DNA of 64,000 nucleotides. Source: an uncultured virus (IMG/VR IMGVR_UViG_3300022555_003212) (taxonomy: Duplodnaviria > Heunggongvirae > Uroviricota > Caudoviricetes). How positions within the stretch are numbered: position 1 is the stretch's first letter; the number at the start of each line of letters is the position of its first letter. Both the position numbers and the translations under genes were made by a program. Below are positions 1 to 64,000 of the stretch, piece by piece. Location: the IMG/VR virus record IMGVR_UViG_3300022555_003212; one strand, given 5' to 3'. Under the pieces are notes generated by a model. It was given only the letters and a program-made list of their open reading frames with translations. It was not told where the DNA came from and made no database searches.

Positions 1-1551
1 TTGGAGAATCCGCTTACTCCATATGCTGAATATTCGCTTGGTTATAAAATTGTTTCTGTAAATAATGCAAAAAATGAAATAGTTATTAATCGTGATTATA
101 TTGATATTCCAACAGGTAAAATATTAAAAAACCAATATCTAAGTAAAGCGTCTTGTAGGGGTGGTAGGTATTATAGTGGAAATGCGGATGGTGCTGTTTT
201 TTATAATTGTGATATTTATTCTGGACTTACTATTACTCAGGGGGTGTTAAAATATTGCGATTTATATGGTATCACATTTAATGAAAAATATTCTGATACT
301 CAAACAATTGTCACAAGTGACTCATTTAATTCGAAATTCAATGTTAAATCTCAGACTACAACGACATATCAATCAAATAATTCTTATTATAATAGAATTG
401 AAAGTTGTAATTTAATAGATTGTAATGTATTGAATGGTATGTTTTCTGGATGTACAATAACTGGTACAACAGGGGATAATTATATTAATAATGGATATTT
501 CTATAATTGTAATATTTCTGGGTATACTATTAATAATGGGCATTTTTATAATTGTAAAATAAATAGTAATAATACTTGGAATTATGGATATTGGGATAAC
601 ACTAATGGTACTGGGATTGATTTTAACGCAAATTGGCATGATGGGGTTTGGAATAGAGGGGATTTCAGTTCACCACAAATTTGGTCGGGGGGAACATTTA
701 ATAATGGAACATTTTCAAATACTGTCTGGGTTAATGGTATCGTAAATAATGGGACATTTAGTAATTCTACGTGGTATAATGGGTTAGTCAGAAATGGTAG
801 GTTTACTGCAAATACTATATGGCATGGCGGAACATTTAATAAGGGTATTTTTAATAATTCTATATTTTCTGGGGGAACATTTAATAATGGAAATATGTAC
901 AGTTCAACCATATATGGTGGAAGTCTCGATGGCGGTGTAATAAGCGGATCGACTTTTTATAATGGTAGGATAAAGGGGGCAAGTCTTTGGGGCACCACAC
1001 TTTATGGTGGTAAAATATATTCCACCCCCAACGCATATTATTTAACAGCACCATTAAATTCAACAATTTCTTTATATGGCGGAAATATTAAACAATCTAA
1101 TTTTTTTGATGGAGATATTTTTAATGGGCAGTTTGATGGCTGCACTGGTAATGCAAATTTGAAAATTTATAATGGTAATTTTTCTAATTGTAAATTTACA
1201 GGAACCACGATTCAAAATGGTATTTTTAATAAGTGCATCAGTAAATCACTGAATTTTTATTATGGTATTTATACTGAAGGCTTCATGTATAACAGCGTTT
1301 GGTATGATGGGTATTGGAACGATGGAACGTTCTCTGGTACAACAATGGGAGCTGGGCTAACACATTGGTATGATGGGCATTTTTATGGTGGGGTGTTCTG
1401 GGGTGATGTTGCGCCAGCAGGGATTAACTCATCTTGGCATGGCGGATATTTTCATTACGGTGTTAAAAATGGTACAAATATTATTCGACCTGGTGGAATT
1501 GTAAAGGTCTGGGCTAATATTATATTACCAGAGGGCAATAAAGGTTTATAA
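1..1551 (+). CDS. Gly/Asn-rich repeat protein (probable beta-helix, putative virion protein), 5' partial
   Basis: Long ORF open from the window edge; many GxFxN/GxWxN 5-residue-period repeats. Confidence 0.6.
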   Translation: MENPLTPYAEYSLGYKIVSVNNAKNEIVINRDYIDIPTGKILKNQYLSKASCRGGRYYSGNADGAVFYNCDIYSGLTITQGVLKYCDLYGITFNEKYSDTQTIVTSDSFNSKFNVKSQTTTTYQSNNSYYNRIESCNLIDCNVLNGMFSGCTITGTTGDNYINNGYFYNCNISGYTINNGHFYNCKINSNNTWNYGYWDNTNGTGIDFNANWHDGVWNRGDFSSPQIWSGGTFNNGTFSNTVWVNGIVNNGTFSNSTWYNGLVRNGRFTANTIWHGGTFNKGIFNNSIFSGGTFNNGNMYSSTIYGGSLDGGVISGSTFYNGRIKGASLWGTTLYGGKIYSTPNAYYLTAPLNSTISLYGGNIKQSNFFDGDIFNGQFDGCTGNANLKIYNGNFSNCKFTGTTIQNGIFNKCISKSLNFYYGIYTEGFMYNSVWYDGYWNDGTFSGTTMGAGLTHWYDGHFYGGVFWGDVAPAGINSSWHGGYFHYGVKNGTNIIRPGGIVKVWANIILPEGNKGL

Positions 1552-1701
1552 ATGGATTTTTTTACCACAATCACATTTTCCACGATAAGGATTACCACAT
1601 TTGCTGCAAAAATGTAATTTTTCTCCTTTTAGGCTTAGCTCATTCTTAATTTCTTCTTCACGATCCCGTCTACGCCTTGCTGCATTAGATTTCTTACTCA
1701 T
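1546..1701 (-). CDS. small basic Zn-ribbon-like protein (51 aa)
   Basis: MSKKSNAARRRR...CSKCGNPYRGKCDC; not in ORF track; shares TTATAA with the upstream gene stop. Confidence 0.55.
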   Translation of the reverse strand: MSKKSNAARRRRDREEEIKNELSLKGEKLHFCSKCGNPYRGKCDCGKKIHL

Positions 1702-1802
1702 TTTTTAATATTTTTATTTTTGGTAAAGGTATAATCTATTTTTGGATAAAAAAAGCAACATTTAAGTTTTATTTACATATAATGTAGAAAATAATATGTA
1801 TT

Positions 1803-2972
1803 ATGTTTACAAGTATTTTATTATTCCTAAAAAATCCAAAGAGTTGGATATTGATTTTATTCATACTTTTCCTTTTATTAATTGGACTGTTTTTCTATCA
1901 AGTTAATAGAACCGCACATTTTAAAAATTTATATGAGGACCAGGTAAAAGAAACTACAAGAATTAGCAATAATTATCTGGCATCTCAAGATACTATTCGA
2001 ACATACAAAGATAAGAATGGTAGTATGGTTAGTGAAATAAGTGGCTATCAAATAACATCAAAAGAACTTGATACCAAATATAAATCATTATTTAATTTGT
2101 ATTTAAAAGAAAAGAATAAAACCCCAAAGGTTATCATCGAATATAAATATATCATGAAAGATACATTGAATAGTAAAACTAATGTATCGGATTCATTAAT
2201 TACATATGGTGGAGATACAATTAAATATGCTGGAAATAACTGGACATTAATTTCTGGTAAAATTCCATATCAATTATCTTGTAACATAAAGAAAAGCTCA
2301 GTAACACAATATGCTTATGATCGTGCAAAAGTTTATTCATATGATTTGCGTGAAAGAGGATTAAGCGAATCTAAAGTTGTAGCTTATAAGAACAATAATT
2401 TAATAAGCATTACAGACGCTTTAAAAGACTCAGCATCGATATTTAGGGTTATGATTAAGCAAAGTCAAACTGATGTCACAGATGATATTTCGAAGGTTAT
2501 TGACAAGGATTTAGTGGATAAATACTACGATAATTCAAATAAAATGTACACCTTTGTTACTGGAGTGTTTATTCCTAATTCATCTATTGATATAAAAAAT
2601 AGTGAATTTAAACCTAAATTATTCACAGGTATGAACCAAACATATCTTCAGAGTGCAGTTGAAATTAATACGGGATTGTATAAAGATAAAGATGGTCGAT
2701 TAATGATTGATATTAAAACAAAGCATCCGAATATATCATTTACAAGTATTACTGGAGCTGAAATTTTGAATGCTGAAAATACTAAAAAGTTGGAGCGTCA
2801 GGTTAGAAAGCAATTTGGATTTGGTATGAATATAGGTATTGGTGCCATGCTTGCACCAGACAATTCTGCATGGGTGATGAAATATGGTCCTCAAATTTCA
2901 ATAGGCTTGAACTGGACTCCACGCTGGGCACAATTTGGGGCATCTAAAAAATTAAGTACGTTGGGGGAATGA
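1803..2972 (+). CDS. membrane-anchored coiled-coil protein with SPOR-like insert (possible lysis/spanin-like)
   Basis: N-terminal TM helix, coiled coil, C-terminal beta-strands GFGMNIGIG...ISIGLNW. Confidence 0.45.
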   Translation: MFTSILLFLKNPKSWILILFILFLLLIGLFFYQVNRTAHFKNLYEDQVKETTRISNNYLASQDTIRTYKDKNGSMVSEISGYQITSKELDTKYKSLFNLYLKEKNKTPKVIIEYKYIMKDTLNSKTNVSDSLITYGGDTIKYAGNNWTLISGKIPYQLSCNIKKSSVTQYAYDRAKVYSYDLRERGLSESKVVAYKNNNLISITDALKDSASIFRVMIKQSQTDVTDDISKVIDKDLVDKYYDNSNKMYTFVTGVFIPNSSIDIKNSEFKPKLFTGMNQTYLQSAVEINTGLYKDKDGRLMIDIKTKHPNISFTSITGAEILNAENTKKLERQVRKQFGFGMNIGIGAMLAPDNSAWVMKYGPQISIGLNWTPRWAQFGASKKLSTLGE

Positions 2973-3277
2973 GCACAAGAGCAAATATTAAATTTTCAGA
3001 TAAATGGGACAATTATTATATTGATCGTTCTCATGATGGATTTCCTGATAATATTTTACCAGATATTAAAGAAACAATTGATCATTGTAAAGGTAAATGG
3101 AGTGGCAGTGAATTAGGACAATTGGTTAGTTATTTCTTGGGTATGCATTTTGATATGAATAAAAGAATACAAAACTACGAATTAATATCATCAAAGGCTG
3201 GGGATGAAAGCTATTGTTATTGGGTAAAATGGAATGATGAAAAGAAAGAATATGAATTTGGTATAATAACAACTTAA
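2969..3277 (+). CDS. hypothetical phage protein (MSTRA...HxDGxP-like)
   Basis: MSTRANI...RSHDGFP motif; ATGA overlap with the upstream gene. Confidence 0.7.
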   Translation: MSTRANIKFSDKWDNYYIDRSHDGFPDNILPDIKETIDHCKGKWSGSELGQLVSYFLGMHFDMNKRIQNYELISSKAGDESYCYWVKWNDEKKEYEFGIITT

Positions 3278-3281
3278 GAAT

Positions 3282-3491
3282 ATGGAATGCCCAATTTGTG
3301 AAAATGAATTAAAATGCATTGATTACTACGGTAAAACAAAATATGCTGAGCATTGTTGGATTTATCCACAAAGTTGGATAGAAAAAGAAGGTGATATCTT
3401 CGTATGCAAAAATGAAGAATGCGAAGGGTTTGATGAGAAATACTACACAAAAGGTAATAGTGATGAACTTTATGAAGGATACCCATGCTAA
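3282..3491 (+). CDS. small Cys-rich Zn-finger-like protein
   Basis: CPIC...CKNEEC. Confidence 0.65.
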   Translation: MECPICENELKCIDYYGKTKYAEHCWIYPQSWIEKEGDIFVCKNEECEGFDEKYYTKGNSDELYEGYPC

Positions 3492-3507
3492 AACAAAAAT
3501 AAAAGAT

Positions 3508-3927
3508 ATGAAAACAAATTTTTTAATTCTATTGATTGCTATAATGACGTTTGGCTTATCGTCATGTAATGAAAATAAAGCACCTGTAAGTAAAGTAAGT
3601 AAAGACACTATAACTAATAAAGAAGTTATAAAAGTTGTATTTATTGTAGCTAATAATAAAATCGATTTCAATAAGATGAATATCGATGATATAGTAACAC
3701 AAATTGAAAATGATTCTTTATTGGAAATTAAAGCAATTAGCCCAGAAATAAATATTCCACCACGTATAGTTAAAGTTTATAGAGTGGAAGATATTACTTG
3801 CCCATTTTTGAAAAAACGATTTAAAAATAATGATCCTGGAGAATTAGTTTATGAGTATAATGGCAAAATTCTTGTTAAATTAAAAGATGGTGTGATAAAG
3901 GTTTATCATAGCCACCCAGAAAAATAA
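3508..3927 (+). CDS. putative lipoprotein
   Basis: Internal start MKTNFLILLIAIMTFGLSSC gives a signal peptide with lipobox LSSC. Confidence 0.6.
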   Translation: MKTNFLILLIAIMTFGLSSCNENKAPVSKVSKDTITNKEVIKVVFIVANNKIDFNKMNIDDIVTQIENDSLLEIKAISPEINIPPRIVKVYRVEDITCPFLKKRFKNNDPGELVYEYNGKILVKLKDGVIKVYHSHPEK

Positions 3928-3931
3928 TAAT

Positions 3932-4489
3932 ATGACAGACATATCAAAAGACGGTAACGGTAATATTATAATTGCAGAAGAATTATTTGGCAAACTATTA
4001 AGTTATACCACTAAAAATATATTCACTGAAAATTGTAAAAAAATATTGAATCAAAAATTAGTATTTGAAACAATAAGTGATGATTATTATTTGGTCAAAC
4101 GATACGAACACCAGTCTGGTCATTTAGAATGGAGTTGGGATGATGTTCTTGAGGTTAGGAAATTGTTTAAAGGTACCAGATTACAAAGACCGCCAGAGCA
4201 TCCAATAATTCTTACTGATAGCGGAATACCATATTGGAAGCAATATGTGAGTGAGGAGTCTAAAATGGACGAATCTTATTATAATGATCAACCAATGAAA
4301 GCTGATTATGGTGTTGAGCCTGAACCAGAAATTTGGTATATTGAGCGCAATGTATTTTCATCCGAAAGTAATTTAACAATTTCAGAAGATGGTTCTAAGA
4401 ATAGACCATGGGCAAAAAATGAAGTAGATAAGATTGAAAAACATTTTAATAATTTACTGCGAAAAGAAAAATTGAAAAAATTAAAATAA
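3932..4489 (+). CDS. hypothetical, RxxKLxxL tail
   Basis: ends LRKEKLKKLK. Confidence 0.75.
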   Translation: MTDISKDGNGNIIIAEELFGKLLSYTTKNIFTENCKKILNQKLVFETISDDYYLVKRYEHQSGHLEWSWDDVLEVRKLFKGTRLQRPPEHPIILTDSGIPYWKQYVSEESKMDESYYNDQPMKADYGVEPEPEIWYIERNVFSSESNLTISEDGSKNRPWAKNEVDKIEKHFNNLLRKEKLKKLK

Positions 4490-4726
4490 ATGGCAAAGTA
4501 TAGGATTAAACAAAAAAGTGGTTATTTTTATCCACAAAGAAATAATAAATTTGAAACTTTCTGGTGCTGGGTGCCATTGTACAGAAAGTCGTATGATCAG
4601 TATAAAGATTCAATGTCTTCTGATCCAGTTCCAGCATTTTTTAAATCATTAGATGAAGCCAGTGATTTTATTGAAGAGTATCGGAAAAACCATGAAGTTA
4701 AAATTTACACCTATTTGAGAAAATAA
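4490..4726 (+). CDS. hypothetical protein
   Basis: tightly packed in operon. Confidence 0.65.
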   Translation: MAKYRIKQKSGYFYPQRNNKFETFWCWVPLYRKSYDQYKDSMSSDPVPAFFKSLDEASDFIEEYRKNHEVKIYTYLRK

Positions 4727-5025
4727 TGGGATTAACTGTCGGTAAATTATATAGGGTTGTATATACTACAAACCCTTTTCAAAAGGATTCAAATTCTCCA
4801 ATAGATTGCATAATTAAATGTGTTGATGATACTGATCGGGATGTAGACACATTTAAAATAAAATTGATTTATAATTATAGTGGGTATAAAAAGAATGTTG
4901 CAGAATGGAATTTATGCACAAGTTTCAACCAGTGTGAAGAATTAACTGTGGCTGACCTTCGTAAATTGAAATTGATAAAAATAGGTGATATTACCGAATG
5001 GAGCACCCAATCTGGGTATAAATAA
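4726..5025 (+). CDS. hypothetical, RxxKLxxI tail
   Basis: LRKLKLIKI near the C-terminus. Confidence 0.7.
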   Translation: MGLTVGKLYRVVYTTNPFQKDSNSPIDCIIKCVDDTDRDVDTFKIKLIYNYSGYKKNVAEWNLCTSFNQCEELTVADLRKLKLIKIGDITEWSTQSGYK

Positions 5026-5321
5026 TGGGATTAGTATTAACAACTATAGATATGATATTACAAAGTCAATTGATTACAAATATAATAGCCAATGAAATAT
5101 ATCAAATTGGTTGGGAAAATCTTGAAAATACCGATGAAATTTATAATGCCCTTAAACCGCACCTAACATTTGATATTACAGTGTCTGTAATAGAAAATGG
5201 GTTCTTGGTTTCTTACATTCATCCAACTGAAGAAAATTGTTTCGTTGATGTTTCATTTATATTCAAAAAAATGGGGAATCAATTTATTTCGGAAGAAAAA
5301 CTTAGGTATGTAAGTCCTTAG
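5025..5321 (+). CDS. hypothetical protein
   Basis: TAATG overlap in operon. Confidence 0.6.
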   Translation: MGLVLTTIDMILQSQLITNIIANEIYQIGWENLENTDEIYNALKPHLTFDITVSVIENGFLVSYIHPTEENCFVDVSFIFKKMGNQFISEEKLRYVSP

Positions 5322-5403
5322 CGATTAAGATAATCATTAAATTCTTCCTTTGTGCAAATATTATATTTGACGTAATCGTCACAAAGGTTTAAATTTTTTT
5401 AGG

Positions 5404-5811
5404 TTATAAATCAAATCTTGCAGTAATCAAACTTTTTTGGTATCTTAATACTTCGTCATATCTTAATCCTTGTATAGTTACTTCAATATATTTTTCTCGT
5501 ATCCTTACAGGATGATTTTTAATATCACAAATTTTTCCAGATGTCATAAAGATACCCTGAGCTGGTGACGGGTATTTTGATGGCGTGGATATTTGCGCTT
5601 TAGTCAAAGCTTCACTAATGGAATTAATATCTTCCAAATCTATAAGAAAAAATATTAGCGATATATTAATACCATCTATAGCGGTTAGTGTTCCATGCCC
5701 ACTTTCATAAGCTGAACCTTTTTCAACAGAAATTGCATACCAATGCCTACGCAAATCATAAGGAAAATGCTTTTTAAAGAGGTTTATGAATATTTCAGTT
5801 AATTCTGTCAT
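5404..5811 (-). CDS. FDL-tail protein
   Basis: ends ARFDL; TATAAATA just upstream of the ATG. Confidence 0.75.
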   Translation of the reverse strand: MTELTEIFINLFKKHFPYDLRRHWYAISVEKGSAYESGHGTLTAIDGINISLIFFLIDLEDINSISEALTKAQISTPSKYPSPAQGIFMTSGKICDIKNHPVRIREKYIEVTIQGLRYDEVLRYQKSLITARFDL

Positions 5812-5857
5812 ACTTATTTATAAGTACTCGCAGGGCTTTAATTTTTTAGGTAAATAA

Positions 5858-6043
5858 TTAGGCGAATAATTTAATACCCAACGCAACAAGGCTCACAATG
5901 CCAAACATAAAAAGTGCAGCAATTGAATATCCCACAATGGATATACCTTCGCCTACACTATTTCGTACCATTACGTCAACAACGACCATAAAGAACATAG
6001 CGCACAATTCGCAAAAGAACAAATATTTCAGGTAAGTTTTCAT
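5858..6043 (-). CDS. small membrane protein
   Basis: two hydrophobic segments. Confidence 0.6.
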   Translation of the reverse strand: MKTYLKYLFFCELCAMFFMVVVDVMVRNSVGEGISIVGYSIAALFMFGIVSLVALGIKLFA

Positions 6044-6070
6044 AGGTTTGAGGTTTTAGGTAGGTGAATA

Positions 6071-6544
6071 TTAGAAGTTAATTTTAATTTTAGTTCCATC
6101 GGTTGTTATTATGCATTTTCTATTCTGCGTTATGACAATACCAGCCTTAGTCATATTATTCGACCCCATAAAGAAGCACACCACACTTCCAATAAACACC
6201 CCGCCTGTGATAGCCATGGCTCCATATCTGGCACTCTTATTAATGTCAGCACCATTTTTATCATACACTACTGGGATAAACGCTGTCACAATGCCACATG
6301 CAAGCGAAGTTGAGAATAACACAGCCGCATTAGTAAAGTTCCGTCCAGCCCTCTGTAAATACTCGCCTTGAACATAGGATGGGTCAACCTTGATGGTGTA
6401 TTCTATTTTGGCTTTGGTGTTAACCCATTCTCCTGTCGCTGGATTATATTCTTTTGCGGTAATAATCTTTTTGGATATAGTGTCCTGTGCGTTTAAGCTG
6501 GCTGCACAAATCAGCATTGCGAAGATAAAGATTAATTTTTTCAT
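6071..6544 (-). CDS. secreted/membrane protein
   Basis: signal peptide MKKLIFIFAMLICAASLNA|Q (Gln at +1 is typical of Bacteroidota) plus two TM helices. Confidence 0.7.
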   Translation of the reverse strand: MKKLIFIFAMLICAASLNAQDTISKKIITAKEYNPATGEWVNTKAKIEYTIKVDPSYVQGEYLQRAGRNFTNAAVLFSTSLACGIVTAFIPVVYDKNGADINKSARYGAMAITGGVFIGSVVCFFMGSNNMTKAGIVITQNRKCIITTDGTKIKINF

Positions 6545-6569
6545 GTGCCTATGGTTTTAAGTTAGGGCA

Positions 6570-6604
6570 CAAATGTATAAACAATAATCGAATAAAAAAA
6601 ATTT
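6570..6604 (-). promoter_or_regulatory. host-type (Bacteroidota) promoter, T-tract + TACATTTG
   Basis: TAnnTTTG -7 box upstream of 6544. Confidence 0.65.
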
Positions 6605-6721
6605 AAAATTATTTTCTATTTAAACTAATTGCGGATGCATCTTTTATTTCAGTTATTTTCTCTGGCGATAACCCATCAATTTCGAGTGTGACATTAATGT
6701 CATCCTTTGTTATTATATGTT

Positions 6722-7015
6722 TCATATTTTTTCAATATTTAATTTATTTAACTTCTTGACCCGTTCTTCTTTTTTTAATTTTTCATCAAGAATTTGGGTG
6801 GTTTTAATTTTTACATCATCCCACCACCACAAATCAGGCTCACTCCCTAAGGTTGGACGGACAATTTCACTAATAATTGCATTGACTATTTCTTTAAGAT
6901 CAATTTCATTATTTTGAAATTGTACACATTTATCAACCATTTGATGTGCCTTCTTATCAATAAGAGATTGGTCAAATTTTAGTCTTTTCATATATTTAGA
7001 TGAATTTTTTAGCAA
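6722..7015 (-). CDS. hypothetical, RxxKLxxL tail
   Basis: ends ERVKKLNKLNIEKI. Confidence 0.7.
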   Translation of the reverse strand: MLKNSSKYMKRLKFDQSLIDKKAHQMVDKCVQFQNNEIDLKEIVNAIISEIVRPTLGSEPDLWWWDDVKIKTTQILDEKLKKEERVKKLNKLNIEKI

Positions 7016-7242
7016 TTATGATTCGAACCACAGTTGTGCTTGTATATTACATTACCATTTTCATCCAATACTCTATAATATATATCACCAACAACAATTT
7101 CAATAGTTATTTCATTATCCCCATCAAAAAAAGTTATCGATTCCAATATACCATTATTATAATTTTCCTTACATGATGTAGCTTGGATTTCCTCTGTTGT
7201 TTGACCAACAAATGTCTGCTGTCTAATTAATTTATAAATCAT
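7009..7242 (-). CDS. hypothetical protein
   Basis: overlapping operon gene. Confidence 0.6.
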   Translation of the reverse strand: MIYKLIRQQTFVGQTTEEIQATSCKENYNNGILESITFFDGDNEITIEIVVGDIYYRVLDENGNVIYKHNCGSNHNC

Positions 7243-7394
7243 TTTTCAAAATGCTTTTTTAAAATATTCTCAATAATCTTCGATCTATTCTGATCAGTTT
7301 CTTTCGAATATTTTTCAATTAGTCGTATCAGCTCAGGGTGAAGTGAAATTCCAACACTCTGTTTCTTTTCGTTATCTGGTACCCGTTTTCTCAT
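7239..7394 (-). CDS. ribbon-helix-helix (CopG-like) protein
   Basis: MRKRVP...SVGISLHPELIRLIEKY...NRSKIIENILKKHF. Confidence 0.65.
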   Translation of the reverse strand: MRKRVPDNEKKQSVGISLHPELIRLIEKYSKETDQNRSKIIENILKKHFEK

Positions 7395-7503
7395 ATATCT
7401 ATTGTATGCATATTTGTAACAAAAGTTTGAATTATTTGTTACAAATTTTAAAAATTGGAAAAAAGTCATAATTTTTCATTTATATATACAAATAAAAAAG
7501 CAT

Positions 7504-7674
7504 ATGAAATGGGTAGAAGAAAAGAATCGTAAGACAAAAATTTCAATAGCTCTGTCACCAGAAGTGTTGGAAAAAATTGACGATAAGACATCAAATAGGT
7601 CCAGCTTAATAAACTGGCTGCTTAAAGAATACTTTGGTAAACTTGGCGAAGATGTTTCAAAAATAAAATTGTAA
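7504..7674 (+). CDS. ribbon-helix-helix (CopG-like) protein
   Basis: KISIALSPEVLEKIDDKTSNRSSLINWLLKEYF; 56 aa, below the ORF-track cutoff. Confidence 0.65.
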   Translation: MKWVEEKNRKTKISIALSPEVLEKIDDKTSNRSSLINWLLKEYFGKLGEDVSKIKL

Positions 7675-7676
7675 AC

Positions 7677-8471
7677 GTGGAACTATATGAAGAAGTTAAA
7701 GAATTGCGAAAATTGGGGCTTGGTATAACGCCTATTGCACGTAGATTACATAAATGCACCGACACTATAAGATTCGAATTGGTTAAAATGGGTGAGCTCC
7801 CAGAGCGTCCTGTGCAACCTGGCGGTAGAAAAAGAAAGTATACCGTTAATGATAATTTTTTTGATGAAATTGACACTGAAGAAAAAGCTTATGTACTTGG
7901 TTTTTTATTTGCTGATGGTTGTATTAGTAAAATACGAAATCAAGTTTATATTTCATTACACCGAAAAGATAAGTGTATTTTGGAAAAAATAAAGTCTGTA
8001 ATGTGTTCAGATAATCCAATATTTGATACCACTGGTAGATTTTCGAAAGATTATAAAATTACAGAAAAATGTAGTTTAAATATTACAAGTAAAAGATTAG
8101 TTGAGAAATTAGAACTACTTGGATGCGTAGAAAGAAAATCTGATATATTAGTTTTTCCTACCATTTCAAATATTGTTGTTCAGCATTTTATGAGAGGGTA
8201 TTTTGATGGTGATGGATCAGTTTATAAAACTAACACTAATGAATTAAGAATAAGTGTTAATTCAACTAAAGAGTTTTGTGATGAATATCTTAATAAATTA
8301 CCTTATAATGGTAAGGCAACTGTTCGGAAAGAAAAAAGATCAAAAAAGAATGTTTATTACTTTTGTATAGCTGGTAGAAATCAAGTTTATACTATTTACA
8401 ATTTTCTATATGAAAATGCAACTATTTTTCTAAATCGAAAGAACTTAAAATTTACTGAGTTTTATAAATGA
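7677..8471 (+). CDS. LAGLIDADG homing endonuclease with N-terminal HTH
   Basis: AYVLGFLFADG and HFMRGYFDGDG motifs. Confidence 0.85.
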   Translation: MELYEEVKELRKLGLGITPIARRLHKCTDTIRFELVKMGELPERPVQPGGRKRKYTVNDNFFDEIDTEEKAYVLGFLFADGCISKIRNQVYISLHRKDKCILEKIKSVMCSDNPIFDTTGRFSKDYKITEKCSLNITSKRLVEKLELLGCVERKSDILVFPTISNIVVQHFMRGYFDGDGSVYKTNTNELRISVNSTKEFCDEYLNKLPYNGKATVRKEKRSKKNVYYFCIAGRNQVYTIYNFLYENATIFLNRKNLKFTEFYK

Positions 8472-8499
8472 AAAAAGACCGCAATTAGCGGTCTTTTTT
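8471..8499. terminator. bidirectional intrinsic terminator
   Basis: AAAAAAGACCGC-AATTA-GCGGTCTTTTTT between convergent genes. Confidence 0.8.
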
Positions 8500-8520
8500 C
8501 TGTATCGAGTTCTGATTTAA

Positions 8521-9141
8521 TTATGATTTACCATCATTAAAAAGGTGTTCCGTAGCATCGGTTGTAGCATAAGTATTGGTTGCAGAAGCAATTTTCGAGT
8601 AAGCGATCTGAATACCATCACCAGTAGCAGCATAACTAAAAGCGTTACTACTGGATATTCCCATACTTTCAGCTTGAAAGCATGCATCGGCACTTGCACC
8701 CAAGAAAATAAATTCAGCTTTGAATTCTTCCCTAATTTCAGTTACCATTCTTTTAACTAAATCTAAATGGTATTCTTTGCTGGCATTCTCAAAACCATCA
8801 GTAGTCACCACAAAAAGGGTTTTAATTGGTCTTTTCTCTAAGGGTGTTTCAGCTAAAAAATCTAAGTAACTATCACATTCTATGCCTATTGCGTCATTTA
8901 GGCTTGTTCCACCGCCAATACGGTAAGTATTCCTATTTAAAGGTTGCACATCTTTGATTTTTACATTATTGTAGATTTTCTCAAATGTTGTATCAAAAAA
9001 CAAAAGTGATAATCTTGCTTTGTAATCAGCTTCTTGCTGACCTTTAAGGAATGTGTTGAAGCCAAGTATTGCTTCATTAATAATAGATTTCATCGATCCC
9101 GACTTATCTATAATACAAATTATATTTACGTATGGTTTCAT
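8521..9141 (-). CDS. von Willebrand factor A domain protein
   Basis: MIDAS DKSGSM, GGTSLNDAI, TDGFENAS. Confidence 0.85.
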   Translation of the reverse strand: MKPYVNIICIIDKSGSMKSIINEAILGFNTFLKGQQEADYKARLSLLFFDTTFEKIYNNVKIKDVQPLNRNTYRIGGGTSLNDAIGIECDSYLDFLAETPLEKRPIKTLFVVTTDGFENASKEYHLDLVKRMVTEIREEFKAEFIFLGASADACFQAESMGISSSNAFSYAATGDGIQIAYSKIASATNTYATTDATEHLFNDGKS

Positions 9142-9157
9142 TTTCGTCTATTATTTT

Positions 9158-9994
9158 TTAGTCAATTTTGGCTGAGCATTTTGGGCAGAATTTCCATGTT
9201 TGCTTTCTGATCCTGTAGCCACATTGGTTACAATATGCCCTAACCTCTTGAACCTCAGTATCTTTAGCTGAAAACGGCAGCATCTTGTAAGATACTGTGT
9301 AGAATGGTGAAGATTCAAACTTCATATCTACATGTTTCAACTCTTGGTTGGATTGTTCACCCATTTCAATTCTTCCAGTTTCAAGCGGAGTCGACATTGA
9401 ATCCATTGATGCTGAGCATGACATTAAATTCTCATTGGCTGAACCAACAACATCGCTATCAAAGTATTGATCATCAAACGACTGGGTAGAAATTCCTCTC
9501 GACTGTGACATCTTATTCATGGATTTCATCGATTTTGAATAAACCCTTGAATTTGAATTTGAATTTGAACAATTGGTAAAGTGCGGAAGTCCTTTTGTTC
9601 CACTTGAATCAAATGAATAGTTATTCCATCCACCTTTTTCTTTGAAGAACTTGAAATTGATAATACCATTCTGCTGAATAGCTTTAACAGCGTCACTGTT
9701 ATTACCATCTACGGTATAGGTTTCAAAAAGCATTTTACGTTGTTCATCTAAAAACCGATCAAGTGTAACGTCCTGACCTGGATTTATAACCAACAATCCG
9801 TTGCCTTTGTTAATCCCGTTAAATTCGATAGAAATACCCAGCTTCAGATTTGTAGGATTAAACATCCTTAGTTCAAAGTTATCACCATCGTTTAAATAAA
9901 CTTGGTTTCCCTGATAAACTTTTAACTCATTACGATTTGTCGTGATAATGACCGAAGGAACTCGGTCCTGCATTCTGTAGTGATTTGTTGTCAT
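9158..9994 (-). CDS. hypothetical protein with C-terminal double Zn ribbon
   Basis: CNQC...CPKC; upstream of vWA. Confidence 0.75.
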   Translation of the reverse strand: MTTNHYRMQDRVPSVIITTNRNELKVYQGNQVYLNDGDNFELRMFNPTNLKLGISIEFNGINKGNGLLVINPGQDVTLDRFLDEQRKMLFETYTVDGNNSDAVKAIQQNGIINFKFFKEKGGWNNYSFDSSGTKGLPHFTNCSNSNSNSRVYSKSMKSMNKMSQSRGISTQSFDDQYFDSDVVGSANENLMSCSASMDSMSTPLETGRIEMGEQSNQELKHVDMKFESSPFYTVSYKMLPFSAKDTEVQEVRAYCNQCGYRIRKQTWKFCPKCSAKID

Positions 9995-10019
9995 TTTTTT
10001 ATTTTTGTTTTTGTTTTTG

Positions 10020-10092
10020 ATCCGCTAATTTCTTTGCTGCCTCCCGACAACTCCAAAGCCAAAAAATGATTGACTCAAAACTAACGAAATCC
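10020..10092 (-). ncRNA. candidate structured 5' UTR RNA (3-way junction)
   Basis: P1 CGTTAGTTTT/AGAAATTAGCG, P2 GAGTCAA/TTGGCTT, P3 GTTGTC-GGGA-GGCAGC. Confidence 0.45.
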
Positions 10093-10156
10093 AAAAAATG
10101 AACTCGATACAATGGTATATATAAAAAAGTTGGGTCTTTGTTTAAAATATTTTTTA

Positions 10157-10163
10157 ATATATA
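10157..10163 (+). promoter_or_regulatory. ATATATA box (putative late promoter), representative copy
   Basis: about 4-7 nt before the ATG at more than 15 N-tagged genes. Confidence 0.6.
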
Positions 10164-10169
10164 CAGATT

Positions 10170-10640
10170 ATGAAATATATTAAAAGGTTTGAAAGTATAG
10201 AATCTGATAAATTATTAATAAATAATGGTACAGTAGATCGTGTAACGTATTACAGTCAAGATGGGGTATCTATATTTAGGGAGCGTAATCAAAGATTACA
10301 AATGAATATTACTGGTGCAAATGAGGATATAATTTGCAGTATTGCCAGAATAATAAAACTGAATCTTAAAGATGTACCATTAGATATAGAATATGAAAGC
10401 AGAGGTGTAGATCATGATGTAGAGTATGTTGACTGGCTCAAGGCATTAATTATCCTCAATAAAGATTACAAGCAATTTATAGATACAGAATTGGGAAAAA
10501 AATATTTGAAAAAATTGAAAAGAATGTTTGATATTAAAGAAAAGTATTTATTTAATATCAAGAATAAAATGGAAATATTAAAAAAAGAAATGGATGTTGA
10601 AATTACCAAGGCTTTACATATTTCAAGATTCGACTTATAA
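10170..10640 (+). CDS. N-tag + FDL-tail protein
   Basis: MKYIKRFE...SRFDL. Confidence 0.8.
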   Translation: MKYIKRFESIESDKLLINNGTVDRVTYYSQDGVSIFRERNQRLQMNITGANEDIICSIARIIKLNLKDVPLDIEYESRGVDHDVEYVDWLKALIILNKDYKQFIDTELGKKYLKKLKRMFDIKEKYLFNIKNKMEILKKEMDVEITKALHISRFDL

Positions 10641-10642
10641 AT

Positions 10643-11017
10643 ATGATAACACAATTTAAATTATTTGAATTTGATGTTGATAAACAATATTTCTTTAAAT
10701 TTAAAGAAATTGAAGATTATTTTAATGGAAGTGTGGTAGATATAGAAAATTTCTTTGTTCATTTACAAGGAAGTGCAATAGTAATAATTCATGCAGATAA
10801 AGGTAGGATTCAACGTGGCTTGATGATTTTTAAACATATAGTATTGCTCAATCCAAAAACAAATTCATCTCCATATCTTATCGATACAGATACACTAAAG
10901 AATATAACGGCATCACCAGAAGATACTGTTAAAGTTTATGATGAAGTCCCAGACGAATGTAGGAAAGTATTAAAAGAAATCGAAAAGAAACGAACAGAAA
11001 ATAGATTTGACTTATAA
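10643..11017 (+). CDS. N-tag + FDL-tail protein
   Basis: MITQFKLFE...NRFDL. Confidence 0.8.
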   Translation: MITQFKLFEFDVDKQYFFKFKEIEDYFNGSVVDIENFFVHLQGSAIVIIHADKGRIQRGLMIFKHIVLLNPKTNSSPYLIDTDTLKNITASPEDTVKVYDEVPDECRKVLKEIEKKRTENRFDL

Positions 11018-11295
11018 TCCTTCAATTTTCTTTAATTTTTCCCGTCTCAAGAGTACAACTAAATCTTTTAATACTTTGGTTTCGATAAAAATCTTTGTGC
11101 TTCTTGGTTCTTTCGGTATACAATTACTACAATGATAAACAATTTCAAAATGTGTAGGCGAATGGCATCTTCTTCACTATTATTTATTTTATTTAATTTC
11201 TTCTTCCTAAGATCATTATTGTCGAATATTAATGGCATTGTTTTTAATTTTTCATAATCTTTATCTGTTAAAGTCTTTTTGTTAAATACAAAATC
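11012..11295 (-). pseudogene. chimeric remnant of the 3' ends of genes 12836..13258 and 12164..12418
   Basis: 11168-11263 identical to 12846-12941; about 11020-11167 is a diverged copy of about 12175-12322. Confidence 0.8.
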
Positions 11296-11359
11296 AAAAG
11301 TGCATAGAAAATCAATTTGATCTGTAAAATTTGATTTGTAAAAATAATATATAGTTAAA

Positions 11360-11935
11360 ATGAAACATAATATGATTACTAAGTATAAAGATTTCGTTAA
11401 TGAGAATAATCCTCATGGGTCATATAGTGGCGGTGTATATGACGCAGACACCTTAGAATTTGGCGATCCGCATACTTGGGTATGGGATAATAAAAGAAAA
11501 GAGAATTACTGTAAAAATTGCGGAGCAACAAGGTACAAGCATAAGGCTATCGATCATGATTTTTATAAATATTTAACCCCGTCAACCAACAGCCCAACAA
11601 CAGGAATGCCATATTGCGTTTCAGCAGAAAAAGAATTTAATCCAATCAGGGGTAAATCCGTTTCAGCTCCAGTTTCAACTAAATCTAAATTGCCTGATGA
11701 TGTTAGAACATTGATGATATTTAAAAAGAATTTAATTGAACAGGCAAATAAAGTAAAATATAGTAGATTCACATTAAATCAAACCAAAGAAGGTCGTATC
11801 ATGTACGACCAACTTACCAAAGAGTTATCTGAGCAGCGTAAAGAATTTGAGGAATTAAAACGTATGCTAATTCATCGATACATTGGACTTGGAAATGATG
11901 ATATTAAGGATTTAATTTCCAACATTAGTTATTAA
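11360..11935 (+). CDS. N-tag protein without FDL tail
   Basis: MKHNMITKYKDFVNE; CKNC motif; ATATATA box upstream. Confidence 0.7.
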   Translation: MKHNMITKYKDFVNENNPHGSYSGGVYDADTLEFGDPHTWVWDNKRKENYCKNCGATRYKHKAIDHDFYKYLTPSTNSPTTGMPYCVSAEKEFNPIRGKSVSAPVSTKSKLPDDVRTLMIFKKNLIEQANKVKYSRFTLNQTKEGRIMYDQLTKELSEQRKEFEELKRMLIHRYIGLGNDDIKDLISNISY

Positions 11936-12074
11936 GGATTTCATTAACAGTTTTGTCGGTACCTTTTCTGATATTTTTCGAAAGCTTAGCAAAACGACCA
12001 AAAGACACTTCAAATTCTTTTTTAAGTTCGGCTAACGTCTTTTCTTTTTTCGGGGAATTTGTTGTCTTTGCCAT
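11925..12074 (-). CDS. small hypothetical protein
   Basis: MAKTTNSPKK start downstream of a TATATTTG promoter at 12106-12113. Confidence 0.55.
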   Translation of the reverse strand: MAKTTNSPKKEKTLAELKKEFEVSFGRFAKLSKNIRKGTDKTVNEILNN

Positions 12075-12163
12075 GGTGTGTAGTATTAGTGTTGGTTTGA
12101 TGATGCAAATATACAACCATATTTCGAATAAAAAAAATTTCGAGTGAAAATATTTGAAAAAAA

Positions 12164-12418
12164 TTATGCGCCCCCTTCTATTTTCTTTATTTTCTGTTTT
12201 CTTAAGAGTATCACTAAATCTTTTAATATTTTTGTTTCAATAAGAATTTCTGTTGTTCTTGGTTCTTTAGGCGTACATTCACTACAATGAAATACAATAT
12301 CAAAATGTGTTGGAGTATGGCATTCACATTTTATATCATATCTAAAATATGTTCTTTGTAATGGTGCTTGTTTTTTACAAATATCGCATGTACCAAAATG
12401 AAATTCTGAACCACCCAT
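12164..12418 (-). CDS. Cys-rich protein, RxxKIxxI tail
   Basis: CDIC, CECH, CSEC; LRKQKIKKI. Confidence 0.75.
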   Translation of the reverse strand: MGGSEFHFGTCDICKKQAPLQRTYFRYDIKCECHTPTHFDIVFHCSECTPKEPRTTEILIETKILKDLVILLRKQKIKKIEGGA

Positions 12419-12420
12419 AA

Positions 12421-12855
12421 TTATAAACTATTTAATTCATTTAATTTTTTTCTTCTAACATCCTTAATTGTTTCTCGTTCCCAGTCTATATCTTCTTCTT
12501 TCATTGACTTTCTGGTATTTTGAGTTCGGTATGCTTTAATTATTTTTTTCCAGTCTGGTCTATTTTTCCAATGCCCAAGAATATCAATAAAATCCATCCA
12601 TTCAATATGCATTTCAATTTTAGAATATTGAATTAACCCATCATGCCGATCATTTAAAACCCGTATGTAATTACATCCAACAGTTTGATCAGCAATGAAG
12701 CACCCAAGATAAATTGCATATATAGGTGATGTTACATTAGCCTTATATTGTACACCATCATGTTCACCTTGCCGATATTCTTGAAATAATATATAATCAC
12801 CAAATGTTAAATCAGCAAGATTATTCAAAAGTGTATTAAGTTTTCTCTTCTTCAC
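12421..12855 (-). CDS. hypothetical, RxxKLxxL tail
   Basis: VRRKKLNEL. Confidence 0.75.
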   Translation of the reverse strand: MKKRKLNTLLNNLADLTFGDYILFQEYRQGEHDGVQYKANVTSPIYAIYLGCFIADQTVGCNYIRVLNDRHDGLIQYSKIEMHIEWMDFIDILGHWKNRPDWKKIIKAYRTQNTRKSMKEEDIDWERETIKDVRRKKLNELNSL

Positions 12856-13258
12856 TATTATTTATTTTATTTAATTTCTTCTTCCTAAGATCATTATTGT
12901 CGAATATTAATGGCATTGTTTTTAATTTTTCATAATCTTTAGTTGTTAATTTCTTTTTATTAAAAACAAATTCTCTTAATACATTATTTGAATGAAGATA
13001 CCCAACAAAATTACTTCCATACTTACATATTGACAATTCAGAATCTGTAAAAAATGCTTTATTAAGTAGTATATCAAATGCTTGTCTTTTTGATAAGTTA
13101 GTATTTAATTTTGATCTTTTTGTAAAATCAATACTATGCTCTATTGAATCCCTAAGCAATTCCATCTCATTATACGTGAAATCTGGATAAATATGATTAT
13201 TGCTGGTAGACCTATTACCTCTTGATCTTCTTCTATTTGTTATTTTTAGTGGTCTCAT
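12836..13258 (-). CDS. hypothetical, RxxKLxxI tail
   Basis: LRKKKLNKI. Confidence 0.75.
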   Translation of the reverse strand: MRPLKITNRRRSRGNRSTSNNHIYPDFTYNEMELLRDSIEHSIDFTKRSKLNTNLSKRQAFDILLNKAFFTDSELSICKYGSNFVGYLHSNNVLREFVFNKKKLTTKDYEKLKTMPLIFDNNDLRKKKLNKINNSEEEKT

Positions 13259-13493
13259 TTAATTTCAATATTTTTAATTTTCTTTCTTCTGATTCGGTAA
13301 TAAAAATATCATGTTGACAATTCAAATTAAATATTTCGTTATGTCCATTTTCACCTTCGATTCTTAAGAGCGGTAGAATAGATATTATTTTATATTTTTT
13401 ATCTTTAATGTAATACACCTTAAATTGATCACCATTCCAATCCCAATCTGGATAAGATTTCTTACATATAACAGTATCACCTACTTTGAACAT
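13233..13493 (-). CDS. SH3/KOW-like protein, RxxKIxxL tail
   Basis: MFKVGDTVIC...ERKLKILKL. Confidence 0.75.
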   Translation of the reverse strand: MFKVGDTVICKKSYPDWDWNGDQFKVYYIKDKKYKIISILPLLRIEGENGHNEIFNLNCQHDIFITESEERKLKILKLNETTKNNK

Positions 13494-13771
13494 TGATTAT
13501 CAAAATTTATTTTAGCTAATTTAATTCTTCGTAATTCTGACAAAGATACAAAATATTCTTCAAAATCATCGTCAATATAGAAATATTCCCTATGATTTGT
13601 TACTGGATCACATAATACTACAACTGAATATAAAGTTGAATCATATCCTTGCTGATGAACATCAACTATATTATAAATCTCACCTTCAATAAAATCTTGC
13701 ATAATTGATATTCCAAATCCACTCAAATCTGGGTGTGATTTTATACATTTAACCTTATCACCGATTTTCAT
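13481..13771 (-). CDS. SH3/KOW-like protein, RxxKLxxI tail
   Basis: MKIGDKVKC...LRRIKLAKI. Confidence 0.75.
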   Translation of the reverse strand: MKIGDKVKCIKSHPDLSGFGISIMQDFIEGEIYNIVDVHQQGYDSTLYSVVVLCDPVTNHREYFYIDDDFEEYFVSLSELRRIKLAKINFDNQCSK

Positions 13772-13923
13772 TTATTTTAATCAATTTTTTTCTACGTATA
13801 AATGATAGTCTATCAATGAAGATCATCTGAACAAGAATATATAAACCCACCACGCCTACTAAGATTAGAGCATCCCTTGCACGAGAATATTATTTTCTTT
13901 GTTTTCTTTGTCGGTCCTTTCAT
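13755..13923 (-). pseudogene. broken paralog of 13865..14149
   Basis: MKGPTKK..FSCKGC..stop, with the IRRKKLIKI tail in another frame. Confidence 0.45.
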
Positions 13924-14149
13924 CTAATTCGCTTAGTTTTTCTTTTCTTAATGTTTTCAATAAATATGGGCACCACGTTGGTGCTTCTAAACTTTTTGGT
14001 AATATATTTCCAAATGGAACATCCATCCAATCTATATCTGGATACACACACCCATTTGGTATCATTGTGTTGTTCGTTACCCATTTACATCCTTTGCAAT
14101 AGAATTTTTTAATACATGTTGGACCATCATTTCCGTTTATTAAATCCAC
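13865..14149 (-). CDS. Cys-rich protein, RxxKLxxL tail
   Basis: CKGC..PTWCPY..LRKEKLSEL. Confidence 0.75.
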   Translation of the reverse strand: MDLINGNDGPTCIKKFYCKGCKWVTNNTMIPNGCVYPDIDWMDVPFGNILPKSLEAPTWCPYLLKTLRKEKLSELDERTDKENKENNILVQGML

Positions 14150-14384
14150 TTATTTGTTTTAATTTTTGTTCTCTCATATATGCAAGTAATTCTTTATCTA
14201 AAATATTTTTAAGACTTGCATAATATGGAAATTGTTGTAATGATCTTGCTAAATCTGTTCGAAACCATTCATCAAAACTTTCAAATTTGAAATAACTGAA
14301 AGGGTTATAAATAGTTTCAGTTAAAGTTTTAAAAATTGGCAATTTAACAAAATACATACGGTTAGAATAAGAAACTTGACGCAT
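14127..14384 (-). CDS. hypothetical, RxxKLxxI tail
   Basis: MREQKLKQI. Confidence 0.7.
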   Translation of the reverse strand: MRQVSYSNRMYFVKLPIFKTLTETIYNPFSYFKFESFDEWFRTDLARSLQQFPYYASLKNILDKELLAYMREQKLKQISGFNKRK

Positions 14385-14393
14385 TAGTTAAAA

Positions 14394-17300
14394 TTATTTT
14401 TTAATAATCCAAGAATCATCTGGGTATGTTTTATAGTTTATCCCAACCATTTCTTCGACAGCTCTTTTAACACCATCATCGTTTATATCATGTCCAGAAA
14501 GGAATCCACCAGTTTTAATTTTTGGGTACCATGCTGCAATCTCAGCTTTAACATTGTCATAATCATGCGCAGCGTCTAAATATACTAAATCAAAAACATT
14601 ATCACCAAACAAGCCGCAAGCTTGAAGGCTGTCATTTTTAATTTTAATTATATTATCATATTTTTCTTTCATGATATCAAATTGTTTTTCGCTTTCAATC
14701 AACTTATCAATATCAATATGACCACCTTCACGCATATCTAAATATGAATTCCATCGATCTATGCAATATAATTCTTTACAGTGCAGGGCAAATAATTCTG
14801 ATGATACACCAGCAAAACTACCTATTTCACATATTCTAAAATCTGGTGTTACATTATCTTTTATAAGTTCATATAACCCATGGCAATTGTTATTCTGATC
14901 ATTATAATCATATGGATGATAAAACATCCTTGCCGTTGATAAAATTCGATCTATTGCATCTTCAGTTCTTTCGCCATAGAAATCACCGACTATAGTGAAA
15001 TATGAATTATATACATCACATATCTCCTTATCTTTAGCGATTGTATATTGATCCCAAACAGTACCACCTGACGGTGATAAATATTTAAGAAAATCTGATG
15101 AATGCTCAGCAACAATCATATCAACTTTTTGTTCTTGAGCAATACATGAAAACCAAATATCAGCATTGAAAAATCCACAAGTTTTTGCACCATTAAAATC
15201 ATCCAATGATATTTTCAATGTGCTGGAGTGATACACGGTTGCACATGTTGCGATTACATCCACTTTCTGATCTCCAATGACATCATCTAACGACTTATAT
15301 GGCTCCACTGCCCAGTACGTTGTAATAGGTCTTGGGGGCATTTTTCTACCATGTAATCCAATGATAGCTTTTCGGTCATATTTTTCAACTTTGGATATCA
15401 TATATTCAACAAAATTTGGTGGATATATAAAGTCGTCATCACATATTACAACGTATCCATTTCGTTTATCAACATCATAAAATTTGTATGCATCTCCGAT
15501 ATCATTATTAGTAATTTTATATGTTATTTTATCGGATGCTACAAGTTCGTATGGAATTTCACTAATAGAATATCCATTAAGTGTAATATGTAACTCGTCC
15601 ACTTGAGGTAAAATACTATTAACCGCATTCATTAGAATAGAACGCCTTGATGGTATGGTTGCCATTTGTGCAATGACCCTGCCACGTACCATTGTTGGTG
15701 AGGTATCAGATTTCTTTTTAACTCCTTCAAATTGCAAATATTTATGAAATCCAGGTAGGTCGGTTACTTGACTTTTATATGTTTTAAGTATCCTAATTTT
15801 ATTTTGGTATATTATATCATCGAGTTGTTGAGCTTCATCAGTGAAGAAATATAGATTGTCAGGATTAATCTTTTTGACAATATTATGCACAGATTTATGG
15901 ATAATATGACCATATTCACCATTTTCATTGTGGGTTACAATTTTAGTAAATTTTCTGCTATTTATAGTGTCTGCGATATCTCTTTCAACATCAGATTCAT
16001 TATATGGTATGGTACTTAAAGCATCTGGATAATTCAAAAATTCATAATCCGAAACACCTAACTTCAGCATAGCATTCTCAAATTCATTTTGCCTAACTTT
16101 TGAATCATTATTATCACCGCTACCGTCAGTAACAACAAGAACTTTCCACCCCGTTTCTTTAAGTATCATTCCCCCACCAAATATAGTTTCATCGTCAGGA
16201 TGCGCAACAATCATTAATTTATCCGCTGGGGTATTTAAAGATATTTTATAATCTTCCAAAAACTTATCTGCTATTTGAGGATTACGTTGACCATGATAAA
16301 AGATAATTTTATTATCCGACACCTCATTTATATTATCTTCATCAGTGAAGTCATACATGATATCAAACTTTTTATTATCAAGAATTTCCATATATTTAGG
16401 AAGATAATCTGTATGATAATCTTTAGATAACCAAGTAATTGGCATAAAACGTTTGTAATTATACTTCCAGAAAAGGCAATTGAATAATCTTTCTTCAGCT
16501 AATGCCATATCGTCTGAGCAATTTTCTGGATTCACATCAACAATAGCTTCATGTATTTCTATAACTTTCTTTAAAAAAGTCATTGATCTTAAATCAAACA
16601 TATACAACCCAGTTGCAACTGTAAAATTCATATTTCTCTTAACATCTAATAGTGTACCAAGTTCTTCTCCATGGTATTTTTCCTGTTTAACACCATCAAT
16701 AGTTCTCCAGTGAACCAATGTATCATGCTTGTAACGCATGCATAAAGGATAATTTTCCAACATCGATCCAAAAGTTTTAATTCTATCGATATTCTTGGTA
16801 GCTATACAATCACCATCAAGCCATATATAGGTTTTGGTTGGGTCTTTTTCTATGCAATCAATTGATGCATAAATTTTAGAATAATACAATCTTGTATCCC
16901 GTCCAAATTTATGTTCTAACGTTGTATCAACCCTACGTGAGAAAAGCATATTTGGATAATTAAAATTAACATCACAATTAAACCCATAAACAATTACTGG
17001 AATTGTTGAAAAAACTTCTAAACTTTTAACACAACGTTCAACTGCTGGTAAATAATTTATATCCCCGCCAGTAAGAAATACGAAATTTGCATTTGTTGGA
17101 GCTATAGTTGGTGTTATAATTGGGGCTATAGTTGGTGCTATAGTTTGGGATGTATTTTTAATTAAAGATGGAATTAATTCTGGCGAAATTTTTGAAATTT
17201 CATCTAATGTCATTTTTTTAACCTCAAGGTTTATAATTGCATAAAAATATGAATTTGCATAAACATGCCACCTAAAACTAAAATACTTAACCAATTCTGG

Positions 17301-20300
17301 TTTTATGGTACCTTGAATATCATTCCCATCGAAAACTACAAGGTCTGGTTCGGATTCAAACATCTTTGATTCAATTACAATTTCCGTATTCTTAACAACG
17401 GTATTACGTATATTACTTAACTGTTCAGCAATGACATCTACGTTATATCCATTTATAAAGTAATAATCAACATCTGGCGTGTATCCATCAAAAATAATAT
17501 TATGATCGAAATAAATTTCACGAAATAATGCTTTTTCAGAATCGGTATATTCTGAATTTAAAATTGAAACACATCTTCTTGATGCCTGTTTATTTAAACT
17601 ACTATAGTAAATTGAGTAGACATTTTCCCAAATGCTGTCATATTTACGGCTAATCGTTGGCTCAGATAGTTGCAAATTTTTTCTTCGCTCCAGCACAAAG
17701 GGCCAAATTTTATCGAATTCGAGTTCTTTTTTTAAAGCAGTGTTACTGGTCACCCTCATTCTAACATTGTGAATAACCCTTCCAAGATATAAAATTTTTC
17801 CAAGCTCTTCAAACTTAAGTATTTCAAGCAAATCGTCATGCTTACCAAGTTGCAAATCCATTCCTTGCTCAAAAGAATACGTCTTAGGTAAAATATTTCT
17901 AAATGCTCGTACTCCACCCCAAGTTTCACCAAATCTAAATTCATTGTATTTTACATAGTATTGGTGATAATCCAAAAAATTTTGGAAAAATTTATACATT
18001 TTAGTGTATCTTGGACGAATAAATGATTCATCATTAATATTTTCATTGTAGTGATTACTATTAGCATGAACATAAACAACCTCAGGGTTATTTTTAAATG
18101 TATTACTAAGCACTTCCAAGGCTACTGGTAAAAATGCATCGTCAGCGTCTAATGAGACAACAAATTCACCGTTGGCATATTTATGAGGATTCCAATATAT
18201 TTCTCTTTTTTCTTTTTGCTCAATATATTTAATTCGGCTGTCTTTTACTGCCCATTGCATTATTTTGCTTTTGGTATTATCGGTGCTGAAGTCATCAGTG
18301 ACGATCATTTCCCAATCTGTGTATGTTTGATCAATTACACTTTGAATTGTTTCGTCTACGTAATTTTCAGCGTTGAAAAATGGGGTTACAATACTAAATT
18401 TGACATTATTAGTATTGGGGTTTTTAAAAATACTTATTGTGTCAGTTTCTTCTACGTGATAATCTTCTTGCGAAATTAATTCAAGCCCATATTTAATAAG
18501 CATTTCATTAAAAACGTCTGGGCTCATATTTGATCTACCAGCTTTATTTTTGAACGATTCTATATTCCCACCACTAAAAAATGAGTGATGAATTATAGCA
18601 TATCCACCAGATCGTAACACTCTTTTAATTTCTTTTAAATAAGAATCAATAACTTCTTTATTCATATGAACGAAAGAATCCCATGAAAATATAAAATCAA
18701 AGGAATTGTCGTTAAACATACTAAGTGTCTTTCCGTTATTTATGGCATATTCTTTTATTTTATCACCAAATCTTTCACGACAACGTTTAATACAATTATC
18801 ATTCAATTCAACAATTGAAAGTGATTTTGTATGATCTAATAAATGCTTAGTTAATCTACCATATCCAGCCGCTATTTCCAATGTATCTTTACCGCTTACA
18901 TAGTTACTTATTTTTGGAAAAATTACATTGTTCCACAAATTAAATGAATTCCCCCAATTTTCACCATCATTATTCCATAGTGATGGATCGTTCCATTTTC
19001 TCTGTTCCTCAACATTATCATATTGTTTTACTGTTGATTGCACTGACACCTGTTGTTGTGCTTTTGGTTGTGATTGAAATTTTTCATAACTTTCGGTGAT
19101 AATATTGTAGGCTTTCTTTGCAGTATTTTCCCAAGAGAATTCGTTTCTTACTAATTCTGAGTCAGCAATTGCTTTTTCTTTATATTCCCAATAATTTTCA
19201 TACACATCACGCATAACCTTTGACAGGTCATCAAAGTCTGGCTCAATATAATTACCAGGAATTCCTTCTTGTGATTTAAACCCATGGTTACCTTCGATCA
19301 ATTTTGCGCCATAACCATAACTAAATTCCAATCCTTCTTTTGCTGGGCGTTCTTCAACTACTTTAACAGGATGCCCTTTACCTTTAGCAAATTCTAATTG
19401 TGCTCCCCAATCTGAATATATAGATGGTGTCCCACAAGCCAGTGCTTCGATAAGTGGAAGATTCCAACCTTCACTTCTGGCACATGATAAAAAAACATGA
19501 CCATTTCTTAAATAATCAACATACTCTTTTCGACCAAGGAAATGTAGTATTTTAATTCTATCGTCTTCCAGTTTATATTCTTTCAATCGTTGTTCTGTTG
19601 TTTCGCATCCATCAACTGCATATGGGTTGTCAACTGATATTATTAAATCAACAGGCTCTTCTTTTTTGAAGGTTTTAAGAAATGTATCAATTATCTCCCT
19701 TGTTGATTTTCTATAATCCCACCGTCCGAAAATAATAAACTTAAACCTATTATCCTTATATAACTCCAAATCATTATTAAATGGCTCAGGGTTGAACATC
19801 TTTCCATCAACAGCCTCTGGTACCACATAGACTCTTTCGGCTGGATAACCTTGGTTAATGGAGCATTGGCGTTGCCATTCTGTTGGAACCCACAATTGAT
19901 CATATTTTAATAATGCGTTAAAATAATTTTCTGGTTGTAATGTAGATTCCCATACATTATAAGCAATCTTAAAATCACTTCCATATTTATCAAGTTGAAA
20001 AAAATAATGGTGATTTGTTTCATTTAATATGATATGGACTAAGTTATCTTTTGGAAAATTTAAACCACTATAAATTGGAGCATCATAAAATGATCCTTTA
20101 TTTGGTTCACTACCTTTTATGACTGTTTGTTCACACATTAACGATCTTTGGTAATCGGTCATATATTTTTCATCTTCATGAGGAGTAGCGGATAACCCAT
20201 TCCACACTTCACCTACAGTGAAATTCCGTACTTTTACCTGTACAATTTTGCTAAGTTCGGTGAAAAAATCCCTTGCATGGGCATTATAGCCAGTTTGCCC

Positions 20301-20345
20301 GACAAAACTTGTGTGGGCTTTAATTATAAAATTGTTGTTCAACAT
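14394..20345 (-). CDS. multi-domain glycosyltransferase/methyltransferase/deacetylase (1983 aa)
   Basis: GT4 (RSEGWNLPLIEALACG), SAM-MTase (LEIAAGYG), GT2 (SIVTPFFN, DDFSTD), DxD GT-like (WLDGDC), PIG-L (AHPDDE, GEYGH), GT2-like (CDDD), C-terminal MTase (EIGSFAG, YLDAAH). Confidence 0.85.
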   Translation of the reverse strand: MLNNNFIIKAHTSFVGQTGYNAHARDFFTELSKIVQVKVRNFTVGEVWNGLSATPHEDEKYMTDYQRSLMCEQTVIKGSEPNKGSFYDAPIYSGLNFPKDNLVHIILNETNHHYFFQLDKYGSDFKIAYNVWESTLQPENYFNALLKYDQLWVPTEWQRQCSINQGYPAERVYVVPEAVDGKMFNPEPFNNDLELYKDNRFKFIIFGRWDYRKSTREIIDTFLKTFKKEEPVDLIISVDNPYAVDGCETTEQRLKEYKLEDDRIKILHFLGRKEYVDYLRNGHVFLSCARSEGWNLPLIEALACGTPSIYSDWGAQLEFAKGKGHPVKVVEERPAKEGLEFSYGYGAKLIEGNHGFKSQEGIPGNYIEPDFDDLSKVMRDVYENYWEYKEKAIADSELVRNEFSWENTAKKAYNIITESYEKFQSQPKAQQQVSVQSTVKQYDNVEEQRKWNDPSLWNNDGENWGNSFNLWNNVIFPKISNYVSGKDTLEIAAGYGRLTKHLLDHTKSLSIVELNDNCIKRCRERFGDKIKEYAINNGKTLSMFNDNSFDFIFSWDSFVHMNKEVIDSYLKEIKRVLRSGGYAIIHHSFFSGGNIESFKNKAGRSNMSPDVFNEMLIKYGLELISQEDYHVEETDTISIFKNPNTNNVKFSIVTPFFNAENYVDETIQSVIDQTYTDWEMIVTDDFSTDNTKSKIMQWAVKDSRIKYIEQKEKREIYWNPHKYANGEFVVSLDADDAFLPVALEVLSNTFKNNPEVVYVHANSNHYNENINDESFIRPRYTKMYKFFQNFLDYHQYYVKYNEFRFGETWGGVRAFRNILPKTYSFEQGMDLQLGKHDDLLEILKFEELGKILYLGRVIHNVRMRVTSNTALKKELEFDKIWPFVLERRKNLQLSEPTISRKYDSIWENVYSIYYSSLNKQASRRCVSILNSEYTDSEKALFREIYFDHNIIFDGYTPDVDYYFINGYNVDVIAEQLSNIRNTVVKNTEIVIESKMFESEPDLVVFDGNDIQGTIKPELVKYFSFRWHVYANSYFYAIINLEVKKMTLDEISKISPELIPSLIKNTSQTIAPTIAPIITPTIAPTNANFVFLTGGDINYLPAVERCVKSLEVFSTIPVIVYGFNCDVNFNYPNMLFSRRVDTTLEHKFGRDTRLYYSKIYASIDCIEKDPTKTYIWLDGDCIATKNIDRIKTFGSMLENYPLCMRYKHDTLVHWRTIDGVKQEKYHGEELGTLLDVKRNMNFTVATGLYMFDLRSMTFLKKVIEIHEAIVDVNPENCSDDMALAEERLFNCLFWKYNYKRFMPITWLSKDYHTDYLPKYMEILDNKKFDIMYDFTDEDNINEVSDNKIIFYHGQRNPQIADKFLEDYKISLNTPADKLMIVAHPDDETIFGGGMILKETGWKVLVVTDGSGDNNDSKVRQNEFENAMLKLGVSDYEFLNYPDALSTIPYNESDVERDIADTINSRKFTKIVTHNENGEYGHIIHKSVHNIVKKINPDNLYFFTDEAQQLDDIIYQNKIRILKTYKSQVTDLPGFHKYLQFEGVKKKSDTSPTMVRGRVIAQMATIPSRRSILMNAVNSILPQVDELHITLNGYSISEIPYELVASDKITYKITNNDIGDAYKFYDVDKRNGYVVICDDDFIYPPNFVEYMISKVEKYDRKAIIGLHGRKMPPRPITTYWAVEPYKSLDDVIGDQKVDVIATCATVYHSSTLKISLDDFNGAKTCGFFNADIWFSCIAQEQKVDMIVAEHSSDFLKYLSPSGGTVWDQYTIAKDKEICDVYNSYFTIVGDFYGERTEDAIDRILSTARMFYHPYDYNDQNNNCHGLYELIKDNVTPDFRICEIGSFAGVSSELFALHCKELYCIDRWNSYLDMREGGHIDIDKLIESEKQFDIMKEKYDNIIKIKNDSLQACGLFGDNVFDLVYLDAAHDYDNVKAEIAAWYPKIKTGGFLSGHDINDDGVKRAVEEMVGINYKTYPDDSWIIKK
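17095..17148 (-). repeat. 12-bp degenerate tandem repeat encoding a TIAP linker
   Basis: QTIAPTIAPIITPTIAPT. Confidence 0.7.
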
Positions 20346-20389
20346 TAAGTGTTATTATTTTTATATGTATTTATAAATTTTGGCTGGTC

Positions 20390-20800
20390 TCAGGTGCCAA
20401 TATTTTTAATTATTTGATCCAATTTGGCTAATCTATCATATTTAATCCCGATTTTAAAAAACTTCAATAGTTTTTGTTCATTTTCCAATTCAAGCATTTT
20501 CTTAGCAAGTGCAGCCATTTCATCTTTAAACATCATAAATTTTAAACCTAAAGAATTCTCGAATAAATCATTATTAAATATAAAAACTGCTGGTTCTAAT
20601 ATACGCACACTATATCTATTACCAGCTTTATGTGAGTATATTGAGCCATCAGATTTAACTGAAATACGCAGCCCATCATTTCTTTTAAAGAAATATATGT
20701 TTCTATTAGAATCATACTCATACGTCCAACAATCTATTGGAGTTATTAATGAAGCATCTATTTTACTATAGATTTCATATTCTAAATCAATATTATTCAT
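20390..20800 (-). CDS. hypothetical, RxxKLxxI tail
   Basis: DRLAKLDQI. Confidence 0.7.
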   Translation of the reverse strand: MNNIDLEYEIYSKIDASLITPIDCWTYEYDSNRNIYFFKRNDGLRISVKSDGSIYSHKAGNRYSVRILEPAVFIFNNDLFENSLGLKFMMFKDEMAALAKKMLELENEQKLLKFFKIGIKYDRLAKLDQIIKNIGT

Positions 20801-21185
20801 TTGAGTTTTCTATTTTAGATATTTTTGCTTTTCTAATAACTGCTTTGTGAAGTCTAATTAATTCTTCAATAATATCATGCCCATGCTTACTTTCATATAC
20901 TGATCTATGCTTAAGTAAATCTTCAATTATTGATGATGATATCTCAGCATCGTCACCAACATTTATACTTTCCATTTCTTTTTTTCGTATTATTTCATTT
21001 CCCATTATTTGAAGCTCACCCACTTTTATTTTTAACATTTCAGCCCATGCTGCATCTTCCTTTTTAAATTTCTCAGATTTATTAGCTGATTCTTTATACC
21101 GCTCTATTTCCTTACATAATTTATCTTGCTCGGCTGCAAAATCCTTATCCAATTCATATGCACTTACTAATTTCTTCTGTTCCAT
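20793..21185 (-). CDS. coiled-coil protein, RxxKIxxI tail
   Basis: IRKAKISKI. Confidence 0.7.
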   Translation of the reverse strand: MEQKKLVSAYELDKDFAAEQDKLCKEIERYKESANKSEKFKKEDAAWAEMLKIKVGELQIMGNEIIRKKEMESINVGDDAEISSSIIEDLLKHRSVYESKHGHDIIEELIRLHKAVIRKAKISKIENSNE

Positions 21186-21190
21186 TTCTA

Positions 21191-21217
21191 TTATATCAAA
21201 TTTGGTATGGTTTGTTT
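21191..21217 (-). promoter_or_regulatory. AAAC-N17-ATATAA motif (putative phage middle promoter), representative copy
   Basis: same spacing at 24449-24475(-), 36947-36973(+) and 46179-46205(-); one-mismatch copies at 1756-1782(+) and 62481-62507(-). Confidence 0.6.
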
Positions 21218-21265
21218 TAAATTCTGTATCTTGAATTTAATATATAAACAAAAAAACTCATTTCA

Positions 21266-21847
21266 ATGGATAAATTTTCAAATATTCAGAATCAAGTACC
21301 ACCAGTTGAAGAAGAAGAAGTGTACCATAACGATCATATTAATATAATCAAATATAAAAACAATGAAATTATCGTAGGTAAAGATTCAATTGCTGTATTA
21401 CCATATATGATTGATGAAGGTATGATTTTTATGCGATTAGAATATTTGCCAGCTTATCAATATCGGAACAAAGATAACCAAAATATGAAAAATATCACAA
21501 ATTATCTGACTGTAATTACTGGTGGGATAGAGAAAGGAGAAACACCACAACAAGCTTTAAGACGTGAGCTATTTGAAGAAGGTGGGATTGCGGTAAGCAA
21601 CATGTATGATTTTGAAATTGAAGGACCATTCTTTCAAGGTAAATATGGCACATCAGTTCTTTACACTTGCATAATGGAGCTTCGTATGAGTCATTACAGA
21701 CAAGTAAAACCGCCAACAGACGGTTCTGGAAATGAAAAACTTTCTAAAAATGTGAAAGTTTCTCTTGGCGACCTTGATCATATTGTTACAAACGATTTAA
21801 TTACAAAATTTCTATTGACAAAATTGAAATCTGATTTTAAATTATGA
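21266..21847 (+). CDS. NUDIX hydrolase
   Basis: Nudix box GGIEKGETPQQALRRELFEEGG. Confidence 0.85.
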   Translation: MDKFSNIQNQVPPVEEEEVYHNDHINIIKYKNNEIIVGKDSIAVLPYMIDEGMIFMRLEYLPAYQYRNKDNQNMKNITNYLTVITGGIEKGETPQQALRRELFEEGGIAVSNMYDFEIEGPFFQGKYGTSVLYTCIMELRMSHYRQVKPPTDGSGNEKLSKNVKVSLGDLDHIVTNDLITKFLLTKLKSDFKL

Positions 21848-22311
21848 TAACATTATTTGAAGATTATACCAAACCAGCATTTTTATGCGTAGATGAGCTT
21901 TTTCATGAGCTTGTTATTAATGGTAAATATTCTGATTTATGGTCACATAAAGGAAACTATGATATAAATGCATTCAAGGATTTTGTGTATAAAATAATAT
22001 GTAGTCAACTAATTGAATTTGATTGCCTTGGTTTGGCAAAAGCTGGAGGGTGGGACAATACCCATATCAAATGTGTAAATACATCGCATAAAGGAATTGT
22101 GAAAGCAATATGTTGGGATCAAATGATGAATAATAATGATTTTTATTTTGGATTATCAGTCGATGATAATAGCATCTTTAATTACTCTCATCCATATCAT
22201 TCTGTTAATGGAAAAACTATAATAAAAATACTGAGCCCACTTCAAGAAGATTTGAAAAAAATGTTAGATGAAATAAATAAAGAAAAAAGATTTAATCAAT
22301 TCGATTTATAA
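21844..22311 (+). CDS. N-tag + FDL-tail protein
   Basis: MITLFE...NQFDL. Confidence 0.8.
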   Translation: MITLFEDYTKPAFLCVDELFHELVINGKYSDLWSHKGNYDINAFKDFVYKIICSQLIEFDCLGLAKAGGWDNTHIKCVNTSHKGIVKAICWDQMMNNNDFYFGLSVDDNSIFNYSHPYHSVNGKTIIKILSPLQEDLKKMLDEINKEKRFNQFDL

Positions 22312-22803
22312 ATCGAATTTGACTGTGCTTGTGAATACTTTAAAATTTTTAAACGTGGCATATTTAATAAAATCAGCCAAATCATTAGTATCAAACTCAG
22401 CACACCCCTGATCACCAGCTCTTTCCCATTTATCTTTTGCCAAAGGAAACGCATATATAAAATTCATTATTCCAAATAATTTATTTAATGTATCTTCTTG
22501 TATAATTGCCTCGGCACGTTGATCTGGTGATTCAGTTTTAATAACACTGTTCCTAAATGAAAGTCTTACTTTGTTTGGGGTATGAGATAAATTGAATATA
22601 TAAAGCCCATCAAATCCAATAAACTCATTTTTATTTACATTCGAAAATGGTAAATAATAATGGGCATCATCCCATGATTCTATCTTCTTTATAATTTCAA
22701 TATCTAAAATATTTTCAACGAACTTAACTAAATGCTCACGAAATTGGATATATTCAGTATGATCTTCGTAATTCTTATTTTCAAATGCAAATAAATGTTT
22801 CAT
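22306..22803 (-). CDS. N-tag + FDL-tail protein
   Basis: MKHLFAFE...VKFDL. Confidence 0.8.
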   Translation of the reverse strand: MKHLFAFENKNYEDHTEYIQFREHLVKFVENILDIEIIKKIESWDDAHYYLPFSNVNKNEFIGFDGLYIFNLSHTPNKVRLSFRNSVIKTESPDQRAEAIIQEDTLNKLFGIMNFIYAFPLAKDKWERAGDQGCAEFDTNDLADFIKYATFKNFKVFTSTVKFDL

Positions 22804-22822
22804 AATTAATATATATAAATAT

Positions 22823-23227
22823 ATGATAACATTATTTGAAGATTACGATAAAATGCTGAATTATAAACTTGGAGTTTCCAATGTTATGGTGCCTTTAATG
22901 GATATCCATAATTTTTTTATTAATGATGAGTCAACAAAACCACTACATGATATTCTAAATTTTCAAAGTTGTTTAAAAGAACTATTAGTTGGAAACGAAG
23001 TGGAATTTAATAGTTCTACTGGAACTCATCATATAAGTATTGTGAAAAATATTGAATCGGCAGTTGATAGAAATGGTATATGGTTTGATATAATATTTAA
23101 ATCCCAGTCATATCGTGCTAAAGTTCTATATAATAGTAATATTCATATAAATAACCCATCACAAAAAACCCTGAAATATTTAAAAGATTTGAATTCAAAA
23201 ATGAAAGGTAAAAGATTTGATTTGTGA
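22823..23227 (+). CDS. N-tag + FDL-tail protein
   Basis: MITLFE...KRFDL. Confidence 0.8.
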   Translation: MITLFEDYDKMLNYKLGVSNVMVPLMDIHNFFINDESTKPLHDILNFQSCLKELLVGNEVEFNSSTGTHHISIVKNIESAVDRNGIWFDIIFKSQSYRAKVLYNSNIHINNPSQKTLKYLKDLNSKMKGKRFDL

Positions 23228-23243
23228 AATCAATATATAACGT

Positions 23244-23420
23244 ATGATAACAATATTCGAAGAATTTATCAATGATACTGAGAATTTCCTGAACCAGCCT
23301 CAGACGTATAAGGCTAATGCGTTCATAAGAAAAAGACGCAAAAGACCAAAGAAAACTTTCATCAACGAATTACCAGGTGCGACAAAAAATGTCAAACTAT
23401 TTTGGGATCGATACTTCTAA
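23244..23420 (+). CDS. short basic N-tag protein (58 aa)
   Basis: MITIFEEFIN...RKRRKRPKK; ATATATA box upstream. Confidence 0.6.
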   Translation: MITIFEEFINDTENFLNQPQTYKANAFIRKRRKRPKKTFINELPGATKNVKLFWDRYF

Positions 23421-23720
23421 TTCAATTAATGCCAATTTAATTTTTCGTTTCCTTTTAATATTGGCAAATGGATCATTTAATTCAAATCCCAAATAGTGAA
23501 CCAAATTCTCATAACGAACAATTTTTGTAGAGCAGCCTTCACCTTGGTATTCGTCATTATAATAAATTGAACTTAGTGGGCTACCTATCGCTGGTCTAAC
23601 TACACAATAAAAAATCTTATGGCTAATTGATGGAATTACATCAATAAGAATTTCTGTTTGAACATTATTAAATTTCAATTCAAGAAAATCCTCAATTAAA
23701 AATTTAAGTTTGTCATTCAT
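23397..23720 (-). CDS. hypothetical, RxxKI-type tail
   Basis: KRKRKIKL. Confidence 0.65.
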   Translation of the reverse strand: MNDKLKFLIEDFLELKFNNVQTEILIDVIPSISHKIFYCVVRPAIGSPLSSIYYNDEYQGEGCSTKIVRYENLVHYLGFELNDPFANIKRKRKIKLALIELEVSIPK

Positions 23721-24430
23721 TATTTTGTTTTTAGGGACCTCAATTTCATTCTACGAGTTTGTCTTAATTTTGAATTTTCATTTGGAATATCACCATAATC
23801 TTCGCTACCAACCAATGTTGATAATGCGCCATGCATTAATACTACATTCTTTGGATTATCTAAATATAAATATGCCAGTTGGCAAGCTGATCCAAATGTA
23901 TTGCCAGAGTGGTCGTCTGACATACTTGGAACCATTTTCTTTTGATCGTTCCAATCAGCTTTTGCAAATATTTGAACTTGTTCTTTTGTTTTGAGAACAT
24001 TGGCAATGTTAATAGCCTCTTCGATACAAAACATTTCGTAAGACTCATATTCAACTCTAAATTTGGGATTATTTTCACGAAATCTTCTAATTCGATCTTG
24101 AAAAAATTGTGGAAGAGCATTAAATCGGGCATCCAGTATTGTCTTAGATTTTTCGAATTCGTCTTCCTTTTCTTGACGCATTCTTTCCAACATCTTCTGC
24201 CGATCATCTTCTAATTGCTGATCAGTTTTATAGAAAACTTTTTTACCATTAATATCAAGTCCTCTTACTGTTGATCCCAATGTGTATAAAACAATATTGT
24301 CTTTGGCTTTTGGGATTACACCCCATTTTGCATCAAGAAAAACCCCGCAACCTGTCGTAGTACTTATTGAGTATCCAGTACCATCTTTATATTTGGTTGC
24401 ACTTTTAATTATTAAATTCTCACCATTCAT
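23720..24430 (-). CDS. hypothetical, RxxKLxxL tail
   Basis: HSGNTFG motif; TRRMKLRSL. Confidence 0.75.
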   Translation of the reverse strand: MNGENLIIKSATKYKDGTGYSISTTTGCGVFLDAKWGVIPKAKDNIVLYTLGSTVRGLDINGKKVFYKTDQQLEDDRQKMLERMRQEKEDEFEKSKTILDARFNALPQFFQDRIRRFRENNPKFRVEYESYEMFCIEEAINIANVLKTKEQVQIFAKADWNDQKKMVPSMSDDHSGNTFGSACQLAYLYLDNPKNVVLMHGALSTLVGSEDYGDIPNENSKLRQTRRMKLRSLKTK

Positions 24431-24474
24431 AATATAAAATTTTAGACCTTATATATGATGAGATTTAAAAAGTT

Positions 24475-24747
24475 TTATTTTTCTGTATTATTTTCAAGTT
24501 TTTCCAACTTTTTGCGTCTGTCGTCACGCAAACGTTCATGCTTTTCTTCTTGATATTCACTTTCAAGAACAAAACGACCTTCCCATGCAGTTTTTGAATT
24601 ACCGTTAATATCAATCACAACATTAGTTTGTTCAATTCCAGTAACGGTATAAGGTTGCCCCTCAATTAATTCTTCATAATCAAAATTATTGACGCAAACT
24701 ATGCGGTCCCCCACAGAAAAAGTATCATATGATTTAACAATTTTCAT
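24475..24747 (-). CDS. SH3/KOW-like protein, RxxKLxxL tail
   Basis: VGDRIVC...DRRKKLEKL. Confidence 0.75.
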   Translation of the reverse strand: MKIVKSYDTFSVGDRIVCVNNFDYEELIEGQPYTVTGIEQTNVVIDINGNSKTAWEGRFVLESEYQEEKHERLRDDRRKKLEKLENNTEK

Positions 24748-24862
24748 CTAAAAATTTCAATTTTAATTTCCTGTATTCTTTTTCTGTAAGAAATTCTTTT
24801 TCTCCAAACCAACATGTAGAAGAATTATTATTCAACTCCAATACAAGGTACCATACAGTGCA

Positions 24863-25267
24863 TCACCAGTTTATATTAGGTTGAGTTAATCTTGGCGGAG
24901 ACAATAAGCTGCCATCTTCTTCGTGCCAATAATATCCAAAAACTTCTTTTACTTTGGATGAATCGCTTTCAGCTACTTTAATTAATTTTGCGTTGCGTTG
25001 CTGACCTTTACTGTAGAAAAATTCATAAATATTGTACAGATTAGGATCAATTGCAACTAAAAATTGATGAAAATTAACACCATACCCATACTCACCATAG
25101 ATTACACAGCCGTATGATTTATTAGCAACATTAAATTCATCCATTATAAAATACTCTTCGCCTTGCTCGAATATCTCAACAATTGTGGTGGCACCAACAG
25201 CAGTTGTTAGCCCGTTTTTGCACAATATCTTATCATCTTTTTTAAACTCTCTATTTGCTTTAGCCAT
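24863..25267 (-). CDS. SH3/KOW-like protein with internal RxxKLxxV
   Basis: FKKDDKILC...QRNAKLIKV. Confidence 0.65.
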   Translation of the reverse strand: MAKANREFKKDDKILCKNGLTTAVGATTIVEIFEQGEEYFIMDEFNVANKSYGCVIYGEYGYGVNFHQFLVAIDPNLYNIYEFFYSKGQQRNAKLIKVAESDSSKVKEVFGYYWHEEDGSLLSPPRLTQPNINW

Positions 25268-25284
25268 AAACTATTATAGAAATA

Positions 25285-25575
25285 TTATTTATTCAAGTTT
25301 AATTTTTCTAATTTTAATTTTCTTGATTTTTTCAAAGTGATAAATGCAACACCAGTATCTATCCCAAAATTTTCATCATCAATGATATCAGCAATTATGG
25401 TTGACTTGCTTAGCATAGGTAAATTTGGATAAAACCAAATACATTTATCAACATGATGAATTGTATATACTTTGCCTTTTGTTAGTAAAGCACGTGCTGT
25501 TTTTTGAGTAAAGCATTTATAATAAGGCTTAACATCAATGCAAATTATTTTATCCCCCTTTACTGGTAGCATCAA
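25285..25575 (-). CDS. SH3/KOW-like protein, RxxKLxxL tail
   Basis: KGDKIIC...SRKLKLEKL. Confidence 0.75.
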   Translation of the reverse strand: MMLPVKGDKIICIDVKPYYKCFTQKTARALLTKGKVYTIHHVDKCIWFYPNLPMLSKSTIIADIIDDENFGIDTGVAFITLKKSRKLKLEKLNLNK

Positions 25576-25912
25576 ATATTTTTTTTAATTTCTCTTTTCT
25601 AAGCCGAACCATTCCCATTGGCTTATATCCTTTTTCTACCCAATCATCATAGTCTGATTCATCTGGAAGCCAGCCCCAGCCGATAAAAAAATTATCAAGT
25701 GGATCATACACAACAGAAAAATACTTCTTGTTAACCTGTATAACATATTTATAAACATCACTATGAGGATCAAGTAAAACATCTATATATTCAGGAACAA
25801 CACCGATATGCTCCATTGCCAGTCTCGCATCTGATACTGGAATTTTCCATATGTGTTTACTATCGTATATTTTTTTATTTTCTGGTGTGTTCCACCATTT
25901 CATATCTGTCAT
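25550..25912 (-). CDS. hypothetical, RxxKLxxI tail
   Basis: LRKEKLKKI. Confidence 0.75.
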   Translation of the reverse strand: MTDMKWWNTPENKKIYDSKHIWKIPVSDARLAMEHIGVVPEYIDVLLDPHSDVYKYVIQVNKKYFSVVYDPLDNFFIGWGWLPDESDYDDWVEKGYKPMGMVRLRKEKLKKIFDATSKGG

Positions 25913-25950
25913 ATTAGCAAAGATATAAAATTTATAAATATATATAGCAT

Positions 25951-26457
25951 ATGATTATGAAATTTTCTATTTTTGAAAGCAGATTTAGTGATTTAGCAAC
26001 TATAACTCGTATCGGAAATACAACCGAAGATGATGAATTTTATAAAACTGCTCGTTCTAATGTAGATAATTCATTTATAAAAGATGAATCATTAATTGAA
26101 AAAGTTTATTGTCACAATCCCAGAAAGGTGATTAGAATAAAATGGAATTCATCTACAACGCATAATATAGTACAAAAAATAAAAGAACGAACAAGTCATC
26201 GTAGTGTCTCAGAATTTAATGATATATTTCAAAAGGTTATTGAATATATCATCCAAAATAAGATTGGCAATCAAATAGATAGAAGTGGAACATACGCATT
26301 ATATCTCAATGAGCATCACTATTATATCCTAATTGAAATTGATTATAATAGAATATTTGATATTTCGCCAATGATATTTGTTGTAACTATTCATATATCA
26401 TCTCCAACAGATTGCTATAAAATTATAATAATAGATGAAAATAATTTAATAAATTAG
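25951..26457 (+). CDS. N-tag protein without FDL tail
   Basis: MIMKFSIFE; ATATATA box. Confidence 0.75.
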   Translation: MIMKFSIFESRFSDLATITRIGNTTEDDEFYKTARSNVDNSFIKDESLIEKVYCHNPRKVIRIKWNSSTTHNIVQKIKERTSHRSVSEFNDIFQKVIEYIIQNKIGNQIDRSGTYALYLNEHHYYILIEIDYNRIFDISPMIFVVTIHISSPTDCYKIIIIDENNLIN

Positions 26458-26463
26458 AATCTA

Positions 26464-26497
26464 AATTTTTTTTATTCGAAATATGTTCGTACATTTG
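26464..26497 (+). promoter_or_regulatory. host-type promoter, T-tract + TACATTTG
   Basis: TAnnTTTG at 26490-26497. Confidence 0.65.
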
Positions 26498-26515
26498 TAT
26501 TCTAAATCGAAACAT

Positions 26516-26746
26516 ATGGCACTCAAAGCAAAAGTAGCAAGAACCCTTTCCCTGATCACCGAAAACAACGGGGTATTTGAAATTCCAGCAGGGCACATCG
26601 AAATGATTTTTGAGAATGATCCTCAGATCATGAAAATTAAAGAAAAATGCAACAAGATTGCGGCCCTGATGAATGACTGTTCAAGTGAAGAACTTGAAGC
26701 CTTTATGCAAAAGGATTTCGAAAAAGATATTTGGAAAATGATTTAA
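26516..26746 (+). CDS. hypothetical protein
   Basis: MALKAKV start downstream of the promoter. Confidence 0.65.
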   Translation: MALKAKVARTLSLITENNGVFEIPAGHIEMIFENDPQIMKIKEKCNKIAALMNDCSSEELEAFMQKDFEKDIWKMI

Positions 26747-26779
26747 GTAAAAAATATGGTATAATTTAAAACGACAACT

Positions 26780-27433
26780 ATGGCACCAATAATGAAAATA
26801 GATAAACGCCCAATTGGAGAGTTTAAAATAAACCTATCGATCAGAACTGGTCATTTCAGTATTGAATATCCTAAGAATCTTCCTGAGGATGTAGCTAAAC
26901 GACTGGAAAATAGCGTATCAAATGGGTCGAAGCCTCTTCTAACTCTTGATGATGCCAAGGCTGAAGTTGATCGTATTGCTGAAGAATACTTTCACAATGA
27001 GATTTTTATCAGAAAGGTGATTGTTATTATTCTCAAAACGTCAGAAAGTAATTATGTGACTGGTAATCGGTTTGGTGGGCAACCTGAAAAAGATGATCTG
27101 CTTCATCGTTGTGAGGGTTTCCAATTGGAATGGCACATTGCTGAAGAATATAAATTCGCAAAGGATTTACGATATAAAATCATCGAATCCAACACCCACA
27201 ATGGTGGAAATATACCAGTAAGGCAGCGGATTGATATTATGCCGCAGCTTATGTGCGGATCAAATTATCGTTTTTTGGAATATCGTGAGGATTTACATAA
27301 CTTCCTTAAAGATATGGACGTTTCGATTTCTTCCATGATCAAAAAAATGGTAGATTATTTCGATAATGACCCAATCAAATTTATTCAAAATTTCGAAAAA
27401 AATCAATTAAAACTTAATTCATCTAATACTTAA
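26780..27433 (+). CDS. hypothetical protein
   Basis: 217-aa ORF in operon. Confidence 0.7.
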   Translation: MAPIMKIDKRPIGEFKINLSIRTGHFSIEYPKNLPEDVAKRLENSVSNGSKPLLTLDDAKAEVDRIAEEYFHNEIFIRKVIVIILKTSESNYVTGNRFGGQPEKDDLLHRCEGFQLEWHIAEEYKFAKDLRYKIIESNTHNGGNIPVRQRIDIMPQLMCGSNYRFLEYREDLHNFLKDMDVSISSMIKKMVDYFDNDPIKFIQNFEKNQLKLNSSNT

Positions 27434-27437
27434 TCAT

Positions 27438-27743
27438 ATGGAAAAATCAACTGCTTTCGCAATATTATTTTTAGGATCATTGGTAATAGTATTTGGTGCT
27501 ATCGCATCCATCATGTACCTGATTAAGAGTGCCCAAAAAGTCCATGTTAAGCTTGATATTGTAGAAAAAGAAGCCAATGACGCAAAGAGTGAAGATGAAT
27601 TGACCACAGCATGGGAAAACCTAAAAATTGTCAATAAGGAATGCTGGCATCGGTCATTTGGGACACGAGTGATAAAAATCAAGACCATTCTTGAAACTAA
27701 ATACCAATTGTTATACGGTGATAAAAATAAAACGTCCAAATGA
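27438..27743 (+). CDS. membrane-anchored hypothetical protein
   Basis: N-terminal TM helix. Confidence 0.65.
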   Translation: MEKSTAFAILFLGSLVIVFGAIASIMYLIKSAQKVHVKLDIVEKEANDAKSEDELTTAWENLKIVNKECWHRSFGTRVIKIKTILETKYQLLYGDKNKTSK

Positions 27744-27958
27744 TAAAATGCAGATGTAAATGCAGGGAAGAACATTTTGAATCGGTTTCTCACAGGACAA
27801 TACGGTGTCTGTTACAAAGAAATGAACGATGTACAAGATTGTGTAAGTTCATTTTAACGGTTATAAAATGGCTAACTGGGCTTACAGTTGATGCTGATTT
27901 TGATGAAAGCTCACTATTAAATGATAAATGGAGAGATGGAATACGTCAAGCAAGATAA
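27740..27958 (+). CDS. small Cys-rich hypothetical protein
   Basis: ATGA overlap. Confidence 0.5.
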   Translation: MIKCRCKCREEHFESVSHRTIRCLLQRNERCTRLCKFILTVIKWLTGLTVDADFDESSLLNDKWRDGIRQAR

Positions 27959-28436
27959 AAATTATACATGCGCTAATGCATGCTTTAGAATGGTGCTATC
28001 AGCTCAGGGATTACCTGACGTTGAAGAATCTGTTTTAGAGGGTATGATGGGCACTTTGCCTGAATGTGGCACTGGATATCAGGGTATGGTTGACGCTGCT
28101 CATCAATTCTGTCTGGAGTGTGTCTACGGTGAAAATGGCACCGTTGAATTAATAGATAATCTGACCCGCAGCGGATGGACTGTTGTTGTAGCACTCAGTG
28201 TTGATGTACCTCACTATGCCGTCTATCAAGAAAATAATGGTAATCATTTATTTCTTGCTGATCCGTTCTTTGGAGAAAGCGTTCCTCATTTAATAAATAA
28301 ATTTAAAAGAGCTACTTGGCTTGTTGATACTCATAGGTATACAAGGGCTGTTAAGGAATCCAATTTGAAGTTCGACAACAACATAAACACCAAGGGCTGG
28401 TATGTTGCCTACAAAAAAAACTATGAAAATCGGTGA
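27921..28436 (+). CDS. C39-like cysteine peptidase
   Basis: QDKNYTCANA (Q..C), PHYAV (H), ADP. Confidence 0.75.
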   Translation: MINGEMEYVKQDKNYTCANACFRMVLSAQGLPDVEESVLEGMMGTLPECGTGYQGMVDAAHQFCLECVYGENGTVELIDNLTRSGWTVVVALSVDVPHYAVYQENNGNHLFLADPFFGESVPHLINKFKRATWLVDTHRYTRAVKESNLKFDNNINTKGWYVAYKKNYENR

Positions 28437-28695
28437 TAAATTATATTGCTTCGAAGATGTTTTTTACGATACTTTATTTAATGAGCCAGACCTTGCTCAA
28501 CCTGATCCGCCACTCAAATTGTTTAGTGCTGGTCAATGGTATGAAATATATGATATTAAAACAAATGATAACTCAACAAGTATAACATTCGTCAGCCCAT
28601 ACGTTTGTTTTGTTGAAATACCACCATTATTTGATAAGCACTTTTATGACCGTAGGAAAGTCAGAAAACTAAAGCTTCAGAAAATATTATTATAA
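28423..28695 (+). CDS. SH3/KOW-like protein, RxxKLxxI tail
   Basis: MKIGDKLYC...VRKLKLQKI. Confidence 0.75.
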   Translation: MKIGDKLYCFEDVFYDTLFNEPDLAQPDPPLKLFSAGQWYEIYDIKTNDNSTSITFVSPYVCFVEIPPLFDKHFYDRRKVRKLKLQKILL

Positions 28696-28977
28696 GTCGA
28701 ACCTTTCTATTGCCGAAATTCTCGAAGGAACTACATTAGATTTTAGGAATTTTAACAATGCTGGAGATATCTTGAAGAAGTACTGAAGATTCATAAATCC
28801 GTTTGTGTAATTGTTTACCACATTAAATACTGTATTGCAAGAAAGATCGCCAATTGGTGGGTGCCATGCCAAAATAATAACACCACCAGTTGCGATCTCA
28901 ACTTGATATTCCTTTCCCTTGGTAAATAACATCACACCAAAGTCATTTTCAATATTTCGTTTACAAATTAGCTTCAT
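28690..28977 (-). CDS. FDL-tail protein, no N-tag
   Basis: MKLICK..FTKGKEY...ERFDL. Confidence 0.75.
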   Translation of the reverse strand: MKLICKRNIENDFGVMLFTKGKEYQVEIATGGVIILAWHPPIGDLSCNTVFNVVNNYTNGFMNLQYFFKISPALLKFLKSNVVPSRISAIERFDL

Positions 28978-29405
28978 AAATCGAACTTTTGCATGTTTTT
29001 AAATGGATTTTCTTTTAAATCTATTGGGGGCATCAGAATTCCAAGGTTCCAAAGTATACCATAAAGCATTCCCAGAGCATGGATTATAGCTTCTTCTTGC
29101 TGTCTCATTACCTCATTTTCCCAGTTAAATAATGAAGCACATCTAATGTCATGGATGTCGTTTACAGCTTTTTCAAGTTCAATAACATTGGTTTTTAACC
29201 CTTCAAAATTAGGTATTAATCCCATTCTTTTCAACTGCTTTGGTGTAAAGGTGTCAAAGATAGAATTTGTTTTGACTTTGGGAATTTGTGGAATACCTAT
29301 CAGTGAAAAAACATCACCAAGATTTAATCCCATAAAATTTTTGGATTTGGATTTGGCTCCAACCAGCCTTTGTATTATGTTTTGTATCTTTTTCATATTT
29401 TTCAA
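28974..29405 (-). CDS. FDL-tail protein, no N-tag
   Basis: ends QKFDL. Confidence 0.7.
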   Translation of the reverse strand: MKNMKKIQNIIQRLVGAKSKSKNFMGLNLGDVFSLIGIPQIPKVKTNSIFDTFTPKQLKRMGLIPNFEGLKTNVIELEKAVNDIHDIRCASLFNWENEVMRQQEEAIIHALGMLYGILWNLGILMPPIDLKENPFKNMQKFDL

Positions 29406-29407
29406 AT

Positions 29408-29971
29408 TTAAAGGTCAAATCTTAATTGATTCCTGAATCTTTTACCAGCAGGTCCTTCTTTTAATTCTGGTGCTGGCACAGTATATCCATAAAAATCAGC
29501 CATTTCTTTACGAGCATATTTTAAAGTATTATATGTTTTGTTGGTAATATCCCAATGTGTAAAAATATTGGATTTATATTCAATTGTTTTTTGGAGTTCG
29601 ATCAAAATATTATCAGCATGCCTAAGTTGTATCAAAATTTGAGCAAATCTTTTATTGGATAATCTACCAGCGAATCCTCTTGCTTGAGAAAAATTATTTG
29701 AAATGTAGTTTTTATTTAACAATAAAAAACAATACATTCTTAAAAATTTCACGTTATCTATAAAATTAAATGAGTATAGTTTATTAAAAAACTTAAAAAG
29801 CTTACCAGAAGAAGTTTCTTCCCCTATGTACCATTCAACAAATCTTTCCGACATTTTATCTACTCGTTTAATCATTCTTTCTTCTACATTTTCATAAAAT
29901 GTAGTGGTCTTAATTTTTTCCCAAAAAAAGAAGACGGTAACAACGATCAAAAATAAAATTGTGTTTATCAT
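29408..29971 (-). CDS. membrane-anchored FDL-tail protein
   Basis: N-terminal TM helix; ends LRFDL. Confidence 0.75.
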   Translation of the reverse strand: MINTILFLIVVTVFFFWEKIKTTTFYENVEERMIKRVDKMSERFVEWYIGEETSSGKLFKFFNKLYSFNFIDNVKFLRMYCFLLLNKNYISNNFSQARGFAGRLSNKRFAQILIQLRHADNILIELQKTIEYKSNIFTHWDITNKTYNTLKYARKEMADFYGYTVPAPELKEGPAGKRFRNQLRFDL

Positions 29972-29983
29972 AGCTTTAGGTTT

Positions 29984-30292
29984 TTAGAGTTCAAATCTTG
30001 ATAATGTAGGATAATTTCTATTTGTTTTTGTTACTGTTGGTGGATATTTCTTGCCAATCAACGCTTCATAGTATTCCCTAAGTTTTTGTAAGGTACACCA
30101 TTCGTTAAAACTACATTTTCTTTGAGCTTGATCAATTTTTTCGAGTTCCATCCAGTATTCGATTCCCTTTACTTTTACTTTGTAATATGACTTGAAATGT
30201 TTGTACATCACCCTACCCACCGTAAAAATCATAACAGAGATAAGAGCTGGGAGACTGAGCAAAAGAATATAATGACCAATTGCGTTTATCAT
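29984..30292 (-). CDS. membrane-anchored FEL-tail protein
   Basis: N-terminal TM helix; ends SRFEL; promoter TATATTTG at 30311-30318. Confidence 0.7.
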   Translation of the reverse strand: MINAIGHYILLLSLPALISVMIFTVGRVMYKHFKSYYKVKVKGIEYWMELEKIDQAQRKCSFNEWCTLQKLREYYEALIGKKYPPTVTKTNRNYPTLSRFEL

Positions 30293-30385
30293 ATCGATTG
30301 AATTAGAGTACAAATATACAACACTTGTACGAGAAAAAAAAATCTTAACGTTATTTTTTTTGAAATATTTTTATATATACAAGAT

Positions 30386-30775
30386 ATGAAAATCAAAAAG
30401 GTATACGAAGCTAAGAAAGTTGGAAATGCTGCACTTGATGTGGCTAATGCGCTTGCCCATAAATTTATAGATATTTCTAATTTTTCACACTGCGAACTTG
30501 GTGCGCAAGATAGTGATGCATCGTACATGATGTTGTATTTAACGTCTGTTGATAAACACGATATTTCTAATATTGACAAAATGTTTGATTATTTATTTGA
30601 AAATGGCTATTCTAAAGGTAAAGAATGGTTATTAATTGGGGAGCCAAATAAAACTTCAGATCGTGATGAATTTAAGGCATTTGTAGGTGTTGAGGTTTGG
30701 GTTTATCCAGATAGATTAAATGAACTTTATATGGCTCTCAGAAAGCCAAACGATTTAAAAAGATTTGATCTATGA
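30386..30775 (+). CDS. N-tag + FDL-tail protein
   Basis: MKIKKVYE...KRFDL. Confidence 0.8.
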   Translation: MKIKKVYEAKKVGNAALDVANALAHKFIDISNFSHCELGAQDSDASYMMLYLTSVDKHDISNIDKMFDYLFENGYSKGKEWLLIGEPNKTSDRDEFKAFVGVEVWVYPDRLNELYMALRKPNDLKRFDL

Positions 30776-31077
30776 AATACATTAAAACGTTTGAGGTTAA
30801 GTTTGCTGGTGATGATGGTGAAGATAGATCAGATTGGAAGGTCGGTGATGAAGTGTATTGTATTAGCAATAGAGGTGATAATGATAAAATTTTACATATA
30901 GGTCAGAAATATAAAATAGAACAGTACAACAGCACAGGCGGTCATCAAAAAGAGCGAAATGGAAGTTGGAAAACTGTACCATTAATATTCATTGGCTCTG
31001 GTAGGTCATTTTATGGTAATAGATTTAGTAAAAATCCAAAACACCCAAAAATAGCACAACATCGATTCGATTTATGA
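30772..31077 (+). CDS. N-tag + SH3-like + FDL-tail protein
   Basis: MKYIKTFE..VGDEVYC..HRFDL. Confidence 0.8.
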   Translation: MKYIKTFEVKFAGDDGEDRSDWKVGDEVYCISNRGDNDKILHIGQKYKIEQYNSTGGHQKERNGSWKTVPLIFIGSGRSFYGNRFSKNPKHPKIAQHRFDL

Positions 31078-31532
31078 TAACACTGTTCAAATTATTCGAA
31101 AATAAAACTCAAGTGACTACTGTTGACTTAAAAGCGGTTTTTAATTATTATGCAAAAATTACTTTTGATATCATATTTAATGAAATATTTAATGGCAATC
31201 ATACAATTGAATTTACGTATTCAGACGTTTGGCAAATGAAAGATGGCGTAGACTATAACTTGACTAAATGTTATCAATATTGGCGAAATAAGCCAAAAAC
31301 CATTAAGGGTAAAATTAGAGGGTGGTCTTATGGAAGCACATCAGATAGTTTTGATATATCAGTTTTTTTCTATAATATTGGTGAGCAAAGACCAAAGCAA
31401 AAAATTGGTCCACGTAGATATGATCTTGATGCAAATTATCCAGTTTATTTTTATGGAGAATTAACCCCAGATACGTTAAAATGTATTAAGGCGGCAATGA
31501 TTAAAAAAAGTACAAATCAATTCGATTTATGA
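31074..31532 (+). CDS. N-tag + FDL-tail protein
   Basis: MITLFKLFE...NQFDL. Confidence 0.8.
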   Translation: MITLFKLFENKTQVTTVDLKAVFNYYAKITFDIIFNEIFNGNHTIEFTYSDVWQMKDGVDYNLTKCYQYWRNKPKTIKGKIRGWSYGSTSDSFDISVFFYNIGEQRPKQKIGPRRYDLDANYPVYFYGELTPDTLKCIKAAMIKKSTNQFDL

Positions 31533-31942
31533 TAATAAAGTTCAAATTATTCGAAAATATCAGTCAAATAACCTTCAAGTTAAACAATCTCAGGAAAGAT
31601 GTACTTGGTTATGGGTTTGATGATAACTTCTTTTATAAGTATCTAATTGAATTATTTTTGAATAGTAAAGTTGTATTTACATGTATTAGTTGTGATCCGT
31701 CTGGTAGAGTTACCGTTGGTGGTAAAGATGGGGGGACAGTAATAGACATAAAATGTAATGCACATTCATTTTCACCGTCAAAGTTTGAGACAAAAAAGAT
31801 TATGCTGAAAATATTAGAAATGCCTTATGAAGAATGGCATGTAGTTTCTTGGACTAATGATATAACTATATATAATCCAACTATCGGTGAATTGGGTAGA
31901 GAATTAGAGAAAAAAAGAAATGAAAAAAGATTTGACTTATGA
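31529..31942 (+). CDS. N-tag + FDL-tail protein
   Basis: MIIKFKLFE...KRFDL. Confidence 0.8.
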   Translation: MIIKFKLFENISQITFKLNNLRKDVLGYGFDDNFFYKYLIELFLNSKVVFTCISCDPSGRVTVGGKDGGTVIDIKCNAHSFSPSKFETKKIMLKILEMPYEEWHVVSWTNDITIYNPTIGELGRELEKKRNEKRFDL

Positions 31943-32331
31943 TACACATAAAATTATTTAAAGAACAATTTCAAAACACTGAAATGGCTTACAACAAAGT
32001 CATATCAGCTAAACTTGGCGATGTGATGCCAGTAGATGATATTATTGCTTATGCTGAATTTCTTCATACTAAAGATGATTTCGGTGAACTAACAAAAAAA
32101 CTTAGGGCCTACACCCAATATAAGCTACAGCAAATAGATGTGCACGATTTGAGCCTTGGTCAAACAAACCCAGATATTGTAGATGATTATAAAGGTATGC
32201 TTGATGGCAGCGGTGGATTTTATCCGCCAGTAATTGCTGACTCAAACCATGCAATAATTGATGGATTCCACAGGGCTAATGCACTGGCAGATAGTGGGCA
32301 CTCAAAAATAAATGCTTGGGTTGGGGTATGA
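31939..32331 (+). CDS. N-tagged ParB/Srx-like domain protein
   Basis: PPVI...IIDGFHRANA. Confidence 0.75.
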   Translation: MIHIKLFKEQFQNTEMAYNKVISAKLGDVMPVDDIIAYAEFLHTKDDFGELTKKLRAYTQYKLQQIDVHDLSLGQTNPDIVDDYKGMLDGSGGFYPPVIADSNHAIIDGFHRANALADSGHSKINAWVGV

Positions 32332-32771
32332 AATATTTGAAAAAATTCGAGAATAAATCTATTTATCCAGAAATGGAATTTTTTATAGGATGGTTCGATC
32401 TCATCCATCAAGAAATTTATAAAAAAGAAGGCTGGGCTATATTTTGTTCGAATAGTATTTATGAAATTGAAACTATTGATGACCCTAACGATTTCTTCGA
32501 TGATGATGATTTAGATATCGAACCCCCAACAATAAAAGATGCTGTAGAATCAGCCAAAAACCTTGGATTAATTATCGGTGATTGGATAAATGTACCTTCA
32601 AATTTGAACCTGAATAGTTGGAACTCAACTAATAGTTGGAACTCAACTAATGTTATTTTGGGATATAATGGAATTTCATTTATCGAACATCCAGAAGAAT
32701 TAAATAAGTATGAAGAAATGTATAATAAGGAACTTGCTAAATCAAATGCAACTAAAAGATTCGACCTATGA
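32328..32771 (+). CDS. N-tag + FDL-tail protein
   Basis: MKYLKKFE...KRFDL. Confidence 0.8.
   Translation: MKYLKKFENKSIYPEMEFFIGWFDLIHQEIYKKEGWAIFCSNSIYEIETIDDPNDFFDDDDLDIEPPTIKDAVESAKNLGLIIGDWINVPSNLNLNSWNSTNSWNSTNVILGYNGISFIEHPEELNKYEEMYNKELAKSNATKRFDL
32613..32648 (+). repeat. exact 18-bp tandem duplication (NSWNST x2)
   Basis: AATAGTTGGAACTCAACT twice. Confidence 0.9.
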
Positions 32772-33268
32772 AATATTTGAAATTTTATGAGGGTAAAAGT
32801 CGCCCGACTAATCACGATTTTTACCAGATTCAGATCATTCAGAATGACGATAATTTTCAGGTTGAAATATATTTTAAAGATAGTATAATTGATGTGAAAT
32901 GTATTGAAAATATTGGTAAAAATACTTTTAATAGTGTTAAAGAATATATTATAAAAAAATTAGAATTTTCCACCCCAATTTTACCAGTTCTGACTCAATT
33001 CAAACAATACTCTCAATCCTCAGTTTCACCTAATCCGATATATGTAATTAAAATAAGGGACTGGTCAAGAGATAAATCTGAACCAGCGTTTGATGTTGAA
33101 ATATATTGGAAAGATAAATATATTGGTGGTACTGATGGTGTATTTTCTATCAAAAATAAAGATAAATATTCTGCCTTTGTAGCTGCTAAGAATTATATAA
33201 AACAAAAATTAATCACATTACCATTAAATTATGATGTGATTATTAAAGGAAATCAATTTGATCTATGA
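32768..33268 (+). CDS. N-tag + FDL-tail protein with an internally duplicated domain
   Basis: MKYLKFYE; FxVEIY(F/W)KD..K(E/N)YI repeated; NQFDL. Confidence 0.8.
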   Translation: MKYLKFYEGKSRPTNHDFYQIQIIQNDDNFQVEIYFKDSIIDVKCIENIGKNTFNSVKEYIIKKLEFSTPILPVLTQFKQYSQSSVSPNPIYVIKIRDWSRDKSEPAFDVEIYWKDKYIGGTDGVFSIKNKDKYSAFVAAKNYIKQKLITLPLNYDVIIKGNQFDL

Positions 33269-33777
33269 GATACTTGAAAGGACAACAACAAATGTTATTA
33301 GAACGTATAGACTTACTAAATGAATTTCAAAAGTTTATGTTTGAATTTGTATTAGATATGATAAATGTATATATGTTACCAGAATACAATATTAAAAAAG
33401 CAAGATGCACATGCAATATTGAAGAAACTAAAGCAGCAGTTGTCGGAATATCCAGCACAATGACTGGAGAACCAAAGGGTCTAATTAAATATATCGCAGA
33501 CTATAAAATATACGATAGCTCAATTTATGATGGAGCAATAAGATATTCTGCAAGTTCTACTGATAATATTTTCATTATGTTTGAAAGCATAAATGAGAAT
33601 GATACTTTAATTGAATTTATTGAGAAAGCAAGAATTAATTCATCATCCACATCATTTAATACGTTCAATTCTAAAACTGGGTATCTAATACCAATAGATA
33701 AAATTGAAGATTATAAATTAAATATAACTGAAGATAAATTTAAGAAATTTATGATAACAAAAAGATTTGATCTTTAA
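33265..33777 (+). CDS. N-tag + FDL-tail protein
   Basis: MRYLK...KRFDL. Confidence 0.8.
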   Translation: MRYLKGQQQMLLERIDLLNEFQKFMFEFVLDMINVYMLPEYNIKKARCTCNIEETKAAVVGISSTMTGEPKGLIKYIADYKIYDSSIYDGAIRYSASSTDNIFIMFESINENDTLIEFIEKARINSSSTSFNTFNSKTGYLIPIDKIEDYKLNITEDKFKKFMITKRFDL

Positions 33778-33793
33778 AAATAATATATAGATC

Positions 33794-34399
33794 ATGATTT
33801 ATAATTATGCAAAATTTAACGAAAGTGTATTAAATTCATTGAAGCCAACAGTTGAATTAGATTTTCCTGATCTAAGGCAAGAATTCAACTATGATTGTGG
33901 TGTTACTTGTTTTCAGCAAGTACTTATTTACTATGGGATAGAAAAAAGAGAGGATGAATTAATAAAATTATTGAGCACAGAAAAAACCAGTATAATTGAA
34001 CATGGTACAAAATTATCAAAAATGATTGAAGTTGCCAAGTATTATGGATTAGAAGCCGAAATTCTTAGAAATTCTTCAATAAAAAAGATAAAAGAATTAC
34101 TGGACGAAAAAATTCCATCAATTTTATTATTACAAGCATGGCGTGATTATTCTGTTGACAACTTAGATTGGGAAAAAGATTATCACGATGGGCACTATGT
34201 TGTGGCGGTTGGTTACAACGACACCAGAATATTTTTTGAGGACCCATCATCAGTTGTCCGAACATACTTAACGTATGAAGAGCTTGAAAAAAGATGGCAT
34301 GACGTTGATGATAACAATAAAACAAAGAATCACCACGTTGCCGTGGTGATCCGAGGAGAAAAGAAATATAAAGGTGACGATATCGTTCACATGGATTAA
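33794..34399 (+). CDS. N-tagged C39-like cysteine peptidase
   Basis: MIYNYAKFNE; QEFNYDCG, GHYVV, EDP. Confidence 0.8.
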   Translation: MIYNYAKFNESVLNSLKPTVELDFPDLRQEFNYDCGVTCFQQVLIYYGIEKREDELIKLLSTEKTSIIEHGTKLSKMIEVAKYYGLEAEILRNSSIKKIKELLDEKIPSILLLQAWRDYSVDNLDWEKDYHDGHYVVAVGYNDTRIFFEDPSSVVRTYLTYEELEKRWHDVDDNNKTKNHHVAVVIRGEKKYKGDDIVHMD

Positions 34400-35433
34400 T
34401 ATTCGCAATTGGCTGGGTTATCAAGCCAAGTAACTTTTACTGGAAACCTACGATCTTTGTTTTTAATAGCTTTGAAAAGCTCTTTCAAAAGCGGGTAAGA
34501 TTCTTTAGCAGAAAGATAATAAGGAGTTTTACCGTATTTGAAATCTCCAAGAACACGATCATTTCGAACAAGAATGTTATTTCCGTTAATTGTGTTAATT
34601 ATGATCATTGTGTCAGCCGATAGTCTGAATGGTACACGTTTAAAAATAGCAACAGTAGTTAAATAATTTCCACAATAAAATTTATAATACGAATATTGAT
34701 CGGGGGCATACTTGCATTGAAATCTGGCTTCTGAGAAATCTTCCTTAAACTCAATGTAATCGGGATTATAACCAACCATTGGAACAACAGGACCATATAT
34801 TCCTTTATTGTGCATTCCTTCTGGCAAAGGTTCATCACCAGTGGTAGAAATGACTATAGCATTTCCTTTCTTATCAAAAACAACAGATGGGGCTGGAGCA
34901 ACTACAACTGCTGGAATAATTTGGCATGAATCAACAACTTCGCACATTATTTTCTCAATCGGATTCTTGTCGTTAACAAGATTAACAAAGGTACGATGAG
35001 GATAGAACTTATTAATCAGAAGCGATGTAGGGTATTCAACCATCCCATTATCCGATGAAAATGTAGTTTTGTTACCATTAATGTCAATAACATTGATTGA
35101 TGTGTCGGCCCGACAAGTGAACGGCTCACATTTAATGGTATATACTTCAACAATATAATACCCGCAGTAAAAAATATCCCTGTGTACTGGCTTATCTCTG
35201 AACGCACCACACATACCATATCGTCCGAACAATTTTTCTTGATCAGACATTTGATAATCAACATTATAGTCGATGTGCTCAATTGCGACTGAAGTAATTT
35301 TAGAAATGAACTTTTCTTTCTGTCTCATTTCCTTTCTACTGGCATAAGTTAGCAAAAATACAACGAATGCTGCAAGGATGAATAAGCAAACTACAGTGAG
35401 CATCACCAGTAAAATTTTAGTTTTTGTTTTCAT
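34396..35433 (-). CDS. membrane-anchored hypothetical protein with a duplicated domain
   Basis: N-terminal TM helix; FYCG..PF..ADT..INGN repeated; promoter TATCTTTG at 35474-35481. Confidence 0.75.
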   Translation of the reverse strand: MKTKTKILLVMLTVVCLFILAAFVVFLLTYASRKEMRQKEKFISKITSVAIEHIDYNVDYQMSDQEKLFGRYGMCGAFRDKPVHRDIFYCGYYIVEVYTIKCEPFTCRADTSINVIDINGNKTTFSSDNGMVEYPTSLLINKFYPHRTFVNLVNDKNPIEKIMCEVVDSCQIIPAVVVAPAPSVVFDKKGNAIVISTTGDEPLPEGMHNKGIYGPVVPMVGYNPDYIEFKEDFSEARFQCKYAPDQYSYYKFYCGNYLTTVAIFKRVPFRLSADTMIIINTINGNNILVRNDRVLGDFKYGKTPYYLSAKESYPLLKELFKAIKNKDRRFPVKVTWLDNPANCEY

Positions 35434-35516
35434 AGCTTTGAGGTTTTTAGTTAATACTAATTGAATAACTCAACAAAGATATAAACAAAATACGAGAAAA
35501 AAAAATTAAAGTGAAT

Positions 35517-35801
35517 TTATTTTTCTAAACTCTCAGTTTGCAGGTCCACTCGACCTTCAATTTGATTCATTTTTTCTTTTCTGATTTGTGATAATGGCTT
35601 GAACCATGCTTGATCAATCCAGCTATATCCATTCCAACTATCAAAATCATCATCGGCTTTTTTAAGTTTATATGTAAAATCGTTATTATCGATCATAGTT
35701 ACAATATAATCCTTACCTTCTTCATAGTGCTGAGGCGGAGATATTGGCGGTTTTGGGTTAACATTAGTTGAAAATATGACTTTATCACCTACATTGACCA
35801 T
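35517..35801 (-). CDS. SH3/KOW-like protein, RxxKMxxI tail
   Basis: VGDKVI...IRKEKMNQI. Confidence 0.7.
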   Translation of the reverse strand: MVNVGDKVIFSTNVNPKPPISPPQHYEEGKDYIVTMIDNNDFTYKLKKADDDFDSWNGYSWIDQAWFKPLSQIRKEKMNQIEGRVDLQTESLEK

Positions 35802-36302
35802 TTATTTAATATTTTTTAAGTCGGCTTTTACTGCTTCTGTTGTTAATAGTTCTTTAGGTTCATAAAATGAACTTGGTAATATCTGGATATTCATTTTTTG
35901 TAGTGCATGATCAAGACCTATCATTAGAACCGTACTTACAAATGGCAGCGGAATTAACTGCAATGGAATCACTATACCGAATCCTTTAAGTAAGTCTATC
36001 ATCTGGGATTTAAATATCTTTTTTTCTTCTTTTGTAATATCCTCCTTTTTCATATATTTAGTCAATATGAGGAAGGCTTCTTTTGTTTCGACCGCTTCCA
36101 CCTTAACCCCTCTGATGTATCGTTTGGACTCACCTTTGAGCCCTTTAGCGCATTTTATTGTACCGACTTTAATATCATTAGAGTATTTGATGGTTGTATC
36201 CTTAATATCATTTGCACATTTACTTATACCAGACTGAAATTCTTCAGATGAATATATCTGAATTATCTTATCAATTATTTTATTTTTCACGTATTCAATC
36301 AT
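35802..36302 (-). CDS. LETM1-like domain protein (tentative)
   Basis: EEKKIFKSQMIDLLK..IPLPFVSTVL resembles bacterial LETM1-like proteins. Confidence 0.4.
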   Translation of the reverse strand: MIEYVKNKIIDKIIQIYSSEEFQSGISKCANDIKDTTIKYSNDIKVGTIKCAKGLKGESKRYIRGVKVEAVETKEAFLILTKYMKKEDITKEEKKIFKSQMIDLLKGFGIVIPLQLIPLPFVSTVLMIGLDHALQKMNIQILPSSFYEPKELLTTEAVKADLKNIK

Positions 36303-36523
36303 TTTTCGTTTAATTTAAGTTTTTTCAACTTTTCTTTTCTCAATTGTGATTCTGTTAAACATTGAACACGCCATTCGTCACAGAAACTTAGTTTGCACCC
36401 GCTGTAGTAATGGTTATGCTCTTCGTAGTGAGCACACCCATGAGCTGTGCAATTGTACCAATGATCACATCGGACAAGTGCTTTTTTATCTTCGCCCATC
36501 GTTTCAATTCTTTGTAAGAACAT
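36299..36523 (-). CDS. Cys/His-rich protein, RxxKLxxL tail
   Basis: LRKEKLKKL. Confidence 0.7.
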   Translation of the reverse strand: MFLQRIETMGEDKKALVRCDHWYNCTAHGCAHYEEHNHYYSGCKLSFCDEWRVQCLTESQLRKEKLKKLKLNEK

Positions 36524-36878
36524 TTGAATTTTTTAAATCTTCCAATTCTTTATACAGGCTTTCAAGCTTATTATTATTAGCAATCGACATGAATTCGTGA
36601 TCCTCTACCAATTTTCCAATTTCTTCAAGCTCTATAATTTGCATTTGAACAAAATCTATTTTATTTTGTAGTTCTTTCGAATAATTTTCAAATGTAATTG
36701 TAATTGGCATATTGGTTAATGGGCACCATTCTGGTTTAGCACCGCAGATTGCATTTTCTGGCAAATTATTAAACTCAGCCAAAACACAGAACTCATAGTA
36801 CTCATAATCATCCTCACCGTATTGTGTATGAAAAAATGGACATTTGTCGCCACATTCATTAACTATTAAATTTCTCAT
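36504..36878 (-). CDS. Cys-rich hypothetical protein
   Basis: CGDKCPF..PEWCPL. Confidence 0.7.
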   Translation of the reverse strand: MRNLIVNECGDKCPFFHTQYGEDDYEYYEFCVLAEFNNLPENAICGAKPEWCPLTNMPITITFENYSKELQNKIDFVQMQIIELEEIGKLVEDHEFMSIANNNKLESLYKELEDLKNSNVLTKN

Positions 36879-36989
36879 TTATATTTTATTCCATTTTATA
36901 CTAAAAGTTTACGCAAATATAACACAATTTCACTATAAAAAAAAGTAAACTAACCTTCCAGACTTGGATATAAATATAAAATATATATT

Positions 36990-37322
36990 ATGGACGTTGT
37001 AAAAAGTAGAGTTAAAGTTGGGGATCGTGTTAAATGTATTAATGCAACTGGGCTGATGACACTTGAGCAGGGAAAAGTATATCAGGTGATGTCATTGGAA
37101 ACAGAATCTTACGGGTTGGGATATAAAATAAAGTATGAGGAACTTGAAGAACTTGGTGGATATGATGATACTAAATATTGGGCTGATCCAGAAGAAGGAA
37201 TTGGAACATTTAATGCTGAAAGATTCAAACTTGACGTTGGATACTTGAGAAGAAAGAAATTGAATAAGCTTTACAATGATTACAATTATAAAAATGATTA
37301 TATAGATGAAAAAGGAATGTAA
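36990..37322 (+). CDS. SH3/KOW-like protein, RxxKLxxL tail
   Basis: VGDRVKC...LRRKKLNKL. Confidence 0.75.
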   Translation: MDVVKSRVKVGDRVKCINATGLMTLEQGKVYQVMSLETESYGLGYKIKYEELEELGGYDDTKYWADPEEGIGTFNAERFKLDVGYLRRKKLNKLYNDYNYKNDYIDEKGM

Positions 37323-37590
37323 ATGTAAGATTAGAATTGTTTTCAGAACAAAGATCGATATATTTACAACTATTGAAAAAATATACGAGCAATTTTCAAT
37401 ATATGAATATGAGTATTGCCTTGGTATGATTCACTTATATTATTCTAAGAGTGCATTTCAAGTTGTTCCAATTCGCAGATTTTATAAATGGTTCGAACCA
37501 CTGGTCAATGACAGTGAATTTGATAAAGCAGACTACATGGAAAAATTAGAACTTGGATTCGACTTGGGAGAATTTGGATTTGGGGAATAA
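37306..37590 (+). CDS. hypothetical protein
   Basis: overlapping operon gene. Confidence 0.6.
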   Translation: MKKECKCKIRIVFRTKIDIFTTIEKIYEQFSIYEYEYCLGMIHLYYSKSAFQVVPIRRFYKWFEPLVNDSEFDKADYMEKLELGFDLGEFGFGE

Positions 37591-37599
37591 AGTGGAATA

Positions 37600-37630
37600 T
37601 AAAAAAAGGAGCCGATTGGCTCCTTTTTTT
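37600..37630. terminator. bidirectional intrinsic terminator
   Basis: A-tract GGAGCC-GATT-GGCTCC T-tract. Confidence 0.8.
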
Positions 37631-37652
37631 ATGTTAAATGGTGATAATGTGA

Positions 37653-39014
37653 TTAAGGTGTATTGCCACTAATTGTTGTGGGGGTGACCAGAGTTTTGTG
37701 CTGTGCTTTGATGGGGGATTTTGATCCAGCCTTGGGAGGGTTCTTAGCTACAATAGACGTTGACGTTTTTTTCGATACCCTCTTTTTCTTTGGGTTGGAA
37801 AGTGCAGCCACACTCAGCATAGCGGATGCTGGAAGTCCAGCAGAAAACAACTTGTTGTTGTAGTAGTTGATCATAGGCTTTGCGAAATTCTTTTTTATGA
37901 GAACTTCATTACCACCTGATTTGTTCTGTGCAGCCTCTGCCATTTCAGTAATAATGTCAATTGTTTCCTGACTTCCATCCTCAAGGAAGTAACAAAATAA
38001 CTTGTGATCATAATTTTTGTCACGAAACAGACATCCCAACGCATAAGGGAATTTTGGGTAATCAATTGGCAGCATACAGAGGGGTTTGCTCTTACCTGGA
38101 GTCTTACCATCATACAGACCCTTGGGAAGACCGTAAATATTTGTTGATCCCAAAAGCATTGGGATACGTTTACCCCTCATTTTTGGACTGATAAGGTCTT
38201 TGATCATATTGATGACATCATCACTTTGCTGTCTGGTGAGGTTTCTCTTTCCTGTTACTGGGTTATGCCCAAAGTGGAAGTCCAGTTTAAGGAATGATTT
38301 CTTTGCTGGGGTATTATGGTCAAAAGAGAGCCCTAAACGATCCTCAGCAATCGTTTTGTAAACAGTGCCAGTCAACCATGATTCAATTGCGAGTGTTTTT
38401 TCATAATAATCGTAATCGCCTTTGACTGTGCGATCAACAGACTGTGAAGCTGACTGAATTACATCTTTTTCAGACATGCTGAATTTAAGTGCGTTCAAAC
38501 GAATGAAATCTTTGTGGGTAAAATTATCCACAACATAAGCGAACATCTTATCCTTGAGTGGAATTCCATCTTTCAGGCACACACCATTCGGATTATTTTT
38601 TAGTTCTTCCGCTGCGCCCCGCAATCTTCCCATACCATCTGGAATTTTATAGGTGGGTGTAGAGAGGGAATTACTCAGATACCCATATTCACGAAATTCG
38701 GTTGCAAAATCACGAATATGGCTATCAATCTGAATCCTCTGACCGAGTGCTGGTTTGAATTTTGCAACAGCTTTCACAATGTTCATACCCCTCACAAAAT
38801 TAAGAACGCAAGAATCATCACTTGCGAAAACTTCACGAAGGGCAATTGCCAGATACCCGAATACGGTATCGTAATTTGTTTTCAATGCCAATTTGATAAA
38901 ATCCAAAAAGGCGTTTGGTGTCGTCATCAGCACAGCAAGTATTGCTTGAAGTGTGGCGATCCTGTCATTTTTCATCTCGTCTTGGATGATTTTGTTTAAT
39001 TGCTGGGTTTTCAT
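37653..39014 (-). CDS. hypothetical protein (453 aa) with basic low-complexity tail
   Basis: long ORF; promoter TACATTTG at 39060-39067. Confidence 0.75.
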   Translation of the reverse strand: MKTQQLNKIIQDEMKNDRIATLQAILAVLMTTPNAFLDFIKLALKTNYDTVFGYLAIALREVFASDDSCVLNFVRGMNIVKAVAKFKPALGQRIQIDSHIRDFATEFREYGYLSNSLSTPTYKIPDGMGRLRGAAEELKNNPNGVCLKDGIPLKDKMFAYVVDNFTHKDFIRLNALKFSMSEKDVIQSASQSVDRTVKGDYDYYEKTLAIESWLTGTVYKTIAEDRLGLSFDHNTPAKKSFLKLDFHFGHNPVTGKRNLTRQQSDDVINMIKDLISPKMRGKRIPMLLGSTNIYGLPKGLYDGKTPGKSKPLCMLPIDYPKFPYALGCLFRDKNYDHKLFCYFLEDGSQETIDIITEMAEAAQNKSGGNEVLIKKNFAKPMINYYNNKLFSAGLPASAMLSVAALSNPKKKRVSKKTSTSIVAKNPPKAGSKSPIKAQHKTLVTPTTISGNTP

Positions 39015-39259
39015 AATTAAAAATTTAGGTTAATACTGAGGTTAGTTATTTTGATGATGCAAATGTAGGGACCAATTCCGAGAAAAAAAAATTTAAAAAA
39101 ATTATTTTAGCAAAATTAATCCATTTTTTAAGGTTATAGCTTTAAAAAATGACGCATTTAAATGTTGTAATAAATTGAATATAACAAAGTTATCGTTAAA
39201 ATAAAAATAATTTAAAAAAAGTGAAAATATTTTCAAATATTAAAAATTTAGCCATCTAA

Positions 39260-39628
39260 CTACAAACTACCATCTTCAATTTTTTTCAATTTAAATTTTC
39301 TTTGCGCTGCCACTGGAGCCACTCTTAGCCCCCATCCAAGCCAAAAATTATAAAAATATGTTGTAGCTTGTTCTTTACTACATGGCTTTACAGTATTTTT
39401 TATTTCATTGATTGCCCATTCAGTAAACACTTTTTCCTCATCTTCGGTCATTGTATATCTTTCATACCATCGTAAACCAATAAAATTATCATCTTCATGG
39501 TTAATATCTTCAACTGTTAAACCATAAGGCTCAAGCTCTTTATTAACTAATTTATCAAACAGTTCTTGATTAAATTCTTTTCTCCTCATATCATCATTTC
39601 TTACTATTCTACCCCTTTTCATTTTCAC
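39260..39628 (-). CDS. hypothetical, RxxKLxxI tail
   Basis: QRKFKLKKI. Confidence 0.75.
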   Translation of the reverse strand: MKMKRGRIVRNDDMRRKEFNQELFDKLVNKELEPYGLTVEDINHEDDNFIGLRWYERYTMTEDEEKVFTEWAINEIKNTVKPCSKEQATTYFYNFWLGWGLRVAPVAAQRKFKLKKIEDGSL

Positions 39629-39824
39629 ATATTTTATTTATTCTATCCAATTTTTGCCGTCTAAATTCCTTTTTAACGTCACGTAAAATATCAACCATAG
39701 TGGTGTTTGGGTTGAATTTGTATCCAGCTCTTTCAAGAACCAATAGTTGTATCATCAAAAGTCTTACACTTTCTGATGGCTCAAGTTTTATCCATTCAAT
39801 TTTATTTTCCATATTTATCTTCAA
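39609..39824 (-). CDS. hypothetical, RxxKLxxI tail
   Basis: FRRQKLDRI. Confidence 0.7.
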   Translation of the reverse strand: MKINMENKIEWIKLEPSESVRLLMIQLLVLERAGYKFNPNTTMVDILRDVKKEFRRQKLDRINKICENEKG

Positions 39825-40569
39825 TTGCCATTAATAGTAATGGAATATTCGCTTTGTATAGACCAGCACAGTTCAAGCAACCGCATTCAACAATCTTCCA
39901 TTCATAATTATACATGCAAATATCCATTGTGAAGATTTCCGCAACTTGGTGCAGTTCAATCATTGATGCGCAAAATTCGGTGGCATCATCATCTACTACA
40001 CTACTATATCTGACCATCCCACCTTCTCTATATAAACTGGATGTGATGATCATACCATCGACAATATAAAATCTAAATTCTTTTTGAACAGATTTAACTC
40101 TGCAAACTTGAATTTCAGAATCTTTGGTTAGTGTTGTTTTAGTTGACCCATCAAGCATTTTGTTACGAAACTCTTTCCATTCTATCATGGAAAATATTTT
40201 ACCAGTAAATGTTTTTGTATCCAGAGTCGGTCGGCAAAAAAATCTACCATTCCATTCAAAATCATCTCCGAACTTATAAATAGTTGAATCATAATTCAAT
40301 AAGTTGTCCTTATAGTAATTACGATAGTTCGTAAAATCATGCTCAGGAGTCATAACGCAGCCTGGTTCCCAATTATATTTTTTGCCTATACGAGCCATTT
40401 TAAGAGCACCAAAACAAAAGACATCCTTCCGTTCCGTTTCGAACTTGATCTCATCACTATCGGGCTCTAAATGAACAATCTCATATGGTAACTCTAATCT
40501 TTCCAATGCTTGGATAAGATCATCCCATTCATCTTCCCTATACAGTCTTTCTTGAATTATATAATACAT
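39802..40569 (-). CDS. ATP-grasp domain protein (DUF4343-like)
   Basis: FCRP..KTFTG, EFRFYIVDG, MDI..KIVECGCLN. Confidence 0.75.
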   Translation of the reverse strand: MYYIIQERLYREDEWDDLIQALERLELPYEIVHLEPDSDEIKFETERKDVFCFGALKMARIGKKYNWEPGCVMTPEHDFTNYRNYYKDNLLNYDSTIYKFGDDFEWNGRFFCRPTLDTKTFTGKIFSMIEWKEFRNKMLDGSTKTTLTKDSEIQVCRVKSVQKEFRFYIVDGMIITSSLYREGGMVRYSSVVDDDATEFCASMIELHQVAEIFTMDICMYNYEWKIVECGCLNCAGLYKANIPLLLMAIEDKYGK

Positions 40570-40792
40570 CTAATTTACGTTTTCTTATTTCTTTTAAAGA
40601 TATTTTTGAAAATCTTTGGAAATTCCAAGCACCACAGAACCCTTTCAAATAAACAACATCCCCTTCAACCTGTTCTATGGTGTAGTATCCAAGCTTTTTT
40701 AATGATTCATATTTATTATCTATTAATAGTGTTGAAAACATATTATCAACACAAACAACAAAATCACCTTTTTTAAATTCATTCAACCACAT
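40538..40792 (-). CDS. SH3/KOW-like protein, RxxKLxxL tail
   Basis: KGDFVVC...IRKRKLDVL. Confidence 0.75.
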   Translation of the reverse strand: MWLNEFKKGDFVVCVDNMFSTLLIDNKYESLKKLGYYTIEQVEGDVVYLKGFCGAWNFQRFSKISLKEIRKRKLDVLYNSRKTV

Positions 40793-41018
40793 TACTTATT
40801 TTATCTAATTTAAACTTTCGTAATTCTTGTACAGTTGCCAATTCAAATCTCCATTTGCTCCATTGCTCAACTGGTATGTAGGGCCATCCAAATCCAGATA
40901 TGGTTACCCTACCTTCAATTTCAATACTTTCTATGGTATAAAATTTATCCTTGGTTAGTTTGTGCTCTGCCCCATAAGGATTGGTACATTTAACAATATC
41001 ACCTTTTTTAAATTCCAC
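40779..41018 (-). CDS. SH3/KOW-like protein, RxxKLxxI tail
   Basis: KGDIVKC...LRKFKLDKI. Confidence 0.75.
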   Translation of the reverse strand: MEFKKGDIVKCTNPYGAEHKLTKDKFYTIESIEIEGRVTISGFGWPYIPVEQWSKWRFELATVQELRKFKLDKISNVVE

Positions 41019-41292
41019 TTTGAATTTTTTTTAATTTTAATTTTCGCATTATAGATTTATCACCTTTATATGCGATTTTCATTAAATCGGTTGTTGAAAT
41101 ATCTGGTACAATTGAAATTCTTTCATATACTCCACGTTCAAGTCTTTTTATAAATTTGGCTTTATGAAGTAGGTTTATGTATAAATATACGGTATGACTC
41201 TCATCTGATGTTTGATATCTAACTTCAGACGGGCTAAAAATTTTATTTTTATTGACAAATTCAAGGACGTTAACAAATAGTGTATTTTTCAT
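41008..41292 (-). CDS. winged-helix-like protein, RxxKLxxI tail
   Basis: LHKAKFIKRLERGVY; MRKLKLKKI. Confidence 0.65.
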   Translation of the reverse strand: MKNTLFVNVLEFVNKNKIFSPSEVRYQTSDESHTVYLYINLLHKAKFIKRLERGVYERISIVPDISTTDLMKIAYKGDKSIMRKLKLKKIQSGI

Positions 41293-41711
41293 ATTAATGG
41301 TAGGTGCCCAGTAAGCTTATTTATTTTTTCGGTGAATTCAGGTCCAAAAGCGGCACATGTCAGTGTTGGTATCCCATGGAATTCTGTATTCCCAGCATCT
41401 ATGATTGGTGTTACTTGAATTCCTTGCTCTTTACCTTTTACCATTAGATCGGTCAATTCAGCTTCACTGTTAACGTAAACCACAATCTTAGCGAAAGAAC
41501 CGTTCAGCCATTCATACATTGGAGAATCTGGATTCAAACATAATATTCTCATTTGCTGTATAGTTTTTCCATCATATGGATGATCAACCTTAATCATTTG
41601 ATCTAATACTGATGCAAGGCTCGCATGGGCCGTTTGAGACCCAATTTTGCCCTTCCTCATATTAAGGTCTTTTCTGATTACAATTACTTGTTTAACATTA
41701 AATTCCTTCAC
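41289..41711 (-). CDS. pth2: peptidyl-tRNA hydrolase type 2
   Basis: KQVIVIRKDLNMRKGKIGSQTAHA...IIDAGNTEF..T.TCAAFGP..TGHLPL. Confidence 0.9.
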   Translation of the reverse strand: MKEFNVKQVIVIRKDLNMRKGKIGSQTAHASLASVLDQMIKVDHPYDGKTIQQMRILCLNPDSPMYEWLNGSFAKIVVYVNSEAELTDLMVKGKEQGIQVTPIIDAGNTEFHGIPTLTCAAFGPEFTEKINKLTGHLPLI

Positions 41712-42195
41712 TTAACTTATCCAATTTTATTTTTCTAACTTCCTTAGACGCATCATCAAATTTTGATTCTGGTAAAAGTTCCCATGGTCTATTTTTATAT
41801 TCATCTTTCTTGGAGCACCATTCACATAAAATGGTTATCCAGCCAGAAGTTTTTCCAACTTTATGAGTATCCCCACATTCTTCACATATATGGTATGACA
41901 AATGCTCAGCAAATCTAACCATACCTGTTATAACTGCATCTCCTCCATCATAATAAAATGATAGTCTACCAAACTTTTCTTTAATTGTAGTTGCAACTAT
42001 TTGTTTTACAGGGTTAGCTTGTTGATTCCAATCAATATAAGATTGAATGTTACAGCATAAATTTTCTATAAGCCAAAACCATCCATCCCTACATTGAAAT
42101 CCAAATCCCATTCCAGATTGCTTCATTGAAGCATATCTATCAATAAATATTTTTGGATACTTTTGAACTAAATAGTTATCTAAATCTTTCCGCAT
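41698..42195 (-). CDS. phage protein with Zn finger, RxxKLxxL tail
   Basis: KEKFGRL, CEECG, CEWC; VRKIKLDKL. Confidence 0.75.
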   Translation of the reverse strand: MRKDLDNYLVQKYPKIFIDRYASMKQSGMGFGFQCRDGWFWLIENLCCNIQSYIDWNQQANPVKQIVATTIKEKFGRLSFYYDGGDAVITGMVRFAEHLSYHICEECGDTHKVGKTSGWITILCEWCSKKDEYKNRPWELLPESKFDDASKEVRKIKLDKLSEGI

Positions 42196-42422
42196 TTTTT
42201 TAATTTCTTTAATTTTTCTTTTCTTTGATATTTTATATCAAAATGAGCTGGGTGATAATATAGGAAATCATGGTGGTCAATCTCTATTAAGACATAATCC
42301 AGACCGTTTTTGTGTTGAATATCTTTGACAACATATTCTTGACCAACAATTAAAAACGCAGACATTGTATCTTCGTGTGGGTCATAACGTGATACACATT
42401 TAATTTTATCCCCTATCTTCAT
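42180..42422 (-). CDS. SH3/KOW-like protein, RxxKLxxL tail
   Basis: MKIGDKIKC...QRKEKLKKL. Confidence 0.75.
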   Translation of the reverse strand: MKIGDKIKCVSRYDPHEDTMSAFLIVGQEYVVKDIQHKNGLDYVLIEIDHHDFLYYHPAHFDIKYQRKEKLKKLKKCGKI

Positions 42423-42900
42423 TATTTTTTATTTTATTCAATTTTTCTTTTCGCACGTCCCTTCGGGCTTCACTTTTCAAAAAATCAACATTATTCAAAT
42501 ATTTGTATTTATCAGGTGCTGGGCAATACCGCTCAAACGCATCATGTATATCTTTGCATGATCCATAATCTTGATCATTTCTAATAATTTCAAATTTGTC
42601 ACAATCTATTAATTTTTTATCAATTGATATTTCATCATATGAATCATATTCAATATAATATACAATATAAAATGACAATTCAATTACTTCATCACATTTA
42701 TTTAAAGTTTTGAAAAATGCAAGTGATTCTGGAGTTTCGATTGTAAAAACATCATTACCATCACTTAATTCCTTACCAATCATTATAATCTTTCTGGTTC
42801 TAAGTGTTTCGTAATTAAGTTCTTCGATGGTTTGCTTTTTACCAACGAGAATAAATGATGTACTGGACGAATTGCTGACAAATGACGATCTTATTTTCAT
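42406..42900 (-). CDS. MKIRxxFVSNSSSxSF-type phage protein, RxxKLxxI tail
   Basis: N-terminal motif; VRKEKLNKI. Confidence 0.75.
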   Translation of the reverse strand: MKIRSSFVSNSSSTSFILVGKKQTIEELNYETLRTRKIIMIGKELSDGNDVFTIETPESLAFFKTLNKCDEVIELSFYIVYYIEYDSYDEISIDKKLIDCDKFEIIRNDQDYGSCKDIHDAFERYCPAPDKYKYLNNVDFLKSEARRDVRKEKLNKIKNNEDRG

Positions 42901-42905
42901 TACTA

Positions 42906-43262
42906 TTATACTTCGATTTTGTCTTTAAGTTTGTTTAATTTTAAGACTCTTACCTTACTTTTTGAGTATATTTTAATCGCAGTTTTTAAATATTCGTTGT
43001 TGCTGCTATCTTGAATTATAACTTGCAATTGATTAGTATCATCTAAAAAAGAATACGAATTATATCCACTTGCTTGACGAAATTTATTACCTGGATAAAA
43101 TTTTGAAGCTACACCTATTATTTCATATAATTTTCCATATGACATATTTAGTGAGGTGCACCCTGTTTGACCATACCAGATTATTTTTGTCTTTTCTTTT
43201 GCTATCTTTGAATGATCTAAAAATTCAACATAATAACCAACTTCAAATAATTTTTCAAACAT
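42906..43262 (-). CDS. hypothetical, RxxKLxxL tail
   Basis: VRVLKLNKL. Confidence 0.75.
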   Translation of the reverse strand: MFEKLFEVGYYVEFLDHSKIAKEKTKIIWYGQTGCTSLNMSYGKLYEIIGVASKFYPGNKFRQASGYNSYSFLDDTNQLQVIIQDSSNNEYLKTAIKIYSKSKVRVLKLNKLKDKIEV

Positions 43263-43524
43263 CGTCCAATTTTTTTAATTTTGCCATCCTCATTTCCTTT
43301 TCAGTATAAAAATAATCCCAAAGGTAATTATAATTTTTCTGATTAGACCTAATATTAAATATGGTTGGTGGAGGCTCAGGTTTATCAAAAATCCAAACCA
43401 TTCCAAATCCCATTGGTGTAATATTTGTATCAGAAATATAATATATTTGATCCTTCCAAAAAATACGTTTCCCGTCAAGAATTAAAATTTTCTTACAGGT
43501 AAGCTTATCTCCTATTTTTAACAT
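43255..43524 (-). CDS. SH3/KOW-like protein, RxxKLxxL tail
   Basis: IGDKLTC...MRMAKLKKL. Confidence 0.75.
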   Translation of the reverse strand: MLKIGDKLTCKKILILDGKRIFWKDQIYYISDTNITPMGFGMVWIFDKPEPPPTIFNIRSNQKNYNYLWDYFYTEKEMRMAKLKKLDDV

Positions 43525-43582
43525 AAAAATACTATTAACCTAAATTAATATATAAAGGTACAAAAAGAAATCGAATTAAAAA

Positions 43583-43873
43583 ATGAAACACTTAAAAAAA
43601 ATTATCGAATTCACAACTGAGAATCAATCTAATGCTGCCATGGCTGCAATGAATTACCATCAACCAATGATTAAGGTTGGGGAAGATGATACCTATGCAT
43701 ATTATGTTGGTAATGATATCAAAGGGCATTTTTATAATATAGTTTCAAAAGATAGTGAAATCCCAAGTGCTGGATATTTTAGTAAAAGTTGGATTTTAAA
43801 TGTTAAGCATGGAAATGATGAATTCTTCTCTGAAGAAAATTTAAAAAATTTCCCTGAGATTAATGAACTATAA
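43583..43873 (+). CDS. N-tag protein without FDL tail
   Basis: MKHLKKIIEFTTE. Confidence 0.7.
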   Translation: MKHLKKIIEFTTENQSNAAMAAMNYHQPMIKVGEDDTYAYYVGNDIKGHFYNIVSKDSEIPSAGYFSKSWILNVKHGNDEFFSEENLKNFPEINEL

Positions 43874-44396
43874 TCAATTTATAAATTGGTATAAATCTAT
43901 AACCGAATCAATATTTGATGATCCGTGGAAGGAGATATTGAAGGATGAAGAAAATTTAGAAATTATTTATAGAAGTACACAGCATTATAAAAAATTTAAT
44001 ATTGAATTAAAAAGACATAAAAATACTGGAAAAATGTATTTAGTATATAATTCTATGAAAAAGGAATGGTGGGGGAATGCTTATAAAAAGGTCGGTACTA
44101 CAACATCATTTGCTATAATATCAATGTGCGAAATTTTAACTAATAAATTTCCGTTTTTATTAAAAGATATTGATTTAATGAAAGTGACATTATCAGAAAA
44201 GGATAAAGAATATCAACTGGGATATTCTGCATGGATACTCTCGACAGATCAAGAAAATAAAAATGACCCCGAAGGATTTAAGCCAGTATTATCAGATTGG
44301 GAAGAACGATGTCTCACAAATGAAAAAGAAGAAGCCACTCAAAGGGTATTAAAATTTATAGCTTCTAAAAAAATTGGTGCCAGATTCGATCTATGA
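43863..44396 (+). CDS. FDL-tail protein
   Basis: ends ARFDL. Confidence 0.8.
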   Translation: MNYNQFINWYKSITESIFDDPWKEILKDEENLEIIYRSTQHYKKFNIELKRHKNTGKMYLVYNSMKKEWWGNAYKKVGTTTSFAIISMCEILTNKFPFLLKDIDLMKVTLSEKDKEYQLGYSAWILSTDQENKNDPEGFKPVLSDWEERCLTNEKEEATQRVLKFIASKKIGARFDL

Positions 44397-45202
44397 AATA
44401 TCTTAGCACATATAAAATATTCGAAAGTTCTGAGGGAATTATCGATGCCAAAAAAGTTAAAGAAATACTAACCAGAAATGGTTGGATTGAAGGTGTTGAT
44501 TGGTTTAAAGAAGGTAAAAACTTTTATGGTGACGGTCGTCAAGATGCATATGGATTTTATGATAAAAGTGTAGAATCAAAATTATCATCAACTGGTAATT
44601 ATAGCGGTGATCTTGATATTTTTCTTAAATCAATTGGCTTAGTTCCAATTAACATTTGGGTTGGGAGTGCAGTTTATGGTTACACTCATAGACTTGTAAG
44701 AGTAGCCAGTATAGTGGAAAGTACTGGATATGAAGACCCAATTACATTTACAATAAATTCTATTTGGCATCATGTTCTAAGTGAATTTGGAATTGATACA
44801 TCAGGTAAAGTTTATAAAGACTTTAGAGATTTAGATGCTGAGAGAAGATTCGAAAATATTATCGCTTGCTTGGCTCATAATTATTTAAAATTTGAATGTG
44901 TTCAAAAGGTAACTTGGAATGGGCCATCTAATTTTGTTGATCCACACCCTGCACGAATAACTAAAATGATTAACTGTAGTCTAACTCATTCTGGGGAAAG
45001 TTCTGACATGAAACTAAAATATCAATTCGGTGGTAAAACAGACTATTTACCATGGGTGACAATAAAATTCAACAACAAATTAAAAATGTATCATATAATA
45101 AAACCATCTGGTCAAGTAACGGTTCATAATCCATCCGAAGAATTGAAGAGAGCTGTTAAAAGTATTAGTTTCAAAAAAGCACAAAGTAGATTTGATTTAT
45201 AA
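44393..45202 (+). CDS. N-tag + FDL-tail protein (probably two fused modules)
   Basis: MKYLSTYKIFE...SRFDL. Confidence 0.8.
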   Translation: MKYLSTYKIFESSEGIIDAKKVKEILTRNGWIEGVDWFKEGKNFYGDGRQDAYGFYDKSVESKLSSTGNYSGDLDIFLKSIGLVPINIWVGSAVYGYTHRLVRVASIVESTGYEDPITFTINSIWHHVLSEFGIDTSGKVYKDFRDLDAERRFENIIACLAHNYLKFECVQKVTWNGPSNFVDPHPARITKMINCSLTHSGESSDMKLKYQFGGKTDYLPWVTIKFNNKLKMYHIIKPSGQVTVHNPSEELKRAVKSISFKKAQSRFDL

Positions 45203-45650
45203 ATTCAATTTAATCGATTTATGGTACCATCATCTTGGGGATAAAGAGTATAAAGATTATGTCAAGATGATTAATACATCTGACGAAGTGAGTTTTACTG
45301 AACTAATCAACAGGACTTTTTTAGGTAAAGTTGTTGATTTTATTTGTATTGGAAGTTTTAAAGATAAGGATTCTTCTATATTAAGAGATTATCAATGTTA
45401 TACTGGTAAGCATAAAGGTACTGTGACTGATATTAAAATAGAATATGCCGAGGCATATAGAAAAGTGGCTAAAACTGAATTTGCAATGCTTACAGAACCG
45501 ACAGTATACTTGAAACTTGATACAATGAAAACCAGATTCCATAGAGTTGTTGATCAACAACCAATGTTTATATATGACCCATCAATTGAATTGGAACGAA
45601 TGATAAAAGATATAAGAACCGCAGTTTCAACAAAAAGATTTGATTTATAA
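45192..45650 (+). pseudogene. FDL-tail gene lacking the N-tag and an N-terminal ATG
   Basis: frame opens directly in the upstream GATTTATAA; only a TTG start at the 5' end; ends KRFDL. Confidence 0.55.
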
Positions 45651-45908
45651 ATCACCATTTAATTTTTTCAACTTTGCATATCTATTGCACTCTTTAAAAT
45701 GTTCGTCAAAGTCATTCCAAATGGACTCAAATTTAAAATATTTTTTTGTTCGGAAATTTTGCATGAAATACACGGCAAATTTGCTATTAATATCAGCAGC
45801 CCGTATAATGGTTGTTAATATGTAAACATCATCAAGTAAAAATATCCCCCAAGTATCTTCCCCATTGGTTGGTAATTTTATACAGCGTATGAAATCTCCT
45901 CTTTTCAA
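45645..45908 (-). CDS. SH3/KOW-like protein, RxxKLxxL tail
   Basis: MKRGDFIRC...NRYAKLKKL. Confidence 0.75.
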   Translation of the reverse strand: MKRGDFIRCIKLPTNGEDTWGIFLLDDVYILTTIIRAADINSKFAVYFMQNFRTKKYFKFESIWNDFDEHFKECNRYAKLKKLNGDL

Positions 45909-46153
45909 AATGTATCATCCATATAAATTGGTGTTTTTTCACCAACATAAGCACCTTGTACGTTGTATGAAAAATAATCAATAGCATCTTCCTCACTCAT
46001 TTCTTTTTTTAAAATTTCAATGCATTTGGAGTATGAATATATTAATTTATCATTATTCATATCATAGCCTATTACGGCATCATCAAACCCATCAGCCTTC
46101 AAACTTTCGGTATCTGGGTATTGTTCAAGTATTGATTCTAAAATATTAGACAT
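45905..46153 (-). CDS. small acidic phage protein
   Basis: ADGFDDAVIG...YFSYNVQGAYVGEKTP. Confidence 0.75.
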   Translation of the reverse strand: MSNILESILEQYPDTESLKADGFDDAVIGYDMNNDKLIYSYSKCIEILKKEMSEEDAIDYFSYNVQGAYVGEKTPIYMDDTF

Positions 46154-46208
46154 TTATGTTTGTTTATTTTCTAATATTTTATATCTTTGAGTTAGCAAAA
46201 AGTTTAAA

Positions 46209-46493
46209 ATGAATGGTTACGAAATAATCTGTTGCAAAGATAGATTTGAGTTTAATGAAGTTCAAAGGCTTTGTTTTTCGGTTGGAATTTTTTGGGCAAG
46301 CAAGCAAAATTATTGTAAAAATCGTTTTAATGAAACTTGGATTAGAAAGGGACCTGATTCCCTTATAGCTTATGGATCGGCTGAACAGTATAAATCTTTA
46401 TCGTATGATCATTTTAATAATAGTTTGTATTCTTACATATCGTTCAAAACCTTTGAAAGGCGAATTAAATTGAAGAAATTATATGAAAAGTAA
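46209..46493 (+). CDS. hypothetical, RxxKLxxL tail
   Basis: paralog of the next gene; ERRIKLKKL. Confidence 0.75.
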   Translation: MNGYEIICCKDRFEFNEVQRLCFSVGIFWASKQNYCKNRFNETWIRKGPDSLIAYGSAEQYKSLSYDHFNNSLYSYISFKTFERRIKLKKLYEK

Positions 46494-46818
46494 AGAAGGT
46501 AAAATAATTTGTTGCTCAAATTTCGATGAATTTATTAAAGCTCAGGAAGCTTGTTTTTCGATTGGAATGCTGTGGTGCCAAGGACGTGAACCATATACAG
46601 TTAAAGATTCTCGTGATTTTTATGGTAATGAAACAACATCTTGGCTTAGAATTGATAATACGAATAAGTTACTTGGATGGGCAGCCCCATCAGCATACGA
46701 TAAAGATAAAGGCTGGACAGATTATGAGTATATAAAATTTTCAACTTTCATGAGATTGATTAAATTAAAAAAGTTGAGCACGATACAGAGTGTATCGTGC
46801 TCAAAACTTACTGACTAA
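46483..46818 (+). CDS. hypothetical, RxxKLxxL tail
   Basis: IICC..EF..Q..CFS.G..W shared with 46209; MRLIKLKKL. Confidence 0.75.
   Translation: MKSKEGKIICCSNFDEFIKAQEACFSIGMLWCQGREPYTVKDSRDFYGNETTSWLRIDNTNKLLGWAAPSAYDKDKGWTDYEYIKFSTFMRLIKLKKLSTIQSVSCSKLTD
46774..46804. terminator. 14-bp perfect hairpin
   Basis: TTGAGCACGATACA-GAG-TGTATCGTGCTCAA. Confidence 0.55.
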
Positions 46819-46917
46819 AACTTACCAGAGTCGAACTGGTGCCTTTGGTCGGGTGGAACTAAAACAGGAAAAAGAAAGCCCCGATCCCCCTATACCCCCT
46901 ATACGATCATTTTAGCC
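46813..46917 (-). ncRNA. tRNA-like element (T-arm and acceptor-like stem, no clear anticodon arm)
   Basis: ACCAG-TTCGACT-CTGGT; terminal stem GGCTAAAAT/GTTTTAGTC. Confidence 0.4.
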
Positions 46918-46924
46918 GCATATC

Positions 46925-47926
46925 TTACTTACACAGATTCAGGTGATAATCTGCGATTGCCATACTTTGTTCATTAAGCTGATATTTTAGATAGTTGAGA
47001 TCATATGTAAATGAGCTCCACCCAAAAAGTGTATAAGATTTAACCATTTTAAATTGGAGTTTGCCGAAATACTTAATATTTTTTTCAACGTTGCTTTCAT
47101 ATGATACAACGAAATATTCACGAACAATATCAGTCAGGCAACCATCATGCTGTAAAGTGCTAAGTTCTTCACGATTGTAATTGATGCATTTATTATCAAC
47201 ATAAGATGGCTTATCTTTTATAAGATGCTCAATGTGGGTTTCAAAGTAGGCGATAAACCCTAAACGGTCTTCTTCGGTTTTTACCCTTTCCCTTAATGCT
47301 AAATAATGAGTTACAGAGGATTTTCCGCTAATCGCATCAGACGGGAGGGTGGATAACAAATAGTCAGGAGGGATATTATCCTGATATGTATATGTACCAC
47401 CATAAACATTATTAAACTTTTTTATCTGATATTTCTGATCTTCTTTCAAAATTAATAAACGTTCTTCTACGACATTTTTATCAATTGTTTTTATAGCATC
47501 ATCGTAAAAAGACCCAAAATTAAGCATTCTTAACTGATCGTAGTCCAGTTTATTCCAAACTTTCAAATTTTTGAGCATAAATACATCAAGTTTATACTCT
47601 TCAATTTCCAGCTTCCAGAAAATTTCGTTATTGAGGCACTCTTTCATTGTGTCTTTTTCAAGTTCTGCCTTAGAAAGATTGATGCTGGTCACAGTACAGT
47701 TTAGGTTTTTTTCGATTATTTCTTTAACCGAACCAATATTATAACCAGTAATAGCCCCACACGTGAACGTATATTCTCTGTATTTAGATGGCGCAAGAAT
47801 CAACATTAAGATAATTGTCAAAAATGTGATGATAGCCCAATGCTCTCTCATAAATTTGGGTGTTGAAATAATACCGTTTGCTAAGAATTCTGCAAACTTT
47901 CCGAAAAATTCTGCTGTTTTTTTCAT
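46925..47926 (-). CDS. membrane-anchored hypothetical protein
   Basis: TM helix near the N-terminus; promoter TACATTTG at 47955-47962. Confidence 0.75.
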   Translation of the reverse strand: MKKTAEFFGKFAEFLANGIISTPKFMREHWAIITFLTIILMLILAPSKYREYTFTCGAITGYNIGSVKEIIEKNLNCTVTSINLSKAELEKDTMKECLNNEIFWKLEIEEYKLDVFMLKNLKVWNKLDYDQLRMLNFGSFYDDAIKTIDKNVVEERLLILKEDQKYQIKKFNNVYGGTYTYQDNIPPDYLLSTLPSDAISGKSSVTHYLALRERVKTEEDRLGFIAYFETHIEHLIKDKPSYVDNKCINYNREELSTLQHDGCLTDIVREYFVVSYESNVEKNIKYFGKLQFKMVKSYTLFGWSSFTYDLNYLKYQLNEQSMAIADYHLNLCK

Positions 47927-48015
47927 AGGATATAAGTTTTAGAGGTTTAGGCGACAAATGTACAAACATATTCTGAGAAAAAAAAATTTCAAAGCACTTT
48001 TTTATATATATCTTC

Positions 48016-48070
48016 ATGATTACACTATTCGAAGCCGAAAGGAAAAATATTTAACCAATTTGATTTATGA
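48016..48070 (+). pseudogene. empty tag-only cassette
   Basis: MITLFEAERK joined out of frame to KIFNQFDL-stop. Confidence 0.7.
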
Positions 48071-48360
48071 AATACTTAAAAGAATTCGAATCACTTAATC
48101 CATCTGATATTCCAACCATGGGGGACTATGTTCTATATAAAAGATACCGTGATAATGATTATGGTATAATAAGAATATTACGTGTTGACTGGGTTAAGGA
48201 AGAAATACATTTCAAAAAAATTGGATTACGAGAATATGAGGAAAAAATGCCATTTAGTGCATTCGAAGAAAATATTGAAAAAATTTATGTCGGTAGAATT
48301 TTAGACCGAGCTAATGAAATTTTAAAAAAAATACAAGCACAAAACAGATTTGACCTATGA
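48067..48360 (+). CDS. N-tag + FDL-tail protein
   Basis: MKYLKEFE...NRFDL. Confidence 0.8.
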   Translation: MKYLKEFESLNPSDIPTMGDYVLYKRYRDNDYGIIRILRVDWVKEEIHFKKIGLREYEEKMPFSAFEENIEKIYVGRILDRANEILKKIQAQNRFDL

Positions 48361-48785
48361 TAATACAATTCAAATCATTTGAAAGTAGATATGACGATAT
48401 AATTATGGGTCATACTGTAGAAATGGTTGATATATGGGAAGTTCTTAATGAAGATGAATATACCAATATGGTAATTCATTCAGATTTTGATAATTCTGAT
48501 AAAATAGCAACTGTTGGTGACAAAATAAAATTCACATCAAATTTTGGTGAGACTTGCTATGGTAAAATTGAGCGATCAACATTAGCTGTAATAACGCCAA
48601 AATCTAATGTTCTTTGGAAAGTGACAATTAATTCAATGCCAATAGCCGATGAATGGGTTCCAAAAGGCGCACGAGAATTCATAGTACAAAATGTTTCTGT
48701 ACAAATATACACTGAAAATCCATTCTTGAAGACATTACTGAAAAGAATTGAAGTTCATAAAAAAACATCAAGATTCGATCTATGA
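48357..48785 (+). CDS. N-tag + FDL-tail protein
   Basis: MIIQFKSFE...SRFDL. Confidence 0.8.
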   Translation: MIIQFKSFESRYDDIIMGHTVEMVDIWEVLNEDEYTNMVIHSDFDNSDKIATVGDKIKFTSNFGETCYGKIERSTLAVITPKSNVLWKVTINSMPIADEWVPKGAREFIVQNVSVQIYTENPFLKTLLKRIEVHKKTSRFDL

Positions 48786-49621
48786 TAACCGCTAAATTAC
48801 TTGAATCCATACAATATAGAAATATGATAACAAATTTCAACACATTTGAAAGCTTATCTGTTGCTAAAAAATATCAAAAAGAAGTAGAAGAAAATGGATT
48901 AGACTTTTATATTTTAAAAAGATTAGACCCATCACGGACTTATAAATATCTTCCAACTATTTGTAGATATGCATTAGCTGGGGTTGAGCTTGATGATATA
49001 AATAAATACATTAAAGCCTTCGATATACTTACCTCAAAAAATAAAATAAAAAATAAAGACATATATTCATATAAAGATTTTGATTCTATTAAATTTATGA
49101 TTGACTCAATAGATGCAAAAACAAAGAATGACATAATTGGAGATATAAAGCAAGAAAGAGAATTAATTATGGATAATGACGATTTTTTAATTTTCATACC
49201 ATTGTCTCATAGGGCAAGCGTTAAATATGGAATGGGTACTAAATGGTGCATATCAATGAAAAATGATTCTTTCATGTGGTATGCTTTAACAAATTCAAAT
49301 ATTCTTTTTTATTTTGTAATTGTTAAAAATAAGAATGTATATGAAAATGTATTTAACAAATATAGGAATGAATTAGAAGAATCATCTCTTGGTGCACAAG
49401 GAGATATAAGAGCTATTGACAATTTTGAAAAATTTGTAGTTATGATATTCGGTGATAAGGGATATGGCAAAAAACGTAATATTCAGGTTTGGACAAAATC
49501 AAATCATTTACTAAACACAGAATGTAACAATGAATTCTTTAAAAATATTGGATTATCACCAGAATTATTTAAAAATGATCTTAAATATTTGGATATAAGT
49601 AGAGATGATTTGGACGATTAA
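48782..49621 (+). CDS. double N-tag protein with KYGxGTKWCI motif
   Basis: MITAKLLE..MITNFNTFE; no FDL tail. Confidence 0.75.
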   Translation: MITAKLLESIQYRNMITNFNTFESLSVAKKYQKEVEENGLDFYILKRLDPSRTYKYLPTICRYALAGVELDDINKYIKAFDILTSKNKIKNKDIYSYKDFDSIKFMIDSIDAKTKNDIIGDIKQERELIMDNDDFLIFIPLSHRASVKYGMGTKWCISMKNDSFMWYALTNSNILFYFVIVKNKNVYENVFNKYRNELEESSLGAQGDIRAIDNFEKFVVMIFGDKGYGKKRNIQVWTKSNHLLNTECNNEFFKNIGLSPELFKNDLKYLDISRDDLDD

Positions 49622-49776
49622 GATATTTCCCAAAAATATTTTCAATAGAATTTTTTTTTCTCAAAAATTGTTTGTACATTTGTCATGTTATAATTAACTG
49701 AATGTTTAACCGCCCCTACCACTTAAAGCCCTATACAAGAAATATCACAAACTAATAGAAAAGCCAAAAAAGCAAG

Positions 49777-49801
49777 AAAACGCCCCCAACGGGGGCGTTT
49801 T
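49777..49801. terminator. intrinsic terminator
   Basis: AAAACGCCCC-CAACG-GGGGCGTTTT. Confidence 0.75.
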
Positions 49802-49804
49802 CTA

Positions 49805-50134
49805 TTATAAATCAAATCTTTCTGAAGCCTTACGAGTGTGGTAATCTTTTAAACTTTGATCTGTTGTAAATAATCCAACACCATCCCTAAACTCAAACGT
49901 GTGCTTATCTTTAATGCTTTTGTAGACTCGTGCAAGACTTCCATCATTATCTTCTACATGATATTCGGTGAATACACCACGAGGTCCAGGAAAATCATTA
50001 TGATGTAATTTATATAAATTTCCATGAGTAAAACTATAATCATTAACCAAGCTGATAAATTTCTCAGTCCCATACGGTAAAATACAAAGTAAATATTCAT
50101 CAAGAGCTTTATAACTTTCGAATTTATATATCAT
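49805..50134 (-). CDS. N-tag + FDL-tail protein
   Basis: MIYKFE...ERFDL. Confidence 0.8.
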   Translation of the reverse strand: MIYKFESYKALDEYLLCILPYGTEKFISLVNDYSFTHGNLYKLHHNDFPGPRGVFTEYHVEDNDGSLARVYKSIKDKHTFEFRDGVGLFTTDQSLKDYHTRKASERFDL

Positions 50135-50475
50135 AGGTCAAATGTTCTTCCTTTTAGATATGCAACCAGCGTTCTTTTTTCTTTTGCCCAAATTTTAATA
50201 TCATTAATTGTAACCTTTAAATACGTGTGTGGTGGTTTTACATCAAAGTCGTGATCAAATTGATATTGATATCTACAAAATTCTTGATCATCTGGGTAAT
50301 TAATAAAGTATAATGGTTTGCTTGTCGAATATGTGATATGATCTATTACACCAATATGATTCTTTAAGAAAGTTTTTACTGGTTCCTCATCCCCGCCAAC
50401 GACAGCAATAGTCGGTTCAATTAAGACGTAGCAACCAATCTTAGGGGTTTTACTTAGAGCTTCGAATGTCATCAT
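50131..50475 (-). CDS. N-tag + FDL-tail protein
   Basis: MMTFE...RTFDL. Confidence 0.8.
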   Translation of the reverse strand: MMTFEALSKTPKIGCYVLIEPTIAVVGGDEEPVKTFLKNHIGVIDHITYSTSKPLYFINYPDDQEFCRYQYQFDHDFDVKPPHTYLKVTINDIKIWAKEKRTLVAYLKGRTFDL

Positions 50476-50525
50476 TGAGTTATATATTTATTTTTGTTTT
50501 CAATAAAAAATATTTAACTTTGAGT

Positions 50526-50747
50526 ATGCTAACAATTTGCCCATATAGTGATATTTGTAAAGATGATTTAGGATGCCTTCATAGAACATGGCATGAACGA
50601 TCAAATTTTTGTGAGAAGCTATGTGCGCCATCATTTGATACCGCAGCCTACTGTGAAGATAAAACTTGCATTCCAATATCAAAGCTCAGAAAAAACAAAT
50701 TAAAAAAGATTAATTGTACCCACAATGTTTCTAAAACTTTAGAATAA
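50526..50747 (+). CDS. Cys-rich protein, RxxKLxxI tail
   Basis: MLTICPY...LRKNKLKKI; TAACTTTG box upstream. Confidence 0.7.
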   Translation: MLTICPYSDICKDDLGCLHRTWHERSNFCEKLCAPSFDTAAYCEDKTCIPISKLRKNKLKKINCTHNVSKTLE

Positions 50748-50790
50748 GTTTTTAATATATAGAGTATATTTTTGTGTTCATGTTATTTGG

Positions 50791-50827
50791 GAGAGAGGGC
50801 AGTTCGATTTGACTGCTCTCTTTTTTT
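50791..50827 (+). terminator. hairpin + U-tract
   Basis: GAGAGAGGGCAGT-TCGATTTG-ACTGCTCTCTTTTTTT. Confidence 0.6.
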
Positions 50828-50836
50828 GTGCCCACA

Positions 50837-51037
50837 CTAAAATTCTTTAGGTTCTTCTTGATCTTTAATTTGCTGTAATTTTTCTTTACGAGTATCTTTT
50901 TCAAATAAAAAAATTACGGCACCATTATTTCCACTACCAGCGGAACACATCATTGTTATTCTCCAACCTTTATATTGATCTTGTAATTTATTCAAATCGT
51001 ATTGATCTGGGTTTCTTACCAATTCTAACTTTTGCAT
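50837..51037 (-). CDS. hypothetical, RxxKLxxI tail
   Basis: TRKEKLQQI. Confidence 0.7.
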   Translation of the reverse strand: MQKLELVRNPDQYDLNKLQDQYKGWRITMMCSAGSGNNGAVIFLFEKDTRKEKLQQIKDQEEPKEF

Positions 51038-51095
51038 TGTAATAAATTTTATGCAAATATAAAAATAATTTTCAAAAGTTTAATATATACAATTA

Positions 51096-51443
51096 ATGAT
51101 AACACAATTTAAGGTATTTGAATCAATAGATATTCCACAAGAGGATGATTATGTTTATTTTGTCATACCAGACTTGAAATATCCAGACGGAACACATAAA
51201 AGAGATAGTGTTTCAGGATTTGGTAAGATTAGGCATTATATTCCAAAATCAAATTGGCAATATTTTGTCGATGATGTAAATCATATACCAGATGTTAAAC
51301 CAATATTAACAGACTACACTTTTGATGATGGATTAAATAATACAGAACATGGGGAGTATGTTAAAAAAGATGAAATAAAATATTGGGGTAAAACATTAAA
51401 GGATGTTCAGAGAAAAATGTCAGAAGATAGATTTGATTTATGA
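51096..51443 (+). CDS. N-tag + FDL-tail protein
   Basis: MITQFKVFE...DRFDL. Confidence 0.8.
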   Translation: MITQFKVFESIDIPQEDDYVYFVIPDLKYPDGTHKRDSVSGFGKIRHYIPKSNWQYFVDDVNHIPDVKPILTDYTFDDGLNNTEHGEYVKKDEIKYWGKTLKDVQRKMSEDRFDL

Positions 51444-51790
51444 TAACACAATTTAAAATATTTGAATCACTTAATTCTGGTGAGATAGAAGCTGGCGATT
51501 ATGCTATATGTGAATGCCTTAATAAGGGATTTGAACCATTAAATTTATTTTTGAAAGGTGCAATAGGTAGAATTGCGCACGTTGAAGAAGAGTGGAAAAA
51601 TTATAAATATAAGGTAATATACGATGAGGTACCATATTTTGTTGCTGGAATATTTTTTCAAATAGAACGAGCACTTGATTCATCATATATAAAATATGTT
51701 AGATATTTTAAATTGGATGAAATTAAATTTTACTCAAATAATAAACAGGATTTGATTACTCACCTTAAAGCAACTCAATTTGATCTATGA
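51440..51790 (+). CDS. N-tag + FDL-tail protein
   Basis: MITQFKIFE...TQFDL. Confidence 0.8.
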   Translation: MITQFKIFESLNSGEIEAGDYAICECLNKGFEPLNLFLKGAIGRIAHVEEEWKNYKYKVIYDEVPYFVAGIFFQIERALDSSYIKYVRYFKLDEIKFYSNNKQDLITHLKATQFDL

Positions 51791-52116
51791 TAACTAAATT
51801 CAACTTATTCGAAAAGTATTCCGCAATTATAGATAATAATATATATCATGAGGATGATTATATTATATACTATACATCATTTAAAGATTTGAGGATAATT
51901 AAAATTTCTGTAATAACAACAGATTTCGATGATATCCACGCATTAGTATGTCGTATAATTAAAACAACTGAGGGTGATGATTATATCGGTATGAAAGTTG
52001 CACTTGAACAAAATTACATTAAAGATAATATTAGACCCATAATTATAACTGATGATTTGGCTAAAGCTGAAGCCGAATATGATAAAGAAATGACTAAAAA
52101 AAGATTTGATTTATAA
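51787..52116 (+). CDS. N-tag + FDL-tail protein
   Basis: MITKFNLFE...KRFDL. Confidence 0.8.
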   Translation: MITKFNLFEKYSAIIDNNIYHEDDYIIYYTSFKDLRIIKISVITTDFDDIHALVCRIIKTTEGDDYIGMKVALEQNYIKDNIRPIIITDDLAKAEAEYDKEMTKKRFDL

Positions 52117-52670
52117 TGGAACTATTAGATGGAATGTTAGATAGAATATTGATGGAAGGACATATTGGATGGTTTGAAGACAGACAGGCTAAATTTATTG
52201 AAATTATTAAGGATTTAAAACCAAAGAATATAATTGAAATTGGATATAATGCTGGTCATTCAGCATTATTGATTTGCCAAAATTCTCCAGTTGATAATCT
52301 TTATATTTTTGATATAAATACGCATCATTATACAATACCTAATTATAATGTGTTTAAGAACGCATATCCAGACAAAAATATAGTTTTCACTGAAGGATCA
52401 ACAATAGATACACTTAAACCATTTATGGATGCGTATGATGGAGAATTATTCGATTTTGTTGAGGTTGATGGTGGTCATACAACTGATCTGGTGTTAAATG
52501 ATGTTTATTCTACTTGGAATAAAATTAGATCGGGAGGAATTATATATATTGATGACTATAATGCAAGCAGATTTAATAGTCCAGAAGTTGATGCTGGGGT
52601 AGATTCAATTGATTGGTCTAAGTTTGATACATTCAGCGTGGATGGAATATTTTGGGCGATAAAAAAATAA
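52116..52670 (+). CDS. class I SAM-dependent methyltransferase (Methyltransf_24-like)
   Basis: IEIGYNAGHS, VDGGH, GGIIYIDDY. Confidence 0.85.
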   Translation: MELLDGMLDRILMEGHIGWFEDRQAKFIEIIKDLKPKNIIEIGYNAGHSALLICQNSPVDNLYIFDINTHHYTIPNYNVFKNAYPDKNIVFTEGSTIDTLKPFMDAYDGELFDFVEVDGGHTTDLVLNDVYSTWNKIRSGGIIYIDDYNASRFNSPEVDAGVDSIDWSKFDTFSVDGIFWAIKK

Positions 52671-52674
52671 ATAT

Positions 52675-53019
52675 ATGATAACAATATTTGAAACATATAA
52701 GTCTAAACCAAGAGTTGGTGATTATGTAATCTGCCAAGATTCACTTAGCCAAACATATTGTGATCTTAATTATTATTTATTAAGTCATATTGGACAAATT
52801 ATTACATGGGAAACTTCTGGGGATACCCTTGATATTAATGTTGGTAGTCAAGTATATATGGTTTCTTATGAAAATGTTCCAGATGATGTTAGTCACTTTT
52901 TTAAAATGGATGATGATGGTATGATAGTAAGATCATTCTGGCGTAAAGAAATGATCTATTGGTCACCAGTTAAAAAAGATGTTGAGCGGTATTTAACTCA
53001 ACAAAGATTTGATTTGTAA
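52675..53019 (+). CDS. N-tag + FDL-tail protein
   Basis: MITIFE...QRFDL. Confidence 0.8.
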   Translation: MITIFETYKSKPRVGDYVICQDSLSQTYCDLNYYLLSHIGQIITWETSGDTLDINVGSQVYMVSYENVPDDVSHFFKMDDDGMIVRSFWRKEMIYWSPVKKDVERYLTQQRFDL

Positions 53020-53074
53020 AAAACTCCAGTCCAACTAATTCAAAAAGTTATTATGATTTTTAATATATATCTTC

Positions 53075-53365
53075 ATGATAACGAAATTACATTTATTTGA
53101 AGCAATCAACCAAACATTAATGCCAGAAAAAGATGATTATGTTATCTGTGATGTTGTTGACCCATCTATTCCAGATACAACTAATGTGATTGGTAAAATT
53201 ATTAGTATTTCTGACTCTGGGATTGAACCTGTTTTTAAAGTAAAATTTGATGAATGGGAAGAAGATAGAAACACGTGGCCCGTTCTTGAACCAGAGATTA
53301 AAATGTGGTGTAAAAATCGTAAAGAACTTAAAAAAATATTAACACAACGTAGATTTGACCTATGA
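53075..53365 (+). CDS. N-tag + FDL-tail protein
   Basis: MITKLHLFE...RRFDL. Confidence 0.8.
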   Translation: MITKLHLFEAINQTLMPEKDDYVICDVVDPSIPDTTNVIGKIISISDSGIEPVFKVKFDEWEEDRNTWPVLEPEIKMWCKNRKELKKILTQRRFDL

Positions 53366-53715
53366 TAACAAAATTTAAAATATTTGAAAAAGTACACTGT
53401 GAAATACAGCTTGAAGGTGAATTCCCAAAAATTGGAGATTTTGTAATTTGTAGGGAATCAATTAATGCCCTAATTGATGAATTTTTATCTACTCATGTCG
53501 GTGAAATTGTTGGCACTGGTGGGCTATTACCATACACTGTATCATTCGGGTTAATAGAAAATCTTCCAGACTATATGAAATCATACTTTAACGGTAATCT
53601 GATTAAAGTCGAGGGACTCGCTGTAAGAGATTTTGAATCATGGGATATTGTCAATTGGAGCACACATAAAAAGGATTTGGAGTCCCATATCACATCAAAA
53701 AGATTTGATTTATGA
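53362..53715 (+). CDS. N-tag + FDL-tail protein
   Basis: MITKFKIFE...KRFDL. Confidence 0.8.
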   Translation: MITKFKIFEKVHCEIQLEGEFPKIGDFVICRESINALIDEFLSTHVGEIVGTGGLLPYTVSFGLIENLPDYMKSYFNGNLIKVEGLAVRDFESWDIVNWSTHKKDLESHITSKRFDL

Positions 53716-54026
53716 AATATATTAAAGCATTTGAATTTGTTAAGGTTGTGCGGCAGTCTGATGAGCGTCCTGAGGAAAAGAATTATATTATAGCACGAGC
53801 ACCTGTTGGAGGTGATTCTTCAATAGACTATTATCTAAGAACAACAATCGGTCAAATTATTGAAGTTCATCCTGACTCAGGCACCAGAGAATTTGATTAT
53901 AAAGTTAGGTATGATAAGCCGCCATACAATAATGTACGGTGGGTTTCTTACCCAGAAATTTTATTTTGGTCATCAAATAAAAAAGAACTTGAATCACAAT
54001 TAAAAGCATCAAGATTTGACTTATGA
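53712..54026 (+). CDS. N-tag + FDL-tail protein
   Basis: MKYIKAFE...SRFDL. Confidence 0.8.
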   Translation: MKYIKAFEFVKVVRQSDERPEEKNYIIARAPVGGDSSIDYYLRTTIGQIIEVHPDSGTREFDYKVRYDKPPYNNVRWVSYPEILFWSSNKKELESQLKASRFDL

Positions 54027-54575
54027 TAATTCAATTCAAATTATTTGAAAATGCAACAGTTAATGTGGGTGATTACATAATCAATTGGTTTATAATCCCA
54101 GTAATAAACAAGATAATCACCAACCTTGAGACTATTCATAAACGAAACAACTTGAGCATTCCGTTTATCCAAATCTTCTTTATTGTGAGGTACTCCCCAC
54201 CCGTCATCGTATAATACAATACAAAAAGGAAATCAATTCGATTTATGAAATATTTGAAATATTTTGAAATTAACAATATATCTGATATAGATTTATGCAT
54301 ACAACTTTTTCAACATATGCACTCCATCCATTAAAATCGTCTGCACCATCAGGATAAAGGTTTGAAAGTTCTTTAAAATAAAAAACTGGATAATCTCCAT
54401 CATGATCAGAGTGGATACGTTTAATTTTTGTCAACTTAATTAAATGCGGTACTGTGCGAAACGTGATACTATAACAAGAGATATCGAAGAAGCTTGGCTT
54501 GTATACAATGATTTGCTACCTAAACTTCAGAAGATACGTCAGCAAATGCTGACCCAAAACAAATTCGATTTATGA
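54023..54575 (+). pseudogene. two scrambled tag-family genes with inverted interiors
   Basis: tags intact on + (MIIQFKLFE, GNQFDL, MKYLKYFE, NKFDL); 54077-54214 and 54293-54474 read as coding on -. Confidence 0.8.
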
Positions 54576-54934
54576 TAACAGATTTCAAAATATTTGAGAA
54601 TAAAAATATAGAATTTGAAGTTCTATGTGTTCGAGAACCATTAGTAAATAAAGGTTTTGATTTCGAAGTTGGTAACAAATACAAATTCAGTACAAATTTG
54701 GGACGTGCCCTTAGAAACTATAAACCTCACCTAAAAAAAGAGCACAAAGGAAATATAACAGATGGTAAAGGTAATCAAATAGTATCATTTATCGTACAAG
54801 ATTCTATTGATGATGTGCAAGAATTTATTCTTAGCGGTGGTGATGAAAGAAATCCAAATTCATTTTTATTCACAAAAGATCAGTCATTATTGGATTATCA
54901 AAAAAGATGTAAATTTAAAAGATTCGATCTGTAA
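54572..54934 (+). CDS. N-tag + FDL-tail protein
   Basis: MITDFKIFE...KRFDL. Confidence 0.8.
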   Translation: MITDFKIFENKNIEFEVLCVREPLVNKGFDFEVGNKYKFSTNLGRALRNYKPHLKKEHKGNITDGKGNQIVSFIVQDSIDDVQEFILSGGDERNPNSFLFTKDQSLLDYQKRCKFKRFDL

Positions 54935-54985
54935 TATATTAAACATTACGCACAATTTTGTGTAAAATTTTTAATATATAAATTT

Positions 54986-55474
54986 ATGAAATATCTTAAA
55001 TCTTACGAAAATAGATTTGATGACAATTATGAGATAAGATCAGATGGTATGTTTATACAAAAGCCTAAGATCGAACCAATAATAGATATTACTGGTTCAA
55101 TGAAAACCAACAATAGTAAGTGGGCGTTTCTGTGCATTATTTCAAAAGATACAGATAAATTCAGAGTTGGAAAACTGTATTTATTTTCACCAAATCCAAC
55201 CACAGAATCACTTGGGGTGATAGAAGATAATATCGGTAGAAACCATACAGCCAAAGTATATTCTGATACTGAGAATAAAACAAAAACTAAAGAATGTATA
55301 TTAGATGATTATGTTGATGATTTTTTGTTTACTGCCGATAAGTCAATAAGAGAATATATTTTAAGAAATAAAATAAATGGAATGGAAGAATTTAATAAGC
55401 TTTCTAAAATGTCTAAGGCTGAAAGAAATGATCTAATTAAAAAGAATAAAATGATAGATAGATTTGATTTATGA
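54986..55474 (+). CDS. N-tag + FDL-tail protein
   Basis: MKYLKSYE...DRFDL. Confidence 0.8.
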   Translation: MKYLKSYENRFDDNYEIRSDGMFIQKPKIEPIIDITGSMKTNNSKWAFLCIISKDTDKFRVGKLYLFSPNPTTESLGVIEDNIGRNHTAKVYSDTENKTKTKECILDDYVDDFLFTADKSIREYILRNKINGMEEFNKLSKMSKAERNDLIKKNKMIDRFDL

Positions 55475-55730
55475 ACTAAAAAATAATCAAACTGCCATGT
55501 TCCACGCTGAACCTATAACAAAAGACACAATCTACACAAACTTAATGAAGAAAGCATTATCAAAACCTCAGGTGAACGACTTATTGGATATACTTTCTAA
55601 CATTATTAAAGGCGATTCCGCCTATTACATTAGTACCGATGACGGTGAATTCATAATGTATCTTAGTGAATTGAAAAATAAAAGAATAATAAATAAGAAA
55701 TTGCCAAAAAAATTATTTAAACAATCATGA
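55464..55730 (+). pseudogene. probably 5'-truncated gene
   Basis: frame opens inside the upstream GATTTATGA; the overlapping ATG gives only MN-stop. Confidence 0.4.
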
Positions 55731-55742
55731 ACATATTACATA

Positions 55743-55949
55743 TGAACTACTACGACACTAAAGATGTCGTAGTTTCTACGCCACAAGCACAATGTAACCA
55801 TTCACTTTGAGTGACGCTGGGTTTGTTCCTCAACCCAAAATTTCTTATATAATCGTAAAAGTCATTTTTTTCTAAAAATAATTTCAATATGTTCGTCAAA
55901 ATTCATCAACGATGCTAAAGACATCGTTGTTTTCTTTTGACAGACTTTT
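55743..55949 (-). mobile_element. non-autonomous IS200/IS605-type miniature element
   Basis: two subterminal hairpins with the same CTAAAGA loop (55749-55773, 55907-55929); minus-strand end ..TAGTTCA; no tnpA/tnpB. Confidence 0.65.
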
Positions 55950-55984
55950 ATAAAAACCATGTTGAAAAAATAATATATACAACA

Positions 55985-56056
55985 TATACGATCATTAGGA
56001 CCGTTATAGCTTCGGCTATGAGCTAATTAGAATTCGCTACTCTAATTAGCTCTTTT
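55985..56056 (+). ncRNA. candidate small RNA
   Basis: ATATATA box, C(UUCG)G hairpin 56006-56019, 12-bp hairpin 56020-56052 plus U-tract. Confidence 0.5.
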
Positions 56057-56084
56057 AATTTGTATTTTTTTTTATATATACCAT

Positions 56085-56567
56085 ATGATAACCAATTTCA
56101 AAATATTTGAAGATAACACTGAAGAACCACTTTATCTTTTTACTATATTTGATTTGGAAGAAGTAGTTAGAACTATTCAAACTATTCAAACTAATAAATT
56201 TAATAAGATTTCGATGTTATTTGATTCAACACTGGGTATACTAAAAAGTCTTATTGGTTCAAAGATTAAAATCCCAGCATATTATGATAAGTTTTTTTTA
56301 ATATCCGTAAGATTAAAAACCCCTGAAGAATATCAATCTTCTACTGGTACATATATCTTTTCATTTATTGAAGATACTGGAGGCTATTCACAGTCTTTAA
56401 TAGATTGGAAACATGGTGATAATAGTGCTGAAAGTGATTGTCCAAATAATAGCTATAATGAAATAATTGAAGTGTTTTCCACATCTAAACCAGAGCCAAA
56501 TGAAATATTAGAAATTACTACAAAAAGGATTAAACAAAGACGCACAGAAAAAAAATTCGATTTATGA
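56085..56567 (+). CDS. N-tag + FDL-tail protein
   Basis: MITNFKIFE...KKFDL. Confidence 0.8.
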   Translation: MITNFKIFEDNTEEPLYLFTIFDLEEVVRTIQTIQTNKFNKISMLFDSTLGILKSLIGSKIKIPAYYDKFFLISVRLKTPEEYQSSTGTYIFSFIEDTGGYSQSLIDWKHGDNSAESDCPNNSYNEIIEVFSTSKPEPNEILEITTKRIKQRRTEKKFDL

Positions 56568-56608
56568 GGTATATTAAAAATTTTGAATCAATAAATGATC
56601 CACTTTAG
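56564..56608 (+). pseudogene. orphan N-tag stub
   Basis: MRYIKNFESINDPL-stop. Confidence 0.65.
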
Positions 56609-57558
56609 CGGTTAAAGAAGAAGCTTTGATTCCGATAAGCCATTCCAAGCCGCTCAGCAAAAGTTTTATCTGAAGTTGAATCCCCAACCATGACGCATGA
56701 TTTCAAGTCTAATTTATGCTTGTGCATCATCAAAATTCCATTACCAGACTGCGGCTTTCTGCAATAACAAGTATCCTTTGGTGGTAAATGTGGGCAGAAG
56801 CAATAATCATCGATCAGATTGCCCAGCAATGAATTGGTGTGCTCAATAAGCTCTTTTACTTTTTTTGTGGTTAGTGTACCCTTTGCAATTCCAGATTGAT
56901 TCGTTACAGCAATTATTTTATACCCATCAGCTTTGTATTTTTTTAAAACTTCGATGCTATTTTCCAAAATTACAATATCATCAATTTCAATTGGATATTG
57001 CTCAGAACCTATACTTCTCCGTACTGTACCGTCAAGATCAACAAACAATGCCTTATTAGTGTAGCCAAAGTTATCATTCCGTACAAACTTGGTGGTTTCT
57101 ACCTGATCAAACCCTTCAGTCAATGTAGCCCTTTCAAAATTCTTATTCATTGCGAATATCGGTGTTATGACGAACAAGTTTGGCTGAGCTTTTAAATTTG
57201 ATGGAATATCCTTGATGTGCATATAAATTTCACCACACCGTTCAAACATACGGTTTAATGAATTTATTAAGCAGTCGTCTTTTGATGTGAACATATAATG
57301 AGCCCCGATAGTTAAATTATGAGCTTGAGCATAATCAATAAATCTTTTTCGGGTATCTTTAGTTGTGTTTGTATTATCTATAACAACCTTTTTACCACGT
57401 TTTATTTCACGATCCAATGATACAGTTTCGATTGCAGAAGACATTGTTTTCTTATCGCAGCTAATAATAGTGTAGCCAAGGTTTTCATACTCTTTGCTTA
57501 TGGAACTTTTTCCTGATGCTGGTAAGCCTATCATTAGGATAATATCAGTTGTTAGCAT
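56605..57558 (-). CDS. polynucleotide kinase / 3'-phosphatase (P-loop kinase + HAD)
   Basis: GLPASGKS, IDNTN, DLDGTV, TNQSG, RKP, MVGD. Confidence 0.85.
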   Translation of the reverse strand: MLTTDIILMIGLPASGKSSISKEYENLGYTIISCDKKTMSSAIETVSLDREIKRGKKVVIDNTNTTKDTRKRFIDYAQAHNLTIGAHYMFTSKDDCLINSLNRMFERCGEIYMHIKDIPSNLKAQPNLFVITPIFAMNKNFERATLTEGFDQVETTKFVRNDNFGYTNKALFVDLDGTVRRSIGSEQYPIEIDDIVILENSIEVLKKYKADGYKIIAVTNQSGIAKGTLTTKKVKELIEHTNSLLGNLIDDYCFCPHLPPKDTCYCRKPQSGNGILMMHKHKLDLKSCVMVGDSTSDKTFAERLGMAYRNQSFFFNR

Positions 57559-57613
57559 AACGTGGATTTAAAATTATCTAACAAAGGTAGGAAAACTTTT
57601 CTGAAGTAAAAAA

Positions 57614-57961
57614 TTATAAATCAAATCTTTTTTCTGTGTTGAGTTTTGCTAATTGCTCTTGGTATACATTTACAGCTTTCCACCCAATACTACTTATGAA
57701 AAGTATATTTGTATGCTCATGAAACCATTCTGGTGAACAGTTGTATATCATGCCTCCAGTTCCACTTGACCATGATGCTGATATATACTCTAAATCAACA
57801 GTACCTTCAGATTTTGTGTTTCTTACAAGCATTAGGCAAATTCCTACTCCAGTGGCATTCAGTGCTGTGCCTTTCATTTGAAGTACAATTTTTTCACCAC
57901 CATGAATCTCACGACCATTTATCTTTATAATTTTTTCAAATAATTGGAACTTGGTTGTCAT
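57614..57961 (-). CDS. N-tag + FDL-tail protein
   Basis: MTTKFQLFE...KRFDL. Confidence 0.8.
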   Translation of the reverse strand: MTTKFQLFEKIIKINGREIHGGEKIVLQMKGTALNATGVGICLMLVRNTKSEGTVDLEYISASWSSGTGGMIYNCSPEWFHEHTNILFISSIGWKAVNVYQEQLAKLNTEKRFDL

Positions 57962-58326
57962 AGATCAAATCTGCTTTGTGCTATTTTAGCTTCGAGTTCT
58001 TTTCTGGATTTAGAACAAAAAATAATTTCATTTGGGCTAACCCACCGTGTAAACCTATATCCATTATCTATTTCTTCAAACCATTCCATAAAAACCCACT
58101 CGTTTGATGTATTCAAATTATCAGGATAATCAATTTGAAATCTATCAACTTGAATCTTACCTTTTCGTTTAATTGGTTCTGCCTGTAATGCAATATTGCC
58201 AACATTTACCATAAGAGTTTTATTTAGTTTACTAAAATTACTTCCACCGACTGGGGCAATTTGTATTATCACATAATCCCCAACCTCAGGGGTTATATTT
58301 TCGAACAATTTAAATTTGATTATCAT
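57958..58326 (-). CDS. N-tag + FDL-tail protein
   Basis: MIIKFKLFE...SRFDL. Confidence 0.8.
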   Translation of the reverse strand: MIIKFKLFENITPEVGDYVIIQIAPVGGSNFSKLNKTLMVNVGNIALQAEPIKRKGKIQVDRFQIDYPDNLNTSNEWVFMEWFEEIDNGYRFTRWVSPNEIIFCSKSRKELEAKIAQSRFDL

Positions 58327-58364
58327 GGTCTATATATTATTAATTTATTTTTAATATATATAAC

Positions 58365-58697
58365 ATGATCACACAATTTAATTTATTCGAAACTGTATAT
58401 CCAGCATTTACCGAGCAAGTGCTTTGTGTTATGTCATTATTTATCGTGGATGAGTGTGAATTAAGATACACTGAAGGCACTCAATACACCTCAGATGTAT
58501 ATTATCATAATGGAACAAAATATAGAATGATAATCGATGATGGTGGTAAAAAAATACCAATGCATGAACATCAAAAATTAAATAATTTATTTTATGTTAA
58601 ATCATCTGCAACACATCAATACATTGCATACTTTACAAAAGATAAAAGTATGGAAGAATATAAAAAAAGAATATCACAAGAACGATTCGATTTATGA
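58365..58697 (+). CDS. N-tag + FDL-tail protein
   Basis: MITQFNLFE...ERFDL. Confidence 0.8.
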   Translation: MITQFNLFETVYPAFTEQVLCVMSLFIVDECELRYTEGTQYTSDVYYHNGTKYRMIIDDGGKKIPMHEHQKLNNLFYVKSSATHQYIAYFTKDKSMEEYKKRISQERFDL

Positions 58698-59038
58698 GAT
58701 ATTTAAAAGCATTTGAAGACAACGACAAACCAAGAATTTCAGGCTTTGGGCCTAATGATTTTCTTTGTACATATTCTAACTGCGCTGAATTTATAAAAGG
58801 TAAAATATATACTGGAATATCGTGGCGTAGAGATAATAATGATATCGAAGGAAAGATTGAAGGAGAAAATAAATCATGGGTTGAAGTCCAAATGTCAAAC
58901 AAAGAAAATGGTACATTTGAATATAAGTTTGTAATATCTTCAGCTAAGCCGCCAATTTGGAAAAATGCATACTTTACTCAGGATATTAGTGTCGAAGAGT
59001 TTAGAGCTAAAAAAAGAATGGCAAGATTCGATCTATGA
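58694..59038 (+). CDS. N-tag + FDL-tail protein
   Basis: MRYLKAFE...ARFDL. Confidence 0.8.
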   Translation: MRYLKAFEDNDKPRISGFGPNDFLCTYSNCAEFIKGKIYTGISWRRDNNDIEGKIEGENKSWVEVQMSNKENGTFEYKFVISSAKPPIWKNAYFTQDISVEEFRAKKRMARFDL

Positions 59039-59406
59039 AATATTTAATCAAATTTGAATCGCATTCACTGGATATTATAGAAAATGATATGACTGGTAGT
59101 AATCCTAAAAAGTTTGGTGATTTAAATGTTAAATTAAATGATTATATTGTTATAACTTGGGAAGACTCAAGTTCTGGTTGTTATATTCTAAAGGTTATTG
59201 ATATTATTGCGGCTAATCATAATATTGATTATATCAGATATAGAGTACAAATAGTGTTACCTAATGAAGAAGATAGAGACATGGAAAAAATGCTTTATGC
59301 AGATCAAGAATCAATTAATTGGTATGTTCTTTATCTTGGACAAGATTATGATAAAGCATTAAATTCTTTTAATAGACGAACTACTGAAATAAAATTCGAT
59401 TTATAA
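59035..59406 (+). CDS. N-tag + FDL-tail protein
   Basis: MKYLIKFE...IKFDL. Confidence 0.8.
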   Translation: MKYLIKFESHSLDIIENDMTGSNPKKFGDLNVKLNDYIVITWEDSSSGCYILKVIDIIAANHNIDYIRYRVQIVLPNEEDRDMEKMLYADQESINWYVLYLGQDYDKALNSFNRRTTEIKFDL

Positions 59407-59856
59407 CGGATCACGTTTAAAATCTCTGTATTTATAAGAAGAAATTTTTCTTTGTATTTCCCACTCGTTAGTTGAAATTCCACGAGGTGCCTCCCCGCCA
59501 TCTGTCATATTAAATCCATTTACTTTTGAGTCATATACTTTAATATAAAATACCTCGCCTCTCATGCATTCTAATAGTGTTCCTATGTATAATTTATCCC
59601 ATATAAAATCGTTCCAACCATACTTTCTTAAAGCCGCCATGAATTTTCTATTACTTTTTCCTCGCATATCGTTAAAATGCCCATCTTTTCTTTCATCTAA
59701 ATCGTATGTTATTCCAATATAACATTCCCCCGTAGTTAAACAAAGTGCTTTGTATAATACCATGTGGTATAACCTACCTAACATATGTTCTTCTTTTGTA
59801 ATTCTACCAGATTCCTCTAAGTCCTTTAATGCTGTCTTATTAATAATGCCTATCAT
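59401..59856 (-). CDS. GIY-YIG endonuclease
   Basis: VLYK...YIGIT..ERK.GH..ALRKYG..E..YI..GFNMTDGG. Confidence 0.8.
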   Translation of the reverse strand: MIGIINKTALKDLEESGRITKEEHMLGRLYHMVLYKALCLTTGECYIGITYDLDERKDGHFNDMRGKSNRKFMAALRKYGWNDFIWDKLYIGTLLECMRGEVFYIKVYDSKVNGFNMTDGGEAPRGISTNEWEIQRKISSYKYRDFKRDPL

Positions 59857-59945
59857 ACTCTAAATATTTTTCATCTATATATTTGAATTACCTGGGCTTC
59901 TTTTTAAGTACTCATTTTCTATGCTTGAAATTAATATATAGATGG

Positions 59946-60299
59946 ATGATAACAGAATTTAGACTATTTGAAACATTAAATCCGTCAACTCCTACAGTTG
60001 GTGATTATGTTATTATGAAAAAAGAATTTGTCGATATTTTAGATAATTTCACTCGTAATAATATTGGTCAATTTATTGATATAGAACAAAATGCACCTAA
60101 TGATTTTAGATATATAGTTGAGTTTGATACAGAAATACCAAAAGAAATTTCAGGGTGGTTTTATGCTCATGGCGGAAAAAAAGAAAATCGCAGAAAATAT
60201 AGGGTGACGGACTTTTCAGATAGCCAGCCATTTGAATACTGGTCGGAAGATAAGAAGGAATTAGAAGCAGTTTTAAAAGGAAAACAATTTGATTTATGA
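59946..60299 (+). CDS. N-tag + FDL-tail protein
   Basis: MITEFRLFE...KQFDL. Confidence 0.8.
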   Translation: MITEFRLFETLNPSTPTVGDYVIMKKEFVDILDNFTRNNIGQFIDIEQNAPNDFRYIVEFDTEIPKEISGWFYAHGGKKENRRKYRVTDFSDSQPFEYWSEDKKELEAVLKGKQFDL

Positions 60300-60568
60300 T
60301 AACAGATTTTAAGTTATTTGAAAATATAGATGATTACGCTACTTGGAAGGAAGGAGATGAGGTTTATTGCATAAATGATAAAGATTGGGATAATGGATTA
60401 GTTGATGAACTCACACTGGGGAATAAATATAAAATACAATCAGCCGCTTATTTAAACCCAAATTATGAAATTTGGACTGTTAATATAGATAACGCTGTGT
60501 TTAGAGCAAATAGGTTTACTAAAAATACTCAGCATCCAGTACTATTACAAAAAAGATTTGATTTATGA
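60296..60568 (+). CDS. N-tag + SH3-like + FDL-tail protein
   Basis: MITDFKLFE..GDEVYC..KRFDL; paralog of 30772. Confidence 0.8.
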   Translation: MITDFKLFENIDDYATWKEGDEVYCINDKDWDNGLVDELTLGNKYKIQSAAYLNPNYEIWTVNIDNAVFRANRFTKNTQHPVLLQKRFDL

Positions 60569-60894
60569 TAACAGATTTTAAAATTTTTGAGAAACAAGAT
60601 GATGAGTATGTTACATGCGTCAAATCAGATGGGCGTAGAAGCTGGATAACTGTTGGTAAACAATATAAATTACTTCGGCACATGAAAAAAAGTCAAATAG
60701 GCGAAGATTATGAGGTGATTCGAGTTCGAGGTGATAGTGGTAGTTCATTTGAAGTAAGAAGTATATCAGACGGAAGATTAAAACCACCACCCTATGTTTC
60801 ATATTATTGTTATCCATACGATGATGTTTTATTTTCAAATGAAACACCTGAGCAATACAATAAAAGAATGACAGAAACAAGATTTGACCTATGA
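60565..60894 (+). CDS. N-tag + FDL-tail protein
   Basis: MITDFKIFE...TRFDL. Confidence 0.8.
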   Translation: MITDFKIFEKQDDEYVTCVKSDGRRSWITVGKQYKLLRHMKKSQIGEDYEVIRVRGDSGSSFEVRSISDGRLKPPPYVSYYCYPYDDVLFSNETPEQYNKRMTETRFDL

Positions 60895-61208
60895 AATATA
60901 TTAAGCAATTTGAAACAGTAACAGATTCAAAATATTTATTATGTGTTTTGGGGGACGAATCCAGTATGGAATCTTTCAAGTATGGTAAAAAATATAAAAT
61001 CGAAAAATATGGTGTTGCATATGTTACAGTGTATGATGATTGGAATAATCAGCGTAATATTTATAAAACTTCTCAATTGAGTGATATTGCCACAATGGAC
61101 GAATTAAAAAATTATGAATATTTTTATTCTGCTAATTCGATATTCACAACAGATAAATCAATAGAAGATTATGAAAAAAGAAAGGTACAAGCCAGATTTG
61201 ATCTATGA
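60891..61208 (+). CDS. N-tag + FDL-tail protein
   Basis: MKYIKQFE...ARFDL. Confidence 0.8.
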   Translation: MKYIKQFETVTDSKYLLCVLGDESSMESFKYGKKYKIEKYGVAYVTVYDDWNNQRNIYKTSQLSDIATMDELKNYEYFYSANSIFTTDKSIEDYEKRKVQARFDL

Positions 61209-61552
61209 TAACTGAGTTTAAAATGTTTGAGGTTAATAGTAGTGAGCCACAAATAAACGATTATGGGATTGCAAATATTGATAATACTGGTTCACCAGAA
61301 TATTTAAAGGAATTTATTAAAAATAGCATATGCCAAATAATTAATGTAAAAGAAGGTAAAGATTCATTTACGAATTTTCCTTATGTTGTTAAATATTTTA
61401 AAATTCCGACAGATATTCTATATGCATTCGAATCTGCTAATAGAACAAAAAATACAGGTCTAAGGTGGCTTAAATTAGATGATCTTAAATATTGGTCTCC
61501 AAATAAAAAAGATATGGAAAAAATACTAATACAAAAAAGATTTGATTTATGA
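61205..61552 (+). CDS. N-tag + FDL-tail protein
   Basis: MITEFKMFE...KRFDL. Confidence 0.8.
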   Translation: MITEFKMFEVNSSEPQINDYGIANIDNTGSPEYLKEFIKNSICQIINVKEGKDSFTNFPYVVKYFKIPTDILYAFESANRTKNTGLRWLKLDDLKYWSPNKKDMEKILIQKRFDL

Positions 61553-61941
61553 AATATATTAAAACATTTGAATCTATCAATCTAAATTCAATTAAAACTG
61601 ATATGCTTTATACAATAACTCAATTTGGGTCAGATGAGGTTGCTGTATGCCAATTATCGTTAATTGATGACGAATATTCTTATAATAGATCGTTATCATG
61701 GCTTGGTTGGTATCATGATGTAGAAGACACAAATAGAATTTTAGATATGAATGTTGGAGATTCCATTGAGGTTGGAAGCTCATCAGTAGAAATAATTACT
61801 GCAATAAAATACGATTCAGAGCTGCCAATAGAAACATCAGGTGGTTTGAATTGGGGTACCAACCCAAAGGAAGAGATAGCTACACCTGAAGTGATAGCGA
61901 AATACAACAGAAAACGTTTGCAAAAAAGATTCGATCTATAA
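61549..61941 (+). CDS. N-tag + FDL-tail protein
   Basis: MKYIKTFE...KRFDL. Confidence 0.8.
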   Translation: MKYIKTFESINLNSIKTDMLYTITQFGSDEVAVCQLSLIDDEYSYNRSLSWLGWYHDVEDTNRILDMNVGDSIEVGSSSVEIITAIKYDSELPIETSGGLNWGTNPKEEIATPEVIAKYNRKRLQKRFDL

Positions 61942-62478
61942 CTTCTTACCAATCTTATCCAATAATGTCAATGGTATCAGCACCATTAAATCTTTTCTAC
62001 CATCTTTTTCACGCTGATAAAGCTTATAAAGATTCTTAACTGGGTCAATATGACCATTTTCTTTTACAATATATGTACAATAATTTAAAAACACTTTTTT
62101 TACAACCTCTTCCAGCAATTCTGTTCTTTTAACCAGTGTGTATTCATCACCCCTATCAAATGCCATATAATCTGCTTCCCCAAACATCCAGCCTTCGTGT
62201 CCAGTTATTCCAACAAATTCTATCCAAGTATAATCTTTTGACAATGGTTCGGATTTATTCACTCTTTTTTCACCTTTAACTTCAACTTTTATAGTTTTTC
62301 CTGATGAATTAGTAACCTTAAAATCAAAATGTTCATAAATGTTTTGGCGGTCACTTGAATCAATCACATTTAAGCCTTTAGATTCAGCATAAGTTCTGAA
62401 TTTTTCTTCTACTTCTTTACCATACTTTTTATCTTTTGCATAAATCATACATATTAGATTGTTTTTATGTATATACAT
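61936..62478 (-). CDS. PD-(D/E)xK nuclease-like protein
   Basis: GKEVE..HFDF...VEVKG..WIEF..GWMFGEADY; start uncertain. Confidence 0.6.
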   Translation of the reverse strand: MYIHKNNLICMIYAKDKKYGKEVEEKFRTYAESKGLNVIDSSDRQNIYEHFDFKVTNSSGKTIKVEVKGEKRVNKSEPLSKDYTWIEFVGITGHEGWMFGEADYMAFDRGDEYTLVKRTELLEEVVKKVFLNYCTYIVKENGHIDPVKNLYKLYQREKDGRKDLMVLIPLTLLDKIGKKL

Positions 62479-62521
62479 AGTTAGATATGATAAATAAGTT
62501 TTCGTTTTAAATATATACTGT

Positions 62522-62878
62522 ATGATCAAAATATTTGAAGATTTTGTTTTATATAAACTTGATTTAAAAAAAGGTGATTATGTTGTCACCTACAGGGAAA
62601 AATTTTTGGATGCTTTATTCTTAAGAATGATTGACGTGGATACTAAGCACGGCAATTCTTTAGGCGATCATCAATATCACTGGGACATAATTGATTCTGT
62701 TGGGTGGGAAAAGAACCCTGATCTTATGAAGGGTAGAACACGTTGGATGTTTTTGCCAAACACCGAGACTGAAACACTATTATACTCTGGATCGATCTAT
62801 GGTAAAGCTCAGGATGCATTTGATCAAGCAAAATTAACTATACAAAGACTGGCAAGTACGAGGAGGTTTGACTTATGA
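62522..62878 (+). CDS. N-tag + FDL-tail protein
   Basis: MIKIFE...RRFDL. Confidence 0.8.
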   Translation: MIKIFEDFVLYKLDLKKGDYVVTYREKFLDALFLRMIDVDTKHGNSLGDHQYHWDIIDSVGWEKNPDLMKGRTRWMFLPNTETETLLYSGSIYGKAQDAFDQAKLTIQRLASTRRFDL

Positions 62879-63225
62879 TAACTAATTTCAAACTATTTGA
62901 AACCAATTTGGTTCATACCATCGTTAAAGATAAATTTCTCTGTGTTAAATCTGATGCCCCCGAATTTACGGCTGGTAAAATTTATGATTGCTATGAAGAA
63001 AAATCCAATTTTATACTAATCGTAAATGATCATGGTCGAGAAGAAAAAATAATTGAGAATCATTGGTTGTTCAATAAAAAACATAATACAATTTCAACTC
63101 ACCACTATTCATACATGAAGCAAACATCATCAGTTACAGCAAATTTTTTGTATGCCTATTTTATGAAGAATAAAACGTTAGAAGAATATGAAAAAATGCA
63201 AAGAGAAAAAAGATTTGATTTATAA
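62875..63225 (+). CDS. N-tag + FDL-tail protein
   Basis: MITNFKLFE...KRFDL. Confidence 0.8.
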   Translation: MITNFKLFETNLVHTIVKDKFLCVKSDAPEFTAGKIYDCYEEKSNFILIVNDHGREEKIIENHWLFNKKHNTISTHHYSYMKQTSSVTANFLYAYFMKNKTLEEYEKMQREKRFDL

Positions 63226-63241
63226 AAAATAATAACTAATT

Positions 63242-63444
63242 ATGAAATACTTAAGTCGTATTAATGAAAATACAACAATAAAGAAGGACCTTAAACAACG
63301 TTCAGAATATATAACTGTTGAGGTTATATCTGATTCTTTATACTTTTTGCCAACTTTAAAATGGGGGTGCGCTTTTTTATCATGTTTATCATTTCTAACA
63401 CACAATATTAAATCTTCTTCTTTTAATGTATCAAATGTTTTCAT
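63242..63444. pseudogene. two convergent 5' gene halves joined together
   Basis: + MKYLSRINE... and - MKTFDTLKEEDLILC..KVGKKYK meet near 63324-63341. Confidence 0.5.
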
Positions 63445-63500
63445 ACATTCTAATTTTCAACAAATATACAAACAACTATTCAAATAAAAAAATCAAACAA

Positions 63501-63533
63501 ATTTTTTTTTCTCATATAATAGTTGTACATTTG
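63501..63533 (+). promoter_or_regulatory. host-type promoter, T-tract + TACATTTG
   Basis: TAnnTTTG at 63526-63533; divergent copy at 63461-63468. Confidence 0.65.
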
Positions 63534-63550
63534 TACTTTAATTCAACTAT

Positions 63551-63892
63551 ATGGTAGCCAAAGGAGAATATCTGATCATTAAACCAACTAACCGCTGGGA
63601 AACAAATCCAGATACAAAACCGCCACGACTTATTCGTATTGAATCAGGCCCTATATTAGATATGGGTATTAATAATGGTGAACCTGTTGAAGTTACTAAC
63701 CCACTTGGAATAAAGCATGCACTTGCAGACAGAAACATTTGGGGTGGATCGTGTGCTTTATATTTTGACCCATTCGGTAGGTACTGGTCGGGTAATGGAA
63801 ATGATTATGAAATACTTTGGAGAGGATTCGATCTTGATGAAGCAAACAGGAATTTGATTTCAATTGTTAATGGTAATAGATTCGACTTATGA
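63551..63892 (+). CDS. FDL-tail protein, no N-tag
   Basis: ends NRFDL. Confidence 0.75.
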   Translation: MVAKGEYLIIKPTNRWETNPDTKPPRLIRIESGPILDMGINNGEPVEVTNPLGIKHALADRNIWGGSCALYFDPFGRYWSGNGNDYEILWRGFDLDEANRNLISIVNGNRFDL

Positions 63893-64000
63893 TAGGTAAA
63901 ACTCCATCACAACGTAAGCATGAACGCCTAATTAAAAGACGTGCTGCTATGGATTTAAAAAATCCTAAGAAACCTGAATTTAAAGAGGGTGAAATTGTAT
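63889..64000 (+). CDS. hypothetical protein, 3' partial
   Basis: ATGA overlap; runs off the window. Confidence 0.55.
   Translation, partial: MIGKTPSQRKHERLIKRRAAMDLKNPKKPEFKEGEIV

Follow-up and report, generated by a model that had tools for sequence, protein, structure and literature searches.

About one-third of the genes in the window analyzed here (the whole 64,000-nt stretch of DNA from an uncultured huge phage) encode small proteins that are very different from one another and that form a family defined by two short terminal peptides rather than by its bodies. These peptides are most likely address labels that direct a whole collection of binding modules to partners they have in common; the core of that proposal, a module library whose terminal docking signals are portable, is in our view probable. 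The C-terminal peptide had been noticed in a first-pass annotation of the same DNA, and that observation proves real and stronger than first stated. The N-terminal motif, the size of the family, and the genome-specific flavors of the tag had been missed, and the interpretation then offered is only partly supported.

Among the 335 six-frame ORFs of at least 40 aa in the window, 49 end in the tag, 48 in x-F-D-L and one in R-F-E-L (Table 1); the earlier tally of 48 is corrected to 49 with the 43-aa ORF at 54444-54575, while the span from 5404 to 63892 and the both-strand arrays located at 28.7-33.8, 43.9-45.6, and 48-63.9 kb stand as first described. Amino-acid composition predicts 0.08 such ends among the 137 gene products used for tag statistics, against the 49 observed, and the runner-up C-terminal 3-mer occurs only twice among the 335 ORFs. 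The tagged ORFs are 43-269 aa long. The tag, preceded by an alpha-helix, takes the form [KR]-[FY]-[ND]-[LI]-COOH across the family; position -4 in the window is occupied by R (38), Q (5), K (5), or T (1). A stop follows directly on 53 of the 98 six-frame F[DE]L triplets, the four additional terminal ones being short remnants (11286-11327, 11321-11341, 48020-48070, and 54189-54248), and internal [RKQ]FDL was found in none of the 137 gene products. At the opposite end, an N-terminal motif of the general form M-(I-T-x or K-[YH])-hydrophobic-K-x-[FY]-E, here MITxFKxFE or MKYIKxFE, is present in 34 of 49 tagged and 6 of 88 untagged ORFs (Fisher p 1.4e-14). The motifs need not come together: the ORF at 25951-26457 carries the N-motif without the C-tag. 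The fragment at 54023-54214 is probably a broken family member, judging from the QFDL-stop remnant (54189-54248) that follows immediately downstream in another frame.

Table 1. Tagged ORFs, remnants, and two untagged ORFs with the N-motif in the window (aa, length in amino acids; box, promoter-like box with its distance upstream where given).
Position	Strand	aa	C-terminus	N-terminus	Remarks
5404..5811	-	135	RFDL	no motif	
10170..10640	+	156	RFDL	MKYIKRFE	box, 7 nt
10643..11017	+	124	RFDL	MITQFKLFE	
11286..11341	+		QFDL-stop, KFDL-stop		two short remnants
21844..22311	+	155	QFDL	MITLFEDY	
22306..22803	-	165	KFDL	MKHLFAFE (near miss)	
22823..23227	+	134	RFDL (TTG TGA)	MITLFEDY	
25951..26457	+	168	no tag	MIMKFSIFE	
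28690..28977	-	95	RFDL	no motif	
28974..29405	-	143	KFDL	no motif	
29408..29971	-	187	RFDL	no motif	N-terminal hydrophobic (membrane-like) segment
29984..30313	-	109	RFEL (sole)	no motif	hydrophobic segment
30386..30775	+	129	RFDL		heads + array; box, 7 nt
30772..31077	+	101	RFDL	MKYIKTFE	family B
31074..31532	+	152	QFDL	MITLFKLFE	
31529..31942	+	137	RFDL	MIIKFKLFE	
32316..32771	+	151	RFDL	MKYLKKFE	likely start 32328
32768..33268	+	166	QFDL	MKYLKFYE	
33265..33777	+	170	RFDL	MRYLK (partial)	
43863..44396	+	177	RFDL	no motif	
44393..45202	+	269	RFDL	MKYLSTYKIFE	longest; BLASTP pair with 45192..45650
45192..45650	+	152	RFDL		
48020..48070	+		NQFDL-stop		short remnant
48067..48360	+	97	RFDL	MKYLKEFE	family A
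48357..48785	+	142	RFDL	MIIQFKSFE	
49805..50134	-	109	RFDL		family B
50131..50475	-	114	TFDL (sole)		family A
51096..51443	+	115	RFDL		family A; heads array; box
51440..51790	+	116	QFDL		family A
51787..52116	+	109	RFDL	MITKFNLFE	
52675..53019	+	114	RFDL		family A
53075..53365	+	96	RFDL		family A; box, 6 nt
53362..53715	+	117	RFDL		family A; AlphaFold model 1 (SH3-like barrel)
53712..54026	+	104	RFDL		family A
54023..54214	+	63	no tag	MIIQFKLFE	fragment, family-A N-half
54444..54575	+	43	KFDL		shortest
54572..54934	+	120	RFDL		family B
54986..55474	+	162	RFDL	MKYLKSYE	box, 6 nt
56085..56567	+	160	KFDL	MITNFKIFE	box, 5 nt
57614..57961	-	115	RFDL	MTTKFQLFE	
57958..58326	-	122	RFDL		family A; box, 5 nt
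58365..58697	+	110	RFDL		family B; box, 5 nt
58694..59038	+	114	RFDL		family B
59035..59406	+	123	KFDL		family B
59883..60299	+		QFDL	MITEFRLFE	family A; likely true start 59946, right behind box
60296..60568	+	90	RFDL		family B
60565..60894	+	109	RFDL		family B
60891..61208	+	105	RFDL		family B
61205..61552	+	115	RFDL		family A; AlphaFold model 2, 146-row alignment
61549..61941	+	130	RFDL	MKYIKTFE	
62522..62878	+	118	RFDL	MIKIFEDF (near miss)	
62875..63225	+	116	RFDL		family B
63551..63892	+	113	RFDL	no motif	

Both end peptides sit on non-homologous bodies. The body of family A is an SH3-like barrel in AlphaFold models, and in a related 330-kb phage contig (G001), where a Pfam scan covered 99 of 104 regex-tagged ORFs, 11 proteins contain ankyrin repeats and 2 contain leucine-rich repeats (LRR), all with both motifs. 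In the two models (53362..53715 and 61205..61552; mean pLDDT 82 and 84), residues 1-19 form coil at a pLDDT of about 50-57, the body exceeds 90, and a C-terminal helix follows the body, with the last 2-3 residues in coil; both terminal peptides thus lie outside the predicted fold. Because the motifs occur on ankyrin, LRR, and SH3-like bodies and the ends fall outside that fold, the terminal signals appear to be portable between binding modules.

The same proteins could be read as an ordinary, fast-evolving paralog family derived from one ancestor, with the ends as its best-conserved structural elements (caps or a clasp) and no common partner. Such descent would fit the joint occurrence of both ends in those 34 tagged ORFs, an iterative profile that still unites 26 proteins (22 tagged) once the last 5 residues are removed, and weak hhalign matches among family A, family B, and an untagged small family (E 0.0055, 0.005, and 0.00065). 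The original statement that the tagged proteins are not one paralog family is too strong for the window, given the shared N-motif and profile. It is nevertheless improbable that paralogy accounts for the design: the same ends are carried by different folds, the models place both ends outside the fold at low confidence, and the last four residues are invariant despite body identities of 16-37% within family A. The tag flavor, moreover, follows the genome rather than the body family.

This last pattern emerges from the relatives. A profile search of 1.84 billion representatives returned 2489 at E<=0.001 (1276 at E<=1e-10), indicating a very large family seen only in uncultured viruses, at least several of which are huge phages; relatives encode T4-type replication genes (gp32, UvsW_N, PolB, and PhoH). 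No matching Pfam or PHROG family was found, and, in keeping with the first-pass remark that no described system with this tag was known, we found no published description of the tag or of a two-ended tag design. The suggestion of a Bacteroidota host found no support in the analysis. The best 152 of the 2489 relatives end in YNL (87), YNI (19), FDL (18), FNL (10), FNI (9), FGL (3), YNV (2), or other sequences (4), and the flavor is specific to the genome: RFDL here, and KFN[LI], KYN[LI], KFGL, or KYNI[IL] elsewhere. In G001, 100 of 597 ORFs are tagged (KFNL 47, KFNI 44, KYNI 5, KYNL 4). Across 433 unique proteins, 349 of the 358 with Asn at -2 have K at -4, while Asp/Glu at -2 (n=66) occurs with R in 47, F in 65, and L in 65; K/N and R/D therefore covary within the tag at the amino-acid level, and the tag varies between genomes as a unit, the N-motif remaining unchanged between tag classes. 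Genome-specific flavor and this covariation fit a co-evolving partner. Two body families are common to this genome and G001, namely family A and the ORF at 32316-32771, whose relative in that contig (G1 97850-98236; 35% identity) ends in KFNI. Monophyly of the FDL proteins of family A, which the paralog reading would allow, is not rejected (AU p 0.446), so that parallel tag switching is argued for only by these two shared families and by codon usage: at -4, all codons but two CGA differ from AAA by a single step, which a gene-by-gene switch from K to R would predict.

Codon usage also indicates the level at which the tag is selected. Phe is encoded by TTT (31) or TTC (18), the acidic residue by GAT (35), GAC (13), or GAA (1), and Leu by TTA (29), CTA (14), or others (6), bearing out the synonymous variation reported at first. 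TTC and GAC are commoner in the tag than in the corresponding gene bodies (TTT 31/49, p 0.008; GAT 35/48, p 0.009), as is AAC for the tag Asn in G001 (51/100 vs 14.5%, p 8e-18), and the third positions of tag F, D, and N codons vary more than in bodies in both the window and G001; codon variation in the N-motif is roughly body-like, and this motif, too, is maintained at the protein level. Because synonymous variation is combined with an enrichment of C-ending codons at invariant residues, which also argues against simple paralogy, selection on the tag acts at the peptide level and not on the DNA, as the first-pass annotation had proposed.

Some features of the junctions might instead suggest a nucleic-acid or translation-level signal, in which the codons of the tag, NTA-TGA, and the opening codons of the gene that follows serve termination-reinitiation coupling, or alternatively cassette recombination, or in which the nascent tetrapeptide tunes termination. 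TGA ends 30 tagged genes, 29 of them as NTA-TGA, and in 26 there is a 4-nt overlap between the stop and the ATG start of the called gene that follows, itself tagged in 23 cases. TAG ends 0 of 49 tagged and 13 of 88 other genes, NTA is the last codon in 95 of 100 tagged genes of G001, TAA-stopped ones included, and where tag and N-motif join, some 40 nt recur as a repeat. However, 19 of the 49 tagged genes end in TAA and keep the tag although the downstream sequence is unrelated, and untagged genes of the same arrays are translated as well. AGA, which makes up 34 of 38 Arg codons at -4 against 56% in bodies (p 1e-5), is equally biased before TAA (15 of 16 Arg codons, by tabulated count). Together with the variable third positions and the amino-acid covariation, these observations make a signal of this kind very unlikely.

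The destination of the tagged proteins is harder to specify. Docking peptides and C-degrons usually take the form of a free C-terminal hydrophobic-x-hydrophobic peptide behind a helix, as the tag does, and the proteins may simply stay in the infected cell. The tag would then dock each protein, with its module-bound target, onto one hub in the cytoplasm, for example an AAA+ protease or unfoldase for which it would serve as adaptor, or would mark it for timed destruction, with the N-motif as a second contact. The binder-scaffold bodies, the genome-fixed and covarying flavor expected with a co-evolving receptor, and two membrane-like tagged proteins without N-motif (29408-29971 and 29984-30313) agree with such a role. 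A parallel is offered by poxvirus ankyrin proteins, which are reported to bear a C-terminal ligase-docking box (PMC6232478), where the phage family joins binder modules to a C-tag. But PDZ_2 was detected in 0 of 5 related records, an M3 oligopeptidase is the only protease family among 80 large G001 proteins scanned, and the G003 tag (KYNI[IL]) is one residue longer, so that the terminal carboxylate does not keep one position throughout the clade; a hub would also leave unexplained the resemblance of the N-motif to a capsid-targeting sequence. We consider this destination rather unlikely. The shared docking signal to one partner proposed at first is consistent with flavor and covariation, but the analysis identified no binding partner, whether virion component, PDZ protein, protease, or clamp.

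With its pattern [QKR]-hydrophobic-[DN]-hydrophobic(-hydrophobic) right at the C-terminus, the tag is reminiscent of clamp-binding motifs and could act in sliding-clamp or replisome docking, as do the tails that end T4-family polymerases or the QL[SD]LF motif of bacteria. The pattern itself, QFDL in 5 of 49 tags, and the fifth hydrophobic residue in G003 are in line with this. The C-terminal piece of the G001 polymerase, however, ends in ...LNSIFQF, unlike the KFN[LI] tag of that genome, and at least 100 competing clamp ligands per genome are difficult to rationalize; clamp docking is, in our judgment, extremely improbable.

Within the preferred reading of the peptides as address labels, a tentative destination is the virion, reached through the N-motif. 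That motif resembles the capsid-targeting sequence of T4: the N-termini of T4 IPII/IPIII and IPI (NC_000866) share a core [FY]-[KQ]-E-F, which F-K-x-F or [IL]-K-x-F followed by Glu matches over only about 4 residues. The T4 literature describes the first 10 residues as sufficient, with residues 4 and 7 acting in targeting and 8 and 10 in processing, and describes processing of Alt at both ends. The T4-type replication genes of relatives are also in line with this destination. Against it, the T4 cleavage pattern [LI]-x-E occurs in only 24 of 46 N-motifs of the Asp class and, for the Asn class, in 114 of 323. Searches of the five related records, which comprise 1.39 Mb at a CheckV completeness of 14-70%, detected no T4-type head genes, with Peptidase_S77, Gp23, Portal_T4, Terminase_6N, and Terminase_6C each found in 0 of 5; as a control, the S77 search detected gp21 in T4 itself. 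Virion loading would make 17-36% of all genes virion cargo, to our knowledge far above what any known phage packs. The membrane-like tagged proteins without N-motif imply that the C-tag must also work outside a capsid route.

Interchangeable small binding-type modules, SH3-like here and also ankyrin or leucine-rich repeats in relatives, thus lie between two end peptides. If the address-label reading is correct, the N-motif may act like the T4 capsid-targeting sequence, loading its carriers into the prohead for entry into the host together with the DNA, and the C-tag may provide a further docking key, made for a single partner whose evolution in each phage lineage is tied to that of the tag. 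Such a cargo would amount to a library of binders directed against host proteins, potentially serving takeover or anti-defense.

The window (64 kb, 30.8% GC) holds 335 six-frame ORFs of at least 40 aa, among whose C-terminal triplets F-D-L occurs 48 times and F-E-L once, with every other triplet found at most twice. Composition predicts 0.08 F[DE]L ends among the 137 genes of our greedy gene map, which covers 95.6% of the window, against the 49 observed. [RKQ]FDL is found at no internal position in any gene product of that map, and a stop follows directly on 53 of the 98 six-frame F[DE]L triplets, the four additional terminal matches being short remnants. At position −4, counted back from the C-terminus, the tags carry R (38), Q (5), K (5) or T (1), and weaker preferences extend upstream to about −19 (hydrophobic residues at −8, −12, and −19; Lys at −10 and −14). 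TGA closes 30 tagged genes, 29 of them as NTA-TGA, and 26 tagged genes run into the ATG of the called gene that follows, which is itself tagged in 23 cases. Because these ORF, composition, and junction counts agree with it, the first-pass annotation, which had claimed an invariant C-terminal FDL tag on 48 proteins, is borne out in its description; only the count changes, to 49.

A signal acting on translation or on the DNA itself could in principle produce such constancy. Third codon positions of the invariant tag residues are, however, more variable than those in the bodies of the same genes, which is the opposite of a DNA motif, and 19 of the 49 tagged genes have a TAA stop followed by unrelated sequence. 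TTC reaches 37% in window tags against 21% in the bodies of the same genes (p = 0.008), GAC 27% against 13% (p = 0.009), and AAC 51% against 14.5% (p = 8e-18) in the tags of G001, a related phage contig of 330,208 bp; this excess of C-ending codons would fit selection for accurate decoding of critical residues. Some nucleic-acid imprint is nevertheless present: of 100 G001 tags, 95 close with an NTA codon, and TAG stops none of the 49 tagged genes of the window (against 13 of its 88 other genes) and one of 104 pattern-tagged ORFs in G001, an imprint that probably reflects frequent ATGA coupling. We regard a translation- or DNA-level signal as quite improbable.

Most tagged proteins also share a common start, MITxFKxFE or MKY[IL]KxFE (hereafter the N-motif), which one fixed pattern recovers in 34 of the 49 tagged and 6 of the 88 untagged ORFs (Fisher p = 1.4e-14); of the 15 tagged ORFs that it misses, several come close, for example, with MKHLFAFE, MKYLIKFE, and MIKIFEDF. 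The two motifs can be separated, as each occurs apart from the other. Some tagged proteins lack the N-motif, two of them having membrane-like N-terminal segments, and the N-motif occurs without the tag in some window ORFs and in the related locus L041. There, three N-motif ORFs inside a tagged array (9322-9708, 10593-11228, and 11228-11572 of L041) have other C-terminal ends, so that loss or replacement of the C-tag is possible.

The bodies between these ends are diverse. BLASTP at 1e-3 divides the tagged proteins of the window into family A (11 tagged members and one untagged fragment), family B (10 members), one pair, and 26 singletons. An iterative profile made from sequences shortened by five C-terminal residues still reaches 26 proteins, 22 of them tagged, and profile–profile scores among the trimmed families A and B and a small untagged family are weak only; because these comparisons join the bodies, much of the window may be one diverged SH3-like group. 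Family A is predicted to fold as an SH3-like barrel with added helices (AlphaFold, two models, mean pLDDT 82 and 84), and in both models the body exceeds 90, while the first 15–19 residues form low-confidence coil and the tag follows the last helix as coil. A Foldseek search of the PDB with the family A model returned nothing at E ≤ 0.001, the best rows (E 0.25–1; PsaE, DUF4176, Tudor, and ribosomal SH3-like barrels) being weak. PsaE and DUF4176 are also the structural neighbors of family A in the ESM Atlas, where neighbors of tagged proteins are labeled “hypothetical protein” and are 100% viral. A two-copy family A complex prediction, run without controls, scored 0.00, which speaks neither for nor against pairing. 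Neither Pfam at its curated cut-off nor PHROGs at E ≤ 1e-4 matched any of the 49 tagged ORFs, two of which have sub-threshold Pfam rows (E ≤ 0.01; DUF2326 and RloB).

In G001, a Pfam scan of 99 of the 104 pattern-tagged ORFs (the five crossing piece boundaries were left out) identified 11 ankyrin-repeat and two LRR proteins, all with both terminal motifs; an MgtC protein also caught by the pattern ends in GFDV and is a false positive. Because these ankyrin and LRR proteins stand beside the SH3-like family A, and because the ends are coil in the models, the same two end-pieces are carried, outside the predicted fold, by at least three unrelated folds. A single homologous fold closing with RFDL thus does not account for the bodies compared here, although within the window alone the 26 singletons may share one. 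The “several unrelated subfamilies” of the first-pass annotation hold up across genomes, in that ankyrin, LRR, and SH3-like bodies carry the ends, and less well within the window, where the bodies may be one diverged group. A plain paralog family is an unlikely explanation of the whole.

An exhaustive profile search with family A against 1.84 billion representatives returned 2489 relatives at E ≤ 0.001, of which 1276 pass E ≤ 1e-10. The true family size is apparent only from this search; a word-indexed homologue search found only eight relatives of family A and five of family B, mostly from the same phage. The best 152 relatives end in YNL (87), YNI (19), FDL (18), FNL (10), FNI (9), FGL (3), YNV (2), or otherwise (4), and they start with MIT (69), MKY (39), MKH (21), or MII (9). 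Ten clusters of relatives that we looked up are nameless in every source, and none of 50,697 phage records yielded a match from an isolated phage. In IMG/VR, searched with an alignment of the closer relatives, 42 loci contain relatives, on contigs of up to 330 and 501 kb with 20–28% GC; CheckV completeness of 46% and 70%, respectively, implies genomes near 700 kb. The contig containing the window is 182,757 bp long. Tagged genes make up 17–36% of genes across these phages (17% in G001). Two other routes into IMG/VR led elsewhere: an exact DNA search with one junction string gave one unrelated locus (L001, 48% GC) with one chance FDL end, and three loci of 15–21 kb with relatives of the window's ATP-grasp gene (L002–L004) show no enriched C-terminal 3-mer.

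G001 encodes T4-type replication proteins (gp32, the UvsW N-domain, a split PolB, topoisomerase II, and PhoH) together with an anti-Thoeris Tad4 domain. We identify these relatives as huge tailed phages. An NCLDV origin, suggested by ankyrin, collagen, and Hsp70 genes, is ruled out by gp32, UvsW, PhoH, Tad4, and Uroviricota-only neighbors; the NCLDV capsid search was made without a positive control.

Each of these genomes has its own tag flavor. Among the 597 ORFs of G001, KFNL ends 47, KFNI 44, KYNI five, and KYNL four; of 66 ORFs in locus L031, 16 end in FNI and 10 in FNL; YNL occurs six times in L009 and FGL four times in L026. The 501-kb contig G003 (locus L042) uses KYNII or KYNIL, one residue longer than the other flavors, an observation relevant to the question of how strictly the free carboxylate must be placed. 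Across 433 unique tagged proteins, Asn at −2 is paired with Lys at −4 in 349 of 358 cases, with F/Y at −3 and L/I at −1. Of the 66 that have Asp/Glu at −2 instead, 47 carry Arg, 65 Phe, and 65 Leu, and the nine with Gly at −2 all carry K, F, and L. The N-motif is identical across these three classes. Binding of the C-tag by the N-motif, which would predict an N-motif that shifts with tag flavor, was discarded, as no such shift is seen.

Two body families, family A and the pair represented by window ORF 32316-32771, are common to the window and G001, each carrying its own genome's flavor; that ORF is 35% identical over 147 aa to G001 97850-98236. Arg at −4 is encoded by AGA in 34 of 38 window tags, against 56% in bodies (p = 1e-5), and all but two of the −4 codons are one step from AAA, a pattern that fits K-to-R replacement one gene at a time, once the paralogs had diverged. 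Trees of trimmed family A bodies place the FDL rows in nine groups, with 12–17 changes; however, the AU test does not reject one FDL clade (p = 0.446, on 70 of 151 rows, namely all 22 FDL, three FGL, and 45 random Asn-type). Because the codon pattern and shared families favor it while the single clade stands unrejected, co-evolution of the tag with a partner is likely but not proven.

The window has further features (see table). A promoter-like box, TTTTT[AT]ATATATA, stands at the array heads and ends 5–8 nt before the ATG, which leaves no room for a leader or Shine–Dalgarno site. The box precedes eleven tagged genes (ten called starts plus 59946, the likely start of 59883-60299) and two untagged genes, and it also stands at array heads in G001. 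Since the 9-mer T[AT]ATATATA occurs 27 times in the window against about 18 in shuffles, it is the position of the box, and not its count, that stands out. A second family comprises 13 small untagged proteins, most of which start like M-K-I-G-D-K-V-K-C (an SH3-like hairpin) and which share a C-proximal basic motif, R-[KR]-x-K-L-x-K-[LI]; this motif is possibly a further terminal signal of the phage. Enzymes of the ATP-grasp fold add amino acids to protein carboxylates, and the window's ATP-grasp protein, whose relatives in other viral contigs are 49–60% identical, is therefore a possible candidate for modifying free C-termini. The 1983-aa protein matches a Microcystis phage gene at 48% identity over its N-terminal 415 residues.

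Further features of the window besides the tagged genes
Feature	Position	Strand	Remarks
Promoter-like box (ends)	10163, 22815, 30379, 51089, 53069, 54980, 56080, 58360, 59940	+	
Promoter-like box (ends)	22810, 58331	−	
Untagged small family	13233-13493, 13481-13771, 25285-25575, 35517-35801, 40538-40792, 40779-41018, 42180-42422, 43255-43524, 45645-45908	−	
Untagged small family	28402-28695, 36990-37322, 46209-46493, 46483-46818	+	
Paralogous Peptidase_C39-like cysteine peptidases	27921-28436, 33794-34399	+	Flank the 28.7-33.8 kb tagged array
R2K-clade ATP-grasp protein	39802-40569	−	PF14243, E 1.8e-15
1983-aa protein	14394-20345	−	Two glycosyltransferase, two methyltransferase, and PIG-L deacetylase domains
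LAGLIDADG homing endonuclease gene	7677-8471	+	Free-standing
GIY-YIG homing endonuclease gene	59401-59856	−	Free-standing; inside the large tagged array

The internal proteins of phage T4 (IPI, IPII, IPIII, and Alt) resemble the tagged set in being small, diverse, encoded at variable loci, and provided with a common N-terminal leader from Met1. Two sources indicate that the first 10 residues of the T4 capsid-targeting sequence suffice, with residues 4 and 7 serving targeting (PMC3012670, PMC9026906), that residues 8 and 10 serve processing, and that Alt is processed at both ends (PMC9026906). The T4 genome (NC_000866) encodes the leaders MKTYQEFIAE (IPII and IPIII) and MKTFKEF... (IPI). These and the N-motif alike start at Met1 and have an aromatic-[KQ]-x-Phe core followed by Glu: the N-motif places hydrophobic/aromatic-K-x-[FY] at positions 4/5 to 7/8, and T4 places [FY]-[KQ]-E-F at 4–7. 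The match is short and amounts to a resemblance, not proof of homology. T4-type replication genes in relatives of this phage are a further point in common with T4.

There are also differences. The invariant C-terminal tetrapeptide is found here only, T4 internal proteins being without it, and each genome has about 100 or more members, whereas T4 has a handful. The T4 cleavage rule, [LI]-x-E, describes only about 35–52% of N-motifs here: Glu follows the N-motif aromatic in 41 of 46 proteins of the Asp class and 274 of 323 of the Asn class, but L/I stands two before the Glu site in only 24 of 46 and 114 of 323. Homologs of the T4 head genes gp21 (PF03420), gp23 (PF07068), and gp20 (PF07230) were found in none of five related records, which are 14–70% complete, and Terminase_6N and Terminase_6C likewise in none of the five. 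As the closest precedent with a Met1 leader, an aromatic-[KQ]-x-Phe core, and Glu, the T4 capsid-targeting sequence leads us to rank virion loading first, if tentatively: the N-motif would load binding modules into the prohead, and the C-tag would act as a second, lineage-specific docking key.

A cytoplasmic role, in which the tag would address its bearers to a hub or adaptor or serve as a degron, ranks second and is somewhat more doubtful. Adaptor tails that bind ClpX, ssrA-type tags, and class II PDZ ligands are all short hydrophobic-x-hydrophobic sequences with a free carboxylate and are portable between proteins, and the tag resembles such bacterial docking peptides and degrons in these C-terminal features, although we know of no sequence match with any of them. 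With F/Y at −3 and L/I at −1, it fits the class II PDZ ligand pattern. Searches for PDZ_2, Peptidase_C39_2, Peptidase_S77, Gp23, and Portal_T4 found each in none of the five related records, and so revealed no tag partner there; the Peptidase_S77 search recovered gp21 in T4 as a control. The two C39 peptidases adjoining the tagged array were considered as partners and set aside, given the Peptidase_C39_2 result. Clamp docking is scarcely probable: a PolB piece in G001 ends in ...LNSIFQF, as against that contig's own tag, KFN[LI].

It is also conceivable, if rather unlikely, that the C-tag fits, as a key its lock, into one hub co-evolving with it within every lineage (a protease, say, an unfoldase, or the ejection machinery) and that the 100 or more ankyrin, LRR, and SH3-like proteins of each genome form an adaptor library dragging host proteins there. 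In poxviruses, a docking box at the C-terminus, either F-box-like (PRANC) or for Cullin-2, engages a single host machine. Poxvirus ankyrin-repeat proteins are described in one study as a large viral multigene family combining a variable binder with a short conserved C-terminal element (PMC6232478). As here, a variable binder is joined to a constant C-terminal plug; however, the poxvirus box belongs to eukaryotic viruses and ubiquitin ligases and is a helical domain of 30–50 residues, not a tetrapeptide, so that the likeness is in design only. Within phages, the Rak2-like/Asteriusvirus jumbo phages likewise have an array of diverged binding-type proteins with an invariant terminal peptide: in phage 121Q, five adjacent RCC1-like genes open with an identical or almost identical 12-residue stretch. 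There the peptide is N-terminal only, without a C-tag, on large propeller bodies of 370–397 aa and in a different phage group; kinship with the N-motif was dismissed, as the two have no sequence likeness.

That unlike phage proteins can carry a common terminal address is already known from T4. Literature searches on the motif strings and on huge-phage ankyrin and multigene families with conserved ends returned nothing on this family; a huge-phage preprint that mentions a “conserved C-terminal” concerns sortase B substrates. As far as we have found, three aspects are new: the double tag with an invariant, genome-specific C-terminal tetrapeptide; the placement of both ends on ankyrin, LRR, and SH3-like modules; and the extent of the tagged class, at 17–36% of genes.

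If the two ends are address signals, this share of genes would form a single functional class, a library whose small binders are all directed to one destination, and much of what lacks annotation in huge-phage genomes would become approachable. The “variable binder plus constant plug” of eukaryotic viruses would then exist in phages as well. The finding would also provide a minimal portable tag (four residues C-terminal, eight to nine N-terminal) for loading or docking foreign proteins. The flavor series RFDL, KFN[LI], KYN[LI], KFGL, and KYNI[IL] could reveal the receptor by covariation across complete genomes. Should the adaptor-library reading be true, the family would be the analog, among viruses of prokaryotes, of the poxvirus ankyrin/F-box families, working through a portable four-residue tag.

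Follow-up and report, generated by a model that had tools for sequence, protein, structure and literature searches.

Two neighboring genes of an uncultured virus have been scrambled by breaks inside their coding sequences, and the parts of one of them, now dispersed over both genes and both strands, can still be reassembled into an uninterrupted 154-aa reading frame. This observation, first made in an initial annotation of the DNA, is confirmed here well beyond chance. The locus consists of two pseudogenes and, as it stands, provides no evidence of a new diversification mechanism. A single conservative rearrangement with five breaks and illegitimate joining, now fixed in the phage lineage, is the probable origin of the arrangement.

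The window, by which we mean the whole 64-kb stretch of DNA that was analyzed (G+C content, 30%), corresponds in reverse complement to a portion of a 175,979-nt metagenome contig (L006; 100% identity over 19,930 nt). Its source looks like a large freshwater phage. Matches to PHROGs (E ≤ 1e-5) were obtained for 8 of the 25 larger open reading frames (ORFs), including an endonuclease, a polynucleotide kinase, and phrog_7313, and the Pfam domains in the window include LAGLIDADG and GIY-YIG homing endonucleases, R2K ATP-grasp, PTH2, NUDIX, and a Pnkp-like domain. The 14 runs that carry the stretch, from seven studies, are freshwater or lake water metagenomes.

Both scrambled genes belong to a family of about 48 small genes (90 to 270 aa) located between 5404 and 63892 (e.g., 51096 to 55474 and 58365 to 63225). 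The family consensus is an N-terminal tag (N-tag), M-(I/K)-x-x-(F/L)-K-x-F-E, a C-terminal tag (C-tag), (R/K/Q)FDL-stop, and an ATGA overlap with the next gene, the last seen in many members. In most of these genes the N-tag reads MITxFKxFE or MKYLKxFE, and the C-tag ends 48 of the 125 window ORFs of at least 60 aa. The bodies between the tags are nearly unalignable, with a mean column identity of 9%. Codons of the C-tag vary synonymously (TTT/TTC, GAT/GAC, TTA/CTA/CTT/TTG), so that the tag is kept as protein rather than as a DNA site. The family has no entry in Pfam or PHROGs, both of which were searched.

Within one run of this family, the intact genes at 53712 to 54026 and 54572 to 54934 enclose two tag-delimited units, here called genes A and B, that lack an intact ORF. 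Plus-strand ORFs of these units measure 63, 29, and 43 aa, and there are minus-strand stop-to-stop frames of 63 aa (54041..54232) and 81 aa (54270..54515). The four plus-strand tags lie where the initial annotation had placed them: MIIQFKLFE from 54023, KGNQFDL-stop to 54248, MKYLKYFE from 54245, and NKFDL-stop to 54575. The parts of the locus, with reference to two homologs described below (P0002 and P0003), are as follows:

51096..55474, plus strand: run of tag-family genes in which the scrambled pair is the sole broken stretch

52116-52670: methyltransferase gene interposed in this run

54023..54080, plus strand: N-terminal remnant of gene A (MIIQFKLFE... to VGDYI), with a codon score of +6.8 bits in the plus frame

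54077..54214, minus strand: piece X, residues 17 to 62 of gene B (LYDDGW...KPIDY), now lying within gene A in inverted orientation

54210..54248, plus strand: C-terminal remnant of gene A (YNTIQKGNQFDL-stop), an orphan C-tag; P0003 has ...KMYNAIQF there

54245..54296, plus strand: N-terminal part of gene B (MKYLKYFEINNISDID plus TTAT at 54293-54296), whose N-tag equals P0003 residues 118 to 125 (MKYLKYFE)

54293..54474, minus strand: piece Y of gene B, (Y)SITF...VVCI, inverted in place between TTAT at 54293-54296 and ATAA at 54471-54474

54471..54575, plus strand: C-terminal part of gene B ((I)TRDIEEAW...LTQNKFDL-stop), matching P0002 residues 131 to 171 and P0003 residues 232 to 272

The derived order is therefore A-N, -X, (A-C + B-N), -Y, B-C. 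Piece X, bounded by ATAA at 54077-54080 and ATAA at 54211-54214, occupies the place of the gene A body, and the open frame ahead of the orphan C-tag of gene A is only 19 aa long. Joining 54245-54292 (plus), 54077-54214 (minus), 54297-54470 (minus), and 54471-54575 (plus) gives 465 nt that encode 154 aa and a stop, with no internal stop. The seamless ORF that had been claimed was reproduced in this way once the common 4-mers were merged, as the claim had specified; abutted without merging, at the raw coordinates first given for them, pieces 3 and 4 do not stay in frame. The breakpoint words were also found as described (ATAA at 54077, 54211, and 54471; TTAT at 54293).

Homologous proteins preserve the order that the reassembly predicts. 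Searched against 5.8 billion proteins, the 63-aa minus-strand frame identified two proteins of greater length: P0002, with 171 aa (encoded on a 2567-nt contig), and P0003, with 272 aa (encoded on a 48,410-nt contig). The 81-aa frame recovered P0002 again among 1.84 billion representative proteins, and a search seeded with P0002 returned only these two. In both homologs the N-tag (MQYLTYFE or MKYLKYFE, the latter in P0003), X, Y, and the C-terminal tail follow one another on one strand, colinear with the reassembled ORF, and both family tags are present in all three proteins. Piece X shares 80% amino acid identity with P0002 and 74% with P0003 (E = 1e-19 to 1e-20), and piece Y shares 59% (E = 9e-20) and 48% (E = 6e-14), respectively, all on the minus strand. 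The C-terminal tail matches on the plus strand (E = 4e-11 for P0002 and 2e-11 for P0003), and the last 14 residues are identical between P0003 and the window tail at 54475-54575. Using tblastn, P0002 fell into three blocks on the window: residues 32 to 77 ran from 54208 to 54071 (minus; E = 1.6e-20), residues 75 to 138 from 54473 to 54294 (minus; E = 9e-20), and residues 131 to 171 from 54450 to 54572 (plus; E = 4e-11). P0003 gave the same pattern. Given colinear homologs and blocks oriented minus, minus, and plus, one piece has indeed inverted in place and the other sits inverted inside the neighboring gene. Alignment of the three proteins required no gap at the joins ...PIDY|SITF... and ...VVCI|TRD...; the B N-tag|X' join falls in a variable, acidic linker, in which the reassembled protein exceeds the homologs by 5 aa.

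P0003 also reveals what gene A has lost. Its first 117 residues correspond to gene A, read through into gene B. It starts (M)GDYIKY where the window has VGDYI, and its gene A part ends ...YNAIQF where the window has YNTIQKGNQFDL. Genes A and B of this relative thus form one 272-aa protein in which ...YNAIQF is followed directly by MKYLKYFE (residues 110 to 125), and the FDL-stop/ATGA junction between A and B seems to have been lost there. Homology of gene A to the relative ends at or in ATAA 54077-54080. The body of gene A (P0003 residues ~5 to 110, ~100 aa) had no match anywhere in the 64-kb window (tblastn; best E > 1), so that the missing body noted in the initial annotation is absent from the window and present in the relative.

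We searched several collections for further relatives. An intact relative was found neither by tblastn against GenBank phages nor in the genome_contigs collection. In viral_contigs, five records (L001 to L004 and L007) gave chance matches of 9 to 13 residues only; L001 and L003 were rejected as relatives since their matches fall in an unrelated 733-aa protein. The metagenome_contigs collection contained only L006, the window's own contig, and a contig from a different metagenome (L005), both scrambled. No intact copy of the window's own gene B allele was present in the protein databases searched, no second locus of the gene in the contig collection searched, and no significant match to piece X or Y elsewhere in the window (best E = 0.015). 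The 81-aa frame also hit P0004 (E = 3e-9), but this 1778-aa ankyrin/STAND protein had no match to P0002 and was dropped as spurious. Blastn of 52000-57000 against phages gave one uninformative 344-nt match (65.6%) to an unannotated uncultured-phage record.

At the nucleotide level, contig 25 of run X8 (3381 nt) comes from a relative whose flanks are 96 to 98.5% identical to the window and lie on one strand (53034-54006, 35 differences; 54489-55500, 15 differences). In this contig the segment 54077-54143 lies on the strand opposite to the flanks, and its match starts exactly at 54077. The flanks are separated by 789 nt, versus 482 nt in the window (~307 nt more), with spacings of 210 nt from tail to piece and 512 nt from piece to left flank. 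These spacings fit the series C-tail, Y', X', B N-tag, A C-tag, A body, and A N-tag at P0003 lengths. Like P0003, the contig encodes PKFLKIR, owing to substitutions at 54525, 54528, and 54529. By this geometry, the window lineage has lost ~307 nt, the body of gene A, and has X and Y flipped relative to the X8 relative. A gap in the X8 contig cover over 54344-54427 at 80% likeness was not used as evidence.

The junctions themselves share a single word. On the plus strand they read ATAA (54077-54080), ATAA (54211-54214), TTAT (54293-54296), and ATAA (54471-54474). The X'|Y' site, a Tyr codon with its preceding base (TTAT), is now present in two copies, one closing X and one opening Y; likewise, the Y'|tail site, an Ile codon with its next base (ATAA), now both closes Y and opens the tail. 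Because the fifth base differs on each side at both sites, the overlap is exactly 4 nt. The ancestral sites would have been ATAA and ATAA in gene A and TTAT, TTAT, and ATAA in gene B, those in A and at the B N-tag being placed by protein alignment and contig geometry. Gene B was partitioned without loss or gain of any base, and three of the five break sites (all three in B) were used in two junctions each.

Seamless joins with 4-nt overlaps and re-used sites force all five sites to one word, and the shared word is therefore one observation rather than four independent coincidences. Moreover, the word is a common one. ATAA/TTAT ranks fifth in frequency among the 4-mers of the window (1686 copies, one per 38 nt, close to the base-composition expectation of ~2.6% of positions), and 5 of its 18 copies in the 553-nt region served as break sites. 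A 4-nt identity at a random pair has a probability of 0.0074 per junction. The overlaps are thus not due to chance, and joining used microhomology or cohesive ends. On inspection, no longer context was shared around the five sites; only sites a1 and b2 have GTGAT in common, three bases away, which is not beyond chance. Among the repeats and pairs listed there was no G+C-rich hairpin beside the break sites and no inverted pair longer than 4 nt linking ~54290 with ~54475 around piece Y. If the 4-nt ends were staggered, an ATAA end would pair with a TTAT end at all four joins, making a single cut-and-rejoin event chemically consistent. By our own derivation, the minimum path is three reversals and one deletion, four template switches, or one five-break event.

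The analysis shows directly which pieces there are, how they are ordered and oriented, that they overlap by 4 nt, that the gene A body has been lost, and that the form exists in nature. We infer that a single concerted accident, and not a programmed system or a series of four events, produced it. In the ancestor, gene A (N-tag, ~100-aa body, C-tag) and gene B (154 to 155 aa) would have been intact neighbors. Breaks would then have occurred at two ATAA copies in A and at two TTAT copies followed by an ATAA copy in B, five sites that share a single 4-nt word, and the ends would have been rejoined conservatively, overlapping by these 4 nt. Of the two inner pieces of B, the first would have inverted into A and replaced the body of A, which was lost, and the second would have inverted where it was located. 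Both genes are now dead, and the arrangement is fixed in the lineage. Several breaks could have been misjoined via compatible 4-nt ends, or replication could have run off and re-primed with template switches, as in events of the MMBIR kind. Type II topoisomerases, which make 4-nt staggered cuts, would be one candidate for the breakage. The minus-strand frames are still open, which fits a fairly recent event.

As outlined in its source, the MMBIR model covers complex events with inverted pieces, deletions, and junction microhomology of 2 to 5 bp (PMC2621351). The locus resembles such MMBIR/FoSTeS events in its four junctions, two inverted pieces, and ~307 nt lost, in a microhomology of 4 nt per junction, within the 2 to 5 bp of that outline (PMC2621351), and in the repeats (the tags) near its junctions. 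It differs in having no duplicated or templated DNA, each part of B being found once by tblastn, in re-using three sites in both directions, which is more like cut-and-rejoin than copying, and in residing in a phage rather than a cellular chromosome. Judged by title or start of abstract, none of the papers listed in literature searches on scrambled phage genes and microhomology inversions in phage genomes described such a case. The locus is a rare, cleanly resolved example of a natural multi-break, microhomology-joined rearrangement inside phage genes. Derived and ancestral-type forms both survive in lake metagenomes, which allows an almost base-by-base reconstruction of the event. The locus shows that large paralog arrays of big phages are remodeled by intragenic breaks too, besides exchange at conserved gene ends.

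A series of independent events is the alternative that fares best, although we consider it unlikely. Three inversions and one deletion, each through illegitimate crossing-over between 4-nt ATAA/TTAT repeats, would have accumulated in a gene pair that was already dispensable. Inversions between inverted repeats are conservative by nature, which would account for the seamless joins. By our own derivation, four steps at the observed sites alone suffice, and other family members have decayed, as indicated by orphan C-tags ending at 11327, 11341, and 48070. However, this path needs four rare events that re-use a few sites among 18 copies, no intermediate was seen among the matches listed (run contigs only), and both pieces have kept their old frames entirely free of stops.

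The initial annotation had gone further and proposed a tetranucleotide-directed shuffling process that diversifies bodies between fixed tags. Its reconstruction, the inversions, the missing body, and the ATAA/TTAT word at all junctions hold, and its interpretation is to that extent partly supported; the directed process is not, and at the level of contigs nothing positive supports a programmed system. Under that proposal an enzyme would recurrently reshuffle tag-family bodies by cutting and rejoining at TTAT/ATAA, and the scrambled pair would be one reversible state, comparable to a shufflon or a ciliate scrambled gene. Several features speak for it: one word at all five sites, conservative joins as in site-specific recombination, three sites used twice each, a location within a hypervariable multigene array, and gene B alleles that are far more divergent (48 to 80% amino acid identity) than their flanks (96 to 98.5% nucleotide identity). 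Yet we find the proposal highly doubtful. A single shared word is what the seamless topology forces, the word is common with most of its regional copies left unused, and the sites show neither an extended motif nor, among the pairs listed, a flanking inverted repeat. The product is two broken genes with no new body, neither state made here being a working gene. Instead of varying, the same arrangement recurs letter for letter across contigs of several studies and years (L005 and contigs of three other studies), with no strand-change joints at the junctions among the joints listed. Of the enzymes sought, no recombinase or TnpA was present among the 127 window ORFs, with no match to resolvase, integrase, or transposase families (Pfam, E ≤ 0.001) and none to Y1_Tnp in the 64-kb window. 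A whole-window scan for orphan tags and strand flips in codon score found no second scramble of the TTAT type, and the sole other rearrangement in the window has a 1-nt overlap and no TTAT.

The predicted structure of the protein also speaks against a shuffling device. An AlphaFold model of P0002 (47-row alignment; mean pLDDT, 68.5) contains a helix at residues 41 to 57, strands at 63 to 70, 80 to 97, 102 to 111, and 135 to 139, and a helix at 142 to 168. On this model the breaks map to about residues 77 and 138/139, where they divide a single small predicted beta domain instead of separating modules. A fold search with the model gave no match at E ≤ 0.001; its best rows were chromo-barrel, Tudor, and SH3-like small barrels (E ~0.1), a hint only.

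Two points run counter to a simple accident. All three B sites were used twice with no base lost or duplicated. Template switching of low processivity does not usually leave such a result, which hints at defined cuts, as such exact re-use seems to require defined breaks. In addition, at least three inversions and a deletion, or four template switches, are a lot within ~800 nt. It is conceivable, if very improbable, that the five ATAA/TTAT sites were cut by one activity leaving compatible 4-nt ends and that such events recur in tag-family arrays. A type II topoisomerase-like enzyme or another staggered nuclease, of phage or host, would be a candidate. Were this so, phages would own a DNA-shuffling route that permutes gene-internal segments via 4-nt "pointers" like those of ciliate scrambled genes, and the scrambled pair might be reversible. 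The locus offers a concrete place where read-level data could test recurrence.

Known systems that rearrange or shuffle genes resemble the locus in part. Shufflons and invertase switches (Rci/sfx of IncI plasmids; Hin/Gin/Cin) use a dedicated recombinase and inverted sites of ~19 to 26 bp, and a working protein is encoded in every state. The locus shares with them gene-internal segments inverted between fixed ends and conservative joins. It differs in its 4-nt sites, the lack of a recombinase in the window, and its broken genes; piece Y is flanked only by TTAT...ATAA, with no ~19-bp inverted repeat among the pairs listed. In the MDS/pointer system of Oxytricha, ciliates unscramble their genes through an RNA-guided developmental program. 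Here, too, pieces are permuted and inverted, with matching pointers (TTAT, TTAT, and ATAA) at the three internal joins, but nothing suggests that the phage ever reassembles the gene. In T4-type phages, PeSLs reportedly allow whole genes to be swapped by homology at conserved cassettes. Those hyperplastic regions likewise have repeated conserved junction sequences framing variable small genes, whereas the breaks described here fall inside genes at 4-nt words. Unlike IS200/IS605-type tetranucleotide-directed transposition of single-stranded DNA, the locus has no Y1 transposase in the window and no G+C-rich hairpins among the repeats listed.

The scrambled form is real in nature and is no assembly artifact. 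L005, a 2910-nt contig, agrees with the window in every base over 53373-54895 and differs from it at only three positions, all within 53369-53372 at the edge of the homology. One 1170-nt contig from run X6 spans 53676-54845 without differences, two contigs from run X2 (53362-54121 and 54131-54993) bridge all four junctions without differences, and one contig from run X7 bridges the junction at 54077 (31-nt rule). Contigs with the scrambled form come from studies P2, P3, and P4 (dated 2016 to 2020), which are other than the probable source study. The X2, X6, and X7 contigs show one state only, per-run contigs being of a kind that drops rare variants. Tag-to-tag "joints" in the contigs (sides of 22 to 41 nt, 80% likeness) were discarded as reflecting repeated tags, not rearrangements.

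This recurrence makes it extremely unlikely that the arrangement arose in vitro or in the assembler. In the account given by PMC1855051, chimeras from multiple displacement amplification (MDA) are mostly inverted sequences with intervening deletions, joined at 2 to 21 nt of complementarity. The scrambled form resembles them in its inverted segments, its deletion, and its short complementary junctions (PMC1855051). However, MDA chimeras arise in vitro, at random, and in a library-specific manner, and the letter-for-letter recurrence of all four junctions, checked base by base in L005 and the X2 and X6 contigs and seen in per-run contigs of P2, P3, and P4, is not expected of a random chimera.

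The homology of L005 to the window ends inside an N-tag (window ~53367-53375). Beyond it, at 1533-2910 of the contig, lies a 389-aa gene of the nitronate monooxygenase family (Pfam NMO, E = 7e-50) on the other strand; this short contig either is chimeric or represents another genomic context.

Codon usage independently identified the interiors as minus-strand coding sequence, as originally claimed, in agreement with homology. Open-frame length was rejected as evidence, since antisense open runs of such length are common in the window's genes (71 runs of at least 63 codons in 57,165 nt). Instead, we scored codon log-odds. Piece 54077-54214 reached +18.1 bits on the minus strand versus -22.5 bits in the best plus frame (an advantage of 40.5 bits), and piece 54293-54474 reached +13.7 versus -27.5 bits (41.2 bits). 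Both advantages are within the range of real genes (means, 26.5 and 36.8 bits), and an equal antisense advantage occurred in 0 of 1156 and 0 of 974 control windows of the same sizes inside real genes. An alternative reading, in which these frames are antisense ORFs open by chance or independent genes of the minus strand and the plus-strand tags are unrelated remnants, draws on the abundance of long antisense frames in AT-rich DNA but is practically negligible against these scores and the matches (E = 1e-14 to 1e-20) to proteins that run N-tag, X, Y, and C-tail on one strand.

Other parts of the window show decay and rearrangement of their own. Positions 11019-11168 copy 12174-12323 (80.7%), and 11168-11295 copy 12846-12973 (94.5%), both in direct orientation. 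The source consists of minus-strand genes, with 522 nt between the two stretches skipped, and the overlap at the inner junction is 1 nt (T), not TTAT. The copy lies in a decayed tag-family unit with the orphan C-tags ending at 11327 and 11341. Another orphan C-tag (...KGKIFNQFDL-stop) at 48023-48070, with a 16-aa open frame only and just ahead of a gene starting at 48067, is probably another decayed family member.

Several neighbors of the tag-family genes were also recorded. A GIY-YIG homing endonuclease gene (59404-59856, minus strand) lies inside a plus-strand run of the family, and a LAGLIDADG endonuclease gene is found farther left (7677-8471, plus strand). Two peptidase C39-like genes (27921-28436 and 33794-34399) adjoin tag-family runs. 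Glycosyltransferase families 1 and 2 occur together with a PIG-L deacetylase domain and three methyltransferase-type domains in a 1983-aa ORF at 14394-20345 (minus strand). Finally, M..(V/I)GD.V.C is found at the start of several other small ORFs (13233-13771, 35517-35801, 42180-42422, and 43255-43524). Many members of the family carry this motif behind the N-tag, and it may mark a common small beta-barrel core.
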